Shown here: one piece after another, positions 1-64,000 of the stretch
How positions within the stretch are numbered: position 1 is the first letter of the stretch
Layout: each line of letters starts with the position of its first letter
NCBI GenBank assembly: GCA_964252035.1
Contig: OZ176203.1
DNA: 64,000 nucleotides
Direction: 5' to 3' (one strand)
Source: Podarcis erhardii
Taxonomy: Eukaryota
The notes under the pieces: model-generated
Seen by the model: only the letters and a program-made list of their open reading frames with translations
Told to the model about the DNA's origin: nothing
Database searches by the model: none
Translations under genes and position numbers: made by a program

Positions 1-822
1 CAGATAGGGGTGAGGCTGAAAAAGAATAGCTTGCCCAAGGCCATCTAGTAAGCTCATGGGCAGAGGTACGATGAGAAGGGAACATTTCATCTCGGTAGCC
101 AAAAGCCACTCTCCCATTAGATAACAAAAACTGCAATCAGCTGGAGCCACAACACTCAGCAGGAAATTTAAACGTCAAAACTTTTGACTCCAGTCAAAAG
201 TGGTTTCTGAATACTGCATTGATAAAGATGTAGGAAAAGTACCACAGAACTGCACCACACCAGTGTTATAAACAAAGCACATTCCTTATCTGGCTTCCCC
301 AGTGAATCCTATTTTCTGTATACGAACTGTCCCTATAGGCAAGGAATGTGACTATAGGAAAAAGTGACTCCAGAGAGCAGCGGGACAAATGCAGAATGCA
401 GAAGCTACTGAAGATTGGAACTCACCAATCACCCAGTACAATGATGAATGGGGTTGGAGAAAGGTCTCTGATTTTTTTTCCATCTCAGCTCCGCTCTGTC
501 TATCACACAATGAGCCTTTAGCTAGTTTGGTATAAAGCTAGCATTAGTTCCGCAGCTTTTCCCTTCTCCAAATACAACCAACTGGAAAAAGGCAGATTTG
601 GGCCACTTACGTACAGTAAAATCTCGAACCAAGCTAAAACTAAAACAAGTCACATTGCCACAGAAACCTTTTAATCTACAGATCCTACTAAAAATGCATG
701 TGGCAACAGAAATTTTGGCCAAAGTATGGATCAGCTTTCTAAACAGCCACCGCCCTGACAACAGGCATGAGATACTCTAGTAATCAGGTGCTTTCAAAGG
801 TAAAAGTAATGCTTTGACATAC

Positions 823-906
823 CTGAGGGTCATCATCTTCCAGGTCGTTGAAGTCAGTCTGTGTTTTCAGCAAGAGCTGCATCACATCTGATGCATCCTG
901 CATGAA
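823..906 (-). CDS. IPO5: Importin-5 coding exon 15 ([28 protein letters not shown]); gene continues beyond the left edge
   Basis: tatag|TTC...CAG|gtatgt; 84 nt; the next expected exon (ISYMISAW...) is not in 1-822. Confidence 0.96.
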
Positions 907-1669
907 CTATAAATAGGAAGAACCAAGAAATTATGTCAGGGTGGCTAAATAGTTATTTTCTAAGTAAAAAGCTTAATACTCATGGTTTTAACCTGGTTTC
1001 AATCAAAGGACGCAAGAACACTGCAATGAAGTTATGAACATTTGAAGTGACATCAAAAGCAGTGAAAACAAGTGCATTCAGATGCTGCTTGCTGTTAACA
1101 TATATTTATTCAAAATTTCAGAAAAGAATTGTAGAGCCAGATGGAATCAGTTATGCAATCCAAACACCTGCACAAATGCAACGGTCGCCACACCAAAGCA
1201 GCCTGAATGGATTACACTTCAAGACAATAGTTTCTTATAAGAGACCAGAAAGGATATGAGAGCACCACAGTAGTGTTGCAAATAAACATGGGTTTACCAT
1301 CCATACTAAACTGGAGAGTCCAGATCAGCTACAGAAATCTGACACCACAGGGAAGAAACAGGATCTATCTAGTTGGCCTCTAAGAACCTACTTCATTTAG
1401 AATGCCAGCTTTAGATTAGTCATTTATGCTATCTTAAAAACCCTGGAAATCCCGGGAGAAAATGTGAGTTCATGAGTTATTACAGAGAGAGCCTACTACA
1501 TCCTGAAATACAGCAGAGAACAAGGTTCTAAGCGAAAATCATAAAATAATAGCCAAACACATAAAACAACCAAATTTATTTTCAGTTTGGGTGTTGAACC
1601 AAAGATGAACTGTTACAGAAGCTCTGCTAATGCCATCTCAAGATAACTCTACAATTAATTGGTGGTAGT

Positions 1670-2064
1670 TGTAGCAATGAGCTCATATATGCTTATATTC
1701 ACTTGCTTTGATATAAACTAATTGGCTCGCTTTGATGTTATCCTTATCGGTGAGCTTGGGGTCCTGGGCTCTAAGCCCAGAAAGGGGAATTATCTGTAAT
1801 AGTTGGGTATTTGCCACCTATGCTCTCATCTGGGCAGGGGGAGCAATGGGAGAATCTGGGCAGCATGATACACGTTGTTTTCTTTATAAAGAATGTGGGC
1901 ACTTTTGCTTAGATGCGGACAAGTCATCTCCTTGCTGTGGAATCCATCCCATGTCTGCAAAGGCTAGGAGAACTGGCAGGCTGATTAGCTGTAGGTCTAT
2001 AACTTTCTTAATAAAGAATTAGAACTGGTCGTTCAGTTATCTTGGGCAGGGCTGCCTCCTGACA
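1670..2064 (+). mobile_element. Probable solo LTR
   Basis: tgtag...ctgaca termini with TATAAA then AATAAA; TSD not matched. Confidence 0.5.
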
Positions 2065-2954
2065 CCAGTGTTGCTGCGGCTCACTAGGACAGGGGTGAGA
2101 TTTTGGGCTGAAAAGGCACAGAGAGAGAGCTGTCAGTGCATCCACGCAAGCCTTACTCTGATGTGTGACAGCGATGCCAATTTTGGGAGTGTGGCTTCAC
2201 AGCACCACCTCACCATGCCAGCTGCTCCTGGCTTAAATACAATACTGTTCACTGCACAATGAAAGAGCCAGAGGATGACTTGGTCTCATGGAATCCCTCC
2301 CTCCCCTCTCCTGCTGTGTGACTGAGGACGAATTTGGGAGCTTTTGCATCTTTTCAGTTAACCATGTTTTGTTGCATCAACCATCAGCAGCTAACACCAA
2401 CAATGGCCAGTTTGAAACAAGACAACTTCAAAGCATAGTTTCTGAAGCTAGATTTCTTAAATAACATTGTTTTAAGCGCATGCACTGGTTTACAGTACAT
2501 AGGAAACTGTGGTTACATAAAAAATAGATCAAAAGCTTCAAGAACCTTCTCCTAGCTATGTGCGAGGAGAAGAGGGGAGCATGTGAGCTTTGGGCTTGAT
2601 CATGTTGCACTAAGACAGGGGTATAAAACTTTTGGGGGGCTGGAGGTCACAATACACAACTGAAAAACTGGGAGGACGCCACTATTGAGAATGCCCTCTG
2701 CCTGGTTACCTGTAACCACTAGCAGCAGCATTAATAGTCAGCATATATTAATAACACAAGAGCTTGCTACATCAGGTCAATGGCCCATAGAGTACAGTTT
2801 TCTGCTCTCACAATAACAAACCAAATGCCTATGGGAAGCCCAAAAGCAGTATCTGACCGTAACAGCACTCTACCCCCTTGTGATTCCCAGCTGCTGGTAT
2901 TCGCGCACATCTCCCATGAAAACATAGGTGCTTATTTAATTCTTATCAACTTAC

Positions 2955-3173
2955 CTTTTCTTTACCTACTGCAAGGCCAATTAAGCTGATGCATTCTATG
3001 GTTTTCCCTCTCAAGAGTCTAAGTTCCTTCTGCACAGCATTCTCAACAATGTGTTTAAGAGAAGGCATAAATAAATCATAGTATGGAACAAACTTTTCTT
3101 CTGCTGTATCAGCAACTGATGCAATGGATGTAACGACCTGTTCCAGAACCAACTTAGTGCCTTTTTCAATCAG
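2955..3173 (-). CDS. IPO5: Importin-5 coding exon 14 ([12 protein letters not shown]...LAVGKEK)
   Basis: aacag|CTG...AAG|gtaagt; 219 nt; inside ORF 2946..3194. Confidence 0.96.
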
Positions 3174-3291
3174 CTGTTGGGAGAAAAAAAACATTTATTA
3201 TTTTTTTAAAAAACTTCATGAAATCTCAAAGCAAGATTTTAGTTAAACCAATTCTGCTTTCAAATCATCCTCCATCAATCAACTGTCTTAC

Positions 3292-3465
3292 CTCCTGCAA
3301 TTTTAATACCATAGTGGAATGAAGATGCTTCACTAAGTTATCTAAGTAAGGAATAAGCAGTGATTTGGGACAGTCTTCAGTAAAGTTGATCAGAGCAGCG
3401 GCTGCATGAGCCTGAACTCGCTGATTGCCTTGGTCTTCCATGGTCTGCAGAAGAGCTGCAATTAC
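3292..3465 (-). CDS. IPO5: Importin-5 coding exon 13 ([58 protein letters not shown])
   Basis: tgtag|GTA...GAG|gtaaga; 174 nt. Confidence 0.96.
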
Positions 3466-3545
3466 CTACAACACAGATGGCTACTGTGAGTGAATTGTCT
3501 CAGAATGAATTTGGCTGATACTGAATTACATAGCTTTCTACTTGC

Positions 3546-3635
3546 CTTCTCGTGGAATTTTTTCTGGAAGCCTGGTGCAAAGTCTGTAGCCATCTGGCCA
3601 ATTGCATTGCAAGCTGCATATCTTACTCTTGGGTG
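3546..3635 (-). CDS. IPO5: Importin-5 coding exon 12 ([30 protein letters not shown]), followed by a GC-AG intron
   Basis: ttcag|CAC...AAG|gcaagt; 90 nt. Confidence 0.95.
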
Positions 3636-3715
3636 CTGAAATATTTAGCTTTGATTAATAAATTCATAAAAGAATCAAATGCAAATTTTGAAGAAGGCAA
3701 GTGCTTTAAACTTAC

Positions 3716-3840
3716 AGGGTCCTGAAGAAAAAGCAAAACCAGGTTAACTATTTCATTCAGAATCCCTTCCATCTGTTGGTGACAGCCTTCGCCAATAGCT
3801 GAGAGAGCCATCAAGCCAGCATGTCTACACTTCCAGTCAG
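3716..3840 (-). CDS. IPO5: Importin-5 coding exon 11 ([42 protein letters not shown])
   Basis: ttcag|CT...CCT|gtaagt; 125 nt. Confidence 0.96.
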
Positions 3841-4834
3841 CTGAATTGAAAGATATTGAATAGAAGCAATATTGTTTAGTAAAAAGCATACAGAAACTAG
3901 GAATATATTTTTACACATAACATGAATCTCTTCAAGCCAATTTCAGTGGCTCTCTCTCTTATAATAAGCTGTGAATACAACCTTCATCCTTTCTCTCTCA
4001 AGCTGCACTTTGTGGTTTGAAATCCTGGTAAGTAAGCTGATATTAAGGAACCAAGGCCTGCCATATCAAAAGCCACAAGCAATGTGAATTGGGAAAGTGG
4101 AGCACATGCTTCCTCCAGTGGTTTAAAAACAGATTTTTTTCCTTTCCAGAGGAAAAGTGCATCGCTTTTAGCAGTATTTCCCCCTCCACAGATTTCAAAG
4201 TATATTCCTGTAAACGAAGATCAGCTATTATAGCAACTTCCACTGGACTTTGAAAGCTGTCAATCACAGGTCATAATTATGACATCAGGTAACAGACTGG
4301 TGGTCTTGCCCACAAGCTGAAACTTAGCTCACAGGAGCCGGGAAAAGTACGGATTTGACTCGGTCTAATTCTCCACACCTGCATTACAGCAAAGGCTAGA
4401 ATGCAAGGCAGGCAGATGAAATTCTACTACCCGTTTATTTATTTGGACAAATAAGGAGAATGACACATTGATGCTCCTGTTCACACACTTGGGACACTCC
4501 TTGAATTGGAGGAAGGGTTTAGTGTCACAATGAAGAACAATCTTGGATTGCAGAACAGAATCAATCCTGATGAATCAGTTCCCAGAACCTTTAAATATTA
4601 GGAAAAATTAATAGCTCTCTTCTCCTACAAGCAATAACTGCACAAGAAGTTCCTACTACAGATCACTCAGAACTGTTGCTGAAAGAACAAATTGCACCTT
4701 GCCACTGGCTTCAAAGTTACTTAAGCCTGTCTTTGATGACATTTTTCACTTGTTTTAACAGCTCAGCACCAGAAGCATTACCACTGATTAACATGTTGTA
4801 ACATCTGCCTTGAGCCCAAAATTAAATTACTTAC

Positions 4835-4941
4835 GATTCTGAAGCATTTGCATAATATGTTCTTTTATCATAGGCAGAACAAGTTTTCCACCAAGGCCAC
4901 AAGCCATTCTGTCCAACGCACTCTCACCAGCAACAGCATTG
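4835..4941 (-). CDS. IPO5: Importin-5 coding exon 10 ([35 protein letters not shown])
   Basis: tttag|C...C|gtaagt; 107 nt. Confidence 0.96.
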
Positions 4942-5383
4942 CTAAAGTAAGTTTGTAAAAAAATAAAAACCTGTAAGTCAAAATTTAGGATAATAGCCAA
5001 TGCATTGCATCCAATTTAGTCATACTCAAAACAGACCCTATGAAATCAATGGGCTTGCAATTTAGCCTTGACTGACTTTAATCTGCCAATTTCAATGCAA
5101 TCTCCTCCAAGAATGACTTAACTGGTTTCAACCCAATAAATTAAGTACTCAGTTGTATTCCTTCAGATAGGCTTCCTAGTATTTTTGGTTTCTCAGGAAC
5201 ACAATGTGTACTTTATCCTTTAGGTGTAAAGGTATTCAGAGGCACAGCTTTCATGACACATTTTAAAACTGAAATCTATTTGCATAGATTTTTTATTAAA
5301 CCCACTTCTGTTCTTAGTATAAATTCATCAATACATTTAATATACTGAATTTTATATTTCATACTGGGAGATGGGCTATGCCC

Positions 5384-5516
5384 NNNNNNNNNNNNNNNNN
5401 NNNNNNNNNNNNNNNNNNNNNNNNNNNNNNNNNNNNNNNNNNNNNNNNNNNNNNNNNNNNNNNNNNNNNNNNNNNNNNNNNNNNNNNNNNNNNNNNNNNN
5501 NNNNNNNNNNNNNNNN
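5384..5516. other. Assembly gap (133 N) in IPO5 intron 9
   Basis: Run of N. Confidence 0.99.
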
Positions 5517-5748
5517 GGTTTCAAATGATGGCATACTCATATACTCCTCAGTTACTCCTGCAATTGTGGGCTTAAACATAGCCTGATAATTACACAAACT
5601 GAACCAGTGGACTGAAATCAGGTGATTATTTTTCAAAGAGTGATTTTCTGTGAGATCATGGCATCTAAAACTCAAGTGCATCTGCCACGAACTTGCAGGC
5701 ACCAGCCTCTCACCAGGCTGCAGCGACAGTGGGAATTGCTGAAGATTC

Positions 5749-5885
5749 TAGAATCATAGAATTGTAGAGCTGGAGGGGACCACAAGGGTCATCTAGTTCA
5801 AAGCCCTGCAATGCAGGAATCTTTTGCCCAATGTGGGGCATGGACCCACAACTCAAGCGTCTCATGCTTTAATGACTGACCTATT
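5749..5885 (-). mobile_element. tRNA-derived SINE with CR1-type tail (Squam2-like); related copies at about 20288-20440 (+), 39700-39793 (-), 52836-52945 (-)
   Basis: tagaatcatagaattgtagagctgg tail plus degenerate tRNA-Lys-like head. Confidence 0.7.
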
Positions 5886-7549
5886 CCAATAATGTCAACT
5901 CTCAAAAAGATGGCTGGACAATAAAAGCTATAAAAGCCTATTAAAGAATCTGTTAATCAGCTTCATGATTCTGTAAAGCACTGTAGCTAGGCTTGATCAA
6001 GCAGAATCCAGAATGTCTAAATTGGACAACAGTGCAGCTGCAAATGACACATCAATGGCAGCACTACCAAAATCTACTTATGTGATGATGGCTAGAATGC
6101 TTCAACTTGAAAACTGCACACAAAAATGCAATATAGATTCTTGGCAATCTGGCCAAAAGTAAGATCAGCCTGTTAAGTTCATTGAAAATGTTTTATGAAA
6201 GATATTGGCATTACCTGAATATTATCAACTTGGTAGAGATCGGGCTCACCAGATATCAGCCCTCTCTTTACAAGTTACAGATAAACATTGCCAATTTATT
6301 GATTTTTTAATTTTTTTACATTTTAAGTTAGAGAGTTTCTGCTGCAATGTGCCAGAAAGGGGGAACTTCGGTGAGGAATGGAACAGCATAATATTATGCT
6401 ATTTGCAGATTGCACAAAAGAGACTCTAATCAACAGAGATTTTTAATGAAGCATGGCAACAGGAAATTATTTACTCGTTAAGTTTCCCTGCTACTTTTTG
6501 CTTTTGTATAGGTGATCAGCAACATTCATTTTTCATCCCAGTATAAAGCAGAGGAACAACACATCCTTGGAATAAATCCAACATTGGATGAAGAGAAATG
6601 TTTCAGTGCTTTAAGGCCTTCTCTTCTGCTATCTCTGCTGGACTGCAGATACTAATTTGAAGTGATTACGACTTATATTCATTGCGAAGGCGTACGTGGC
6701 ATTAAATCGTGATGTGACTGAGGACGTTCCTCCAACTTAGAACTGTGGCCTTTTTATTATGCTCTTACAGATTGTTACATATTATTAATGTTTGCATTCC
6801 TTTTTAAAAAATGATACTTTATTATGAAAGAAAATAAATAAGAGAAAAAATTGGGTAAACAAAGAAAAGGTTCACTGCCATTATCTCAAAACAAAGTATA
6901 TTCTCAAGAGACTACAGAATTAGATGCTACAACAAAAACCGACCCGATACAGAAAAAATACAGAACAAATGTTATGAATACCAAATAAAGCCATATCTCC
7001 TCAGGGCTTCCATCACTCTGATTGGCCTGTCATATGAGCAGCAAATGCATAGGTTAAGCTGCACCCTGAGATACCCTTAATTTAGGAGTCAGTTTCTCAG
7101 AAATGAGAGCATTACTTTATTGAACCAATATTTAAAGAAAAACCTAAGGACTCCTTCCATCAGCAGCCCTGCGATATGGTCAAACAAGCACTGACTAATA
7201 GGAAAATTCTAAGTGGTTTGCATATTACGTCTGTAGTCAACCCATACTATTATCGCTGTATTGGATTCCAGTGTGTTCTATTTTTGTGTGTGAAAAATCT
7301 AAGGAGACAATGAGATGGGAGGCGAATGAGGTATGCTGTTATCGAATATGAAAGTTGTAGTGGGGTTTTTTGTCCTCCCTTTCTTGGTTTCTGGATATTC
7401 ATTTTTCTTCTTCCCCTGCCCTCTGGCCTTGCAAGTTTTTATAGATGGTGCTATGTCAACGTTTACATAAATTGCCTGTTTAATCTGTTTGCTCAGCATG
7501 GATACATACTATAGATATTTACGTTATAAGGATCTTGTGGTTTCTACAC

Positions 7550-8990
7550 TGTAATATAGATGCCTAGAAAGTATCCTCCTAGCTTATCAACAAATACACT
7601 GTCTTTGTGATTTATATGGATTTTTAGTAGTGTTACATGCCTGAGTATTAGGAGATTTTACAGATGCTGTGGTGGGGAAGAGTAATAAGTGTTCCAAACA
7701 TATTTGTGACAAATATAATACTAGTAATGTAACCATCATATGACTTTAAATTTGCACATGGAATGTGAAGGACTTCGGTTATCCTAAAAAAAGAGAACAG
7801 GTGCCCTCTAAACTCAAAAAACTTAAAGCTTATCTTTTGGTTTAGGGGACTGTGTGCTAGTGGCCATTTTAAGAATTCTCAGGATGTGGCTAATTTTGGG
7901 ATCTAAGGATTAAAGAAGAAAAAGACCTACAGCACCTAAAAATTTAGCAACTAAAGAGACATAACATACATTGTCTTGTCAGTTACAATTTGACCCATAT
8001 GAACATGACAAATTATGGGGTAATTCTAATTTTAAGATAGTGGCAGTCTTTTTTGTGGAAGAAATAGGTTGACTGAGGAATTTATACAGATGAAAGGTTC
8101 AAATGGGAGACAATATCTTCAATTACAACACCTGTTGGTGTCTATTTATAAACCAACTGCTTTGAGTGCTTTGGCACCTCCTAAATTGTTGGAAGGAATT
8201 ACTGGATCTTCTCAGAAAGTTAAATCCACGACTACTATTTATAGTTGCTTATTGGACCTTTGTAAAGTAGATGCTCAGAAACTTTGGAGTCTCAGTCTAA
8301 CCTACACCACAGGGTCGTTGCTGGGATAATATGGGGAGGGGGAGAGGATATGTGCCATTTTGATCTCCTTGGAGGAAAAGTGGGATATAAAATGTAATGA
8401 TATAAATAGATAAACAAAACCCAAACAATGGAAATTGCTTCAGAATCTATACAGAATGTTTCTTTAGATTTATAACTGAGGTGGATGCAGCAAAAATGTT
8501 GTTTCAGGTATATTAGATTCCACAACATTTGTAGAGGAAGGCACTGTCTAATACAGCTAGATGCTGGAGGTGCAATGCTGAAAGACCTCAGTGATATATT
8601 CTTTTTAGTCTAAAGCTAAATTTCATATAAATTTTGTACTGGCAAAATCAATCTGCAGGTGGTTTTTTTTTTACTGTTTTTTACTGCAGGTACTGTATTT
8701 TTAAACTATATTCCTATGGTATGCACGTTAATAGCAGGACAATAAGTGGATATTGTGCACTTATGGTTGTCAAGAGACATACACCTTGATCCTGGAAGGA
8801 TAAATGCTCACTGTCCATTGTGCAACGGTCTGAGAACTTACAAGGCCCTTGCTACATTTGAACGTATTTTAAATCAATGCCAATTTCATGCAGATAGCTA
8901 TTTGAACATCTGGAGGGTTTATATTGAGTTATGTTTCATTTTAGAGGGAAATACTAATGGCCTTTGAATACTGACAGTATATTGTTAGTG
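7550..8990 (+). mobile_element. Decayed L1/Tx1-like ORF2 relic in IPO5 intron 9
   Basis: WNVKDFGYPKKREQV at 7759 resembles the endonuclease N-terminal WNVxG motif; multiple frameshifts. Confidence 0.5.
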
Positions 8991-10013
8991 CATTATTTTT
9001 CTGCCCTTCAAAAAATCTTTTTGTTACACATGATACTTAAACAAACGTTGAGTCCTTTAATAGGAGATCAAACACAGTCCATGTCTTACTGTTTGCAAAG
9101 ACTGTTGTATTCATGAAGTAACCAGTCCTACGAAGTATCTTTTATTTAGTTTCCTGCTCCTATACAAATTCTAAATGGTTGAAATCTCAACATAAATTTA
9201 CAGTTACAGTCTTTAAGTAAGCTTGAGTACACTCCAGCATGTGAACAAACTGCTCTAGTAAATATGCCATTTATTTTTGGTTTCTGGCATACACATAATT
9301 TACTAAGTAGTTGCCAAGAAAGCAAAAGATATGTTCTAAATATAGCAGAGCGCTCCTGGCACGTTGTAAACTATACTTTAATGGCTATATCAATAAATGC
9401 GAATAAAACACTTAAATAAAAAGCTGATGTACAAATCGGAAACATGAAACAAATTACTGATATGCATCAACACACCGATCTCCCTTATTGTATTCTGAGA
9501 GTTATCCCTTTACAACTAAATTCTATGCTTCTGAAAACTCTGATTTCAATAAAAGGAATGATTGAGAAGGACCATGCTTGCTTCTAGAAATCACATAACA
9601 AATGATTTTTATAGAAGCATCTAGTAAGACAGACAGATTGCTGTTATAAGATGTAATCAACATTGCCTTGGATTTAAGAACAGCATGTACAACTGGGGCC
9701 TTTGTTCCCCCTCCACTACGGCCCCTACAGGATATGAGATCTTCTCTACAGACAGGTAGGAGAGTTCTTCCTCAGTACTTGTTCTCAGCAAAGTGTGTTT
9801 TGTAAGAAAGGATTCTCTTTTGCAAAAATCTGGGGTTTTTAAGGTGAGAAAAGTTAAGCACCTTTATTTTCTAACCTGCATCAACCTAAGGGCTAATTAT
9901 GTATCGCGTTAGCTCCCATTTGAACACCTTTGCATGAAGGTGACATTTAAAACCTGGCAGCTCAACGTGGGGATGTTGCATACACAGGTAATGGCATGCA
10001 AGCCAGCAGTAGG

Positions 10014-10527
10014 TGTGGTGATCACACAGGGTCCCCAGACGTTTCACCGTCTATTGATCCCTGTGCCACCACTTTATTTCTCGCTGCCACCACCCAGGCC
10101 CTACCTGGGACAATACTGAGTCCAGTCAGGTTTAAACTGAAACATAAACTTCTGTTTATTTATTGCAGTTTAACAAGCGTGTGGTTTCATAAACGGTATC
10201 GGTCAATTACAATCATAGGGTGCCTATCCAGACCTATAACTTCCGCTACCTGCTCTCACTCACTAAACCAAATCTCAGAGATTTACTTGTCTTCCAAGCT
10301 CCTAACTGTTCCTGACTCAGCTTATTTCGCTACACTAACTCAACCTACCCCCAGACTCTATCCCAATTCACTCCCACTCCAACCAACCAACCACCCAACT
10401 CCCAACGACTCCTCTTTTGCCCCTCCCAGAGCTGGTTTTATAGTCCCTCTGATTCCACCCCCCTGGTTCTGATTGGGTAACTTGTTTAACTATTTCACCT
10501 CCAGCACTCTCAAATGTTAATATCACA
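10014..10527 (-). mobile_element. Solo LTR with 5-bp TSD in IPO5 intron 9
   Basis: tgtg...caca termini; TSD gtagg at 10009-10013 and 10528-10532; CCAAT, TATAAA and AATAAA in order on the minus strand. Confidence 0.8.
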
Positions 10528-10570
10528 GTAGGTACCAAAGAAAAGCTTGCAATGAAAGGGAGCCCTTGAG

Positions 10571-10706
10571 CAGTGTTTCCCAACCTTGTGCCTCCAGCTG
10601 TTTTTGAACTACAACTCCCACCATCCCTGACTAGCAAGACCAGTGGCAAGGGATGATGGGAATTGTAGTCCAAAAACAGCTGGAGGCACAAGGTTGGGAA
10701 ACACTG
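10571..10706. mobile_element. 136-bp palindromic hAT MITE with 8-bp TSD
   Basis: cagtgtttcccaac...gttgggaaacactg TIRs; TSD cccttgag. Confidence 0.9.
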
Positions 10707-10763
10707 CCCTTGAGAATGGCAAACCATATGATTTTTTTCCTTTTTTAAAAACAACTCGTTTAC

Positions 10764-10851
10764 CTGTCAAAGTCATCGTCTTCTAACTCATCAGAATTTG
10801 CCCAGTCTTCATCTTCTTCTAGGTCAACCATCATTGTTAACATCTGAGGAA
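10764..10851 (-). CDS. IPO5: Importin-5 coding exon 9 ([30 protein letters not shown], acidic loop)
   Basis: cttag|TT...AG|gtaaac; 88 nt. Confidence 0.96.
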
Positions 10852-11701
10852 CTAAGGAAATTAACATTGCTCAATCTACAGAAAAAGGTTTAACAGAGAT
10901 CTGACTGCTCATGAACAGCCACCTCACATCCCAGTAGAATTCATGAAGCAATGTGGCACTTGTCCATATTTCATTCTGCCACAACGTGTACCAATAGAGT
11001 AATTTTGGATTGTGAGGCACCAGTTCCGAATTATATCTGTGCAATGGCCCCACAGGGAAGGATTATTAATTCACATGCTTTGCGTGCAGAAGGCGACAAG
11101 CCAAATCCCTGGCATTTCTACCTAAAAATGGTTGCAAGGTAGGAAGTGGGCTAGATGGACCGTTCAACTGACTCAATATACAATAGCTTAATATATTATT
11201 ATTATTATTAGTATTAATATTTAAATTTGTATACCACCCAAACCAGCAGATCTCAGGGAAATTCACAACATAAAACCACAATACAAAAATACAAAACACA
11301 TAATAAAAACAAAATCAAGAACAACCTATTAAGCCACTCTTGGGTCACAAAAAACAGCTCACAGGCAGCACTGAGAATACCTTCTTAATAAGCATGTGGT
11401 GCCCATATTAATAAAGTTAATGAGTGTTTTATTTATGCTTCATGCTGGCCCCATTTTAGATTCAACAGTCAGGGCTGCATACTTGACAAAGTCTTATAAA
11501 AAAGGCAAAACACCGTCCTTCTGGTTGTTTGGGGAGTGGACTAGAGTAGATCAGTAGGATTTTGGCTTCTAAAAAACAGCTCTGTGACTACTGTGTAAGA
11601 CCAGGGTATGTGTCTTTTACCTAATCTACAAACCTATGCCACATTAACTGTTTTAATTCTAACTGAGAAAAAATATAATAAAAGACAATAAATTTACTTA
11701 C

Positions 11702-11822
11702 TAGCTTGTGCAACAATATTGATATGCCTTCTAAGCATAGCAGCTGCGGTCTCAGATAATGTAACTATTACTTCAAGAGCCAGTTGGCGTTGCATGTTGC
11801 TGAGATTAGTATCTGCACACAA
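11702..11822 (-). CDS. IPO5: Importin-5 coding exon 8 ([40 protein letters not shown])
   Basis: ttcag|TTG...A|gtaagt; 121 nt. Confidence 0.96.
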
Positions 11823-11914
11823 CTGAAAAAGAAAGATATTTAAGTATAGTACTAAAAATCAGGCCACCTATCTAATCAACCAAAACATGAATTGGGATGG
11901 GACAGTCAACTTAC

Positions 11915-12037
11915 CTTCAAACTTAGCTGCAATGTAGGTTCTAAGTGTGGCCGTAGATACTTTGGAACCGTATCTGCAATCTCTACAAGGGACTTCAGTA
12001 CCGAATCATCATTTTGGTAACAGGAGTCATTTACCGC
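11915..12037 (-). CDS. IPO5: Importin-5 coding exon 7 ([41 protein letters not shown])
   Basis: tttag|GCG...AAG|gtaagt; 123 nt. Confidence 0.96.
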
Positions 12038-12697
12038 CTAAAAGAGAATTCAGTTAATACCCCTTTCACCTGTAATTCACATTTAAACCCAAGCACTGTG
12101 TTAGGAAGACACTATTCAGTGCTTCAAGATACTGCAACCAAAACACAGAACCAAAGACTAGAGGACATACTGGAGAGCTCAAAAGGTGGAAAATGTATCT
12201 TGTCTCACCAAGTTATTTCAAATAATTTCATCTACTAAGACATAATTTATTTGTTCACATTGCTCTTTTCCCTCTCAATCTCCTGCCTGGTGAAGATGCA
12301 ACACCACCTGATCTATTAACTATGATTAGGAGACTAAAAGCCTACAGGGTGCTCCTTAGCTCTCTCACCTCCCGCCTCTTGTGAATAATGTTTTTATTGA
12401 GTACACCACTTCAATGGCTCTATGCTGTGAAGTAGTCTTCACAGTGGATACAGTAGCTGCCCTTGCACACATTCCGGTAAAGCTCAAATTCAGGAAGCAC
12501 GTAATCTGTATTTTAGGCATTTACAGTGTATTATTTATTAGGCTATGCCTTGTATTTAAACTTTTGCTACTGACACCTAGTGTACTTGATGCTCACACTA
12601 GAATTCATGTATTATTGACATGGAAACGGCAACACTCTTAAAATACAAGCCTATAGGAGGTAACATACTTTGGTCAACTTGATGGATGAGTTTTTAC

Positions 12698-12802
12698 CTG
12701 CAGGATCCCTGGAAGTAAGTCCGCAAAATGTTTTAGAAGAGGAAGATTTTGCTCATTAGCAAGAACAAATGCAGCCGCAGCCCTAGCTGACAGTGTCCTG
12801 AT
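12698..12802 (-). CDS. IPO5: Importin-5 coding exon 6 ([35 protein letters not shown])
   Basis: tctag|ATC...CAG|gtaaaa; 105 nt. Confidence 0.96.
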
Positions 12803-13149
12803 CTAGAAGGAATATAAAATATCAACATCAGTAATGTACGGCGTTCCTCAAACTTTTAAATTCATACTTGTACGTCAAAAGTACTCATAACTTTTGCACT
12901 CACACCCACTCCCTCCTCACCAGATATTTATTTGTTCATGCCACAGGTATGCATACAGAGATCCAATACATAGTATCAGTACTAAAACTTTATGCTCAGA
13001 AAGCAAGACACTGTGTCCTCCTAAAGCAATAAACTAGAAAACATCCTCAGAAGAAAGGATATGCTCATCATGATCTTCCTTCTTCTTATATCAGGTTGAG
13101 ATGATGCAGTTAAGTCCAATTATGTTGGACAAATACAACTTATTTAGTG

Positions 13150-13800
13150 GTTATAATACACCAGCTTATTAGGTCAAAGGCCTGCCTGAATAAAAATGTA
13201 CTTGCCTGTGGTGTAAGTGGTGTAAGGCGAAGGGGCTGAACAGGTCCCTCAGAGACTAAGATTAGCTAGTTAGAAAGGTTCTCTCTTTAGTTCTTGCCAA
13301 ACAGGCTTCAGATGTTGGCAGGATAAAAAGAAGGGTCTCTCAGAAATATCTCATATAGGAAAATATGGTGATTAAGGTAGTTTGGTCTCTAGTTGTGTAA
13401 GGGTTTGTAGGTCACAACCAGTACTCTGAATTGTGTGCGGAAACAATGGTAGCCAATGAAGGTGTTATGAAGATAGGAGTCACATGCTCCTTATAAGTGT
13501 CCCAAGTCAGTCTGCCTACAGCATTCTGAACCAGTTTCCTAATGCTCTCCAAAGGCAGCCACATAAAAATAATGTTGCAGTACTATAAGATATAATTAAG
13601 ATGAAACCTAAGCATGTATCACCTTGGCCAGATCTGATACTTTGCTGAAGTTGGCACACAAGCATTAGCTGTGCAAAATAATTCTTGGCCATTGCAAAAA
13701 CCTGAGCATTCAGGTTCAGGGCTGAGTTGGGAAAAATATCCAAGTCACAAATCCAACTTTCAAGGATAAGTGCATCTCTATCAAAAGCAGGCAAAATCTC
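13150..13800 (-). mobile_element. Old L2 LINE RT fragment
   Basis: Frameshifted remnants of the LDYCN-GLP-QLVQNAxxRL region on the minus strand. Confidence 0.6.
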
Positions 13801-14281
13801 TCTAATTTGATCAGGAACATGTCTGTTTTGCTGAAATTAAGCTTCCACTTGTTCTCTCTCATCTCACCCATTACCAGTGTTGGACACTAATTCAGACTTT
13901 GAACACAATCCTTGAATTTAGATGCAAAGGAGTGACAGAGCTGGGCATCATCAGCACACTGTGATTCCCCAAAAACTCAGGTGTCCACATCCAATGGTTT
14001 CATGTAAGCATGATACACAAGATGGGACCCCAAAGGGCTCCACAGGCCAACAACCAAGACAACTACAAGAAAATGCCAGAACCACAATCCCAAGGAGAAC
14101 AAAAACTACTGTAAAACAATGCTTCCAAGTTTATCCCAACCAGGTAGTCTATCCTTCTGCAATGATTTCAACAGTTCAACAAAGGCGGCATGTTTTCATT
14201 TCGGGCATTTGCTTTTTTAGAGTAGAAAACATTCCAAGACTAACGTTTTTCAAACGAAAGAGGAAATGAGTTTTGAATTAC

Positions 14282-14378
14282 CGTGGGATTCTCCTGATCT
14301 TGCATACATTGCACCAACATCCGTTTGATGACATCCAAATAATGCTGCTGTTGATTTCCAAAAATACCAGGAAAGTTC
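14282..14378 (-). CDS. IPO5: Importin-5 coding exon 5 ([32 protein letters not shown])
   Basis: tttag|G...ACG|gtaatt; 97 nt. Confidence 0.96.
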
Positions 14379-14750
14379 CTAAAGGGACAATACAAATGTG
14401 CATATAAGCATCCCTGAGGCCTTAAAAACTTTAGGCAGAGCACCACACATCAAACTGTCTGCCACAAAGTTCTTCTGAGTTGTCAGAGCTCTGATGCAAG
14501 TTCATACTCAGCTCACACAGAGCAATGGTAAGGCCAGTTAAGTCTCACTGTTGCCCCAAGTGAATTGGAACATGCACCAGTATACACTCAATAACTTCCC
14601 TGCGGATGATTACCCACCATTATCCAATTGCTTCTAGGAACCTTGCAACCCAGTCAGAAAGTTATGTTTGAAGATGTGGTTCCTAACAGAAATGTTAAAC
14701 AACCTGGCAATCTTGCATGACCATGCACTTGTCTGCAAATAATAGTATAC

Positions 14751-14853
14751 CAGAAGATGTGCAGTGCAGCTTCACGTAGTCCCACATTTTGAGAGCTGAC
14801 AGAGTCAAACAAAAACTTCAGCCCTTCAGGCCATTGGTTATTGCCATCCTCAT
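14751..14853 (-). CDS. IPO5: Importin-5 coding exon 4 ([35 protein letters not shown])
   Basis: tttag|AT...TG|gtatac; 103 nt; phases consistent. Confidence 0.96.
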
Positions 14854-15409
14854 CTAAAAGAGATAGAATACGAACATAAAGACAGGAATTTTTGAAACCA
14901 CAATAGTTAACCAAAAAGTAATAAATTGTTTCATTCTCTTAAAGGGAAAAACTGCCAAAATTGCATAGCATTTCCTTATAGGCTGTGAACACATTATATT
15001 CGTGCATGGTTGCCAGGAGTATTTTCTAAAGCCCCACAGCACTTGGAGGAGAGATGGGAAAGCTCAGGCACAGTGGAAGATTAGAGAAGATGCTAAACAG
15101 GCCGTCTCTGTAATTGCACCCACACTCTAGAATAACCCACTTGCCTACTTCCTTCACTTGATTTTTTCTAGAAAGTGACAACATTTCTATTTAGGAAAAC
15201 ATTTATGAAAGGATGATGCTGTCTGGTCAAACATGGTCATGTTTCTAGCCTATGATGATTCTGCTAGCTGTTCACCCTTTAAAATTATTATTAGTGCCTG
15301 TTTGATTTACTGTATTTTTCTTTTAAGTTTTCATTGCCTTTAAATGTTTTCAGACACAGCCAGCATCACAGAAATACAATTAAATAATAATAATAATAAT
15401 ATAATATAC

Positions 15410-15602
15410 CTATTAGATTTCTGGCCAGCTCAGCTACAATATCACATATTTTTCTCCTCATACTGGATTGTGTTTCGAGCTGAATAATCAACAGCAATTC
15501 ACTTTTGATAGCAGTTTGAACTTCAGGGGGTAACGTTGGATAAACTTCCTCAAAAGAAGCTGACAAAAGTCTTCGGAGAAGCACAGCAGCCATTTGTCTA
15601 GC
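15410..15602 (-). CDS. IPO5: Importin-5 coding exon 3 (ARQMAAVLL...ELARNLI)
   Basis: aatag|GCT...G|gtatat; 193 nt; overlaps ORF 15366..15593. Confidence 0.96.
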
Positions 15603-16274
15603 CTATTAAGACAGATATACATTGTATGAGGGAGAATTAATTTCAACACAATATATTCCACTTCTGTTCTTTGCTGTTGTTTTCCTACAAAGCATAAACA
15701 AAACACCTAGAAGTTCAGCCAAAGTGCTGACTCTGCCACACCTATTTTTGGCATCTTTAGTCACATAGCTATTTTTTACTCAACTATTTCATGTCACAGT
15801 TGGTATAAGAACTAAACTAGGTGACTGACTCTATGTTAGAAGAACTTAAGAGGCATTTAGTAAATAGTTTCAGCAAATTAAATCAAATGTTTTCTACCAT
15901 ATATTAACATTTATACGGAAACATCATTTGTGAACAGTTAATTTTGTGTTAACATGAAAGAATAAAGTGAATTGTGTACAGATTAGGCATATATTACTCT
16001 ATTGAAAAATATTAATTCAAATGTTACTTTGAATACTTAAGTATTCATTCTTTCTAGCAAGTTATAACTGCAAACTGCAAACTCCAAACCAGAAAAATTC
16101 CAGAATAAGTTCCTCAGAAGGGGGTCAATGGGTATACACTAACCACAGTAATATGAATTATCAGTTATTTCAGCTCAGATATTGACAGTTAATTAGTACA
16201 AGGCATTTGAATCAACACTGGTGGCATGTTCTACTTGAAATACTGTGATGACTGACAAAGGACCACAGCAATTT

Positions 16275-16432
16275 GCCTTATATAAAGTCAGACAAGTGCT
16301 TCATCTAGCTTAGCAGGTCCCCTCCAGGGTTTCAGGCAGGATATTCACAGCCCGACCTGGAGATGTTGGGGATTGAACATGGAAATGTCTAAATGCAAAG
16401 CTGATGTTCTACTATTGAGCTACAGCCCTTCT
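16275..16432 (-). mobile_element. Squam3-like tRNA-derived SINE; related copy at about 42260-42390
   Basis: Minus strand gggctgtagctcaatagtagaacatcagctttgcatt...caatcccc...cctgaaaccctggag. Confidence 0.6.
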
Positions 16433-17365
16433 GTAGGGAATAGGGAGACAGCGAACATGCAATCCTACCAAATGAGCAGCCACATTGTAGTGGACAAGTA
16501 TGCTAAGGACAACAGAAGTAGAATGTGTGGAAGACTGAACCACTTCCATTTGTGTTGTGTGGGAACATCTATGGCAGTGTCAGGCAACACAGGCATTGTA
16601 CAGATTTCTTGATGTATGTCAGATGTGATGGTTCCACCAGCGTACATGCCAGAATACTCACTGTGATTTATTGCAATATTGATATATTTGGTCTTAATTT
16701 TGCATAGTATAGCAACACACGTGCATCTTATACGCATAGCATTTTCAGCTGCCATGACTTACTGATTGCAAATGCTTCTACAACAACCGTTGTTAAGTCA
16801 ATAAGTGAAATTAAAACCTAATGCACAAGCAATAATAGGTTTGGGCAGCAAATATGTTAAGGAGCAATGCAATAAGGAGTAGATTCCAAGACATTATGAG
16901 CCCAGAGGTGCATATTAGATAGGCTGCTTTCAGAAAACAGAATTTCAGACGGCACCAGGAGTCAAAGGGAAAGGGAGAATGCCTTAACTCGTGTACAGAA
17001 GGGAATTTAGGATCCAAGCCAATGTGTCTATCAAACCATTGAAAAAACCAATGGTTTGCCACTGAAACAGGAACTGAAGCTTCCAATCTATGGTGCAAAG
17101 ACAGGAAGGAACTGTATGATCATGCTTGCTTCTTCCCATAAAACCGAACTGTGGTTTAGCATTACTGCAGTAGTGTTTGCCACTGAGACAAATTTCCAAC
17201 AATTCTTCTTTAACTTACTGACATTGATAGCAATATATTTCTTTTCAGGTGCCTATTACAGCTGATAACATTAAATACAATGCTGATTTATTTTACCACA
17301 ACATGAAACAATGCTTCAATTATGCTACTATAAATGTTTTGTAGGGACTACTTCTTAGAAAATAC

Positions 17366-17446
17366 CTCTTCAGCAACCGTAGTATTTCTGACAGCTTGTA
17401 GAAGGAATGTAATTTTAGATTGGCCTGGTATGTTCTCATATGTTTC
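17366..17446 (-). CDS. IPO5: Importin-5 coding exon 2 ([27 protein letters not shown])
   Basis: cgtag|GAA...GAG|gtattt; 81 nt, phase 0-0; continues the IPO5 sequence. Confidence 0.96.
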
Positions 17447-20400
17447 CTACGAAAGAAAAGAGAATCATTAAAAACAAAAACCATGAGGCATTAGTTTGAC
17501 CCTCAAATATGCTCCAATAAGTTCAATTTTTAAATTTACTAGAAAGCATATCACAGAAGCACCTATGTTGAGATTAACTTTCAATTTGAATAAGTTTGAT
17601 CCACCAGCCCTATTGAACAAAGGTATAATTCTAAACAAAAACCTTGAAAATTAACTTTATCATTTCCTTTAGAAAGTAAGACTAACATATCTATCAACAT
17701 CTCTAAAGAGATTAGTGCTTGCTGTGTTCTTAACTCTGTTCTGCCAAATAGCGCTAGTTACTTTAGCCTATGAAGTACTGCTTATTATTCTATCTAGCTC
17801 TTTACTTTGATTTGCCCTGTGAGACAGTCAGCGCTTTCCGTTTTTAACATTAGAATGACTGAGAAATAGGATTTTGTGGAATTGGCTGGAATGAACAATT
17901 CCCAATATTCTTTGCTTCAGGTATTTAAGTATACAGTTGACTTGCAATTTGCATTATTGCAGTTTTACAAACTTGATGGCAGGTCAACAGACATAGCATT
18001 AATTAAATGCACACAAAGTGGAAAGCTTAAGTTCTTTTGCTGTGGAAAGAGCTTTTAAGCTCTCAGGCTTGTTTACCGGCCTCAGGGAAGGTCTCAGATG
18101 GGCTCTGGATCTCGCTGGAACTTCCCAGAGCCCATGCAAGACCCTCCCAGAGCCAAGTAAGGAAAGCGGACAAAGCCCACTTCTCACACTGGCTTAAAAA
18201 AAAAAAAGGTAGCCATGGTCATGCAGGGGTGGTTCCAGGGCTGTTCTGACTATGCATGGTTTCAACTTTAGGCACAACCCACCGTGCCCCCTCCCCCCAG
18301 CGCGACTGCTACACAGGTTGTGTGTATTTACACTGCATATTTAAAATGCAAAGAGCTTCAAGTTGACAAACATCCCTCTTGCATAGATTCCAGAAAACAA
18401 ACACAAAAAAGGTTCAATGTAGCATTGTGGACATTTTCAAAGAAAAATGGAACTCTTCAGCCTAGATCCTGCTAACTCTCCAAAGTAAGCACAGTGGAGA
18501 AGTAAAAGAAATCAAGACTAAGGACTGCCTATTTCCGTATGCAAACCTACTCCAAGAACTAGTGATCTCAATCCTCTCTTCTAATTTGGTGACATCATTC
18601 TCATTCATACTCAGCAGTGGCTGGTGAGGTGAGGTGACTCGCCGTGAAAAACTGCCATTGCACTCTGACAGAGGGCTGAGAGTGATTTCCTTTCCTTACA
18701 CTTTTTGTGCTGGTAGACAGTGACACATCCTTCAATATGCAAATACCTGGTGATGAATGTGGCACCCTACTCCCATCTCCCAGTGCCAAGAAGAGCAGGA
18801 GTTCCCTTTTCTGCTCCCATACACTGTCTACCAGCAGCTTCACCTACCTGACACACTGGCTGTTGCTATTCAGACTACTTTCAGAACCCTAACCCATGTG
18901 GACTTCCACTTAAAGAGCTCTCTGCAACTGGTTGGCTTTCCAGCAGGGGTTGGGTTAACTTTTTTCAGCATTTCATCCTGGGTAACTTTTTTCAGCATTT
19001 CATTCCAGGGACCACACACCACCACTGTCTATGTCCAGAGGCAAAAGGCTTTCCTCTCACATGGTCCTTACAACCTGGTCACATTATGAGCAGCACAAGA
19101 GAATTTATTTTTGCTCAAATGCACCATTTGCCTCTTCTTTCATCTATGTTTCAGAAAACATACATGTATGCCAAGCGGCTTCACAATATTTAAATTGCTT
19201 GTGTTGGTATGTACAATGTTGAAAAATAATGTCTGATCTGTTTTACATTAGGGTACTAAGAACAGATTTTTTTACCCTATTGTTCCCAATGAAAGAATGT
19301 GCTGAACTCTACTGACCGCTCCAGTGATGTAAATGATAAAAGCCCCAGCACAGCCATCCAATGAGAAAATGCTAAGCCAGACGCCGGTATTATTTCAATG
19401 GAACAGAGATTCCCCACTAGGCTTTACAATAAAGGATGTAAAGCACTCCTGTGGGTGGAAATAAAGCACTATCCTGATTTACTAATTACAGAGAAATCCT
19501 GTAGTTCAGAGTTTTCTCTAATAATAAGACACATACAACAGAAAAGGGGGAAAGCTTCATTCAGTACCCTATTGAACACTGAAGCCACTTCACAGATTAG
19601 AAAACACAAAGCTTAAGAGACAGGTTCATTATCTCACGGTTCACGCAACAAGCTCTGCTAAGTTTTCAAGAGATCTACATCCCTCCGGCCACAGTAATTT
19701 GGGGGAAGGGAAAGCACGCATGACACTTATTTTAAGAATCCCTCCTTGATTACCACACAGCAAATTAGCTAACTGTGGACATAAGACTCATTCTTCTTCA
19801 AGGGGGTCCCATCCCTGCCCAGTGTCTTGGAAAGAGATGGCAATCAGAACAGACCCATCTCCCCCAGGTGCTCCAGCCCAGCCCAGAATGGCGCATGCCT
19901 ATGTAAACAAAGAATGACAAAACTTAGAACAACACAGGAACATTGCAGCTGAGGTCATTTTTGTTGCCAACATAAGCAGTATTTAGAGCTACTGTATCTA
20001 CCGATTAGTTTGCTATATAATGTTGCCCAACTTACCACAAACTACTGTACTCAGGTACAGCCAACTACAGTACCCCTCATCTGACCCTCCCCTGTAAATC
20101 TAATGGGAGGGTTGCACCTCCTGAGCCCGTCCCTATAGAAAAGGGAACTGCGACCCCCCAAACCCTTTCCACCCAGGGACGACTGTGGGCAGGATTCATG
20201 CACTGCAGGGGGTGGAACTAGATGGCCCTTGGGAATTCCTTTCCAACCCTACAATGCTACGGCTCTATTCCATTCTACATTTGTCCCAAGGGGTAGTTCA
20301 GCCAGGAAAGCATGAGATTCTTCATCTCAGGGTTGTGGGTTCGAATCCTCCCCCCCCCAAGGTGGGTGAAAAGACTCCTGCATTGCAGGGGGTCGGAATG

Positions 20401-20908
20401 GATGATCCTCGTGGTCCTTTTCCAACAGTTCCATCCTATTAATCTAAGGGCTTGGTCGAGGAGGCCATGGTGGCTCCAGCCTGGGGCGCTTATCTCCACG
20501 ACCAGGGTCAGGTTTGAGGTGGAGAACGAGGAAAAGGAAATAGAAAAGAGAGGGGGGGCAAAGGAGAATAGTGAGAAATCGTGACCAGCACTAGAAATGT
20601 GGGATCGCGCATTAAAAAAATAAAATAAAAATCAGGGGACGTGGAAGGGGAAAAGGTCAGGGTGGATGGGATGGGGAGGCCCATGTTTAGAGAGAGGGAA
20701 CACGGGGGCCGGATTTCCCAAGCTGAAAGAGGAGAAAAGAGGTAAGAGCCGGTGCGAGGCGGAGGTGCCGCCCGGGGGGGGGGAGGGCGGTTGGTGGCCG
20801 AAACGCCCCCCAGCCAACGGCTTTAACGGCCGCCGGCGCCGTCTGTGGAGATTCCGGCCGGAGCACGTGGGCCCCGCCAGGGCCGCCCCGCCCGCGCGCG
20901 CACGCCGA

Positions 20909-20940
<32 letters not shown>
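20909..20940. repeat. (AC)n microsatellite in IPO5 intron 1
   Basis: Direct inspection. Confidence 0.95.
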
Positions 20941-20943
<3 letters not shown>

Positions 20944-21067
20944 CGCTGGGAGGCTGACAGGGCAAGGCCGGGTCCGGAGAGCGCGGTCGGGCGAGGCTGG
21001 AGCCGGCGGGAAAGGGAGAGCGGGGAACCGGGGGGGGGGTACGAAACAACGCGAAGCCGCCAGTCAC

Positions 21068-21169
21068 CTCGGCCTGTTTCCGGACGACATTGTCCGGGCT
21101 GAGCAGGTTGCCTAGGAGAAGATAGAACTGCTGCTGCTCCTGCTCCGCCGCCGCCGCCGCCGCCGCCAT
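21068..21169 (-). CDS. IPO5: Importin-5 coding exon 1 ([34 protein letters not shown])
   Basis: ATG at 21169 in a GCC-rich Kozak context; matches the known IPO5 N-terminus; donor GAG|gtgact; 102 nt. Confidence 0.97.
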
Positions 21170-22004
21170 GGCTGCCTGAGAGAGAGAGAGAGGCCAGCCG
21201 GGCAGGGAGGAGGGAGGAGGGAGGCAGGAGGCGGGGTCTCCAGGCCGCGCACCGACCACAGGGAGGCGGAGCCGCCGCCGCCGCCGCGCTTCTGATGAAC
21301 TTCTCCCCGCCCCTGCCGGCAACACAGACGCCCCCTCCCTACCGCCCGCCTCCTGCCGACGCCGGGCTGCTGCTGCGGCGCTCCCATTGGGTGCAGGGCG
21401 AAAGGCGGCCTTGCTCCCATTGGGCCGCGGCCCAGCCGCCTTTGTGATTGGGCGGGAAAGCGCCATTGTGAAGTCACTTCCCTCTCGCCTCCCTTAGTCC
21501 GTCTCCCCCTCCCTTGCGGGAGGGGCGGGAGGAGGGAAGCGGTTTGCTTCATCGAGCTGGGCGCCCATTGGCGGGAGGCCCTGGCAGAGGTTCTCTGACT
21601 GGGCGGGAAAACAGTCGGGCGGCCAATAAGGAGGGAGTGGGGGGCGGGGGAGAGAGTAGGAAAAAGGCGGGAGAGTGTGAGGGGACTTGGCCGGCGGGAA
21701 AAGGCCGGCGCGTTGCTCCTGATCTTCGTTGTGCGAAGCGAGCGCGTCGGCTTTGTGTTGTGACCTTACCGCCCCGAGTAGGAAATACTGTGTCCTATAA
21801 GCACAGACCCTCCAAGTGCCCCTATTTTTCCAGAAACCGTTGCGGTTTCTGATCTGCCCCGCTTTTCCTTAGGACGTCCCAGTTTTCATCCGAGAGATGC
21901 TGGAGGTTATGGTAGGACGTCCCTATTTTCCATATTTTCATCGGAGAAATGTATACGAGTTATGCGACCTCCCCTAGCCAAGGAGACGAGTAACTATACA
22001 GCCT

Positions 22005-22110
22005 TTGTCAAAACAAAACAAATTCCTTCCAGTAGCACCTTAAAGACCAACTAAGTCAGTTCTTGGTATGAGCTTTCGTGTGCATGCACACTTCTTCAGA
22101 TACACAGGTT
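22005..22110 (-). mobile_element. Penelope-like element terminal fragment
   Basis: gtagcaccttaaagaccaactaag...gagctttcgtgtgcatgcacacttcttcagatac; a second copy is at 62335-62452. Confidence 0.65.
22066..22103 (-). ncRNA. Minimal type I hammerhead ribozyme motif within a Penelope-like element fragment
   Basis: Minus strand reads GUAU-CUGAAGA-A-GUGUGC(AU)GCACAC-GAAA-GC-UC-AUAC: stem I GUAU/AUAC, stem II hairpin, palindromic AGCU stem III. Confidence 0.7.
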
Positions 22111-22346
22111 TTAGCAGACATCTGAAGTTTTCTAATATTACGGTTTTATATATGTTGGAAGCCGCCAAGAATGGCTGGGGCCACCCAGTCAGATGAGTGG
22201 GGTATAAATAGTAAAAATTATTATCATTCCTATTTTCATCAGAGAAATGTTGCAGGGTATGTAAGCAGCCCCTGACTGGGGGTGAGAAAGAATTTTGCCC
22301 CATTTTGGGTACCCTGCGCTGGGAAAGGGCCCGTTTTGCCTATTTA

Positions 22347-22561
22347 CAGTGGTACCTCAGGTTACATACGCTTCAGGTTACAGACTCCGCTAACCCAGAA
22401 ATAGTACCTTGGGTTAAGAACTTTACCTCAGGATGAGAACAGAAATCGTGCGGCGGTAGCGGGAGGCCCCATTAGCTAAAGTGGTACCTCAGATTAAGAA
22501 CAGTTTCAGTTTAAGAACAGACCTCCGGAACGAATTAAGTACTTAATCCGAGGAACCACTG
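22347..22561. mobile_element. Tc1/mariner (Tigger/pogo-like) MITE; same family at 42002-42243, 46390-46609, 49842-50099
   Basis: cagtggtacctc...gaggaaccactg TIRs flanked by TA. Confidence 0.85.
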
Positions 22562-23354
22562 TATAGGCCATCATATATATAAATGGCATTAATATTATTA
22601 AGATTAATAGGTATGTTTTCCCACCATCTTGATTTGTGGACCCTGTGATTTTTATGGGACTCGTGTCAGCTCCAGCTAGAATAGCCAGTAGGCAGGAATG
22701 ATGGGGGATGTCTGGAAGGCAGAAGATTCCACATTTCGACACTATGGTTCACATATCGTACATGCTTGCATAGGAGCCAGCTCCTAGGCACCAAGGTTGC
22801 CTTGGACCCCCCCAATAAAATATGTGAGGGGGCCAGCTCCCATCCCCCAGTCGTTGGGCATTGCTATTCACATGATGTGTGTGCGCCGTGTCTTGTGATT
22901 GATTATGTAGGGTGGGGCTTACATGGGCCCTCCAGTATTTTGTTCTGGTTGGCACCTCTGTGTGCCCGAGAGTAACTCCCATTGCTGAGTAGATATCTGT
23001 AGGACTGCACTGTGATTTTTTGATTATAGGTTGCTGCATGTCATCTTGCTATGCTCTCGCTCTAAATGATGACACAGCTGTCAAAACTGCCTTCCTTACT
23101 GCCCATAACCATCTTGCCAGATAGTGAATGTGGCCAAATGTGTGTCAAGTAGTTCTGTTGTGTGGTTAAGCATGCTTTAGGTTTTTGCTCCAAGGAAGTC
23201 GTTGCAGTCAGCTTCTCACCCATGAAAGATAGGGCGAATGAATGCTACATATAATGGATGAAGAAAAACCTTCTGCAATTGGGTATTTGTGTGTGTAGGA
23301 TGAAAATTATAAGAGAACATACTTGGTATGATTGCACAAATATCCTTATTTTTA

Positions 23355-23802
23355 TTTTTTTTTATTTTTTTTTTATTTATTTTTTTAAATAATTTTTATT
23401 GATTTTACAACATAAACAAAAAACAAATAAACATAACACGACTTCCCCAAACCTCCCCATCCCTGCATCCATATTTTAAAAATTTTTAGCAATTCTTCAT
23501 CCCATTTTTATATTTAATTCTCTTTAAAAAAATTCTATTTTATAAATTTCAATTTATAGCTGTAATTCTTTGTATCCAATCCCTTGACATCTTAACATTC
23601 CGAAATTTTACAACAATTTTTAAGATAGATTTTAAATTTTTTCCAGTCCTCCTCCACTGTCTCTTTCCTCTGGTCACGAATTCTGCCGGTCATCTCTGCC
23701 AGTCCCATAAATTCAGTCACCTTGGTCTGCCATTCTTCCAGAGTAGGTAATTCTTTAGTCTTCCAATACTTCGCCAAAAGGATTCTTGCTGCTGTTGTTG
23801 CA
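23355..23802 (-). mobile_element. 5'-truncated L1-clade LINE with poly(A) tail and 17-bp TSD
   Basis: TSD aaatatccttattttta at 23338-23354 and 23803-23819; ORF2 end AARILLAKYWK...WQTKV; T-rich head. Confidence 0.85.
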
Positions 23803-25219
23803 AAATATCCTTATTTTTATAATCTGTAAAATGCACAGTGGTGAACACAGAAAGATTGGTATCCCACAAAACTTTGTAGAGTCCCAGACCATTACAGAAT
23901 ATAGAGTTCTGAGAGTTTTGTGGAAATCATGTGATCTAGTCTTAGCATTTCATTGTCAATTAAATCACAGTACATGATTTCATATGATGACAGTATGGTT
24001 GTGTCCTAGCCTAGTGCAAGTAATCTTCGAGCACTTCTATGGCAAAAGTAGTTTTTACTTTCTTTTGAGCCATCAAAACAACTTGTTCCCGTTGGTAGAG
24101 ATAGCAAGCCTTTCATTACTGTCCTTTGCTTGTCTACTCCAGCACAAGTGCCATAGAATTAAATGGAACCTACTCCCAGGGATGTATGTGTGTGTGTAGG
24201 CTTGCAGCCTTTAGCCAGTTACACTGAATCTAGAGTTGCTGTCTCCATGTAATTCCCTATCCCCTCCCAGCTATTCTAAACTCCGTTCAAATTTTGTTTT
24301 CAAAAATCAAGGTTATTCCATGGCTGTCTTCTTAAGGGTTAAACATGAGGTGCATCATCATAATTATTGCATCACCACTTTGTCACAATGGTGACAAGTT
24401 TTTCAGTCCTGTTAACCCCTATGATTAAAAATGCAGTAAAGATTGATCATGTTGCTGTTGCTAATGAGAGTGACATATCTGTAAGACCTCCAGTGCTATT
24501 ATTCTAGAAAAAGAGGTGCCGGAACTTGCCATGAACACCTTCCTTGTTCTCTTATAATGGCAATGCTGCCCAAGTTCTCATTGAAAAAAAGCCTTGTGAG
24601 GAGATTTGTAACTAGCCCTAGAGATATTCTGCTCCAACTCTACCTTTGGCTTCTTTGTATTTTTTTAAAAAGTTTTTTCTACCATGATAGCTGCTACTCA
24701 GGTATCAGGTTAAAGGGGGGAAAGTCAAAGATAAAACCTGCACACTTGTTTGAAATGGAATGGTACCGGCTTCATAATTCCATGAAAATTGGCAAGAAGA
24801 AGGGAGAAATGTTTTGGCACCTTCAATATTATTTGGGTTAGCAAGCTTGAGAGAACCCCAAGGTTTGCAGAAGTACAAATATATATTTAGGGGGAAAGTC
24901 CTAAGGAGGGACTCCCCGCCCCCCACAAAAAGGCAAATTGAGGACTGAGTGGATATAGAATGCTGATGGACTGCTGGAAAAAAACAGTGCAGGAGAATAA
25001 TGCCCAGCAGCTATGGAAAAGTGCATGGCTGGTTGGCATTATTCCTGAGCGGCATCTCTCCAGACAGCACCAATTAGTTGCAGGTCTCATTTGTTAATTT
25101 CAAATATCAAGCTCATGATAAATATTTTATAAAAAATAATTCAGAGAAATCTATGATGAATGCACAAGCACAGATAACATGGTGAGGAGCTGGGTCTTGC
25201 TACAAAACAAAGAAATCCA

Positions 25220-25730
25220 TCAGAATTGCTTTATTCCTCCAAACCCAAGTTTTAAAAAATTACAATATATATCAAAATACAGGCATACAAAGAAAAATAT
25301 GAGGGTATTATAAAGCTGTTATAGGAATTCTAAGGTCTTAAATATAGAACAAATGTTGATAATTGCATACATACCTAAGTATATAAACCACATACCGTAC
25401 AGGGGAGCAATCCAAAAGCCATTTTGGTTCTCCTAAAGATTCTAAATACGGTATTTCCTCTGCCTCCTTAATCCCCCTTGCCTGAGACCAGGTAGGCAGA
25501 TAGCAATCAGGGGAAGTTCCTGAAGGGATTCCTCTCCTATATCTATGAGGCACAGTAACCCCACCTTATGTGTGATGTAATTTCTGGCTGTTTGTGGGGG
25601 TGGGGTGGGTGTCCTTCTGCAAGCCAAAATGCAAATCCTTAAAAAGAGATGTTTCTTCTTGGTTCGGGGTCTCTCCTGCGTCCTTGCAAGGAGGGGAGGG
25701 AACTCTGCTGCAACACTGCATCCTGCCTCC
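25220..25730 (-). mobile_element. Probable L1-like 3' fragment
   Basis: Broken minus-strand ORF (RICILACRR...) followed by an A/T-rich tail. Confidence 0.4.
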
Positions 25731-25855
25731 ATCCATTCATTTCTGACCGATCATGGACTTAGGGCAGGCATGTCCAAAGTCCGTTTTGGGGGACTAATTC
25801 AACCCGCCAGTCGATTTAATCCAGCCCCTGTGGCAGTATGCAGTATATGTCCTGG

Positions 25856-26160
25856 GGTGGGTTAAACCACAGAGCCTAGGGCTTGCTGATCAGAAGGTCG
25901 GCGGTTCGAATCCCCGTGATGGGGTGAGCTTCCGTTGCTTGGTCCCTGCTTCCGCCCACCTAGCAGTTCGAAAGCACATCAAAGTGCAAGTAGATAAATA
26001 GGTACCGCTCCGGCGGGAAGGTAAATGGCGTTTCCGTGCGCTGCTCTGGTTTGCCAGAAGCGGCTTTGTCATGCTGGCCACATGACCCGGAAGCTGTACG
26101 CTGGCCAATAAAGCGAGATGAGCGCTGCAACCCCAGAGTCGGTCATGGGTCCCTTTACCT
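25856..26160 (+). mobile_element. Sauria (Squam1) SINE
   Basis: tRNA-like head gttaaaccacagagcctagggcttgc, conserved body, ccctttacct tail. Confidence 0.88.
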
Positions 26161-26369
26161 AAAATCCTAAAAAAAGCTCAACAACTTTGGTTGGCCCTCA
26201 CTTCATCAAATCTGGCCCACTTTGAAAAAAGTTTGGGCACCTTAGGGGACTTGGGGAGTTGGGCAGCAAAAGCCAACCACCCCTATTTTTTCTACATCAA
26301 AGCCAAATATAAAGTATAACCATCACTTTCTATTCATGTATTTAAAATTTGATATATGAATTGTAGAGC

Positions 26370-26790
26370 TGGAAAAGGTTCCGAAGAGGCTAACCAAAGT
26401 TATTATTAAAGGGCTGAAGCACCTCCCCTATGAGAATAGGTTATAATATTTGGAGAGGACGGGCGTGTTAGAGGCATATAGAATTGTGCACAGTGTGCAG
26501 AAAGATGATAGAAGTCCCCCCTGCAGTAACACTAGTACTCTGGAAGATTCAGCAGACAAAAGGAGGTTCTTCCCCACACAGTACACAAGAATGGCTATGT
26601 ATTGTCTGCAGTGATAGATGCCATGTACCTCTAAATACCATACCGGTTGCTGGGAATCACAAGTGCTGTTACGTTTAAGTCTTGCTTGTGGTCTTCCCAT
26701 AGGCATTTGGTTGGCTACTGTGAGAACAGAAGGCTGGGCTTGGATGGGCCTTTGATCTGATCCAGCCGATCTCTTCTGTTCTTATAAGTG
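26370..26790 (+). mobile_element. CR1 LINE 3' fragment
   Basis: GLKHLPYENRL motif and gggccttt-gatctgatccag CR1-type end. Confidence 0.6.
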
Positions 26791-27451
26791 CATAAAGAAT
26801 AATAATTTAAAACCGGACAACATACCGTATTTTCCCGTCTATAAGAATAGTGTTGTTTTTTTTTCTTTTTAGAAAAAGCTTTAAAATTTGCCCTCGTCTT
26901 AGACATGGGTAGTACAGAGGGCGGTTGGGCAATTGGTAGCAGCCGCGAGCAGGAGATTTTCTGCAGTGACAGGGCAGGTGATTGGTGGCAGTGTGAAGGG
27001 CTGCTAGCGATTGGCTGCCTCTGTGTCAATAGCGGGTTTGATTGTCCGCGGTGGGTGAGTGATTTTTGGCAATTCCACCCCCCAAAAGCTCAATAACTCT
27101 GGGCAATCGTCCGCAAAAAAAGCTCAACAACTACTCTGTGCTATCTCCCGCCATTTTCTTAAATCGGAGTCCCCCCAAATAGGGGGCATCTTATACATGG
27201 GGGCATCCTATAGACGGAAAACTATGGTAAATAACAACAAAAAATATTGGTAGCAATTACCAGTGGCAACATTCAAACAGCACTTAGCCCAGTAATAGTA
27301 GAAAATCTAAACCCCTTTGTCTGTCATGTATCCATTATAGGTACATTCGGGAAAATGATGGCAATGCCCAACATAGATTCCTATAACTTTTTTTTCTTAG
27401 AACAAGGCGCACAGGTTCTAATATCGAAAGGGAAATCTTACATCCACATCT

Positions 27452-27642
27452 CTAGTCTTCTGGGAAATCAAGTTTTCTTTTAATTCCTGAGACCGCTTCT
27501 CTTGTTCCAGGAGAATGGTTCAATTTCTGAGGAGTCTCTGGTTCTGATAGCTGATTTCTTTTCATTGCTGGTGATTGACAGTGACCATCCAAAGGAAGAT
27601 CTGGTTTGGAATTTTCTTGGGCACCAAGTTGTATTGTACGAG
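27452..27642 (-). CDS. APOBEC-like gene, terminal coding exon (ARTIQLGAQENSKPDLPLDGHCQSPAMKRNQLSEPETPQKLNHSPGTREAVSGIKRKLDFPED*)
   Basis: aattttag|CT, phase compatible with the upstream phase-1 donors; 62 sense codons then TAG at 27454-27452; absent from the ORF track in this frame. Confidence 0.7.
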
Positions 27643-27787
27643 CTAAAATTATTTTTAAAACAACATGTTACAATCACATTTTGAACTTTGGGAAATATAA
27701 TGTTCTGTAGGCTTGCTTCTTTAAGTTTCATCAGACCCCAGTATCCAGTGGTGTCCTCCATACCAACAGCTCTTTGATCTAGTAGAG

Positions 27788-27923
27788 CAGGCATGGCCAA
27801 ACTTGGCCCTCCAGATGTTTTGGGACTACAATTCCCATCATCCCTGACCATTGGTCCTGTGAGCTAGGAATGATGGGAGTTGTAGTCCCAAAACAACTGG
27901 AGGGCCAAGTTTGGCCATGCCTG
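27788..27923. mobile_element. 136-bp hAT MITE with 8-bp TSD in an APOBEC-like gene intron
   Basis: caggcatggccaaac TIRs; TSD tagtagag. Confidence 0.9.
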
Positions 27924-28039
27924 TAGTAGAGTGTTCTCTCAGTGTAACTCCCTGCAACACCCAATGTTCCCCTAACATGAGCTCAAGAGGGTCAGGGGGA
28001 GCTGTCTGGGAGAGAGGGGAAACTGGTAAAAATTCTCAC

Positions 28040-28096
28040 CGTCCCCATTGTTCTGAGGAAAGCCATCACTGGGTCTAAGAACTGTTGTCGACTCCA
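28040..28096 (-). CDS. APOBEC-like gene, possible optional 57-nt phase 1-1 exon (VESTTVLRPSDGFPQNNGD)
   Basis: ccag|TG...G|gtgaga; frame-preserving; but the preceding intron would be only 62 nt. Confidence 0.4.
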
Positions 28097-28158
28097 CTGG
28101 ACACCACTGGATACAGCACACAGAGTTTCTATTAAATTTAATATACTGTTGACATTAC

Positions 28159-28201
28159 CTGAAATGCTGTCTGAATCAATCATTTTGTCATTTTCTTCCT
28201 C
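28159..28201 (-). CDS. APOBEC-like gene, 43-nt exon (EEENDKMIDSDSIS)
   Basis: Acceptor ttttttaccccag|GAG in phase 0 matches the main-exon donor; donor TCAG|gtaatg in phase 1 matches the terminal exon. Confidence 0.72.
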
Positions 28202-29576
28202 CTGGGGTAAAAAAACAATAACACAAGTTGGGGAAGAGGACTATAAAGAGACCACTGGTTAAGTTGAAGCATTCGTGAAGATATATGGCTAGCATAGGCT
28301 AGATCTACACAGCTATTAAAAAACACTATTTACATGCTCTGCAAAAAAACCATTGTAAAGCTCACAATTCAAAATATCATTGAGTTGCAATTTCATCTGG
28401 TGTCACTGTGTTATAACACATTTATAATGCTGTATTTTGAGTCCATAATCTCCTCTGTATGTTACCATACAACTGAATTTTACAGTATAAAATTGACTTG
28501 TTGCTGAACATTAAACAGAGTGATATAGTACACACATAAAAGCATAAATAAGCCAAGACTGTAGCACAGGGCTAGCTGACGTGAAACCCTCCAGATGTTT
28601 TGAACTACAAATCCCATCATCCTTGACTAGGGATGGGAGAGAAATTCTATTCAGTTTGCATTTAAAGGCCAATCTATCAAATTCTCACTTCGTGAAACGT
28701 AATATTACTGTAATTGTGGTAGCTCTTTTTCCAGCTGTCATTAAATTTGCTGTGGCAAAATCCATGTTGTAGGACCTGGTTCATATTAACATTTGTCCAT
28801 GCAATTCTGAACATGCATGCAGTTTAGGGTTGGCCGGTTTTGTTCATGCATAAGAAAAACAGATTGTGGGGGAGAAATTAATCTGGTTCACTTTGCTCAT
28901 CCCAAACTGATACACAAACCTAAATGTAGATTTCCTTCAACATTCCCACATATTGAAATCTGCAGTGCAATTCTCCAACAAAAAATGCATACATGGGGTG
29001 GGGGGGAATACACACAAATGAGTATATTAGTAGAAATAAAGTACAAAAATGCATTATATTAGGGGAAATGGCTTGCAAAAATGCTTATATTAGGCAAAAT
29101 AGAACAAACGCACATGGAAATGTATGGATATTGTGTGGACTTTAATTCTTTAAAAGCAAGCTGATGCACATATGGGGTGAACTGAGATAAGATTTAGAAA
29201 AATGAGAAAGTAAAACTAGCAGATTTGAACTCTCCCGTTCCAGCTCTAATCCCAGGAACCTTATTCGGCATCATTTTAGCAACACTGTATACAAGGAAAC
29301 GTGCCACTCTCAAAATGTTTCCTGTACTTTATATGAACTGCTTGCATTTAATTTATAAATAGATGCCACTCTCCAGTTCTTAGAAAACTTTAGGTACTTT
29401 ATCAGTGTTTAACACTGATAACATAATAATTTACATTCAAAGTGAAATAGATTTTCTGTTTGTGTGTGTTTCATATAAACCTGGTTGAAATTTAAGGCAA
29501 ACTAATAATAAATTTAGCAAGCTTCCAATTGTGTTGCAAAGCAAATGATAGATCTGCACCTACAGGAAATATTGTA

Positions 29577-29826
29577 CAGTCATACCTTGGAAGTCGAACA
29601 GAATCTGTTCCGGAAGTCTGTTTGACTTCCAGAATGTTTGGAAACCAAAGCGCTGCTTCTGATTGGCTGCAGGAAGCTCCTGCAGCCAATCAGAAGCCGC
29701 GGAAGCCCTGTCGGACGTTCGGCTTCCAAAAATAGTTGGCAAACTAGAACAGTCACTTCCAGGTTTGTGGCATTTGGGAGCCAAAATGTTCAAGAATTAA
29801 GCTGTTCGAAAACCAAGGTACGACTG
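29577..29826. mobile_element. Tigger-like MITE in an APOBEC-like gene intron; same family at 58316-58557; related elements at 54492-54665 and 57138-57315
   Basis: cagtcrtaccttgg TIRs; TA TSD. Confidence 0.85.
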
Positions 29827-30029
29827 TACTGTATCGGGGACAATGCAGAACCAAAAGGTTGAGAAGGGTTTTTAATCATTCTTAGAACTGAGTGGAAGTC
29901 CACTTGGTGGATTTCCCTTAGAACAAGCATTTGGAAGGCCCCCTGTCCTACAACCCAACAAAATTTGTGTATCATTTTATCATTTATGATCTGGGTCAAA
30001 GTTTTGCAATGCCTCCACCTCCCTTTTAC

Positions 30030-30609
30030 CTGTTTCAAAAGTGTGTCCAGATCATCTGCATTCTCCTTGCTTTCTTCATCCAGATTTGACCATGGCGTAA
30101 AGTTTTCTGATGGGTCTACAAATAGAGCAAAGCATTCTTCATAATCAGATTTGTTCATCATTTTAATCGAAACCCCAGAGCTCTTCAGAAGGTGTAGACC
30201 TTTTTGTTCTCCTTCTCTGTTAAAATAATATGGCCTCGAAGCTTTTATTTCCATGCATATTCCACTGTTTTTTTCCATAAAAGACTTTATCCTGACACTG
30301 CATTCATGGCAAGGGGTGTATGACACAAAAAGGTTCAGTTCATAATTTTCTTTGGTGATGTTTTCTGCGATTTGGTCTTCAATATAATCTAAAACTAAAA
30401 CTTCAGCATGCTTGCCACCAGGATCATTGTACACATAGCCCCAACTTTCCCAAATCAGGTTTTCTTCCTTTTTGAAACTAAACAATAGTAATGTTGTTTT
30501 GCGTATTTTTGTGTTGTCAAAATCTTCTTGGAAGTCTTCTTTCGGACATAGTTTTTTGAGGAAGACTGGCATTTCCTCTGACACTTCTAAACCAGAAACT
30601 TTCAAAAGG
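30030..30609 (-). CDS. AID/APOBEC-family zinc-dependent cytidine deaminase, main exon carrying the whole catalytic domain
   Basis: HAE at 30410-30402, x29 spacer, SYTPCHEC (P at 30314); downstream family-type motifs SRPYY, GLHLLKSSGVSIKMM, DYEECF, FTPW; strong acceptor tttatctttacag|C and donor CAG|gtaaaa; no stops; first in-exon ATG at 30572. Confidence 0.93.
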
Positions 30610-30721
30610 CTGTAAAGATAAAAGGGCATTTAAAGTAGAAATAGAAAAATGCTTTTGTCCATCAGAACTACAAGCACCACCCTCAACACATGGCTGGGTA
30701 GGGGGGGATTAGTTCTTCATT

Positions 30722-31070
30722 GGTAAAGGGACCCCTGACCATTAGGTCCAGTCGTGACTGACTCTGGGGTTGCGGAGCTCATCTCGCTTTATTGGCCGAG
30801 GGAGCCAGCGTACAGCTTCCGAGTCATGTGGCCAGCATGACTAAGCCGCTTCTGGCGAACCAGAGCAGCACACGGAAACGCCGTTTACCTTCCCGCTGGA
30901 GTGGTACCTATTTATCTACTTGAACTTTGACGTGCTTTCAAACTGCTTAGGTTGGCAGGAGCAGGGACGAAACAACATGAGCTTACCCCGTCACGGGGAT
31001 TTGAACCTCCAACCTTCTGATCGGCAAGTCCTATGCTCTGTGGTTTAACCCAGAGCACCACCCGCGTCCC
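30722..31070 (-). mobile_element. Sauria (Squam1) SINE, full length, in the intron upstream of the APOBEC main exon
   Basis: Reverse complement of the gggacgcggg...ccctttacc consensus. Confidence 0.9.
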
Positions 31071-31576
31071 TTACTGACCTTCAAAATGTGTGGGTAGTTG
31101 AGAGGCCAACTGACAGTACCCCCATTTACAGGGGCCAGCGGAGAGCCCCCAAAAGTCAAGGAAGGGGCAGGGCTGAGCCAGTCTCACATCTGTGGCATGA
31201 CTGCATTGGACCCCAATTCAGGTCCACTTGTCCCACCCAACCACCTTCCACCATAACTGCAATGAGTGGCAGAGTTGTCGATGCAACTGTGGCTCTGTTG
31301 CTCCACAAATCCCCCCCGTAGGTAGCAGGAGTTGGGACTGCACTCAAAGTGCCCATTCTAACCTGAGAGTCCCATTGAACTAAGAGTGACTTACTACTGA
31401 GTAAACATGATTAAGGCTACATTGTAAGAGGTCCTTTCTAATAAAGTGCTGTACTGTATTGTTTTGGATGCCAGCTAAAAATGTTTTGTTAGGCAAGCCT
31501 GCTCAGACATGTAATTTTGTTTTGTGTATTTGTTTTAAAAATCAATTTTATTTATATCTTGATAACCTTTATGTCT

Positions 31577-31935
31577 GGAACGTGGGTGGGTGGCGCTGTG
31601 GGTTAAACCACAGAGCCTAGGGCTTGCCAATCAGAAGGTCATGGTTTGAATCCCCGTGACAGGGTGAGCTCCTGTTCCTCAGTCCCTGCTCCTGCCAACC
31701 TAGCAGTTCAAAAGCATGTCAAAGTGCTAGTAGATAAATAGGTACCGCTCTGGCGGGAAGGTAAACGGTGTTTCCATGCACTGCTCTGGTTCGCCAGAAG
31801 TGGCATAGTCATGCTGGCCACATGACCCGGAAGCTGTATGCCGGCTCCCTCGGCCAATAAAGCGAGATGAGCGCCGAAACCCCAGAGTTGTCCGCAACTG
31901 GACCTGATGGTCAGGGGTCCCTTTAACTTTACCTG
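31577..31935 (+). mobile_element. Sauria SINE with 12-bp TSD
   Basis: TSD acctttatgtct at 31565-31576 and 31936-31947. Confidence 0.92.
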
Positions 31936-31948
31936 ACCTTTATGTCTA

Positions 31949-32428
31949 CAGTAGTACCTTGGTTCTCAAACTTAGTCCGTTCCAGAAGTCCATTCCAAAA
32001 CCAAAGCCTTCCAAAACCAAGGCACGCTTTCCAATAGAAAGAAATGCAAAACGGATTAATCCATTCCAAACTTTTAAAAACAACCCCTTAAACAACAATT
32101 TAACATGAATTTTACTAACGAGACCATTGATCCACAAAATGATAGCAATAAACAATGTACTGCATTCACACAAACAATCAGTAGCTGAACTGGGTTCCAC
32201 ACAGTCACAAAAACAAAACAAAAAGAGCTGCAAAAACAAAAACGCAAAATAAATAGCAGAAACAGACAGACCTCAGCGTAAAACTCAAATCGAAAGCATA
32301 ACACTCAAAACAGAGCATGTTCAGCTTCTAAAAAAGGTTCACAAACCGGAACACACACTTCCAGGTTTGCAGTGTATGGGTTCCAAGTCATTTGAGTACC
32401 AAGGCGTTTGAGAACCAAGGTACCACTG
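31949..32428. mobile_element. Tigger-like non-autonomous DNA transposon
   Basis: cagtrgtaccttggttctcaaac TIRs; TA TSD. Confidence 0.85.
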
Positions 32429-34261
32429 TACATGCTTTTAACGTTTGATTTGATGGGCATTTTAAAATGAAGATTCTATATTGTTTTCTGTAAACAGCTT
32501 GGAGGTTTTGTTGATTAAGCTGCATATGCATCTTGTTAAATAATAAATAAAATTAAAATGTATATGTAAAATTGATCTCAACTAGCCACATCCTTTTCTA
32601 GCTGGCTTTAGTTATCCAGCTGTCCTGGCTATTGCTTCTACCTTCTCTGTTGGGTATCTTTCCAAACAGAAGAAGACTTTTGGGGAAGTGAGAGCAGCAC
32701 AGAGGCAGCCCCACCCTAAAAAGTATCTCTTTGTGACTCAAATGGTACTGCTCGAACCACAATTCTTAATGTTTAATTAAGCCAAAATGAATTTATAGAG
32801 TACCAGAAGAAACGCTGCCACGCAACATGCTAGATGTGTTAACTTCAATATATTCATATAAATTGTGTCTTGCTCATTAGAAAGTGGGAGTTGGGGGGAT
32901 ATAAATGGCAGCAATGTGATTGAATTGGCTGGCAGAGAGGACAACCCTCTTTTATGGCCATCTGCAGGGCTAGCTTAGTCTGTGCAGACCATGTTGTTGT
33001 TGTTTTGTTGTTCTTGTTGTTCTTGTTAATTGAGCGCTCACTCCCACCAGAGCCACACAATCACTTCCAAAATGCTTCCATGCTATTTGTGCTATTTTGG
33101 AACCCACTTGTTTTGCCTAAGGTTGGAGACAAATTTGGATTTTACCTTTTTTTAAAAGGAGAGATGGACCATTGTGTATTTCTATCTGACGTTTAGAAGA
33201 CATCTGAAGGCAGCCCTGTATAGGGAAGTTTTTAATGACTGATCCTTTGTTGGAAGCTGCCCAGAGTGGGCAAGGTATAAATGAACTACTACTACTACTA
33301 TTGTATTTCTTCAGTCCAGCAGTCTTATGTGCAATCTGAAACCTGCACGCACCCCATACTGAAATCTGTTTTGAATGATGGCTGCCTCTCCTCTTTCCCA
33401 TGTTCCATTTTTTGACTCAAGTTTATTACTGTCTAGCCTGATTAAGAGTTCTGGAGAACTCTAAAGCTTGCCATCTATTCTGTGACATTTTTGTTGACTT
33501 AATAAAATAATTGCCGTCATATGGATTTTAGAATACATCAGCTGTGTTTCCAGAACAATAATGCACAAATACGTTATAAATAGCTTGGTTGGGAGTGAGG
33601 ACAGCAGATACAATAAAAGTTCTGTCGGCTCTTCTAAAAAGAAAACAAGCGAACAAGTTGAGAAGACAGTCAAATCACATTCCAGACTTGAATCCCCAGT
33701 CATCCTATTTACACATTACATATTCCACCGCATGTAAACTTACCAAAATATGTGCACTTACGTTATTATTTAAGCCAGGTTTTTATGACATTTTTAGAAG
33801 CAGCTCTTGAGATACAGCCATGTTTTTCAGTTTGGGTTTTCCAGGAGATAAAGAAGTAAAACTTTATCCACAATGCCACCTGGTGGCATTTTAAAAAATT
33901 GTTAAATATTTTTTTTCACTGCCCTGGTAGCTTATTTGCTATAAGGGCAGACTTAGCTAAGCCTTGGGCTTCATGTGCCCTGGTAATGTTAATCAACTAA
34001 CTCTTTCCCCTTCTAGAGATTTCAAGTCAAGATCTTGCCGCTTCTCTCATGAAGGCTGTTGGTCTCTCCCTATCTGGATACCTTCTCACAGAGGGAGGAT
34101 CTTAAGCATCTGCTAGGGACATGTCATGAATATACATGTATTCTCACTATATATAGTGTTTGGGAAGAGCGAATAAATGAAGAGAGGAGTAGAGTAATTG
34201 CTTGCTATAAATGTATATTCAGTTCAGTGTGTGCACTGTGGATACCACTTATAAAAACCAC

Positions 34262-34816
34262 CTCCAACTCAAAATATTCTGTCAAGGATATTTCTGGAAA
34301 TTTTTACACATCACTTGGGAAGACATGCAAACTAATGCCAGTGTACTGGAAGAAGCAAAGATCACCAGCGTCAAAGCAATGATTCTTCAACATCAACTTT
34401 GTTGGACTGGTCATGTTGTGCGGATGCCTGATTAGCGTCTTCCAAAGCAACTGCTCTATTCTGAACTTAAAAATGGAAAGAGGTTTAAAGGCTCTCTCAA
34501 GACAAATCTAAAAGTAGCATAACTACCAACAACTGGGAAACACTGGCCTGTGAGCGCTCCAGTTGGAGAACAGCCTTTACCAAAAGTGTCATGAGCTTTG
34601 AAGATGCTCAAACTCGGGACGAAAGGGAGAAACGAGCTAAGAGGAAGGCACATTTGGCAAACCCTCACCATGATCAACCCCGCCTGGAAACCAGTGTCTC
34701 CACTGTGAAAGGACATGTGGATCCAGAATCGGCCTCCACAGTCACTTACGGACTCACTGTTAAAACCGTGTTCCTGGAAGACAATCTTACTCGGTTACGA
34801 TCGCCGAAGAAGAAGA
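34262..34816 (+). mobile_element. RTE-clade LINE 3' fragment, degenerate
   Basis: CWTGHVVRMPD*RLPKQLLYSELKNGK RT C-terminal motif; (gaa)n tail. Confidence 0.75.
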
Positions 34817-35980
34817 CAGCTGTGAACATTTATGACACTTTCCCTTTCTCCTTCCCACCCCCACAGTCATGAATTGATTCAGGACTCACTGATGATAAGC
34901 AAATGGGTTATTCAGATTAATTTTTCAGTTCTCCAAATAGGTTTTCATGGCAATATCAACAGTGAGCGATCCTGGCAGAACTATACCGACAACCCTGGAA
35001 TCCAACTGAAAAAAGGTTGGAGGGGCGGGGGAAATCATCATTTACAACTCCAGAAATTAAACAATAATTTAAAATTACCTCAATTTGAGTTGGAGAAACT
35101 GCAGATACAATCTTATGTCTTCTCAGGTGGAGCGGGCTGGAGACTTGTGGAGAGGAATACCTGGTTACGATGACGCTGTCCAATGTTTGCTCAATGTCAG
35201 AACAAGATGGAACTAGTTTTGACGTGGATGGAACTAGCACTGTGTCACCTTTGTCTCAATAATTTTTCACTGCTTTATGAGGCTCACATCTATATGTAAT
35301 GCCCAATCATGAGAAGGCAAAAAATTCCCTGTACTTTGTCACTGACGTAATTAATGAATCATCTAAGCCAATTCCCTCTGTTTATTCTGGGCAAGACCTA
35401 GGTAAGATTACTATTTATATATGTATCATCTTTGTTTGATACTATAATTGAGGAGCCACACCTTGTTTACTTTTGATACTTACTTATTGTATGAAACAAA
35501 GAGCTAGAACTGGATCCACTAGCTCTATTTTATGGTTACTGTAGAGCAATTTGTACAGTGTTAATGCCTGCAAAGGTCTGTTGCTATCTAATCACAGTGG
35601 GGGACACACACACAAGATTACGATAGCCTTCTTTAATGTAGTTAGCTTCAAATAGTTTACATATGAAGAAAATTGCATTTGTAAAATTATTTTTAAAAAG
35701 CCAGGAGAGATTATTTTAAAAATATTATTTAAAATATTTATATATGGCTTTTCTTTCCATCAAGGATTTACAACAAGGCAGCTAAGCACAGTATAACCTT
35801 TATAGTAAACATTTTATACAATAATATAAATTTAATAAGAAACAAGCCATAATCAAACAACAACAACAACAAAATTGTTTCCTTCAAGGGGAAATTTTTC
35901 TCCCTAAAGGATTGTGTATTTCTAATCTTATGCGGGTTTCACTTATGTGGTTGCAGCTTTGCAGATTGCCATAAAATAAA

Positions 35981-36800
35981 TGTCGAGAGTGGGAGAACAA
36001 GAAAAAGCATCCTGCATTCCCATCAGCCATTGGCCGAGTGTTTAGGTGCGGTTGGAGAGTCAATGGAATGTGGAGAGAGCGCAGAGGAGATTCCAGAGAG
36101 ATCAGAGATGTTCAGAGAGAGTTTGGAGAAATGCAGGGGAGCCCAGGGAGAGTTGTGGAGGAGGTTTGTCAGGGAACTGCCATCGGAGCTAGAGGGACAG
36201 GGAGGGCTCCAGAGGGGTTCAGGAGAGCGTCCCGGGAGGGAGAGAAGCAGCCCATCTGCTGGGGAAGGAATTCAGTGTAGCACCAGTGGAGAAGGGGGGC
36301 AGATGGGGGAATCGGCGAGGTGGCTCCATGACTCCTCACGGGAGACCAGCGGGGAGAGCACGGGTCCTCCGCTGCCCACACCCTCCCTGCGCAGAAGACT
36401 TCCGCGCAGGGAGATTAGGCGGAGACTAGGCATCAAAGAGCTTCTTTGCTGGAAGAAGTTCAAGAAACGCCCACTGACGGATTCTGCCAGTGATTGAGAC
36501 AGCCATGGGTGAGAGGCTGTCCAGACAGAAAGGGTTCACCCAGGTAACCTAGCTAGGTGTGGTGTCGATTTACGCACGAGCAACCCCTAGAACCACTACA
36601 AGGTTGAAGAGTCATTGGAGGAGACTGGAGGGATTTGCGGAGGAGATGGAGAGAGTCGTGGAGGAGTTTTGGAGAGTCATCAGAAGAGGTTGGAGAGTGA
36701 TTGGACGATGCTGGAAAGAGTTGCAGACTGCAAAATTGCCCCAAAGTGTCATCAACAACCATGCTGCCTAACGGTCCTGATTTTACCAGGACATCCTGGG
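35981..36800 (+). mobile_element. GA-rich LTR-like repeat; right boundary uncertain
   Basis: Starts tgtcga; purine-rich composition like 47251-47818. Confidence 0.4.
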
Positions 36801-37089
36801 TTTACAGAAGCTTCTGAAAGTAATCCTAGATGCCCTGTTGTGGCCAACACCGTCACTGCTGCGCTATGGCCTCCCTGCAGGGGGTGGTGCAGCCTAGGAC
36901 CGAGGCTGCTGGCTTTTCCGATGATGCACCTCCAGTGCGCTGAAGTCTTTGCCTCCTCTGCTGTGCCACAGCCTCTGCCTGCAGCTGCAGACCACAGGCC
37001 ACAGAGGGTGGTGGAGAGAGGGAGAGAGATGCCCAAAGTAAGGTACCGGGGTGTTGTGGGATGCCCCGAATTCCTCTTGGGAAATGCTG

Positions 37090-37300
37090 GAACATACACA
37101 TCAACTGCTGAAAACCCAAAGAAGCAAAGAGTGGTTCCCATGATTTAAGAGAAAGTGGCTGTGCTGGATTGATTGAGGGGTGACATCCTGCTTTGAGTCC
37201 AGCATCCGTGTGCTGTCTTGGTGTGCAAGAAGGAAATCTGTGGGGCTGCAACAGAGAGCGCATCACTAACTGCAGCCGGCTGCAGGACAAAGCTTGGGTG
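37090..37300 (+). pseudogene. Decayed Tigger/pogo transposase N-terminal fragment
   Basis: PKKQRVVPMI*EKVAVLD* resembles the Tigger PKKQRKVMTLQEKVELLD motif. Confidence 0.4.
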
Positions 37301-37594
37301 TCTCTGGTTCAGGTTTGGACCCCTGGAGAACTGCAGCCAGTCATTGTAGACCAGGCTTCCTCAACCTCGGCCCTCCAGATGTTTTTCACCTACAACTCCC
37401 ATGATCCCTAGCTAGCTGGACCAGTGGTCAGGGATGATGGGAATTGTAGTCTCAAAACATCTGGGGGGCCGAGGTTGAGGAAGCCTGTTTCTACATACAT
37501 TGGACATACTGGCATGAAGGCATCACACTTGATAGTGTCTTCTGCCCAAATGGAGCATCATGTTGGATGTGCTGCTGTGACATCTCATAGAATA

Positions 37595-38224
37595 CGTTGT
37601 AAGAAAAACTGCTCCCTTTCCCTTTCCAGACCCTGTTAGAGTCCTTAAGTAGGTTTCCTATCGGTAGGAGAAAATAACAGAGGCCAACCAGAGTATATTG
37701 AGAAGCAAAGTGGCTAGTAAGCCTGATTTTTATTAAGGGAACAATTGCAACAGGGTCCCCACTCACCACATGCAGGAGGGAGGAGAACCCTGAACAATGG
37801 TGTGCAAGCCCTTATGTAGACTTTTGAAATTGCCCACCCTGTAGGCCAACACCCCCCCCCCAATAGTCATACATACATCACAGAAAGAGGTGGTCTACAG
37901 CAGAAATCCTGTCTGCCAGGATACCTGCTAATGCTCACTGACTGCATTACCTGGGCAGTCTGGCCATGCTTTTGTGATGGTAAATACTTTAGTTCCTGAA
38001 TCCAGGTCACAGGTTCACCCTATTCATACACAAATACGCCGGTAAGACAGGATTTGTCAATGGAAAAGGCAATGGGAATGCTTTCCCCATTTGCCTCCCT
38101 TACTGCAGAGGAATATTTGAGGTCATTGGGAGAGTCAAAATGGCTTCAGGATTGCTCTCCTATACTATTTCTTTGAAGACGAAGCCTGATGTCAGAGCAC
38201 ACATCAAGGCAGGAGAAAATAACA
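37595..38224 (-). mobile_element. Solo LTR, same family as 51790-52816, pointing toward the APOBEC-like gene
   Basis: About 560 bp align in reverse complement to the 51.8-52.8 kb copy and join across that copy's L2 insertion site; TSD not confirmed. Confidence 0.8.
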
Positions 38225-41200
38225 GCAACAATAACTTGAGGTTTCAAGGTGATGCTCCAAAATAGTAATTTATCATTACAACTAAAAGCTCCAGTTGAAG
38301 GCTTTGCCTTTGCCTCTTCTTCTTTTTTGAACGTATATCAAACCATTCATGACACGTCTCTGTGGATCTTGATTGCACTTTATCGCAGCTTCACAGTGAG
38401 ACAATTGAATTGTATAAATGAACATAAAGCAGTTTCAGTATGACTACTCCCCTCCTGGCAACAACTTCCACGTTACTAGGGGGGAAAAGACACACTTAAA
38501 AAAAAAAAAAAGTTTGATGCGGTTTTAGAACACTAGATGGCACTCTTTGTGTGCTTAAGCTAACACTTCACCCAAATTCTATGGAGAGCAACCTTAAGGG
38601 GTTTTTTGTTAAGTGAAAAGTGTATCTATTTGTACCAAACATGCCAAAGAAATAACAAAATATCCTATGGTGCCTAAATTTAACATTTGCAGAGACAAGC
38701 AGTTTCTGATCTTTGCATCAGTCATTTTCAAAATTTCCTGCCTTCAGAGAACCCTTTCTCTCTTTATCAATTTTTTGCCCTGCTGAGAAACCTTTGTGAA
38801 TCCTTTACTGAATCTTTGCACATTGCAAAGTATATGGGGGAGTATTCTAGAGCCACGGCTGTCCATTTTCCAATCTTTAGAGAAGCTTTTCCACACCAAC
38901 ATGTTTGCCATGGGACTAGAAGATTCTGAGGAGTGTTTAGAGCGCACACACCCTGTTCACGTGGAATATGATTTCAGAGTAAAATATATGTGAGGCTGCA
39001 TCTCCCCATTTGTGGGGAGGGGGAGAGATTAGCGGGCACAGGGTCTACTAGATTCTGTGTGGACCCTGCTACTGACATTAACTGTAGAGTTGGCCCAACT
39101 GCTTACCAGGGGTGCCAACTTAAATAAAATATTGTGGGGGCCCAGGTAAACCCTGCCCTGCATAACCAATCACATGACACAGGGCACACAAACCATTTGA
39201 ATAGAAATGCCCATCAATTTTGGGGGCCCCACCCCCTCAAATGTTTTATTGTGGGGGCTGAAGCCCGCCACGTCCACTAGGAGTTGGCTCCTGTGCCCCC
39301 TACAATGCAGAAATCTTTTTTTTAATTTAATTTTTATTAAAGTTTTTATCTCTACAAAATAACAAAGAAGAAAAGGTTTACAGATACTGTATGTACATGT
39401 TGGTAACACAAAACATCCCCCCATCTCACCCCTCCCTCCATTGGTTCGACATAACTCGAAATGTGAGTTAAAATCTGACTTCCTTCCATCGTTGCTTGAC
39501 TTAATTCTACAACTTATCTTTACAGTTGTGTTGTTATATTGTATTTGACAAATATTGTTTACTTGCATTTGTAACCTTTCCCCCTTACAAACTTAGTTCT
39601 TTACATATCAATATTTCTGTACCGGAGTAGTGTTTTATCGTATATTCATTCACACAACCCCATTCTTTTATTAAATTTTGATTTGTTTGACCTCTTAATA
39701 GCTGCTGGAATCTTTTGCTCAACGTGGGGCTCGAACCACACAACCCTGAGATTTAGAGTCTCATGTTTTTCTCCCCACCTCCTGCCGTGGCTGCCATGCA
39801 GTGTGGGGGTTGTACCAGCTTGGCAGCTCCGTCGAGCTCTGCTGCTGCAATTCATGGGTTTGGATTTAGTCAGCTGAACTCAGCTCACATTGATTTGTTT
39901 GGTGCATTTTCTTTGGCATGACTAACTTTTCAACCGTTCAACAGAAAAAGTTCCGCTGGCCGAGGCTGCAATCCTGTGTGTACACAACAACCTGGGAATA
40001 AGTTCCACTGACCTCAACAGGACTTACTTCTGAGTTGGCATGCGTAGGCTAGCACTGGATCCATCCGACTAGTTTTGTATAACTGCCAACATGGCTTCCA
40101 CCACAAACTCTGAGAACTTCAGTCTGATGGGGATACTGGGAAGAATTAGGGGTTCCTGGTAGTCCCTCTTAACCAAAATGCAATTCCTACGCTTCCCTTG
40201 ATGCTGAAACCAGTTTAAGGCTGTAATCCTATGAACAGTTACATGGGAATAAATTCAGCTGAACACCCTTCAGAGTGGACATGCATATGTTTGTGCTATT
40301 GAGTCTGTCTTCTCCTTGCACCTTGTATGTGGCACTAACAGGTTGGAAGAACACAGCGGGAAAGGGAATTTTTCAGAGCGCAGGAACTGCTCAGCTAGTA
40401 AAGTGGATTTCTTCCAGTGCTTCAAACAGTATGTCCAAAGAGTTCATCAGATACGCTTTCCCAGTATTATGCTTCCAGAGTTCAAACAGCTTTATCAGAT
40501 GCTAACAAAATACCTTTGCTAGTCAAACAGGAAATTACCCCGAGGATATGGTTTTTGAACATTTATTCAAGATGTATTCTGAGTGCCGTTTCGGCTTTTA
40601 CTTTGAGTCACCGGTGGAGATGGAGCTGTTCTGCCCTAATCGGAACTTCTCTGATCGTTCTGAAATGTAGCTCTCGTGCCACAAAAATAAGAACCGCAAA
40701 GAGAAACTGGCAAAAACAATTCTGAATGCCTAAAGAACTGTATGCGAATCCCGAAATGTTCCAATTTCTGCAAAGGAAATCTTAGTGCTTTTCAAAGGGT
40801 TATAACATTTTGCTGTTTTATTGCAAAATAATGCACGGCCCTAAAACCTGAATAGAGTGTTTTCAGATTTATGTTTAGCGGTACAGTCACCCATTGCAAG
40901 TGATGTTTGTTGTCCATTTACTTTACTGGGGTGTGTGAAGGAATGCATGGCTATAACACATCCTTGCCTGAATTGAACAAGTCAGCCCAGAGTCAATGCC
41001 TAGAAGGATGTAAGAACATAGCAGCCGATTGGATCATCCCAGCCGGTCATCTAGCTAGGTATCCTGTTCTCATACTGGCCAGTTTAATGCCTGTGGGGAA
41101 TCTGCAAGCAGATTGATTCTGTACTGTAAGCAGGGTAAAGTGTAAATCACACTGAGAGGTTTTATTTACAGCTGAACGCTGTACAGATTTGGTTGAATAA

Positions 41201-41717
41201 ATTTTAAAAGGGGGCTGCTGCCTCAAGCAAAACGTACACAGGGATATTAAATGCTAATTGAATGTCATAAAACATTTGACATGTGGGTGGTAGTGGTATC
41301 TGTGACTTGCTAGTCATTCAATGTCAGAGAGTGTGTTGCCTCTGTAGGACTAGATTGTCCTTGATAATAACGTTCCGTGTTTCAGCTCCATATTATGCAG
41401 TTCATTACTTATTGAGATCTGCAGGGTCTAAGAACTTTTTTTGGCTGTATGAGTTATTAAGATATTACTGGTTAAGCAGGGTTTTAGCCTCTGAGTATGA
41501 TGACGCTTAGTTGAGTTTGTGTTGTTCTCACTGCTGTTGACACCGTATTGCTGCTGGTTAGATTGTATTCTTGTTCGGATGCGCATGTGTTTGTTGGTTC
41601 TTAATATTGTCCTGTTTTTCGAACACAGCACAGAAAAATCTGACAACAAAGAGTTGATTCCTTACTCAGGACATACCTTGCCAGTCAGTGCCATGATAAG
41701 CAGCTTCCTTTGTCCTT

Positions 41718-41962
41718 TAACTCCTGCCAACCTAGCAGTTCGAAAATACGTCAAAGTGCAAGTAGATAAATAGGTACCGTTCCGGCGGGAAGGTAAACAG
41801 CATTTTTGTGAGCTGCTCTTGTTCGCCAGAAGCGGCTTAGTCATGCTGGCCACATGACCGGAAGCTGTACGCCGGCTCCCTCGGCCAATAAAGCGAGATG
41901 AGCGCCGCAACCCCAGAGTCGGCCACGACTGGTCAGGGGTCCCTTTACCCTTTTACCTTGCC
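41718..41962 (+). mobile_element. Sauria SINE, 5'-truncated
   Basis: Body and (ttacc) tail match the other copies. Confidence 0.85.
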
Positions 41963-43692
41963 CTTTAAATGTTCTTCCACCTTGTCTATGAGTAATTTAT
42001 ACAGTGGTACCTCGGGTTAAATACTTAATTCGTTATGGAGGTCCGTTCTTAACCTGAAACTGTTCTTAACCTGAAGCACTACTTTAGCCAATGGGGCCTC
42101 CTGCTGCTGCCATGCTGCCGGAGCATGATTTCTGTTCTCATCCTGAAGCAAAGTTCTTAACTCGAGGTACTATTTCTGGGTTAGCGGAGTCTGTAACCTG
42201 AAGCGTATGTAACCTGAAGCATATGTAACCTGAGGTACCACTTTAGAGGTTGGGCCTGGGAGACTACAAGGCGCATTCCCAAGGGCGACAGGAGGAATCC
42301 GATATACCCATCTGATACCAGTCCTATATGAAAACCCCAGGGATTGAATCTGGGATCTTCTGCATCGATCACTGAGCTACATCCCTTCCTGTATAGTTCA
42401 GGTTTTCCCATCGACCGAAATGATCCCCTTCACTTCGACAAGGTTAGTACTGAAGAAGTGCCTGGAAGATATGCTTGCAGTATCTGCACGAAAAAATAAT
42501 TTTAATGCCTTAAAAACATATACCATATTTTCCCATGTATAAGACGACCTTTTTTTCCGGATTTTTTTTTTTGTGATAAATTGAGGGTCGTCTTATACAC
42601 GGGTTAATATGCTAAGTAAGGAAGGGCTGGTGCTGCAGCGGTAGCAGGGAAATATCGGAGAGGAGGCTGCTTACCTGCCCTTCCCGGCTTAGGAAGAGTA
42701 TTTGGTGAGTGCCAGTATGCGGTGTATTACGGCACCAGTTCCGTCAGCCAGAGCGGGGGATTGCCGAAAAGCTGCTCAACAGCTCAGCGACCTTACAAAA
42801 GAAGCTCAGCAACTGTTGAGGGCTCCCAAAAAGAGGGGTCGTCTTATACACGGGGTCGTGTTATACACGGAAAAATACGGTAAGAAGATGAATCTTTGCG
42901 TGCAGTGTCCGGCTGCTCAGATGCAGCTTGTCCGTGAGCTTTCTGTTTTAGCCACACAATTAATTCCCTTGTGGGTACTTAAACTTCTAGCAGAGTCAAA
43001 GTTTTCACCCTGAGATATTGTAATTAAGTTAAATGGGGGAAACAGAAGTAAAGGTAGCAGCAATGTAGATATTCAGATCACCTCTGAAATTCAGAACTCA
43101 TGGATGAGGCCTGTGGGGGAAACTAGGGATCCACCGATCACACTAATTAAACACTAACAAGACGTTTGTCCTTGGTTTGCCAAATTCAGCATGTTTCCGG
43201 TATTAACTCCCTGCACAATTAGAATTTTCGTTTGCAATTGTTAAATTTGTCATCATTTACCGCTGCACATTTGCACAGCAGGGGATGCAAGCCACATGCT
43301 CCTTCCCCTATGCCTGTGGTCCTCCTTCAACCAATAAAAGTCACTCATAGTATTTATTTACAGCATCAGAAAAGGCACTGTACGCATTTCTTGCTTTTTT
43401 TTTTCACCTGGAAGGAAAGAGAGGGAGTTATGCAATTCGCCTTGCCCGTATGGCTGCTGCATTGGAAAATTGGAGTTGACTGTTGAATCCTCATTGAGCA
43501 GAGGGCCTTCTCGGTAGTGGCACCCGCCCTGTGGAACGCCCTCCATCAGATGTCAAGGAAATAAACAACTATCTGACTTTTAGAAGACATCTGAAGGCAG
43601 CCCTGTTTAGGGAAGTTTTAATGTTTGATGTTTTATCGTGTTTTTTGTTCTGTTGGGAGCCGCCCAGAGCCAGATGGGTGGGGTATAAATAA

Positions 43693-43733
<41 letters not shown>

Positions 43734-46617
43734 TTCAGGCTCCTCTGCTCTAGCAGACTTAACTGGTTTATTAAAAGGGTTCTATGCAGTTCTCTGGCAG
43801 AGTTTTTATGTTGGCCTGCAGTAGCATCTCCCCCGACCCCAGTCCAAAGGAAGAGACAGAGATGGAGGAGGTTGAAGACTGTATTCCGCATGAGGTGATT
43901 AATTCACAATCCAAAAGAGGGTGGTAAATGTGAACAAGGCCTCCACATCTCACCAGCCACCATGCAGTGGTAGAGAGGTTTGGCATCAGCTGTGTATGTT
44001 TCCCAACAACACACCCTCCAACGTGTTGAAACCAAAAACCACGATGCATGGCTCCCTAACCACACTCTTGCGTGAGTCCCGTGATCTGTGCAAGATCACA
44101 GAGCTCTGTGATCTCGTGCGAGGTCACGATCTTATGTATTTTGCCCCCAAATGTGTGTTTTGGGGCTCCTCGATCTCTCGCATTTTTGGGATCTTTCGGG
44201 ATGTCCCCAATTAATTGGGGCAGTTGAAAGGGATGCAATAAGACCTTTAGAGCTCCTAAGCACTGAAAAGACTACGGTGCCCCCTATACGTAGTTCAAAA
44301 TAAAAACAATAGCAAAATGTAAAATTTAAAATTAAAATACAACAATAAAACAAAGCAAAGATTTTTTATGTCGAATGACAGGGTATGATTTGCTTTCCTC
44401 ATTTTAATCCACTTTAGTAGGATGTCCTCTGGTTGACGTGGGGATAAATAATAAAAAAGAACAAAAAATGTGGGAAGAGTGTGTTGTGGACTGTAGGAAA
44501 GTCTTACTAAGTTTTGATTTCCCCCATGATGAGTCCTTCAGTGCTTTTTTTTTTTTTTAAAGATCAAAGTCAGAATATCTCTTTTTCGTGTCCCTAGTTT
44601 GCCCTAAACATGTGCTTCGTTTTGCCTTTTGGACAACCCAGTTCTGTTTCCCAGGCATTTTCTTGAAGCCTTTAATTGAGATGGTTTCATGCACTCTTCA
44701 TCCCGTCTCCTTCCATTCCACTTTGATCTTGCTTGAGGAAAACTTTACCTAAGAGAGTTTTGTTGTTGCTCCAACAAAACATAATTCTGGGGACACTTTC
44801 TCCAGTTATATCTTTGCCAGTCACAGGGAGGTTCGCTGCAAAAAATCCTGAGGATCCATCTTGATAAGATAGAATGAGTTGGTTTATTGTGAGGAACAGT
44901 TTGCATTTATCCTTCCTGGAATTAACTGCTCTCCAAACTCTTGTTTCTGGCTCCAGCATTTTGATTCATCTGCCCTGTCATCTGATCTTGACAAATCTCT
45001 GAATGAATTGAATGTGTGCGTGGAGTGGGTGAGGAGGAGAGAAATGGCAAGAGCTTATGGGGACGCTTTCCCTTTATTAACCCTTGGTTAATAATGTGTG
45101 AAGAGCTAACAACGAAAAAGGCTCCAGTGTTCTTTTGTCAAAGAGCTTGGAGGGACGCTTCTTGAAAGGAGCCATTCTTTCCTTAATACATACTCAATTA
45201 GTGAGGGAGCCCCGTGCTAAGCGACCACGAGGCGGAGAGGAAGTCTTTTCTTGGATGACTTTCCAGTGACTTTCAGAGATTTATGGGCATCTCACAAAAG
45301 GAAGCATTGTAATGACAACATACGAAGCGTTTCTCCAAAAATCTCAATGCGCGGTACCTTGCTTTGTGAGCAAGAGAAGCTTTTCAACGGTGCCGCTGCT
45401 GTGCCTTTTCATAATGTGTCAAAAAACCATTTTTTTAAGAAGACGACCAAGTGTTAAAATTAATTAATATTTTGTGCTTGGCGGGAAAACTTGCCATGCC
45501 ATGTCCAAACAGGAAACATAGCAATACATAGTGTTTGTCAGCACTTGCTGAATGATGAATGTGCATCTGTGTAGCATTACAAGTATGACACCGTGAGACT
45601 TCTCCTGTGTGGTGCCAGGACCCCTTTTGTTCTTGAAAGTTAGATTCACGGTCAGGTTGGAAGAACCTGAGTGAATATTTTTTACTGGGACCAGCGTTAA
45701 CTTGGCATGTGACCTGTGCAAGCATACGAGTAGCACCTCAGCATGGAGTGATTACAGTAGGGCTCATTGGAGCCTGATTTCCCCTCTCCCACCGCTTGGC
45801 GTACACACATGCAGTGTGATGGGCCTTTTCAGAAACCAGGAAGTCTGTGCACACTTCCCATACCCTGTGCGGTTTGCTGTGTGCAGATGAAGGGCTGGCT
45901 ATGAATATTTTGAATAAATAAATAAATCTCCATCCAGCTTTCCCTCTCACCTGATCCCAAAGAAAGGGCTATATAGGGATGTGGAAAGGGTGCGCAGATG
46001 TGCTAATCTCTACTATCTCCTCGTGCACACATGCTGTGAAGGTGGGAAACAGGGCTCTGTTGTGTCCTATGAAAAACCTCCTTGTATGAGGCCTGTGGGC
46101 AACCTAACCTAAACAGCCTCGGCCCAGTATACCTGAAGGAGCGTCTCCACTCCCATCGTTCATCCCGGACACTGAGGTCCAGCTCCAAGGGCCTTCTGGT
46201 GGTTCCCTCACTGTGAGAAGTGAAGCTACAGGGAACCAGGCAGAGGGCCTTCTCGGTAGTGGCGCCCGCCCTATGGAATGCCCTCCCATCAGATGTCAAA
46301 GAAAATAAACAACTATCTGAAGACATCTGTAGGCAGCCCTGCTTAAGGAAGTTTTTAATATTTGATGTTTTATCAGTTTATTATTATTACAGTGGTACCT
46401 CTGGTTACAAACTTAATTTGTTCCAGAGGTCCGTTCTTAACCTGAAACCATTCTTAACCTGAGGTACCACTTTAGCTAATGAGGCCTCCTGCGACCGCCG
46501 CGTGATTTCTGTTCTCATCCTGAGGTAAAGTTCCTAACCCAAGGTACTACCGGTACTTCCGGGTTAGCGGAGACTGTAACCCAAAGTGTTTGTAACCCGA
46601 GGTACCACTTTTTTTTA

Positions 46618-46618
<1 letters not shown>

Positions 46619-46673
<55 letters not shown>
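46619..46673. repeat. (ATT)n microsatellite; others: (GAT)n about 43695-43731, (AAT)n about 51925-51970, (AAAG)n about 59433-59476
   Basis: Direct inspection. Confidence 0.95.
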
Positions 46674-46674
<1 letters not shown>

Positions 46675-46837
46675 TGGGAGCCACCCAGAGTGGCTGGGGG
46701 AACCCAGCCAGATGGATGGGGTATTATTATTATTAATAATAATATCCTCACGTTTACTGTGCACTCACTGCATTTCCAGTGCTGGGTTTTTAATCAGTGT
46801 TCACAAAACATTATCCAAAATGCATATGTGTCCTGTA

Positions 46838-47067
46838 AAAAGGTAAAGGTCCAGTTGTAACCGACTCTGGGGTTGCGGCACTCATCTCTCTTTATTGGCT
46901 GAGGGAGCCGGTGTACAGCTTCCGGGTCATGTGGCCTGCATGACGAACCAGAGCAGTGCACAGAAACGCCGTTTACCTTCCCGCTGGAGCGGCACCTGTT
47001 TATCTACTTGCACTTTGACATACTTTCGAACTGCTAGGTTGGCAGGAGCAGGGACCGAGCAACGGGA
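46838..47067 (-). mobile_element. Sauria SINE, partial
   Basis: aaggtaaaggt tail and body; head region missing. Confidence 0.8.
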
Positions 47068-47250
47068 TGTTGCAAAGCCCTGCTGGTTGATGTGTTGCTT
47101 CTCTAAGCAGCTTCACACCCTTAAGCCATTCCTAATTCACCTCTAGCCAAGGTATGAACACTTTCACATGGGGTAAAGACATCACCACCTGTCAGCAGCC
47201 CCTGGTGTGTGCACAAACAGAAAGAAATCTTGACATTGATTAAGCCGTGT

Positions 47251-47818
47251 TGTCATGGACTAGTTGGACACAATGGAACAGTGGGAAGAACCATCTGGGG
47301 AACCACAAAGGAAGTAGGCTCAGACCCCAGGGAGTGGTGGTGGGACAATGATGAGTGGTCAGAGAGAGAAGATGGGGAAGATGCTGTGTCAGAAGCTGAA
47401 GAGACAACAGAGTTTAGTGAGGAGGAATATGCTGGGGCAGAGAACAGTCCTGATTCAGAGGCTGGAGATGAGGAGGGCCAGGAGACAGAGATGAGGCTGG
47501 CTGCTGAAGAGTCCAGGGAGTCTCCCCCTCCTGTTGCGGCCAGCTCCTTTCCCTGTGGTCTCCCAGAACACACAGTGAAATGAAAAGAGCAGAGGAGAGA
47601 TTTGTTGTGTGCAGGCGCAGTCTGTGCCTGCCTGGAAAGAACCCTGAAGAGGAGAGGAACTTCTGCCCTCACAGCTGCCTCATTGGGGTCAAGGCCTACT
47701 GGGAAGAGTTGCTGGAATCACTAGGTCTGCACTGTTTTGGTTTCTTTGAATAAAGAGTTAACTTTACTGACACCAGGTTTTTCCGTTGCGGACCTTCACC
47801 TGACTCTGGCTCCTGACA
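47251..47818 (+). mobile_element. LTR-like element (GA-rich, tgtca...tgaca) within a nested cluster
   Basis: TG..CA ends, aataaagagttaac near the 3' end; a second related segment at about 47820-48608 carries a MITE in its aataaagagtTAac site. Confidence 0.6.
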
Positions 47819-48040
47819 GCGTGAAACGAGAGGAGCAAAGACAGATACACAGGCGTAGTCTCCGATTGCTTAGAAAAAGCTCTGGAGAGGAGGAGACAGA
47901 GACTGCTGTGGGGAGGCAGGAACCTTCAGTGTGGCAACTGATTTCATGGAGTAAGACCTATGGGGAATGAGCTGCTGAGCTCATTAGTCCTGACACTCCA
48001 CCAAGTCTGTGGAGATAGTGGGTTTGCTAATAAAGAGTTA

Positions 48041-48560
48041 CCCTATTTTTCGCTCTATAGGACGCACCCGACCATAGGATGCACCTTGTTTTAGAGGGGG
48101 AGAGCAAGTAAACAAAATTCTCCCCCTCTCTGCTCAGCACCCCTTCAGCGAAGTGGCAGGAGAAACGGAGCCCCTTCCATTTCTCCTCCCGCTTGGCTGA
48201 AGGGGCGCTGCGCAGCTCTCCCTCTCTGCTGAAGCCAGGAGAATCTTGCTCTCCTGGCTTCAGCAAAAGGAACCTGAAGCCTGTGGAGTGCAGCAGGAAC
48301 TTGTGCTGCGCTCTGAAGTCTTCAGGGGCCATCCCTGAAGCCTGGAGAGCGAGAGGGGTCGGTGTGCACCGACCCCTCTCGCTCTCCAGGCTTCAGCGAA
48401 AGCAACGCAAAGCCTCCAGAGCGTGCTCCCTCTGCGCTTTGGAGGCTTCGCGTTGCTGTCACTGAAGCCAAGGAGCCTGCATTTGCTCCATAGGATGCAC
48501 ACACATTTTCCCTTAATTTTTGGAGGGGAAACAGTGCGTCCTATAGAGCGAAAAATACGG
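48041..48560. mobile_element. Tc2/Kanga-like MITE; related copies at 26825-27227, 42523-42880, 60115-60373
   Basis: ccgtattttt...aaaaatacgg TIRs; TA TSD. Confidence 0.8.
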
Positions 48561-49270
48561 TAACTCCAACTTCAAACTGTGATTTGCTGGACTGGCTGGT
48601 TTTGTGACAGTTGATGTGAGCAACTGGGGTGGGGTGGGGGAAAGCGCTGTAAAATCTGGATGGTAGGGGAACAAATTCACTGTACTCTGAGGCAGTAATG
48701 TGAACACACTACTAGAAGAGATCTGCTCCAAGTTCTTGTGTTAATTGCTCCAGTATCTCCCCAGCCCCCACTTCTAATTTTCCTTCAGCAGTAAATTTGC
48801 ATTATTCCCTCAAAGCAAAGCTAATGAAATTATTTAAACCTGAATGAGTTTTGGGTTTTATGTGACACGCAATCAATTTATTACATTATTTCACTGGATT
48901 GTTCTATTGCTGGAAGCAGCGCGAGAAATTCCTCATAGATGACTTTTGGAGGTAACCCGTGTCTCTTTCCAAGCGCATCTCAATAATGCTGTGTTATGAT
49001 CCTTGAATAATTAAATTAGTGGGGTTTCATTGGAAAGGGGATTTAGCATTCTCCACATCGTCTGCTGGGCTAATCCACATTACAGGAAAAGCAAAGAATC
49101 AGTCGTTTGGCACTTGTTTATATGAATAGTCAAGTCAGCTGAAGTGTGGTTATGACATTGAATTTGGATGGTCACTTACAGATTTCAAAAAAAGGGGGAA
49201 AGTATCACCGGAATTAGAGGACAAAAAAAGAACACTGATTTACATAAGTTTTGCATAAGTTACTTTAGAC

Positions 49271-49406
49271 CAGTGTTTCCCAAACTTGCGTCGCCTGCTG
49301 TTTTTGGACTGCAATTCCCATCATCCCTGTCCATTGGTACTGCTACCTAGGGATAATGGGAGTTGTAGTCCAAAAACAGCTGGAGATCCAAGTTTGGAAA
49401 ACGCTG
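49271..49406. mobile_element. 136-bp hAT MITE with 8-bp TSD; related copies at about 37352-37487 and 58176-58312
   Basis: TSD ctttagac; same internal ctacaa/ttgtag palindrome. Confidence 0.88.
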
Positions 49407-51789
49407 CTTTAGACTTATAGATGCAAATTTAGAAGTAATTACTGTAAATACAGTAAATGTCTCACCATACCAGAGAATACTGTGCAACTTCAGCAGGAAA
49501 AATGAGATTGGATAATTTTAGGGACAAGTTATCTAGGAGATGGGAGTTGCCTTGCTTAATTTTAATCAGATGCTCTCTGTATATTCTGCGATATTCAGAA
49601 CAAAGAGAAGAAGTTGTTATTACTATTGCCTCTGCAGTAATACCAGCATTACACCTGCTTTAGAATATGTTGATTGCTTAAGCAGTTGAAATCAGCAGTA
49701 TTAGTAAATCCCAGATTGCTGGTGGGGAGAAGGTTGAGATTGAGGAGGAGGACTAGCTCCTTGTCTAAGGCCAGCTAGTGAGTTCACAGCAAAGGTAAGA
49801 TTAAAAGCAAGGACTTTTGATTCACAGCTCAGCTACATAGTCAGTGGTACCTCGGGTTAAGTACTTAATTCGTTCCGGAGGTCCATTCTTAACCTGAAAC
49901 TGTTCTTAACCTGAAGCACCACTTTAGCTAATGGGGCCTCCCGCTGCTGCCGCGCCGCCGGAGCACGATTTCTGTTCTCATCCTGAAGCAAAGTTCTTAA
50001 CCCGAGGTACTGTTTCTGGGTTAGCGGAGTCTGTAACCTGAAGCATCTGTAACCTGAAGCGTATGTAACCTGAAGCGTATGTAACCTGAGCTACCACTGT
50101 ATATTTGCATTTCGGACCACTTGCAAGGTATCTGAGAATCCTGGTAAGGAATTCTCATCCTCATCCACAGAACTACAGCTCCTGAGGAAATGGGAACAAG
50201 GATTAAACCAGCAGTATGGCACATATTTTAAGAAGTGTTTAGGGTATTCTTGAAGGGCATAAAATAAGCAGCGTCCTCTCTAATGGTCACGTCTGTCCTA
50301 GAAATATTAGAAAAGCAGAAACACGATGCTGTAATCCTAATTGCCCCCTTTCAACATCTCTTCAAACATTATTTCCCGACTTGGAATAACTTTAAGTGCC
50401 CAATAACAGGCTCTTAAACGTAGATTAGGTTTATGACATTCAGTGTAAATGTTTACATTTCTAGAAGAAGAGTCTGAGCTCAAGGCTGTCTGGAAACCAT
50501 ATCCTGAGGCCATGTAGGCCTGTCCTTAGCGCCAGATGCACAGATGCTGATCGTACTTTCTTTGTGATTATTCTGTGTGTGCTCAGAGGCACTGATTATT
50601 GTGTTAAGACATAATCCTTCGACTGAAAACAGGTTCTAGTGGTAAGTGATGCACCAAAGTTTGTTTTTTTAAAGACTGCAATAAAATGTGCAGCAATTTA
50701 GAAGAAGAATAAAAACAGCAAATAAAAGCATCAGGGACAAACTCTTCAGAATAATTGCACCTCAAATCTGTTCTGTCAGGAATTAAGCATTTCCTCTTAA
50801 ATTTCTTGATTTTTCCACACAAGGAGATCATACTATAAAGTATAAGGTATGTTCTTCCTTGAACTGGCCAAACTAATGCTAGGATCTATAAATGTTGGTT
50901 CTTTCAATTTCCATTTTTTCCAGTCTTAAAATTCTGTTTTCTACATTCTGCAGTAATTTGTGATTCCCCCCCCCCCGAAAAACCCACAAACCCATAATGA
51001 AAACACTTCAGCATTTTAGTGCAAATTTCTCCTAATAAACATTTTTCGACGCAGTTTCCACTACATATTTTTGCATCCAGTTTCTCTGGATTAGGATATA
51101 TTTGCATATGTTCATATATGTGTGTGTGTGTGTGTGTGCATGTGTGCACTTTTATGCAAACTTCCACCTAGCAGATGCATTTGTATATACATTGTTTGGT
51201 TGGAGGACTGTATTGCAAAATTCGCAAAAGTACAAATTTCTAAGGAGAGCTGTGTTTCGAGTTCTCGTTTCAGAGACTGTCACTCCGACAGGTTTGAGCT
51301 GAATTGATTTCCATCCCCAATGCCTGTTGCCAACATGGACCAAGCCTGAGACCAACGTGTTCATTCAGAACTAGACCAAAAGTGCCGAAAAGGAAAGGTA
51401 TCGCTTGAATGTTGTTGCCGCTACAGCTTTATTCTCTCCACCCCCCCCTTTTAAGTAAACTATACACTGGTCTTTCATCAACCTGGTAATTCCAAGGCAC
51501 CATCTGCCATCAAAGGAAACTCCAGTGTATATGTGGCAGTAGCAACTGTACCGATAGTTGGGCGGAAGGAAAAGCATCACTGAGGATGTCCTGATAACTT
51601 CTAAATGTTTGGACCCAGCCGCTAGGTGTGGCTCTTTCAATGTCCTGCTCATCTAAAGGCAGAGAGGATGTTTGGGCACAGAGCAAAAAGCAAAGGCTGT
51701 TTCCCTTAGGTAATAGGAAGAACACCGGGGGGTGTGCTGCAGTAATTATGAAATGATAGAAGAAGCGGGGTGGGTTCGTTTATTTATAA

Positions 51790-51921
51790 TGTTATGAGAA
51801 TTTTAAGGTCTTAGATACAGAATATATGTTCATAAATGCATACATATCTAAATATATGAACTACGTGTCTGAAATAGTATGGGAGAGCAATCCTGAAGCC
51901 ATTTTGACTCTCCCAATGATC

Positions 51922-51970
<49 letters not shown>

Positions 51971-52816
51971 TTTATACCCCGCCCATCTGGCTGAGTCTCC
52001 CAAGCCACTCTGGGTGGCTCCCAATCAAGTGTTAAAAACAGTACAGCATTAAATATTAAAAACTTCCTTAAACAGAGCTGCCTTCAGATGTCTTTTAAAG
52101 ATAGGATAGCTGCTTATTTTCTTCACATCTGAAGGGTGGGCGCCACTACCGAGAAGGCCCTCTTGTCTGGTTCCCTGTAACCTCGCAGTGAGGGAACCGC
52201 CAGAAGGCCCTCGGCGTTGGATCTCAGTGTCTGGGCTGAACGATGGGGGTGGAGACACTACTTCAGGTGTACAGGATATATTCAAATATTCCTCTGCAGT
52301 AAGGGAGGCAAATGGGGAAAGCCTTCCCATTGTATTTTTCCCTTGCAAATCCTGTCTTACCGGCGTATTTGTGTATGAATAGGGTGAACCTGTGACCTGG
52401 ATTCAGGAACTAAAGTATTTACCATCACAAAAGAATGGCCAGGCTGCCCAGGTAATGCAACCAGTGACCATTATCAGGTATCCTGACAGACAGGATTTCT
52501 GCTGTAGACCACCTCTTTCTGTGATGTATATATGTTTTAGGGGTGGTGGTCTTGGGCTACGGGGTGGGCAATTTCAAAAGTCTATATAAGGGCTTGCGCA
52601 CCATTGTTCAGGGTTCTCCTCTCCTGCGTGTGGTGAATGGGGACCCTGTTGCAACTGTTCCTTTAATAAAAATCAGGCTTACTAGCCACTTTGCTTCTCA
52701 ATATACTCTGGTTGGCCTCTGTTATTTTCTCCTACTGACGGGGAATCCAATTAAGGACGCTGTACTGCTCTGGAATACCCCATAAAGGAAAAGGAGCAGT
52801 TTCCCCCCTTATAACA
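51790..52816 (+). mobile_element. Solo ERV/Gypsy-type LTR with 4-bp TSD, interrupted by an L2 fragment
   Basis: tgttat...ataaca termini; TSD ataa; TATATAA at about 52583, AATAAA at about 52665; L2 inserted at about 51923-52277. Confidence 0.85.
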
Positions 52817-54665
52817 ATAATATCACAGTAAAACAAATCATAGAACTGTAGAGTTGGAAGGGACCACAAGGCAAGGATCATCTAGTACAACCCTTTCAAA
52901 GAAGGTATCTTAAACCCAACATGGGACAAGAATCCACAACCCTGATGTATCCGATTTGCAGACTAATATATGGTAAATCTTTTCCTACATTGGGCATGTG
53001 ATGTTGCCACATGCGTCTGTATCTGAAAACTTATCACTGTGTATTAGTCCACAAATGGTATGAATTGGTGCTTTTATGAAAAATATAAGGTTGTTAAACG
53101 AGTCTCTTGAAGTGTAGCCAGAGATGGCAAGTGATCATTTTAATGAAAAACTCTCCTCCAATCATATACATTTGTCAGGGATCGTGAAGCCCATTCTTTA
53201 GTTATTTAATAAAAAAATAACAGCTGTAAACAGTGACTGTAAACAGATCTATAGTTCATCTTTTGAGATACTGAAGTAAGGGTAAGTTCAGCTAAATCAA
53301 TGAAAGGTGAGGGCAGAAAGAACACTTTATCTAACGAAACAATGTACAAATATCTTTATTGATAATTCAGTTTGCTTACATTGTAGTAACCGTAACAGTT
53401 GATTTTTAAGTATCCATAAAAAGCAAAATACACAAATATTTTACATGTTCATAACACTATATTAAAACAAATAATATTAGCTGCAACAAGCAGCCTAATT
53501 TACCTCCCCTAATCCACCTGCTCTGGTATGAGCAGCGAAGGGAAGATAAAACTCTATGGAAAAGCGGTACAGATCTCTCCGTGAATGTATCCCGTTTTGC
53601 TGATAAAAAGGGGAAAACATTTCAATGGCAGTGAAGGGCAATCCTGAACCAAGAACCACATGGCATACTGCATACGTAAACCTCTTTTGCGTCCATCATT
53701 CATTGGAGAGCCGAAATATTGTTTCCTTGTACTTTTAATTAAGAGCCACAACCCAATGTACACCACACTATTTATATGACCAGCGTTTATTGTGTTACAC
53801 ATGTAGGCCATGATCCAGCACAGAGAAATTCACAGGATCTTCACAGTTTCCAGAGGTCTACTTGTGTTAATCCGTTGCAACAAAGCCAGCAAATGGTTCT
53901 GTGTCACCTTAAAGACTTAACCGATTTATTAAGGCATCAAGATTTTGTGGGCTAGAGTCCACTTCGTCAGATAAATGAAGGGTTGTTTCCATAAGCTGGC
54001 AGGTTTATACTGTACATGGGATCAAGCGGCAATGGAATGCATGAAACAATTCAGTTAAAGGATGCAAAGAGAGAGGAAGAGACCAAGTGGTTGGGGAAGA
54101 ACTCTGTATCCAGTTGGGATGTCTAAATAGTGGAAATTTAAAAACAGTCGGACCTTTTCCTGTCTGTTTAATTATCTTATATTTGTATTGCTTCAGAAAA
54201 TATTTGTATAGTAGAGGTAGTTCCTTATTTGGCTACATTTTTAAAAAGAGCTTATAGATAGATCTGTTAGGCTTGCCTTGCTCCTCTCTTCAACATCAGC
54301 CTTAAGGCTGCCTGCTGATCAGAAGGACAACAACATCCTGGTCAGATGTTAGCAGTTTGATCTGCAGAAATCAGCAGTTTGATATGCAGAAATTCACATG
54401 TGACGTTTTTGGCAGCATGGAAGTAACCATTATCACTTGCTACTGTCTGCAGCATAATCTGCTTTTAAAGGCACAGCATCAGGAATCAGTACAGTCATAC
54501 ATCGTGTTGCGTTAGGTTCATGTTGTGTCTTTTCAGCTTGCGAACGCGGCAAACCCAGAATTGTATACTTCCAGGTTTCACCGAACGCGCAGAAGTGCTG
54601 CTCTAGTTGTAGACTTTTTGGGGTGCGAACGGCACAGATCATGTCCACAACTAGAGGTACCACTG

Positions 54666-54693
54666 TATGTGTGTGTGTGTGCGTGTGTGCGTG

Positions 54694-54725
<32 letters not shown>

Positions 54726-54726
54726 T
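54666..54726. repeat. Compound (GT)n-(GC)n-(AC)n self-complementary microsatellite
   Basis: Direct inspection. Confidence 0.9.
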
Positions 54727-56689
54727 GGTTGGCAACCCCAATCAGTGTACGGAAAACCAACATTTCTGGAAAGGTTACTATTCTCAAAAATACTGCATAA
54801 AATGAAATGTGAGGATAATATATTTAGAATACACAATTGTCTAAAGATTAGAGAGCATTTATGCTCTGCATCCATAATATATGACCAACGCATGTTCCAC
54901 AGGTGACCAAATTCCTGCACGGAAGGCAATTTGTTAAAAACCCACACATGGATTTTGTTGCATGTCAGGATGTGCCCAAGGTGCTTTCCACAGAGGAATT
55001 TAGGATCGAGTGTAACAGCTCTAAGACACATTAAAATAAACTCATCAAGGGGAAAATACCCCCATACATCATACAATGAAGACTACATTTTAAATAGAAT
55101 TACAAATATCATATATGTACAGTACTGAAATACTAGAAACAGTAGCAATAATACTGAGCAGATTCAAATAGAAAATTTATTCGGTTTCCCATTGACTTCA
55201 GAGGTTAAAAGTGCTAGTCGACTGTCAGTGGTAAACCACTGATCAGAACCATTGTTGGATTGACCATGCCAACATTAATACTTTTGCCTCTCTCAAACTA
55301 ACTGCTAAAGAGCATGGCAAGATTAAGGTGAAAGCAGTGAGTGTGTGTGTATGCGCACAGAGTTTATGGCTAATACTAAAGCACATGAATACATTTCATA
55401 TCTAGGACCTTCACCCATGCATTTTTCTTTTTCTGTGGTATTTTTCACCAGAAATAAAGAGTGTGTACAGCATATTCACTACGGTTGAATTATTCAATCT
55501 CTTAAGACCTAGGACACAAGACCTTTGATTTCTTACACATCTGCTTTCATCCTAATTGCCAAAGAATCATGGGAACTGTAGTGTTTGTTAAGGGTGCTGG
55601 GAGTTGTAGCTTTGCGAAGGGTAAACCAGTTCTTGGGACTCTTTGGCGGAAGCCATGAACTTTAAATGTACACAGCCTCAGAGGATGATAGAAAACAACC
55701 CACAATTGTTTCATTATAGTTCTGTTTAACGTTCCAATATAGTTTGTCATGAGCTCAAAGTGATGAGGGCAGTTTTATAAAAACCCTATCTATGGTGACA
55801 CACCATAACACATTGGCAACATCGTGCACAATTCTTTTTGCAGCTTTCATTCATTTTAGTAGGTGCTTGTGCAGAGAAATTTCCTGGTGGAATGTCCTTT
55901 AGTCATCCATTCATATGCATATTTACTGCCTACCACCATCAATGAGGCTTATTCTCTACTACTTTTCCCCCCAACAGTTTAGGAACTGCTGCCTAAATGA
56001 TGTTCCCCAACAGAGAGGGGCACATTTAGTGCCTGAGAAACAACATCCCATGTTCTGAACTCACCTGTGGGGGGAAAGATTATATATTCTAGGAATTTGC
56101 CATCCTTTTTAACCTTGCCTCAAATCTGCTATCTGGGGTGAATGTCTCTCTCTACCTCCTAGTAGGGCCAGCCAGGGATGCTTTAACAACAGTGGATCTC
56201 GCCACAGGGCCAAGGATCTGACTAGCCTTGAAGCTGCCAACTTTTATGGGCCTGTGGTCATGTTTGGAATTTGGGAAAAGTGCCATGGGTGGGCACCAGT
56301 CACAAAATAGCTGCCACAGGGTGAAGGGCATAACAAAAAAATAAAAATAAAAAAATGGTTGCCACATCTAGAGAAGCAGAAAAGAGACAGAAATGCGGAA
56401 AAGGTGTAAACATGCCCCCAGTCAGTGCCTGCTCTTGCTCATAGAAAGATCATTGCCCCTCTCCTCTGTTTTGAATGGGTGGGTGTTCAATCTTTACATG
56501 TTTATGGGGGCTGGTGTAGGGCAGGCTAAGTCAGTGGAAGCAAGAACGGCATTGAGGATGTGGGTTTTTGAGGGGATATTTACTGAGATCCTTTGCAAAC
56601 ACCATGAAGGGTACTCACAGGCATCATGTTGGCGGTGCCTGCTTTTTTAGCTCAGATTATATATAACCCAGAACAATTTTATTAATTTC

Positions 56690-57137
56690 TATTATGGTTC
56701 TCCCAGTAGTGATGTATGGAAGTGAGAGCTGGACCACAAAGAAGGCTGATTGCCGAAGAATTGATGCTTTTGAATTATGGTGCTGGAGGAGACTCTTGAG
56801 AGTCCCATGGACTGCAAGAAGATCAAACGTATCCATTCTTAAGGAAATCAGCCCTGAGTGTTCACTGGAAGGACAGATCCTGAAGCTGAGGCCCCAATAC
56901 TTTGGTCACCTCATGAGAAGAGAAGACTCCCTGGAAAAGACCCTGATGTTGGGAAAGATCGAGGGCACAAGGAGAAGGGGACGACAGAGGACAAGATGGT
57001 TGGACAGTGTTCTCGAAGCTACCAGCATGAGTCTGACCAAACTGTGGGAGGCAATGGAAGACAGGAGTGCCTGGCGTGCTCTGGTCCATGGGGTCACGAA
57101 GAGTCGGACACGACTAAACGACTAAACAACAACAACA
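56690..57137 (+). mobile_element. RTE-BovB LINE, 3' end of ORF with (CAA)n tail
   Basis: ORF 56694..57125 YGSESWT...RIDAFELWCWRRLLRVPWTARRSN...QYFGHLMRR is the BovB C-terminus. Confidence 0.92.
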
Positions 57138-57747
57138 CAGTGGAACCTCTACTTACCACCATAATCCGTTCCGGTGGCCCGTCCTTTAGGTGAAACGGGT
57201 CACTGGTAGAATTGCCGTTGTGCGCATGCGCAGACGGCAGAAGCTGCTTTTGCGTGTGCGCCACGGTCGCAACTTGGATCGGGCCCAAGTAGAGGCGGTC
57301 GTAAGTAGAGGTTCATCCTTGTTGTAAGCTTTAAACCTATTTTAACTAGCAGTAATATCTTTCAATGCACAAAAAAAATCTGCTCCTGGCAATGCACAAC
57401 ATGTTTATTACAAACACATTTTCTCTCGCACGCGCCCCATTCGTACAGGCATTAATGGGACCTGCCCATGTTTTATTATTTACTACTCTAGGTTTGGTTA
57501 TGTCTGAGATTTATAAAATGCTAACTGTGTGCTCTTTAGATAAACATAGGTAAAGATAGGGATCCAACATTTTCGACACTGATAGGTGCTAGACCTCTGA
57601 GAATATGTGGGTAGTTTCTTTTGCCATGGAAATAGTAAGAGCGAGCTCTCAAATGCAGGAAATCATTTGCAAGTTAAGTTATACTCTTCTCTATAACAGA
57701 GATGAGAAACACCTAAAACTGAGATGGTATAGAGTCAGGGCTGGGAG

Positions 57748-57901
57748 TAAAGGTAAAGGTACCACTGACCGTTAGGTCCAGTCGCGGACGACTTTGGGTT
57801 TGCGTGCTCATCTCGCTCTATAGGCCGAGGGAGCTGGCGTTTGTCCGCAGACAGCTTCCAGGTCATGTGGCCAGCATGACTAAGCCACTTCTGGCGAACC
57901 A
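57748..57901 (-). mobile_element. Sauria SINE, 3' fragment
   Basis: aaggtaaaggt...ctggcgaaccag matches the other copies. Confidence 0.8.
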
Positions 57902-59432
57902 GATTTGCTAATTTGCATAGCCTTATTTTTTTAAATTTATTCTGTAATGTTTACTACTTTGCACCATTTAGGCTGGCCAGTCCTGGGCGAGGGAGCAAAG
58001 TGGTAAGCAAGGCACTGAAACCTCATGCCAACCCTCCAAATCTTCAGAAGAAAGTTGACATTCTGAAGACAATGAATTCTGTGACTGCTACCATATTCTG
58101 TACCTTTTCCATGTGCAATTGCAGAACACAGAACATACTTAACGTCCGCATGCTTGGGGCAGTTTATTCATATACCGGTATTTCTCAAACTTGGGTCTCC
58201 AGCTGTTTGTTGGACTACAACGCCCATCATCCATGACCATTGTTCCTGCTAGCTAGGAGTGATGAGAGTTGTAGTCCAACAACAGCTGGAGACCCAAGTT
58301 TGAGAAACATTGATACAGTCGTATCTTGGTTGTTGAACGGAATCCATCCCGGGAGTCCGTTCGACTTCCAAAAACGTTTGACAACCAAGGCGCAACTTCT
58401 GATTGGCTGCAGGAGTTCCCTGCACTCAATTGGAAGCCGTGTTGGACGTTCAGCTTCCAAAGAACGTCCGCAAACCAGAACACTTGCTTCCGGGTTTGTG
58501 GCGTTCGGGAGTCAAAACGTTCGAGTCGCAAGGTGTTTGAGATCCAAGGTATGACTGTACTTGGTGAGGGAGAAATAATGGTAGTGTCTTTTTAAGAGCT
58601 CCAGAGTCGTAACCAGTGATGACTGGTTAACCCAGCATCAGACAGGGGTTGTTATGGCAAAGAGAAGAAATTGCATCTTTGATATGGGCCCACGGAGTGC
58701 CGCCCTGATCCCTGAATTGCTTAGGCTTCAGAAAATGGAGTACCAGATGCTGACCAGAAGTTAGCCACTCCTACTGTTTGTTCTCAGGCAGAGCTGTTGA
58801 AGAATATACATTTTCCCCACGGAAAGAAGACCAGTCTCCAAAGACGCATTCCACTCTGCTCCTGCAAATTCCTCTATCGTCCTTACCTCAATCACTCTAC
58901 AGCTTGTGGCTCGCTAGGCCAAACACAGATCCCTGCTTATGTAAACGGACTTGCCAGGAGCCTGATCAGCCTTCTTGGGTTTGCTGCCTGCCTGGTGGGG
59001 TGAATGCAGCTTTGTAGATCATGAGGCTGTGCAGGCCTGATCGGATCCTCTGATGAGAAATTGGTTTTACTTGCCATTTCCACCAGTGGAATGCAGCTGA
59101 GTTCCTGCTGACATGCTTATGGCTTCAGGACTCTGCTGGCGTTTTAAAAAATTCAGTTGCGTTGCTTTTCCCTGCTGCCAATCCTCCCTACATGGACACG
59201 CTTGCATTTTTCTTACTTAACAGCAGATTGTTTTGAGCCGGATTATGCTCTTTTAATTTTGTTTCTGGCTATGTGGGTAAAATATTGATATATTTTTAAA
59301 GCTGTGGTGGTGTTTGGTTTGGTTTTTACTCCACGACACGATGCGACATGCTTAATGCATCAAGATGCAATTTGCACATTTGATAAGGGATTATGTTTTG
59401 GACACGCCTGTATCTTTTAATCTCTCCCACCA

Positions 59433-59477
<45 letters not shown>

Positions 59478-59862
59478 TACAGTAATTTATAGACAAAGCT
59501 GGCTTTGTCCTAAACAATACCCATGGTATACTATATACAAAGAATTATTACTCAGGCTCCCAGGGCTAGTTCAATGAATACAGAGTTGTTTCGTTCACAG
59601 GATTGGAGAGTGATCTGGAAGTGCTCATTCCGAAGAGTTTAAGTGCTTTCAACAAGGGGTTTTCTTTTTTTGCGTCTCCTGGTGATTTTCATGTGTTCAA
59701 ATAGCTACGGGCGCCGTGCGTAATCACAACTGGTACAGACTGTAAGCAAAGTTTTGCAATTTGGTTTCCCGAGCAAACTCCAAACTCGTTTCTCCCCGGA
59801 AATCTGCTGTTTTTAACGTTAACAGTCTTTTGTCGCAGGAGCTGAGGGTACACTTCCCTTTC

Positions 59863-59994
59863 TTAAGACGAGCTGTACTTGTTACTGGAGCGGAAATTGT
59901 CATACCCGTGATCATTGGCTCTGAACTTTAAGCAGGAGTGCTTCTCTTCCAGGGACAGCATATCTTTCGAATGGCACCAGCAACACAGACATGA
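59863..59994 (-). CDS. EDNRB: Endothelin receptor type B, last coding exon ([43 protein letters not shown])
   Basis: ttcaag|TCA...TAA; diagnostic ETB C-terminus [17 protein letters not shown] and the palmitoylation CLCCWC cluster. Confidence 0.96.
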
Positions 59995-61361
59995 CTTGAA
60001 AGAGAGCAGAATCCCTTATTAGAAGGCTTGGTGCAACACTTCAATATAGAGAATGCCTACTACCTATTTCTGACCAAAAACTCAGAACTCTTTTTTGGGG
60101 TTGCAATTTATTTACCGTATTTTTCGCTCTATAAGACGCACCAGACCACAAGACGCACCTAGTTTTTCGAGGAGGAAAACAAGAAAAAAAATATTCTGAA
60201 TCTCAGAAGCCAGAACAGCAAGAGGGATCACTGTGCAGTGAAAGCAGAAATCCCCCTTGCTGTTCTGGCTTCTGGGATAGCTGCGCAGCATGCATTCACT
60301 CCATAAGATGCACACACATTTCCCCTTACTTTTTAGGAGGGAAAAAGTGAGTCTTATAGAGCAAAAAATACGGTATGTTTACATTTCTATCCTAACTTTT
60401 CTCCAAGTTGCATGGTTCCCCCCTCCTCCATTTTATTGCATCCACCCAGTGAGGGAGAGTTAGGCTCAGGGCCCAAGGTCACCAATAATAATAATTATTT
60501 ATTATTTATACCCCGCCCATCTGGCTGGGCTTCCCCAGCCACTCTGGGCGGCTTCCAACAAAATATTAAAATACTGTAATGCATCAAACATTAAAAGCTT
60601 CCCAAAACAGGGCTGCCTTCAGATGTCTTCTAAAAGTCTGGTAGTTGTTGTTCGTTTTGACATCTGGTGGGAGGGCGTTCCACAGGGCGAGAAGGCCCTC
60701 TGCCTGGTTCCCTGTAACTTGACTTCTCGCAGTGAGGGAACCGTCAGAAGGCCCTCGGCGCTGGACCTCAGTGTCCGGGCAGAACGATGGGGGTGGAGAC
60801 GCTCCTTCAGATATACTGGACTGAGGCCAAGTTGTAAGGACCTGAACTCAGATCTCGCAGGTTCTCATCCAACACCCTTAACCACTACACCACTTCAGTC
60901 TCTCCAGTCCATGGTCTACCTCACTGCTCCTCCAAGTAGGAGGTGGACTTGCTGGAGAACTAGAGCCAATTGCTTCTGTGGCTCTTCTTTCTCCCCGAAT
61001 TTTCTTATCCCAGGTTTTGAAAATGTGTGCTCCCTATTGAATTAGGAGTCCCCTCCTCCTAGTCTGTAAGTTGACAGTGCTAAGGAATCAATGGGACAAC
61101 CACAGTTGTAGTCCTTAGGGATGCCCCTAGAGAGCAGCTGATTCATGTGGAAACTGTGCAAAGAAGGAACACTTTTATATAGTAAATTTGCACTAGACAC
61201 CTTGATAATTTTGTTTGCCAGCGCCTTTAAGCAGAAACAAAACCTGTCCAGTTCATTATCCCAGGCACACCTCAAGGTCTCATCCCAGCGGGTCTTGGGT
61301 TTGGATTTTTCCCTTAACCTGAGGGTTTCTATAAAAGCACATTTCAACAAAGACTTCTTAC

Positions 61362-61470
61362 CTTAAAGCAGTTTTTGAATCTTTTGCTCACCCAATAGAG
61401 AGCAATTGGATTAATGCAGGAATTCAGGGATGCCATGTTCATAGCAATGTAGTTCCATATGAGCAAAAAG
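61362..61470 (-). CDS. EDNRB: Endothelin receptor type B, TM7/helix 8 exon ([37 protein letters not shown])
   Basis: atgcag|C...AAG|gtaaga; 109 nt; NPIALY motif; not shown in the ORF track. Confidence 0.94.
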
Positions 61471-62334
61471 CTGCATGGGGGAAAAAGATGAAAAATAGTT
61501 GAAATTCTTTATTTAAAGATAGTTAAGCACCAGGACGTGTTAGGAAGTCTACTGCAACTAGGGAGCACGTGTGATATAGAGGTAAATAGTGCTGGACTAG
61601 GAACAGGGAGAAATAGGTTCAATTCCTCACTCACCCATGAAGCTAGGTGGGTGATCCTAGAACATTTTCCCCTGTAGTTATTTTGAAAGACTTCAAAATA
61701 AGGAATTTCTCATTTGTGGAAGCAGGCTGCTAATCACACTATCTTCTGAAAGCAGGGGGGAAACTGCTCTAGTCTTTCCAGAAGAAACTAGCTATTTTGG
61801 TCCAGTGTACAATGGGAGCTTCCCTTAAAGAGTGAGCAAATAGTTCTACAGGCTGGGTGTGTCTCGTTGGGAATCTAGGGCTTTCATGCAGGAGACAACA
61901 GTTGGAGGACCGTTGGTTCCTCCCCACGACTGATTTAAGGTAGTCAGATTAGGAAAAGATTTCAGGTAGCACTGCTGGACTTCTTGGGGTTGTTTTGGTG
62001 GGGAAATCAAGATCATAAATAGGAGGTAGGTCACAAAGAAGGAAGTCTGGTAGGAAGGATGAAAGACAAGAAAAAAAGGATGAATTCATTTGGTGGTGGT
62101 GAATAAACACAGTGCAAAGGAGGATATTGTCTTCCCATGCTTTCAATCAGGACTACACTGCTTTCCTTGCCATCACTTTTTGGCCTGTGGAATTTCACTC
62201 TGGCTCCACCCTAGACTGTGCTGCACACCTCAGTCTCACTTCATCAGCGAAATTTTCTGCGTATTTTATTGTGAAAAGCATCATGGAAGCTCTCAGAGGC
62301 TAAAGATCAAGCATACAGGGCAGCCTAAAATTAC

Positions 62335-62452
62335 AGGTAGGTAGCCGTGTTGGTCTGCCATAGTCAAAACAAAATTAAAAAATTCCTTCCAGTAGCACCT
62401 TAAAGACCAACTAAGTTAGTTCTTGGTATGAGCTTTCGTGTGCATGCACACG
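62335..62452 (-). mobile_element. Penelope-like element terminal fragment, truncated within the hammerhead
   Basis: Near-identical to 22005-22091 but lacks the ttcttcagatac (CUGAAGA) part. Confidence 0.65.
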
Positions 62453-62640
62453 AATCCACTTTCTTTGTTCTTCATTCAGGTTCGCTGTTCTCGTTCACAA
62501 TATCAGTAAAGAAAAATAATCCTTTTATCTGATTATTCCCCCCCAACTGCCGCACTATTCTCTCCAGCTGAAGTTTAACTGCCACTTTGTTGCGTGTCAG
62601 TTATGTGTACCCATATAATGTGTTGTGATAAATTTCCACC

Positions 62641-62980
62641 CCCATCGTTCAACCCGGACACTGAGGTCCAGCACCGAGGGCCTTCTGGCAGTTCCCTCCC
62701 TGTGAGAAGCAAGGTTGCAGGGAACTAGGCAGAGGGCCTTCTCGGTAGTGGCGCCCGCCCTGTGGAACATCCTCCCATCAGATGTCAAGGAAATCAACAA
62801 CTACCTGACATTTAGAAGACATCTGAAGGCAGCCCTGTTTAGGGAAGTTTTTAATGACTGATGTTTTAATGTACTTTTAATCTTTTGTTGGAAGCTGCCC
62901 AGAGTGGCTGGGGAAACCCAGCCAGATGGGCGGGGTATAAATAATAAATTATTATTACTAATTATTATTATTAGTAATAG
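62641..62980 (+). mobile_element. L2 LINE 3' end; related copies at about 33182-33300 (+), 43498-43732 (+), 46115-46385 (+), 51923-52270 (-), 60490-60829 (-)
   Basis: RAFSVVAPALWNxLPSDVK...FRRHLKAALF C-terminus, then ggggtataaataa(tta)n tail. Confidence 0.85.
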
Positions 62981-63065
62981 TATTTCATTGATTCAGCTGT
63001 ATACCTACTTCTGAGCCACCTGTATTATGGCCGAATCTGAATAGTGCAGATGCAACACATATATA

Positions 63066-63424
63066 AAGGGACGCGGGTAGCGCTGTGGGTTAAACCACAG
63101 AGCCTAGGACTTGCCGATCAGAAGGTCGGTGGTTTGAATTCCCATGACGGGGTGAGCTCCCGTTGTTCGGTCCCTGCTAATGCCAACCTAGCAGTTCGAA
63201 AGCACGTCAAAGTGCAAGTAGATAAATAGGTACCACTCCAGCGGGAAGGTAAACGGCGTTTCCGTTTGCTGCTCTGGTTCACCAGAAGCGGCTTAGTCAT
63301 GCTGGCCACATGTCCCGGAAGCTGTACGCCAGCTCCCTCGGCCAATAAAGCGAGATGAGCGCCGCAACCCCAGAGTCGATCAAGACTGGACCTAATGGTC
63401 AGGGGTCCCTTTACCTTTACCTTT
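63066..63424 (+). mobile_element. Sauria SINE, full length, with 12-bp TSD, in an EDNRB intron
   Basis: TSD aacacatatata at 63054-63065 and 63425-63436. Confidence 0.92.
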
Positions 63425-63677
63425 AACACATATATAGGAACCACATAGGGGTTTTACAAAAAGCCACAATTAGACTGGGCACTGGACCAGACAGACTTGC
63501 ACTCCAGCATGTCCACAGCATGTCCACAGCATGTCCACTGGCTGCCATATACGCTCCTCACAATGATCTCAGAGGGCCACTTGCTGTATAAATTGGCTCT
63601 GCATAAATGCCACCTTTGGGGGAGTAAATCAAAATGGCAGCGCTATCTTGGGAAGCGTTTCATCAGAGGAGCCCTAC

Positions 63678-63811
63678 CTCAGAAGTTCGCATCTGTTTGG
63701 GTCACTCGCATCGTAAAGAGCAAACTTCAGTATCCTACCAAGGTGGAGAGGAAGCCAACACACAGCGAAGACGAGCACTAAGAAGAACACGGTTCTGGCC
63801 ACTTCGCGTCT
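63678..63811 (-). CDS. EDNRB: Endothelin receptor type B, TM6/ECL3 exon (RREVARTVFFLVLVFAVCWLPLHLGRILKFALYDASDPNRCELL); upstream exons outside the window
   Basis: tttcag|AGA...AG|gtaggg; 134 nt, the size I recall for the equivalent human EDNRB exon; CWLP motif. Confidence 0.94.
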
Positions 63812-64000
63812 CTGAAAGCAAAGAAACACCCATTGAAAATGGGGAAACGGGTCATACTTAATGAAGCTGAACATTTCAATTGGAACATGATCCCTGACCA
63901 GTCTCTGCATTATGTTTCTCCTACACACACTGGCACACTTCTGGCTTCTAGCTATGAAAAAAACAAGGGCACTGGGCAAAATATTGCATGATACTTCAAA

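Follow-up and report, generated by a model that had tools for sequence, protein, structure and literature searches.

A probably old EDNRB-APOBEC5-IPO5 gene order shared by lacertid and iguanian lizards

In a 64,000-nucleotide stretch of the Podarcis erhardii genome (GCA_964252035.1, contig OZ176203.1; the whole stretch is referred to as the window), EDNRB and IPO5 stand head-to-tail on one strand with a single recognisable gene, a cytidine deaminase, between them. We conclude that EDNRB-APOBEC5-IPO5 is probably the normal gene order of lacertids and iguanians, derived from an old rearrangement that preceded their split, and that the deaminase is probably APOBEC5 and was not created at the junction. 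The distance from the EDNRB stop codon (59863) to the IPO5 start codon (21169) is 38.7 kb, and EDNRB, the deaminase and IPO5 are all on the minus strand. The initial annotation, which had placed the EDNRB 3' end and the IPO5 5' end about 38 kb apart on the same strand, was accurate in this respect, and the two positions it gave, 21169 and 59994, coincide exactly with exon boundaries.

Table 1. Positions of predicted genes, flanks and candidate breakpoint intervals in the window
Feature	Position	Strand	Evidence or remark
EDNRB exon 5 (TM6 region)	63678..63811	-	AG acceptor, GT donor; 7tm_1 Pfam match; 97.7% identity to L. agilis EDNRB residues 315-358
EDNRB exon 6 (TM7)	61362..61470	-	Splice sites; 100% identity to L. 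agilis EDNRB residues 360-395
EDNRB last coding exon	59863..59994	-	Splice site; stop TAA at 59865-59863
Putative ancestral EDNRB 3' flank (3' UTR and conserved non-coding elements)	50342..59862		Collinear blastn matches downstream of EDNRB
Likelier old-breakpoint interval, if APOBEC5 came with IPO5	30610..50341		Repeat-rich, no recognisable gene
APOBEC5 main exon (entire deaminase domain, ATG at 30572)	30030..30609	-	Acceptor and donor; Pfam NAD1 8e-39, APOBEC2 1e-42; spliced contigs X15, X18
APOBEC5 43-nt middle exon	28159..28201	-	AG/GT sites, in-frame EEENDKMIDSDSIS; tblastn match
APOBEC5 last exon (tail with PQK and KRKL motifs)	27452..27642	-	Stop TAG at 27454-27452
APOBEC5-IPO5 spacer (6.3 kb; alternative breakpoint place)	21170..27451		Similar spacing in L. 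agilis and Phrynocephalus
IPO5 coding exon 1	21068..21169	-	In CpG island at 20-22 kb; peptide begins annotated L. agilis and Phrynocephalus genes
IPO5 internal exons (at least 12 visible)	787..15602	-	Minus-strand ORF list; Pfam TPR_IPO5, IBN_N, TPR_IMB1 and HEAT_EZ matches

EDNRB is a pigment-cell receptor gene. Its last three exons were located on the minus strand by sequence inspection, and AG/GT splice sites were seen at exons 5, 6 and the last exon (Table 1). The translations of the three exons showed 98-100% identity to Lacerta agilis EDNRB residues 315-438, and the C-terminal tail showed 88-95% identity to the EDNRB of gecko, Varanus, turtle, gharial and guineafowl, versus only 47% to an EDNRB2-like representative. 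Homologues across species were gathered from a search with EDNRB exon 5, via Varanus EDNRB. The EDNRB copies were also counted, as the initial annotation had asked, and one gene per lacertid species was found in the 90% cluster. Judged from sequence, this copy is the canonical EDNRB (type B1 endothelin receptor), a single copy at the original locus. Downstream of it, the conservation linked to EDNRB reached, by blastn, to window positions 50.3 kb in the gecko Heteronotia, 51.6 kb in Pogona, 53.3 kb in Sceloporus and 54.8 kb in Vipera, and a conserved element at ~53.3 kb was found in the turtle Mauremys as well. EDNRB thus appears to have kept 9.5 kb or more of its ancestral 3' flank, which gecko shares and turtle shares in part.

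The gene downstream of the deaminase starts with an ATG at 21169-21167 on the minus strand, and its exon 1, bounded at 21068 by a GT donor, is contained in the sole CpG island of the window. Exons at 15.4, 14.7 and 11.9 kb gave Pfam TPR_IPO5 matches in profile order. The exon-1 peptide is the start of annotated genes of 1100 aa in L. agilis and 1099 aa in Phrynocephalus, the latter of which carries a TPR_IPO5 annotation. These matches identify the predicted gene as IPO5 (importin 5).

The gene between EDNRB and IPO5 is a three-exon AID/APOBEC deaminase on the minus strand (30609-27452), the main exon of which showed 91% identity to a Podarcis muralis protein. Spliced contigs from two runs of a related species, X15 and X18 (presumed RNA), contained exactly the predicted exon joints; the second part of the contigs started exactly at 27642, and the middle exon explains the 42 letters between the matched parts. 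The zinc-coordinating H-x-E...P-C-x-x-C core was present as HAEV...PCHEC in exon 30572-30030, and 11 Pfam models of the AID/APOBEC superfamily matched the deaminase, with the APOBEC2 model scoring slightly higher (146 bits) than NAD1 (134 bits, cut-off 27). APOBEC2 was considered as the identity of the deaminase and rejected, as it was the weakest match among solved structures, the closest of which were APOBEC3G (the best), APOBEC3F and AID, and the tail carries the A5 motifs.

Deaminases of the APOBEC5 (A5)/NAD1/UA2 family are reportedly the subject of a 2011 paper by Severi. The Z-domain pattern of A5, HAEx3L..SxSPCxxCx6F..Y..LxxLx3GVx4M, has been published together with PxK and KRKL tail motifs (bioRxiv 10.1101/2025.05.21.655229). 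The strict pattern, which is given as >80% conservation and not as invariant, was unmatched by the deaminase, and it was matched when a small tolerance was allowed (T for the second S; spacings off by 1-2). The extended C-terminal tail contains PETPQK and KRKLDF in the last exon (27642-27455), and the PxK/KRKL motifs were found also in the proteins of Podarcis, Zootoca, Pogona, Phrynocephalus, Sceloporus and Anolis. The lizard gene thus resembles the family in its HAE...PCxxC zinc site, its LxxLx3GVx4M motif and its long tail ending in PxK and KRKL, and also in being single-copy in lacertids and fast-evolving (dN/dS of 0.83 versus Lacerta); it differs in that SxSPC reads SYTPC here and a loop lacks two residues relative to the published consensus. 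By these family hallmarks we assign the predicted protein to APOBEC5 (synonyms NAD1 and UA2), the product of an ancient jawed-vertebrate gene.

The initial annotation had regarded the deaminase as consistent with a gene having been born, or inserted, where the chromosome broke. A gene that arose or was inserted there, as a new or transposed gene, would fit the fast evolution, the repeat-rich surroundings and a word search for APOBEC5 in which matches were confined to lacertids, iguanians and Varanus. Against this origin are the introns at conserved places, the APOBEC5-specific tail motifs, the Pfam NAD1 match far above its cut-off, and published surveys that place NAD1 in fishes, coelacanth, amphibians, lizards and marsupials (Krishnan 2018, PMC5889660). 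Because the matches of our search were confined to those lizards, it is the literature that argues against a squamate-only clade. With a family reported from jawed fish to marsupials, we consider birth or insertion of the deaminase at the breakpoint very unlikely and favor an APOBEC5 that was carried to the junction or was there already.

We searched the interval between EDNRB and IPO5 for other genes. Neither Ras G-box combinations nor a SLAIN motif, the signatures of RAP2A-like and SLAIN1-like sequence, were found between the two genes in six frames, in keeping with the earlier claim that no SLAIN1 or RAP2A exons lie there. The 13 longest intergenic ORFs, 12 of which are in the likelier breakpoint interval, could not be credibly assigned to a Pfam family, the one match listed being to APD1-4_M (E=0.0095, 16.6 bits, below the curated cut-off). 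Neither an Rfam family nor a tRNA turned up when the interval was scanned. About its repeats, described previously as a TE-dense junction, the description was qualitatively right: 17% of the interval occurs as repeats inside the window itself, and of the 200-bp bins between 27.4 and 33.4 kb, over half had a summed depth of hundreds to 100,000-fold over unique sequence. The likelier breakpoint interval extends from the last conserved element linked to EDNRB to the APOBEC5 main exon.

The same gene order was found in other lizards. On Lacerta agilis CM020419.1, EDNRB ends at 81,948,057, APOBEC5 occupies 81,916,884-81,914,425 and IPO5 starts at 81,908,175, with order and strand as in the window. 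Over the regions compared, the window was collinear with L. agilis DNA at 64.0-50.4 and 38.7-17.6 kb, and the stretch between these two blocks, compared by size only, is 11.7 kb in the window and 11.2 kb in L. agilis. The flanks examined in Pogona and Sceloporus cover EDNRB-APOBEC5 and stop short of IPO5. On Pogona CM117497.1, EDNRB ends at 158,909,189 and APOBEC5 starts at 158,965,320 on the same strand, and on Sceloporus CM032821.1 APOBEC5 follows EDNRB on the same strand, 82.7 kb apart. In Phrynocephalus, APOBEC5 is followed by IPO5. The APOBEC5-IPO5 spacing is 6.25 kb in L. agilis and 6.3 kb in Phrynocephalus, and exceeds 10 kb in Pogona and Sceloporus. The accession numbers of EDNRB and the deaminase are consecutive in Podarcis muralis and Zootoca and near-consecutive in P. 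lilfordi. The adjacency, treated at first as a feature of this genome, is common to Lacertidae, Agamidae and Phrynosomatidae, and its occurrence in such distantly related lizards therefore suggests an old rearrangement.

These comparisons also bear on whether the adjacency could be produced by an assembly error or by a dispersed EDNRB duplicate, both of which the initial annotation had named. The window contains a single run of N, at 5384-5516 within IPO5, leaving the EDNRB-IPO5 interval without a gap, and the order recurs in six or more further assemblies (coordinates show it in three, accession numbers in another three), which argues against a misassembled join. The single EDNRB gene per lacertid species, the retained introns and the ancestral 3' flank argue against a dispersed paralog. 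We find either artefact or duplicate extremely improbable.

Whether the lizard order is ancestral or derived was judged from chicken, for the EDNRB side only, and from the mammalian map. Human 13q22 and 13q32 carry MYCBP2-SCEL-SLAIN1-EDNRB and MBNL2-RAP2A-IPO5-FARP1, respectively, and human EDNRB lies beside SLAIN1, SCEL and MYCBP2, as in chicken. On chicken chromosome 1, SLAIN1, EDNRB, SCEL and MYCBP2 are listed at 155-156 Mb, and IPO5 is not listed in that megabase (PMC10976558, PMC13718421). Lizards have the same genes as human and chicken; EDNRB has kept its exon structure together with 9.5 kb or more of its 3' flank, and IPO5 its CpG-island start, but the 3' partner of EDNRB is APOBEC5 and IPO5 rather than SLAIN1, and RAP2A is no longer the upstream neighbor of IPO5. 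Since chicken and human keep EDNRB with SLAIN1, SCEL and MYCBP2, we infer from these two that the lizard order is derived, as the initial annotation had proposed, and older than the lacertid-iguanian split. The reverse polarity, in which EDNRB-(APOBEC5)-IPO5 would be ancestral for tetrapods or sauropsids and the human and chicken arrangement derived, would require two identical rearrangements, given that birds, not mammals, are the nearer relatives of squamates, and it is at odds with the SLAIN1, EDNRB, SCEL and MYCBP2 neighborhood common to human and chicken. The 10 kb around EDNRB in elephant shark, gecko and turtle, and around the EDNRB-type gene in gar, held no called gene; gecko and turtle are in this respect compatible with either order, but the failure of tblastn to find APOBEC5 within 10 kb of any of these four genes weighs against an ancestral order, which we consider unlikely. 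A search for literature linking EDNRB or APOBEC with IPO5, or on chicken IPO5-FARP1, found nothing useful.

A derived order may have come about as follows. A chromosomal rearrangement before the lacertid-iguanian split would have cut the ancestral amniote EDNRB-SLAIN1 linkage 9.5 kb or further downstream of EDNRB, and the free end would have been fused to the region upstream of IPO5. APOBEC5, an ancient vertebrate cytidine deaminase of single-stranded nucleic acids that was lost from birds and placental mammals, would have been carried to the junction or been there already; it more likely came with IPO5. One paracentric inversion of the whole EDNRB-to-RAP2A segment, as the initial annotation had proposed, would be a special case of this rearrangement, and would place SLAIN1 and RAP2A tail-to-tail at the reciprocal junction. 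Starting from the human order and strands, it would give EDNRB head-to-tail with IPO5, as observed, and the intact EDNRB flank is what a clean break predicts, but RAP2A-IPO5 linkage is documented in mammals only, and we hold the single inversion as a tentative possibility.

EDNRB-APOBEC5-IPO5 provides a clean, dated squamate synteny marker, which lacertids and iguanians possess and the viper has in altered form; neither a gene of a new type nor a new mechanism is revealed by it. The order further pins down where in the genome lizard APOBEC5 lies, the neighbors of which were not found in a limited search of the APOBEC5/NAD1 literature, and shows where remnants might be sought in birds and placental mammals, which lost the gene.

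In the viper (one assembly), EDNRB is followed by BIVM in a tail-to-tail pair, and APOBEC5 was not found there. The C-terminal BIVM fragment alone gave no Pfam match, and the BIVM call is therefore taken from one precomputed domain label for the whole 502-aa product. The position of BIVM after EDNRB suggests that this flank was broken a second time. It is conceivable, if somewhat doubtful, that the intergenic stretch 3' of EDNRB is a re-used squamate breakpoint, with a break before the lacertid-iguanian split that led to APOBEC5/IPO5 and a later snake inversion from the APOBEC5 side to BIVM that gave the viper pair. Like re-used evolutionary breakpoint regions, it is a repeat-rich stretch between conserved genes that was seemingly broken twice (to APOBEC5/IPO5 in lizards and to BIVM in the viper); it differs from them in that no breakpoint sequence signature was identified here and that the snake case consists of one assembly and one domain label. 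If the breakpoint was re-used, the 3' regulatory flank of EDNRB would have been given new neighbors twice.

EDNRB, APOBEC5 and IPO5 all lie on the minus strand of the window. The window holds the three terminal coding exons of EDNRB. Translated, they match residues 315-438 of Lacerta agilis EDNRB at 98-100% identity. For the C-terminal tail, identity is 88-95% with the EDNRB proteins of gecko, monitor, turtle, gharial and guineafowl, and only 47% with an EDNRB2-like protein. In these searches the exons were used as separate queries. Exon 1 of IPO5 is followed by at least 12 more exons, reaching about 0.8 kb, and the Pfam TPR_IPO5 matches in the IPO5 exons follow one another as they do in the profile. 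The initial annotation had placed EDNRB directly upstream of IPO5 on the same strand, about 38 kb away; exon mapping confirmed this, with 38.7 kb separating the stop codon of EDNRB from the start codon of IPO5, and the coordinates it had proposed, 21169 and 59994, coincide with exact exon edges. The sole N run in the window (5384-5516) is within an IPO5 intron.

Exons of EDNRB, APOBEC5 and IPO5 mapped on the window
Feature	Position	Strand	Remarks
EDNRB coding exon	63811-63678	-	proper acceptor/donor sites
EDNRB coding exon	61470-61362	-	proper acceptor/donor sites
EDNRB last coding exon	59994-59863	-	stop TAA at 59865-59863
APOBEC5 main exon	30609-30030	-	ATG at 30572; entire deaminase domain
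APOBEC5 middle exon	28201-28159	-	43 nt
APOBEC5 last exon	27642-27452	-	
IPO5 exon 1	ATG at 21169, end at 21068	-	inside the window's only CpG island

The same order was found in other lizards. On Lacerta agilis CM020419.1, EDNRB ends at 81,948,057, followed by the deaminase at 81,916,884-81,914,425 and by the start of IPO5 at 81,908,175, all on one strand. The fetched DNA of this species is collinear with the window at 64.0-50.4 kb and 38.7-17.6 kb, and the stretch between the compared parts is of the same size (11.2 vs 11.7 kb). The deaminase starts 56 kb past the EDNRB end in Pogona vitticeps and the corresponding gap is 82.7 kb in Sceloporus undulatus, on the same strand in both species; in Phrynocephalus, the deaminase is followed 6.3 kb on by a gene with IPO5 domains. 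EDNRB and deaminase proteins have consecutive accession numbers in Podarcis muralis and Zootoca vivipara and near-consecutive ones in P. lilfordi. The EDNRB-IPO5 join is real and not a misassembly, given the collinearity in L. agilis and the same order in Pogona, in Sceloporus and in further lacertids. Since the order occurs in lacertids and iguanians, it is at least as old as their common ancestor, which published timetrees place at well over 100 million years.

The two iguanian stretches also contain a second APOBEC5-like exon with HAE...PCxxC, intact and unannotated (L002:350-860 in Pogona, L008:2430-2970 in Sceloporus), which shares the strand of the annotated APOBEC5 and lies about 9 kb upstream. 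Its identity to APOBEC5 is about 40%, the two species' copies are 50% identical, and the lacertid window has no counterpart.

We found that the EDNRB of the window is the original gene. A relocated duplicate, raised as an alternative explanation of the adjacency, is contradicted by the 90% cluster, which has a single EDNRB gene for each lacertid species, by the retained introns and by a downstream flank of collinear conserved non-coding elements. These elements are common to the gecko Heteronotia as far as window 50.3 kb and to Pogona, Sceloporus and Vipera over shorter spans, and one at about 53.3 kb also occurs in the turtle Mauremys. EDNRB therefore took with it 9.5 kb or more of its ancestral 3' flank, and the break has to fall between window 50.3 kb and the promoter of IPO5. 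A public Komodo dragon EDNRB model of 610 aa (P0024) carries an insertion of ~170 residues between exon-6 and exon-7 sequences that resembles translated repeat sequence, and a 422-aa model of this Varanus komodoensis gene is without it.

In two association studies of chicken, SLAIN1, EDNRB, SCEL and MYCBP2 are listed together on chromosome 1 at 155-156 Mb, in a bin without IPO5, RAP2A or FARP1 (PMC10976558, PMC13718421). The MBNL2-RAP2A-IPO5 linkage is documented in mammals only. The chicken group is the gene neighbourhood of human 13q22. Because birds are nearer to squamates than mammals are, a state shared by birds and mammals is most simply ancestral, and the lizard EDNRB-APOBEC5-IPO5 order is probably derived, the comparison on the IPO5 side being with mammals only. 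A single inversion, as the initial annotation proposed, is one possible origin of this order and would predict a reciprocal junction with SLAIN1 and RAP2A tail-to-tail in lizards.

A different neighbour was found in the single Vipera latastei assembly, where BIVM, and not APOBEC5 or IPO5, adjoins the 3' side of EDNRB. The 3' end of an opposite-strand gene of 502 residues with a Pfam BIVM domain lies 9.8 kb past the EDNRB 3' end (L012:42909-43083), tail-to-tail with it; the viper EDNRB has a canonical tail, and its conserved flank elements end earlier. Word searches found no snake APOBEC5. Snakes descend from the lacertid-iguanian common ancestor, so the viper arrangement is a later change. The EDNRB/BIVM pair of this one assembly would result from a second inversion reaching from the APOBEC5 side to BIVM, if the human gene order from IPO5 to BIVM is assumed as its basis.

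The three-exon deaminase is the single recognisable gene between EDNRB and IPO5. The interval contains neither a SLAIN motif nor a set of Ras G-box motifs in six frames, in agreement with the initial annotation, which had recognised no SLAIN1 or RAP2A exons there. Its longest ORFs gave no credible Pfam family, the sole listed match being below its cut-off, and Rfam and tRNA scans gave no family and no tRNA. It is repeat-rich, as claimed: 17% is repeated inside the window, and in a DNA run from this organism the multi-copy depth is very high for most bins at 27.4-33.4 kb. The stretch 35850-37310 is G+C-rich (52.6% G+C in the 36-38 kb bin) and not a CpG island, with long ORFs on either strand, none of which has a Pfam match, a 21-bp tandem repeat at 36608-36666, and 75-78% identity to Lacerta against 88-92% in the surroundings. 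A conserved retroelement tail at 56693-57137, with a 143-aa ORF without Pfam match, also occurs at unrelated places of the Lacerta, Pogona, Sceloporus and Vipera loci and is a widespread squamate repeat.

Judged from its sequence, the deaminase is APOBEC5. It matches Pfam NAD1 at 8e-39, with the APOBEC2 model scoring slightly higher, and its nearest solved structures are APOBEC3G, APOBEC3F and AID, with APOBEC2 last. A 2025 preprint describes, for APOBEC5, a conserved Z-domain pattern whose last part is LxxLx3GVx4M and a disordered tail that contains PxK and KRKL motifs (bioRxiv 10.1101/2025.05.21.655229); the window protein, which carries LHLLKSSGVSIKMM, PETPQK and KRKLDF, shares a pattern of this type and both tail motifs. 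NAD1/A5 has been described in ray-finned fishes, coelacanth, amphibians, lizards and marsupials and was lost in archosaurs and placentals (PMC5889660; bioRxiv 10.1101/2025.05.21.655229). Gene birth at the breakpoint, as initially suggested, is therefore not supported. The observation of the initial annotation is confirmed and its interpretation partly supported; the gene order is a lineage-specific rearrangement that is well-defined but ordinary and hosts a known, ancient deaminase. The short APOBEC5-IPO5 distance in lacertids and Phrynocephalus favours an origin of APOBEC5 on the IPO5 side of the old break; the distance of >10 kb in Pogona and Sceloporus counts against this. In published accounts of APOBEC5/NAD1 we found no description of its genomic neighbours.

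Contigs from two runs of a related species, which we guessed to be RNA, join 30606/30565-30029, 42 letters and 27642-27400, in exact agreement with the splicing predicted for the gene. A further 107 letters at the 5' end of one contig suggest an upstream untranslated exon. The deaminase exon (30030-30572) evolves fast, differing from L. agilis by 11% in nucleotides and 23% in amino acids (dN/dS 0.83); against agamids, where dS is saturating, dN/dS is about 0.3.

Follow-up and report, generated by a model that had tools for sequence, protein, structure and literature searches.

APOBEC5 in Podarcis erhardii: a probable lacertid orthologue directly upstream of IPO5

The locus raises the question of which of the AID/APOBEC proteins is encoded upstream of IPO5 in Podarcis erhardii, and whether a new kind of deaminase has to be assumed there. 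The window was a stretch of 64,000 nucleotides (contig OZ176203.1 of GenBank assembly GCA_964252035.1). A preliminary description had proposed an intact, possibly lineage-restricted deaminase gene at an unexpected place. The gene is assigned here, at a probability of about 0.9, to APOBEC5 (A5, also named NAD1 and UA2) as its lacertid orthologue, transcribed and encoding a 258-residue protein with the canonical deaminase fold. The family has already been described and no new category is needed; given this family and its ancestral position just upstream of IPO5, the gene itself is ordinary despite its fast evolution.

Gene model, transcripts and protein

The cytosine-deaminase gene of P. erhardii is real, intact and transcribed, and its model and splicing were observed directly (Table 1). 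The three coding exons, joined from the methionine codon in exon 1, yielded 777 nt or 258 codons with no internal stop. Together with the splice sites and the motifs described below, this bears out the intact, phase-correct multi-exon gene of AID/APOBEC type proposed before. Of the size range given earlier, 258-277 residues, the lower value was upheld by the coding sequence and by NCBI models, and no support was seen for a 277-residue variant. No second deaminase copy was found in the 64-kb window by tblastn with P. erhardii APOBEC5 and an iguanian paralogue as queries.

Table 1. Features of the APOBEC5 locus in the window
Feature	Position	Strand	Remarks and evidence
APOBEC5 coding exon 1 and 5' leader	30030..30609	-	leader of 37 nt, ATG at 30572-30570, entire deaminase domain (residues 1-181); ORF, motifs, Pfam, AlphaFold, transcript contigs
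Exon 1 acceptor AG	30611-30610	-	exon begins at 30609
Exon 1 donor GT	30029-30028	-	follows the CAG that ends at 30030
APOBEC5 coding exon 2	28159..28201	-	43 nt (EEENDKMIDSDSIS + 1 nt); AG and GT flanks, relatives, contigs
APOBEC5 final coding exon	27452..27642	-	tail with TPQK, 14 residues, KRKL; preceded by AG; sequence, contig start
APOBEC5 stop codon TAG	27454-27452	-	
APOBEC5 joined coding sequence	30572-30030, 28201-28159, 27642-27452	-	three coding exons
APOBEC5 3' UTR, minimum extent	27190..27451	-	spliced contigs X1 record 2 and X5 record 25
ORF of 279 residues	29790-30629	-	contains the deaminase domain
IPO5 coding exon 1, part (24 protein letters)	21062..21139	-	tblastx match to the annotated first IPO5 exons in shark (L006) and Xenopus (L004)
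Rhodopsin-family GPCR exon	63674-63979		weak Pfam 7tm_1 match

Splicing was followed in transcript contigs from two studies, which stem from a close relative of P. erhardii and whose labelling as RNA is a guess. They cover 30029-30606 of exon 1. Two of them (X1 record 2 and X5 record 25) run to 30029/30, continue with 42 unplaced letters and resume with a piece of the last exon that starts exactly at 27642. Since the 43-nt exon 2 would leave a stretch of precisely this length, both junctions named in the preliminary description (30030>28201 and 28159>27642) were confirmed in the close relative. The same contigs extend to 27192 and 27190, respectively, where a high-copy repeat starts; no AATAAA was found directly before 27190-27192. 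The 5' exon lies outside 27000-32900. In the search of sequencing runs no run was recorded as RNA, those marked 'RNA?' being from related species, and runs containing the window at 0.95 looked like DNA.

The zinc-deaminase core reads H55-A-E57, 29 residues, P87-C-H-E-C91, in agreement with the family pattern H-x-E...P-C-x2-5-C. It is followed by SRPYY (112-116), GLHLL...GVSIKMM (125-139), DYEEC (143-147) and FTPW (158-161). All zinc ligands and the catalytic glutamate are thus retained, as had been claimed (H55, C88, C91 and E57 read directly), and H55, A56, E57, P87, C88 and C91 were unchanged across 27 sequences of the A5 clade. Pfam AID/APOBEC models matched the deaminase ORF with E values of 1e-42 to 1e-10 and a top score of 146 bits, far beyond chance. 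The fold, likewise among the direct results, was modelled with AlphaFold from the product of the deaminase exon at a pLDDT of 92.3 and a pTM of 0.90, and the model aligned to structures of APOBEC3A/B/C/F/G and AID with TM scores of 0.86-0.88.

The domain is followed by a tail of about 77 residues with TPQK at 233-235 and KRKL at 250-253. In the Tasmanian devil protein, which also has an extended tail, the corresponding PxK and KRKL are at 239 and 256 (Tian et al. 2025). The offset of 17 residues between the two motifs was equal in devil, opossum, gar, Anolis, Sceloporus and Pogona. The pair is kept from shark to marsupial, with constant spacing in most lineages sampled. A5 tails are predicted to be disordered (Tian et al. 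2025), and the tail of the P. erhardii protein is presumably disordered as well.

Family assignment and position beside IPO5

Clade membership and synteny were also observed directly. In a maximum likelihood tree, a clade of 28 A5 rows was set apart from APOBEC1-like, AID and A3Z1/2/3 sequences at 100/99. It contained the P. erhardii protein, other squamates, Sarcophilus (XP_003765824.1), Monodelphis, Xenopus, Phyllobates, Heptranchias, Polypterus and Lepisosteus, the P. erhardii protein being placed within the squamate subclade (98/96). It was found neither in the AID clade (100/100) nor in the reptile APOBEC1-like clade (100/99), and the 100/99 branch lies between the A3 clades and the A5 clade, which places the protein outside APOBEC3. 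The tree was computed without APOBEC2 and APOBEC4 sequences because none occurred among the best 150 single-domain matches.

Pfam alone left the subfamily ambiguous, and it was settled from the tree together with the tail motif, the exon structure and synteny. The NAD1 model (PF18778) scored 134 bits at a gathering cut-off of 27. That the gene could be of APOBEC2 type is exceedingly improbable: PF18772 (APOBEC2) reached 146 bits against these 134, with the same order in Anolis and Podarcis, but the opossum orthologue scored 164 for NAD1 and 131 for APOBEC2, solved APOBEC2 chains gave only 36-40 bits, the lowest of 59 AID/APOBEC matches (APOBEC3G, 121), the clades sampled by name among the top 150 of 1.84 billion representatives were all A5, APOBEC1-like, AID or A3 and never APOBEC2, and tail and IPO5 synteny alike are those of A5. 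The earlier statement that the gene is none of AID, APOBEC1, 2, 3 and 4 was sustained, AID, APOBEC1 and APOBEC3 having been covered by the tree and APOBEC2 being disfavoured by the structure-chain scores.

The published consensus of the A5 Z-domain, HAEx3Lx24SxSPCxxCx6Fx17Yx10LxxLx3GVx4M (Tian et al. 2025, bioRxiv 10.1101/2025.05.21.655229), was matched with all named residues in order. SYT stands in place of SxS (SYTPC for SxSPC), the first spacer has 22 residues instead of 24, and the Y-to-L spacer 9 instead of 10; small departures of this kind are permitted because the consensus follows an 80% rule. NCBI models of 258 residues are already available for Podarcis muralis (P0001) and Zootoca vivipara (XP_034971739.1, P0002); over the deaminase exon they are 91% and 77% identical to the P. 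erhardii protein, respectively, the exon joins are identical, and the exon 2 residues are present in both. In Lacerta, exon 2 was 95% identical with the same splice sites. The layout of three coding exons, with the domain on one exon and two small exons, was common to shark, two frogs, devil and four squamates.

Exon structure and adjacency to IPO5, which were derived as marks of A5 in this analysis and not from the literature, were both found in P. erhardii. IPO5 exon 1 lies inside a CpG-rich block at 20-22 kb (GC 0.607 at 20001-22000), and the matching IPO5 products of shark and Xenopus carry the Pfam domains TPR_IPO5 and Importin_rep_4/5/6. A5 precedes IPO5 on the same strand at a distance of 4.6-9.2 kb in shark, Xenopus, Lacerta, Phrynocephalus and P. 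erhardii. Within 10 kb downstream of A5, IPO5 was not seen in Tasmanian devil, Pogona, Sceloporus and Phyllobates, a result that carries no weight given the short flanks. The position just upstream of IPO5 is ancestral for APOBEC5; the pair has stayed together from the common ancestor of sharks and tetrapods onward. A5 was duplicated in tandem in iguanians, in which a second intact copy is present. The locus is therefore not an unexpected one, contrary to the preliminary description. No paper linking IPO5 to APOBEC synteny was found in the literature search.

Of the proposed location between IPO5 and EDNRB, the IPO5 side was verified and the EDNRB side was weakly checked. The GPCR exon may be that of EDNRB, judged by the human sequence. 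A Pfam scan of eight long ORFs, among them those in CpG-rich blocks (20-22 kb, 36-38 kb), returned only the weak 7tm_1 match to this exon. An atlas feature search retrieved rhodopsin-family clusters only, with scores under 0.9, so these tools do not establish its identity as EDNRB.

The same data bear on the possibility that the gene is a lineage-restricted or new paralogue which arose or landed at an unusual IPO5-EDNRB locus in squamates. It would agree with the separation of the protein from AID, APOBEC1 and APOBEC3 in the tree, and the orthologues look unclassified since their NCBI names are inconsistent (APOBEC-3G-like for the P. muralis 'DNA dC->dU-editing enzyme', APOBEC-1-like in Zootoca, AID-like elsewhere). 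It is nevertheless extremely unlikely. Orthologues with the same exons, tail motif and IPO5 neighbour exist in shark, frog and squamates, and the marsupial orthologue shares exon structure and tail motif. The A5-IPO5 loci of shark and Xenopus refute the proposal, and convergence is very unlikely given the 100/99 clade. The family has, moreover, been named since 2011, 2018 and 2020: A5 is reported by later papers to have been first described, in the anole, by Severi et al. 2011, the name NAD1 comes from Krishnan et al. 2018 (PMC5889660) and the name UA2 from Ito et al. 2020. The idea of a lineage-restricted gene fails on the span of the family across jawed vertebrates, evident from the tree and from the literature (PMC5889660; bioRxiv 10.1101/2025.05.21.655229). 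A characterised orthologue at the same syntenic position, named beforehand as an observation that would count against novelty, has largely been found, marsupial A5 having been assayed (Tian et al. 2025, a preprint) and the synteny having been seen in squamates, frog and shark.

Compared with APOBEC5 of devil (XP_003765824.1), opossum and Anolis carolinensis, the P. erhardii protein belongs to the same clade and shares Z-domain, exon layout and the PxK/KRKL offset; it has 258 instead of 260 residues, and the IPO5 neighbour is the same where flanks reach. It differs in a domain identity of only 35-46% to marsupial A5, in SYTPC and in the two spacers, which are 1-2 residues shorter than in the published consensus. 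The P. muralis and Zootoca models are direct orthologues named under wrong subfamilies. AID (AICDA) has the same fold, and active-site motifs are common to AID and APOBEC1; both differ in forming separate clades and in their tails, that of AID ending in its own export motif. According to the preliminary description, the amniote AICDA-APOBEC1 locus lies elsewhere. APOBEC3 (A3Z1/Z2/Z3 of placentals) provided the best solved structural match, likewise with a single zinc-deaminase domain, and resembles A5 in the fast evolution of substrate-side loops and in a presumed analogous antiviral role, but it forms its own clades, is without the KRKL tail and shares only 22-29% identity. CBX6 and CBX7 border the canonical A3 locus (Ito et al. 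2020), and A3 is confined to placentals (Tian et al. 2025).

Rate and pattern of evolution in lacertids

Fast evolution without damage to the frame was observed directly. The ORFs were intact in four of four lacertids, with neither indels nor stops in the coding sequence, and all splice sites were kept in Lacerta. Pairwise dN/dS against Lacerta was 0.7-1.0 overall and 0.77-1.13, hence near 1, in the deaminase exon. Tail omega against Lacerta was 0.43-0.64, below the deaminase domain. Between P. erhardii and P. muralis 16 replacements were counted in 181 domain residues, many for close relatives, and 57 of the 181 domain positions were variable among four lacertids. Loop 1 and the beta1-beta2 turn varied, with almost no change in the strands of the core and in the catalytic helix.

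It might be supposed that the gene is decaying or functionless in lacertids, drifting neutrally with a frame that is open by chance. The ratio near 1 taken alone would also fit relaxed constraint, and the many variable positions point the same way. Against this, in the comparison with Lacerta the 777 nt of coding sequence were free of indels, and the aligned introns (2244 nt) had 25 indel events; at the intron rate about 8.7 would be expected (Poisson P(0) = 1.7e-4). In the same comparison pN was 0.108 and intron divergence 0.056 (Fisher P = 1e-4), hence change was faster than neutral and not equal to neutral. Catalytic and core residues are invariant, spliced transcripts are available from the close relative, and agamid omega was 0.34-0.40. 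Decay is accordingly very unlikely.

Compared with Lacerta agilis, replacement and silent divergence of the deaminase exon were both about twice those of its own introns, without indels; this doubled divergence goes beyond the literature searched. Diversifying selection on the deaminase exon of lacertid A5, leaving frame, catalytic core and tail motif unaffected, may explain this pattern; judged from the sequence comparisons, it is a tentative proposal to which somewhat less than an even chance is given.

Proposed function and significance

The gene is transcribed on the minus strand, with one or more untranslated 5' exons outside 27000-32900 ahead of the three coding exons that give the 258-residue protein. 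Residues 1-181 adopt the canonical AID/APOBEC cytidine-deaminase fold, in which zinc would be bound by H55, C88 and C91, with E57 as proton shuttle. The enzyme would carry out zinc-dependent C-to-U deamination of single-stranded DNA, possibly also of RNA, in retroelements or viruses and would thereby take part in innate defence. Conversion of cytosine to uracil in single-stranded DNA is the most likely activity of the P. erhardii enzyme, and it is reasonable to see it as a candidate for an antiviral or anti-retroelement role. The conserved TPxK-x14-KRKL pair near the end of the tail probably controls localisation or partner binding. We infer the catalytic activity and the tail function; substrate and antiviral role are extrapolated from marsupials, in which A5 was characterised in 2025 (Tian et al., bioRxiv 10.1101/2025.05.21.655229; preprint). 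There, opossum and devil A5 raised the rpoB mutation frequency in the E. coli rifampicin assay (10.3-fold for opossum) and restricted HIV-1 modestly, and marsupial A5 was nuclear and cytoplasmic with broad expression.

An A5 orthologue with a chiefly regulated nuclear or RNA-directed role, and not with antiviral DNA mutation as its function, is conceivable though unlikely. TPxK, a CDK-type site, and KRKL, which resembles a nuclear-localisation or cyclin-docking motif, are conserved from shark to marsupial, and the low tail omega as well as the distribution, broad expression and modest HIV-1 restriction of marsupial A5 could be read in this way. On the other side, surface loops of the deaminase evolve fast in the fashion of restriction factors, NAD1 entropy is comparable to that of APOBEC1 and APOBEC3 (PMC5889660), and marsupial A5 is a DNA mutator.

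With the assignment to APOBEC5, the gene should be labelled APOBEC5/NAD1 and not APOBEC-3G-like or APOBEC-1-like. The linkage of A5 to IPO5 offers a simple positional test of orthology and could date losses in birds and placentals, and the second intact copy of iguanians could likewise be useful to research on the family. A5 is a candidate stand-in for APOBEC3 in vertebrates without A3. That the deaminase exon changes unusually fast in lacertids is in keeping with an ongoing conflict between host and parasite, and diversifying selection, if true, would make squamate A5 a restriction factor engaged in an active arms race.

Gene model and transcripts

The window was colinear with Lacerta agilis chromosome CM020419.1, with blocks 75-93% identical (BLAST, gaps counted), corresponding to ~5-14% substitution divergence. 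Closest relatives of the window proteins were Podarcis muralis proteins; the DNA is reptilian. A complete AID/APOBEC deaminase domain was encoded by an open reading frame at 29790-30629 (minus strand). Each motif listed in the preliminary description was found at its place in the window sequence, which also bore out the proposed splice signals of this APOBEC5 (A5) gene. Splicing from the ATG at 30572 resulted in a coding sequence of 777 nt (258 codons). NCBI predictions for P. muralis (P0001) and Zootoca vivipara (P0002), both of 258 aa, contained two exon joins identical to those of the window model. At the L. agilis locus (L001), all four splice sites were retained, and exon lengths equalled those of the window. 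In the annotated L. agilis protein (P0003, 222 aa), translation continues past the exon 2 donor into intron sequence (L001:12323-12457), and the KRKL tail is lacking. Because the canonical exon 3 is intact at L001:12896-13086, this deviating end is probably an artefact of annotation or isoform choice.

Coordinates of features of the A5 locus in the window
Feature	Position	Strand	Basis or remark
Exon 1 acceptor AG	30611-30610	minus	read from sequence
Exon 1 donor GT	30029-30028	minus	read from sequence
Exon 2, 43 nt	28201-28159	minus	read from sequence
Last coding exon	27642 to stop at 27454-27452	minus	read from sequence
IPO5 first-exon peptide	21139-21062	minus	~6.3 kb past the A5 stop, in CpG-rich block
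Rhodopsin-type GPCR exon	63674-63979	minus	Pfam 7tm_1, 22 bits, below cut-off; upstream side of A5

Contigs from four small transcriptome-like public runs were aligned to window 27000-32900. Two contigs from separate studies, X1 record 2 (1029 nt) and X5 record 25 (1176 nt), covered 30029-30565/30606, continued with 42 unplaced letters, and resumed exactly at 27642 to run on to ~27190. These 42 letters are the exact prediction of the 43-nt exon 2, because one base is compatible with either exon at the exon 1/exon 2 junction. In a third run, X12 record 9 carried 55 letters before 27642, consistent with exon 2 preceded by the last bases of exon 1. Exon 1 of these contigs differed by ~4-5% from the window; the contigs are therefore derived from a related species. 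The X5 contig had 107 extra 5' letters without placement anywhere in 27000-32900, and thus at least one untranslated 5' exon lies further upstream. The contigs, from runs whose label 'RNA' was a guessed run type, are hard to explain otherwise than as spliced RNA, and fit both predicted junctions, 30030>28201 and 28159>27642. The A5 gene in the window is genuine and intact, and it is expressed.

In all four runs, summed contig depth was very high and chimeric joints were numerous at 27788-27984, 29561-29757, 30546-31136 and 31531-32121. These stretches represent SINE- or TE-like interspersed repeats located in the introns of A5 and upstream of it. The transcript contigs end near 27190 at one such repeat.

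Assignment to the APOBEC5 family

A Pfam profile search with the deaminase ORF gave 146 bits for APOBEC2, 134 for NAD1, 103 for NAD2 and 100 for APOBEC_N, besides others. For squamate A5, the APOBEC2 model (PF18772) outscored NAD1 (PF18778), whereas NAD1 scored best for opossum A5. In newer precomputed Pfam lists, PF18778 is missing altogether, and PF18782 and PF08210 have been renamed. Pfam model names are unreliable for assignment of this family.

A phmmer search against 1.84 billion representatives resulted in 254 matches, several of them near-full-length (254-273 aa) and aligned through the tail. A tree was calculated with IQ-TREE from 75 rows, excluding long-branch and near-duplicate rows. 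The window protein fell into a clade of 28 rows that was split from all other rows with support of 100/99. Named rows on the side of this clade were Sarcophilus harrisii XP_003765824.1, Xenopus laevis, Phyllobates, the shark Heptranchias, Polypterus/Erpetoichthys and Lepisosteus; those on the other side were reptile APOBEC1-like, AID, A3Z1, A3Z2 and A3Z3. The window protein nested with Podarcis (100/97), then lacertids (100/100), then squamates (98/96). A lineage-restricted deaminase, as had been proposed from the sequence alone, is not compatible with a clade including marsupial, frog, shark, bichir/reedfish and gar members.

The clade is APOBEC5, based on four lines of evidence. The A5 search of Tian et al. 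2025 (bioRxiv 10.1101/2025.05.21.655229) was seeded with the previously reported Tasmanian devil A5, numbered H55, E57, C89, C92, 239PxK and 256KRKL, and in the devil protein of the present set (P0014) HxE starts at 55, PxK at 239 and KRKL at 256, exactly as numbered there. Marsupial UA2 was equated with opossum APOBEC5 by Ito et al. 2020. The range of NAD1 (ray-finned fishes, coelacanth, amphibians, lizards and marsupials, with loss in eutherians and archosaurs; Krishnan et al. 2018) matches that of the clade and supports the assignment, as does the opossum NAD1 score. From the numbering, UA2 statement, taxon range and opossum score, NAD1 is inferred to be A5; an explicit statement to this effect was not found in the literature searched. 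The family is already described (2011, 2018, 2020 and 2025). The window gene is its orthologue and is already predicted in the sister species.

The published A5 Z-domain consensus was matched, with two spacers differing by 1-2 residues and SYT for SxS. The tail ends with TPQK, 14 residues and KRKL, and its PxK-KRKL offset of 17 residues is identical to that of devil and opossum A5 and is also found in gar, Anolis, Sceloporus, Pogona and Phrynocephalus. The PxK/KRKL pair (window 27455-27520) is kept from shark to marsupial with spacing fixed in most sampled lineages; spacing differs in Xenopus, Phyllobates and Polypterus. The first motif reads as a putative CDK-type phosphorylation consensus (S/T-P-x-K), and the KRKL 14 residues after it is nuclear-localisation-like or cyclin-docking RxL-like. 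The arrangement of three coding exons, the first of which encodes the entire domain, is also present in shark, Xenopus, Phyllobates, devil, Pogona, Sceloporus, Phrynocephalus and Lacerta.

In iguanian lizards, namely Sceloporus undulatus (L007:2455-2964) and Pogona vitticeps (L002:353-856), an additional intact deaminase exon resembling A5 was observed, on the plus strand in both. It lies in tandem with A5, ~9.5 kb upstream, retains HAE and PCxxC, and is free of stops; this copy encodes the Phrynosoma protein P0023. In the tree it was sister to all other A5. Neither the lacertid window nor Lacerta L001 contains it. In the A5 preprint (Tian et al. 2025), duplication is reported for sturgeons alone.

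Genomic neighbourhood

In Xenopus laevis (L004/L005), Heptranchias perlo (L006) and the agamid Phrynocephalus (L008), a gene on the same strand follows A5 at 4.6-9.2 kb; its product has 1093-1099 aa and the Pfam domains TPR_IPO5 and Importin_rep_4/5/6. In L. agilis, a 1100-aa gene lies 6.2 kb downstream. The IPO5 first-exon peptide was found at the matching place in the Xenopus, Heptranchias, Phrynocephalus and Lacerta loci; the 10-kb A5 flanks of devil, Pogona, Sceloporus and Phyllobates were too short to reach IPO5. The position beside IPO5, initially regarded as unexpected, is thus shared by shark, frog, agamid, Lacerta and the window, and A5 followed by IPO5 is therefore the ancestral jawed-vertebrate arrangement. 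No mention of this linkage was found in the literature searched.

GC-rich blocks were located at 20001-22000 (0.607), which holds IPO5 exon 1 and presumably the IPO5 promoter, and at 36001-38000 (0.526), which precedes the coding exon of A5 by ~6 kb. Long ORFs in the latter gave no Pfam match; it could contain the A5 5' exon or promoter, or be part of another transcript. The GPCR exon contains the stretch AVCWLPLHLGRILK, which is taken to fit the region around transmembrane helix 6 of EDNRB (endothelin receptor B). In human, a long distance on chromosome 13 separates IPO5 from EDNRB, which would place a rearrangement breakpoint upstream of A5.

Divergence and predicted activity

Compared with L. 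agilis, dN/dS was 0.68-1.04 for the whole coding sequence, 0.77-1.13 for the deaminase exon and 0.43-0.64 for the tail. By itself this might suggest drift, which is argued against by the absence of coding indels, the replacement rate and the pattern of variable positions. No indel was present in the coding sequence, and 25 events were counted in 2244 aligned nt of the two introns; a coding sequence of 777 nt changing at this rate should contain ~8.7 events (Poisson P(0) = 1.7e-4). With window 27643-30029 as intron yardstick, pN of the deaminase exon (30030-30572) was 0.108, twice the intron substitution divergence (0.056; Fisher P = 1e-4). Replacement change in this exon thus exceeds the neutral rate rather than matching it. 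Exon 3 was not raised (pN 0.044). Among four lacertids, 57 positions vary; these concentrate in loop 1 (6/9) and the beta1-beta2 turn (5/7), avoid beta1, beta5 and G125-M139, and are few in the catalytic helix.

Silent divergence of the deaminase exon was also raised (pS 0.129, P = 0.004). Instead of positive selection, this could reflect a raised local mutation rate or allelic lineages of old age, and multi-hit codons are another possible cause; other non-coding blocks of the locus diverged by 0.046 to 0.138 in this comparison of one species pair. For the agamid pair Pogona-Phrynocephalus, omega was 0.34-0.40. As an independent observation, NAD1 sequence entropy resembles that of APOBEC1 and APOBEC3 (Krishnan et al. 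2018).

Residues 1-181 were modelled confidently by AlphaFold2 with a 27-sequence A5 alignment (pLDDT 92.3, pTM 0.90). The predicted fold has APOBEC topology with five strands and six helices, and was matched by Foldseek to APOBEC3G/C/B/A/F and AID (TM 0.83-0.88, identity 22-29%). In the AID/APOBEC family, His and two Cys hold a zinc-activated water and Glu shuttles the proton, and C is converted to U in single-stranded polynucleotides. No variation was seen within the A5 clade at H55, A56, E57, P87, C88 and C91, and very little at N49, W44, G45 and S84. Marsupial A5 raises the E. coli rpoB mutation frequency, by a factor of 10.3 for opossum, and has a modest restricting effect on HIV-1 (Tian et al. 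2025). By analogy, lizard A5 would be expected to act as a C-to-U deaminase.

Follow-up and report, generated by a model that had tools for sequence, protein, structure and literature searches.

The window, by which we mean the whole stretch of 64,000 nucleotides that was analysed, carries on its minus strand a deaminase gene with three coding pieces: a long exon with the catalytic domain, a microexon, and a terminal exon that ends in a cluster of short candidate motifs. The following features were assigned.

30030..30609, minus strand: deaminase exon, containing the whole deaminase domain; 181 codons
28159..28201, minus strand: microexon of 43 nt, encoding EEENDKMIDSDSIS and the first base of Ala196
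27452..27642, minus strand: terminal coding exon, encoding residues 196-258 and the stop codon; end of the predicted disordered C-terminal tail
27577-27560, minus strand: QSPAMK, with S219-P220, the lacertid version of a conserved upstream S/T-P
27538-27524, minus strand: ETPQK, with T232-P-Q-K235, a match to the full CDK consensus [ST]Px[KR]
27517-27506, minus strand: HSPG, a minimal S-P, lacertid-only and outside the conserved module
27484-27455, minus strand: IKRKLDFPED, candidate RxL (Cy) motif of type RxLxF; a strict-regex match
27454-27452, minus strand: stop codon
27300..27451, minus strand: 3' untranslated region, crossed by transcript contigs that extend about 110-120 nt past 27300

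The deaminase exon follows an acceptor AG that ends at 30610, has its start codon (MPVFLKK) at 30572, and closes with a phase 0 donor, CAG/gt, after 30030; HAE lies at residues 55-57 and PCHEC at residues 87-91. The tail exon starts at 27642, after an AG acceptor (27643-27644) that overlaps an in-frame stop, and is in phase 1, so that one base is required from the exon upstream. Because phases 0 and 1 are incompatible, the deaminase and tail exons cannot be spliced directly, and it is the 43-nt microexon (ccccag/GAGGAA and TTCAG/gtaatg; phase 0 in, phase 1 out) that bridges the two. The microexon peptide EEENDKMIDSDSIS is also found in annotated Podarcis and Zootoca models, and the same exon chain recurs in annotated models of many species. 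The three coding pieces sum to 777 nt, or 258 codons plus the stop codon, and specify a protein of 258 aa. The minus-strand reading of 27640-27452 is RTIQLGAQENSKPDLPLDGHCQSPAMKRNQLSEPETPQKLNHSPGTREAVSGIKRKLDFPED, followed by the stop. An earlier, sequence-only reading of this DNA had reported that the terminal exon encodes QSPAMK, ETPQK and HSPG and ends in GIKRKLDFPED, and translation confirms each of these; the tail frame that it gave also holds, and is set through the microexon, which it had not mentioned.

A second form of the tail can be read at the same locus. Read-through of the microexon donor (28158) gives, at 27992-28183 of the window on the minus strand, an alternative tail …SISGNVNSILNLIETLCAVSS… that is without the TPxK and RxL motifs; this is the form taken by the Lacerta agilis model P0003. 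Sarcophilus, Erpetoichthys and Ranitomeya also have models without a TPxK/KRKL end; such tails could reflect either regulated alternative splicing or annotation noise.

Sequence matches identify the gene as a lacertid lizard's APOBEC5 (A5). Pfam searches with the deaminase exon returned APOBEC2 (3e-43) and NAD1 (2e-39), and PDB relatives of the deaminase domain include APOBEC3G and AID. The domain is modelled by AF2 with pLDDT values of 76-96 and an APOBEC-like order of strands and helices, and the HAE...PCxxC zinc-deaminase signature is present. The closest protein is a Podarcis muralis model of 258 aa, with 91% identity over the domain; other near matches are from Zootoca vivipara, Anolis, Sceloporus, Pogona, Phrynocephalus and the marsupial Monodelphis domestica. 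Full-length matches that bear the tail are lacertid, iguanian, marsupial, amphibian and fish A5 models, down to shark, and the nearest relatives among the sequence matches are A5 orthologues, not AID, A1, A2, A3 or A4. To find more A5 species, 1.84 billion cluster representatives were searched with a profile, and a word search and look-ups of clusters were run as well; together these added nine further marsupials, two species of Xenopus, Phyllobates, Ranitomeya and Ambystoma, together with the fishes Polypterus, Erpetoichthys, Lepisosteus, Polyodon, Huso, Arapaima and Scleropages and the shark Heptranchias. The Latimeria A5 model (P0012, 344 aa) lacks a tail and contains two A5-type deaminase domains in tandem, which may reflect either a tandem duplication or an annotation that joined two genes.

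Other features of the locus were noted in passing. The interval 20001-22000 is a GC-rich island (GC 0.61) with an open reading frame at 20687-21466 on the minus strand that contains a (CA)n run. We take this frame to encode the N-terminus of importin-5 (IPO5), which would place APOBEC5 just upstream of IPO5 on the same strand. The intron stretches 27756-27983, 28554-28667 and 29580-29921 have summed contig depths of hundreds to well over 100,000-fold in the transcriptome runs, with many loose ends; they are SINE-like interspersed repeats of high copy number. The 279-aa 'ORF' at 29790-30629 enters one such repeat, since the intron happens to stay open.

A5, also called 'UA2', has been characterised in marsupials in a 2025 bioRxiv preprint, which gives its range as jawed fishes, amphibians, reptiles and marsupials (10.1101/2025.05.21.655229). 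The NAD1 clade has been described from ray-finned fishes, coelacanth, amphibians, lizards and marsupials (PMC5889660; Krishnan et al. 2018), and because the two reported ranges match closely, A5 is probably NAD1. The preprint reports that marsupial A5 is a DNA mutator, that it restricts HIV-1 modestly and that it co-sediments with virions (10.1101/2025.05.21.655229). When carrying a C-terminal HA tag it is nuclear and cytoplasmic, without a reported cell-cycle analysis; the balance of the two varied between cells, and the authors suggest that cell-cycle phase might explain this (10.1101/2025.05.21.655229). They describe the A5 C-tail as disordered, with '239PxK' and '256KRKL' as its only conserved elements and no function assigned to them, and call the conserved tail 'crucial, yet uncharacterized'; the text of the preprint, the only study of the protein, makes no mention of cyclin, NLS or phosphorylation (10.1101/2025.05.21.655229). 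The lizard protein shares with marsupial A5 the one-exon deaminase domain, the HAE...PCxxC signature and the disordered C-tail, and the two marsupial elements correspond to P233-Q-K235 and K250-R-K-L253 here. Since the preprint already reports this tail with its PxK and KRKL, marsupial mammals included, the architecture is not new, and the statement in the earlier reading that no such architecture was known went too far (10.1101/2025.05.21.655229). Beyond the preprint, the present analysis adds that conservation extends to the Thr that precedes PxK, the Phe that follows KRKL, a hydrophobic P-4 residue, the fixed spacing, and the upstream S/T-P.

Splicing between the deaminase and tail exons is supported by sequencing contigs of a close relative. 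The junctions 30029/28200 and 28159/27642 (GT..AG, minus strand) are each crossed by one contig in each of X1, X3 and X4, three small runs from two studies of an organism about 95-96% identical to the window. These runs are presumed, as a guess, to be RNA, and their intron-less contigs match the expectation for mRNA; the spliced contigs also reach the 3' UTR and an upstream 5' exon. Run X2, from a different organism, has unspliced contigs across the tail acceptor, which could be DNA or a retained intron. Compared with the window, the relative's transcripts carry H238R and E244K, both matching Podarcis muralis, and one of its runs additionally shows D254E and V246I; residues 238, 244, 246 and 254 thus differ, and the core and key positions of the motifs are unchanged.

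The same contigs of X1, X3 and X4 differ from the window in the deaminase exon (30030-30572) by many non-synonymous and few synonymous changes, among which are I23R, R24L, T26K, S43R/I, V47A/M, E70K, D153H and E170K. This pattern suggests that the catalytic domain is evolving fast, possibly under positive selection, in contrast to the frozen motifs of the tail.

The tail as a whole is predicted to be disordered. An AF2 run on a 26-sequence alignment gave residues 192-258 of the Podarcis orthologue pLDDT values of 37-61 and no secondary structure. A Pfam search with the tail returned only Mif2_N at E = 0.008, below its cut-off and taken as noise, and a sequence search of the PDB gave no match at E <= 10. 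Conservation was assessed in a set of 32 A5 tails from shark, bichirs, gar, sturgeons, osteoglossid teleosts, frogs, salamander, lizards and 10 marsupials. The mean frequency of the most common residue, taken over 14 clade representatives, is 0.92 in the eight motif columns, 0.29 in the remaining tail and 0.57 in the deaminase domain, and the motif mean was not reached by any of 100000 random draws of eight tail columns; TPxK and KRKL(x)F are therefore conserved well above the linker that surrounds them. This bears out the sequence-only reading for these two motifs and not for HSPG, which it had listed beside them. When the 77-aa tail is shuffled, a full CDK site arises in 12% of cases, a strict RxL match in 10%, and both together in 1.4%; as the joint occurrence in a single sequence is only mildly unlikely, the weight of the argument rests on conservation. 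A terminal R-x-L-(x)-F combined with TPxK is confined to A5 proteins within the 150 best AID/APOBEC-like cluster representatives.

The proximal candidate CDK site has the form TPx[KR], always with Thr, and is located 17-19 residues before the RxL Arg in 28 of the 32 tails; the T-to-R distance, scored in 29, is 19 residues in 23 tails, 18 in two and 17 in one. No residue other than Lys occurs at +3 (K235) in either the set of 14 clade representatives or the 26-sequence alignment, and this points to CDK and not to another proline-directed kinase. The exceptions to this arrangement are Monodelphis, with APQK, Xenopus tropicalis, with TVEK, and two bichirs, in which TPSK lies 18 residues before an internal KKRKLNY. 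Monodelphis and Xenopus tropicalis are without a proximal phospho-acceptor yet keep RxL(x)F, so the CDK site is not indispensable. An upstream [ST]P precedes the proximal site by 12-17 residues in 25 of 27 tails, and its aligned Pro column is 71% conserved among the 14 clade representatives. QSPAMK is the lacertid form of this site, with S219-P220 13 residues before T232; lacertids and agamids have Ser as the acceptor here, and only phospho-Thr is recognised by Cks proteins. The 12-17 residue spacing overlaps the Cks priming window of 12-16 residues (PMC9385143). For the distance from docking motif to phosphorylation site the published optimum is 20-40 residues (PMC6620034); S219, 32 residues from R251, falls inside this range, and T232, 19 residues from R251 and 21 from L253, is at its lower edge. 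The P-x-T-P context of the proximal site is confined to squamates. HSPG is absent from Anolis, agamids, marsupials, amphibians and fishes, and as a lacertid-only feature is ruled out as part of the module.

At the end of the tail, R-x-L-(0-1 residue)-F is present in all 32 A5 sequences. Sixteen of the 29 tails scored by position read RxLF and 13 read RxLxF, and a difference of 0 or 1 residue between L and F is what separates type 1 from type 2 RxL motifs. In these 29 tails P-4 is V (23), I (3), A (2) or F (1), P-3 is K (28) or R (1), and P-1 is K (26), R (2) or T (1), with R at P-2 and the Phe in all 29; residues after the Phe, where present, are mostly acidic. The lizard motif has I249 at P-4, K250 at P-3, R251 at P-2, K252 at P-1, L253 at P0 and F255 at PhiC, followed by an acidic end, and IKRKLDFPED fits the strict consensus [^EDWNSG][^D][RK][^D]L.{0,1}[FL].{0,3}[EDST] (ELM DOC_CYCLIN_RxL_1; regex as quoted in PMC12356897). 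Fewer than 15% of peptides that match the strict RxL regex bound cyclins in a large screen (PMC12356897). Binding was favoured by A/V/I/C at P-4, K/R/V/C at P-3 and R/K/Q at P-1, by Arg over Lys at P-2, by Leu at P0, and by Phe at +1 or +2, with Phe much better than Leu at PhiC and a mild preference for an acidic C-flank (PMC12356897). The A5 tails have a preferred residue at every one of these determinant positions, which strengthens the proposal in the earlier reading that KRKLDF is a candidate cyclin-docking motif of RxL type. The string 'KRKL' is absent from the main text of that study (PMC12356897).

Two other readings of the C-terminal residues do not fit the alignment. A D-box (RxxL) is ruled out, as it requires Arg three residues before the Leu, where Lys is present in 28 of 29 tails, and a C-terminal KxKxx retrieval signal would suit the KRKLF end of marsupials and not those tails that extend past the Phe, such as the lacertid one. 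Two RxL-like elements are present in the A5 proteins of bichirs (P0018 and P0163; Polypterus and Erpetoichthys): the internal KKRKLNY, whose distance from TPSK is the canonical one, and VKRRLFF[ED]D at the terminus. The candidate docking motif looks duplicated in these fishes.

Conserved basic residues invite the explanation that the tail is a nuclear import signal and nothing else. Importin-alpha would then bind KRK, perhaps extended by the Lys of PxK into a long bipartite signal, the TP would be a generic phospho-switch at most, and no cyclin would take part. We consider this unlikely. Classical signals are either monopartite, K-[KR]-x-[KR], or bipartite, KR-x(10-12)-basic cluster. The tail has no match to K-[KR]-x-[KR] and thus no classical monopartite core; as a bipartite signal its upstream cluster is a single Lys, its 14-residue linker is longer than the classical 10-12, and just three basic residues are conserved. 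K-R-K is nearly invariant, and the fixed spacing of PxK and KRKL could mirror the two importin-alpha pockets, but an NLS requires neither the Leu and Phe, invariant in 32 of 32 tails, nor the hydrophobic P-4, found in 29 of 29 (V, I or A in 28). The shark sequence, VRRTLFK, keeps R-x-L-F with the basic cluster thinned to two basic residues, which argues against a pure NLS. RXL and NLS elements, both being basic, are known to overlap (PMC7518283), and A5 is partly nuclear, but the HA-tagged protein, which in the published constructs has its tag placed right on the motif, is not concentrated in the nucleus (10.1101/2025.05.21.655229). The motif might instead be a degron read by cyclin F, an SCF receptor, and set the turnover of A5 in S/G2, with CDK phosphorylation beside the point. 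Cyclin F recognises RxL and favours Arg at P-2 particularly strongly (PMC12356897), a residue that is invariant in A5, and two lineages retain the docking motif after loss of the TP site; such a degron leaves unexplained the co-conserved TPxK with its CDK-type +3 Lys and fixed spacing, and we regard it as improbable.

Some other partner altogether—a PP1-type RVxF ligand, a MAPK dock with a proline-directed site, a basic patch for nucleic acid or virion packaging, or a further ligand—has in our view a small chance of being correct. KLDF fits the broad RVxF pattern, the squamate P-x-T-P is an ERK-like context, and A5 co-sediments with virions in the preprint that leaves the function of the tail open (10.1101/2025.05.21.655229). 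However, the PP1 pattern ([RK]-x(0,1)-[VIL]-{P}-[FW]), which fits RKLDF here, fails in the 16 of 29 tails that read KRKLF, and a MAPK D-motif, with its Phi-x-Phi, is ruled out by the same RKLF species; P-x-T-P is restricted to squamates, the invariant +3 Lys favours CDK over MAPK, and a plain basic patch needs no invariant Leu and Phe. That the motifs are chance patterns in a low-complexity tail, or that the exon lies outside the deaminase mRNA, is extremely improbable. Both motifs do appear in 1.4% of shuffles, most regex matches are non-binders (PMC12356897), and unspliced X2 contigs cross the tail acceptor; against this stand the spliced contigs of three runs from two studies, the recurrence of the exon chain in many species, and the conservation of the motifs from cartilaginous fish to mammals while the remaining tail is unconserved.

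We return to cyclin docking, and propose that the A5 tail is a CDK-substrate and cyclin-docking module that possibly doubles as an NLS and is akin to the tail of SAMHD1, a reading to which, from the conservation and spacing of its motifs, we give somewhat better than an even chance. The module would have three linear parts: an S/T-P, a T-P-x-K/R 12-17 residues further on, and, after another 17-19 residues, [V/I/A]-K-R-K-L-(x)-F near or at the C-terminus. The V/I-K-R-K-L-(x)-F element would act as an RxL (Cy) motif and bind the hydrophobic patch of a cell-cycle cyclin of A, E or B type, and docking would bring T232, and possibly S219 as well, to the active site of the CDK. The KRK cluster, which overlaps this element, may in addition serve as a weak NLS; nuclear access would then be switched by phosphorylation or by the binding of a cyclin, with the outcome that the localisation, activity or stability of a DNA mutator is gated by the cell cycle. 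Across the 29 tails K-R-K is more invariant than cyclin docking alone needs, which suggests that something further constrains it, for instance the binding of importin or of nucleic acid, or a composite NLS-RXL element. Cyclin binding, CDK phosphorylation and a physiological effect are what we infer from these sequences.

The closest functional parallel of the A5 tail is, by analogy, SAMHD1. Each is an antiviral enzyme whose tail has T-P-Q-K and then a Leu-Phe docking element near the C-terminus, and the spacing of TPQK to dock is longer in human SAMHD1 than in A5, about 28 residues. The SAMHD1 tail combines a CDK site, 592-TPQK-595, with a C-terminal LF dock for cyclin A2, and phosphorylation by cyclin A2-CDK1/2 in cycling cells turns its restriction off (PMC8618861; PMC12356897). 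The catalytic domain of SAMHD1, a dNTPase, is unrelated, and the resemblance is one of convergence and not of homology; its docking motif is also atypical, with Val at P-2 and specificity for cyclin A2, where A5 has the canonical Arg. Within the AID/APOBEC family, AID has a C-terminal nuclear export signal and some A3 proteins show cell-cycle-dependent localisation. Short terminal signals control the access of these mutators to nuclear DNA, as is proposed for A5, but no non-A5 member among the 150 best AID/APOBEC-like cluster representatives has the R-x-L-(x)-F and TPxK module.

The docking element itself is most readily compared with that of E2F1-3, which have in common with A5 the string V-K-R-[RK]-L-x-hydrophobic and basic residues that overlap a possible NLS; VKRRLDL is the cyclin A-binding motif of E2F1 that has been crystallised (PMC12356897). 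E2F1 differs in having Leu where A5 has the stronger Phe, in the N-terminal rather than C-terminal position of the motif, and in being a cell-cycle regulator and not a deaminase, and both the NLS and the cyclin binding of A5 are putative. Composite NLS-RXL modules have been described in E2F1, p21, RB1, CDT1 and the beta-herpesvirus kinases M97 and U69, and in M97 the binding of cyclin A hides the NLS and relocates the protein (PMC7518283).

The mechanistic idea of the earlier reading, a disordered tail that may couple a mutagenic deaminase to the cell cycle, is partly supported: it has come through every sequence-level test and has been sharpened by them. That A5 has had, since the origin of jawed vertebrates, a hard-wired cyclin-CDK input, made up of the RxL(x)F dock, the TPxK acceptor and the priming-type S/T-P upstream, that gates its nuclear access, activity or stability by cell-cycle phase seems to us possible, at a little less than an even chance. 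Should the proposal be wrong, the invariant R-x-L-(x)-F and T-P-x-K would still be the first residues to mutate. If it is true, A5 would be the first AID/APOBEC enzyme found to be docked directly to the cell-cycle engine, a convergent counterpart of SAMHD1 regulation, and the conserved tail of an ancient DNA-mutating deaminase would have a concrete mechanism that can be tested by mutation. Such a mechanism could explain how a mutator is kept off replicating DNA, or could provide a switch between cycling and resting cells as in SAMHD1, and it would bring a new class of proteins into the repertoire of RxL substrates.
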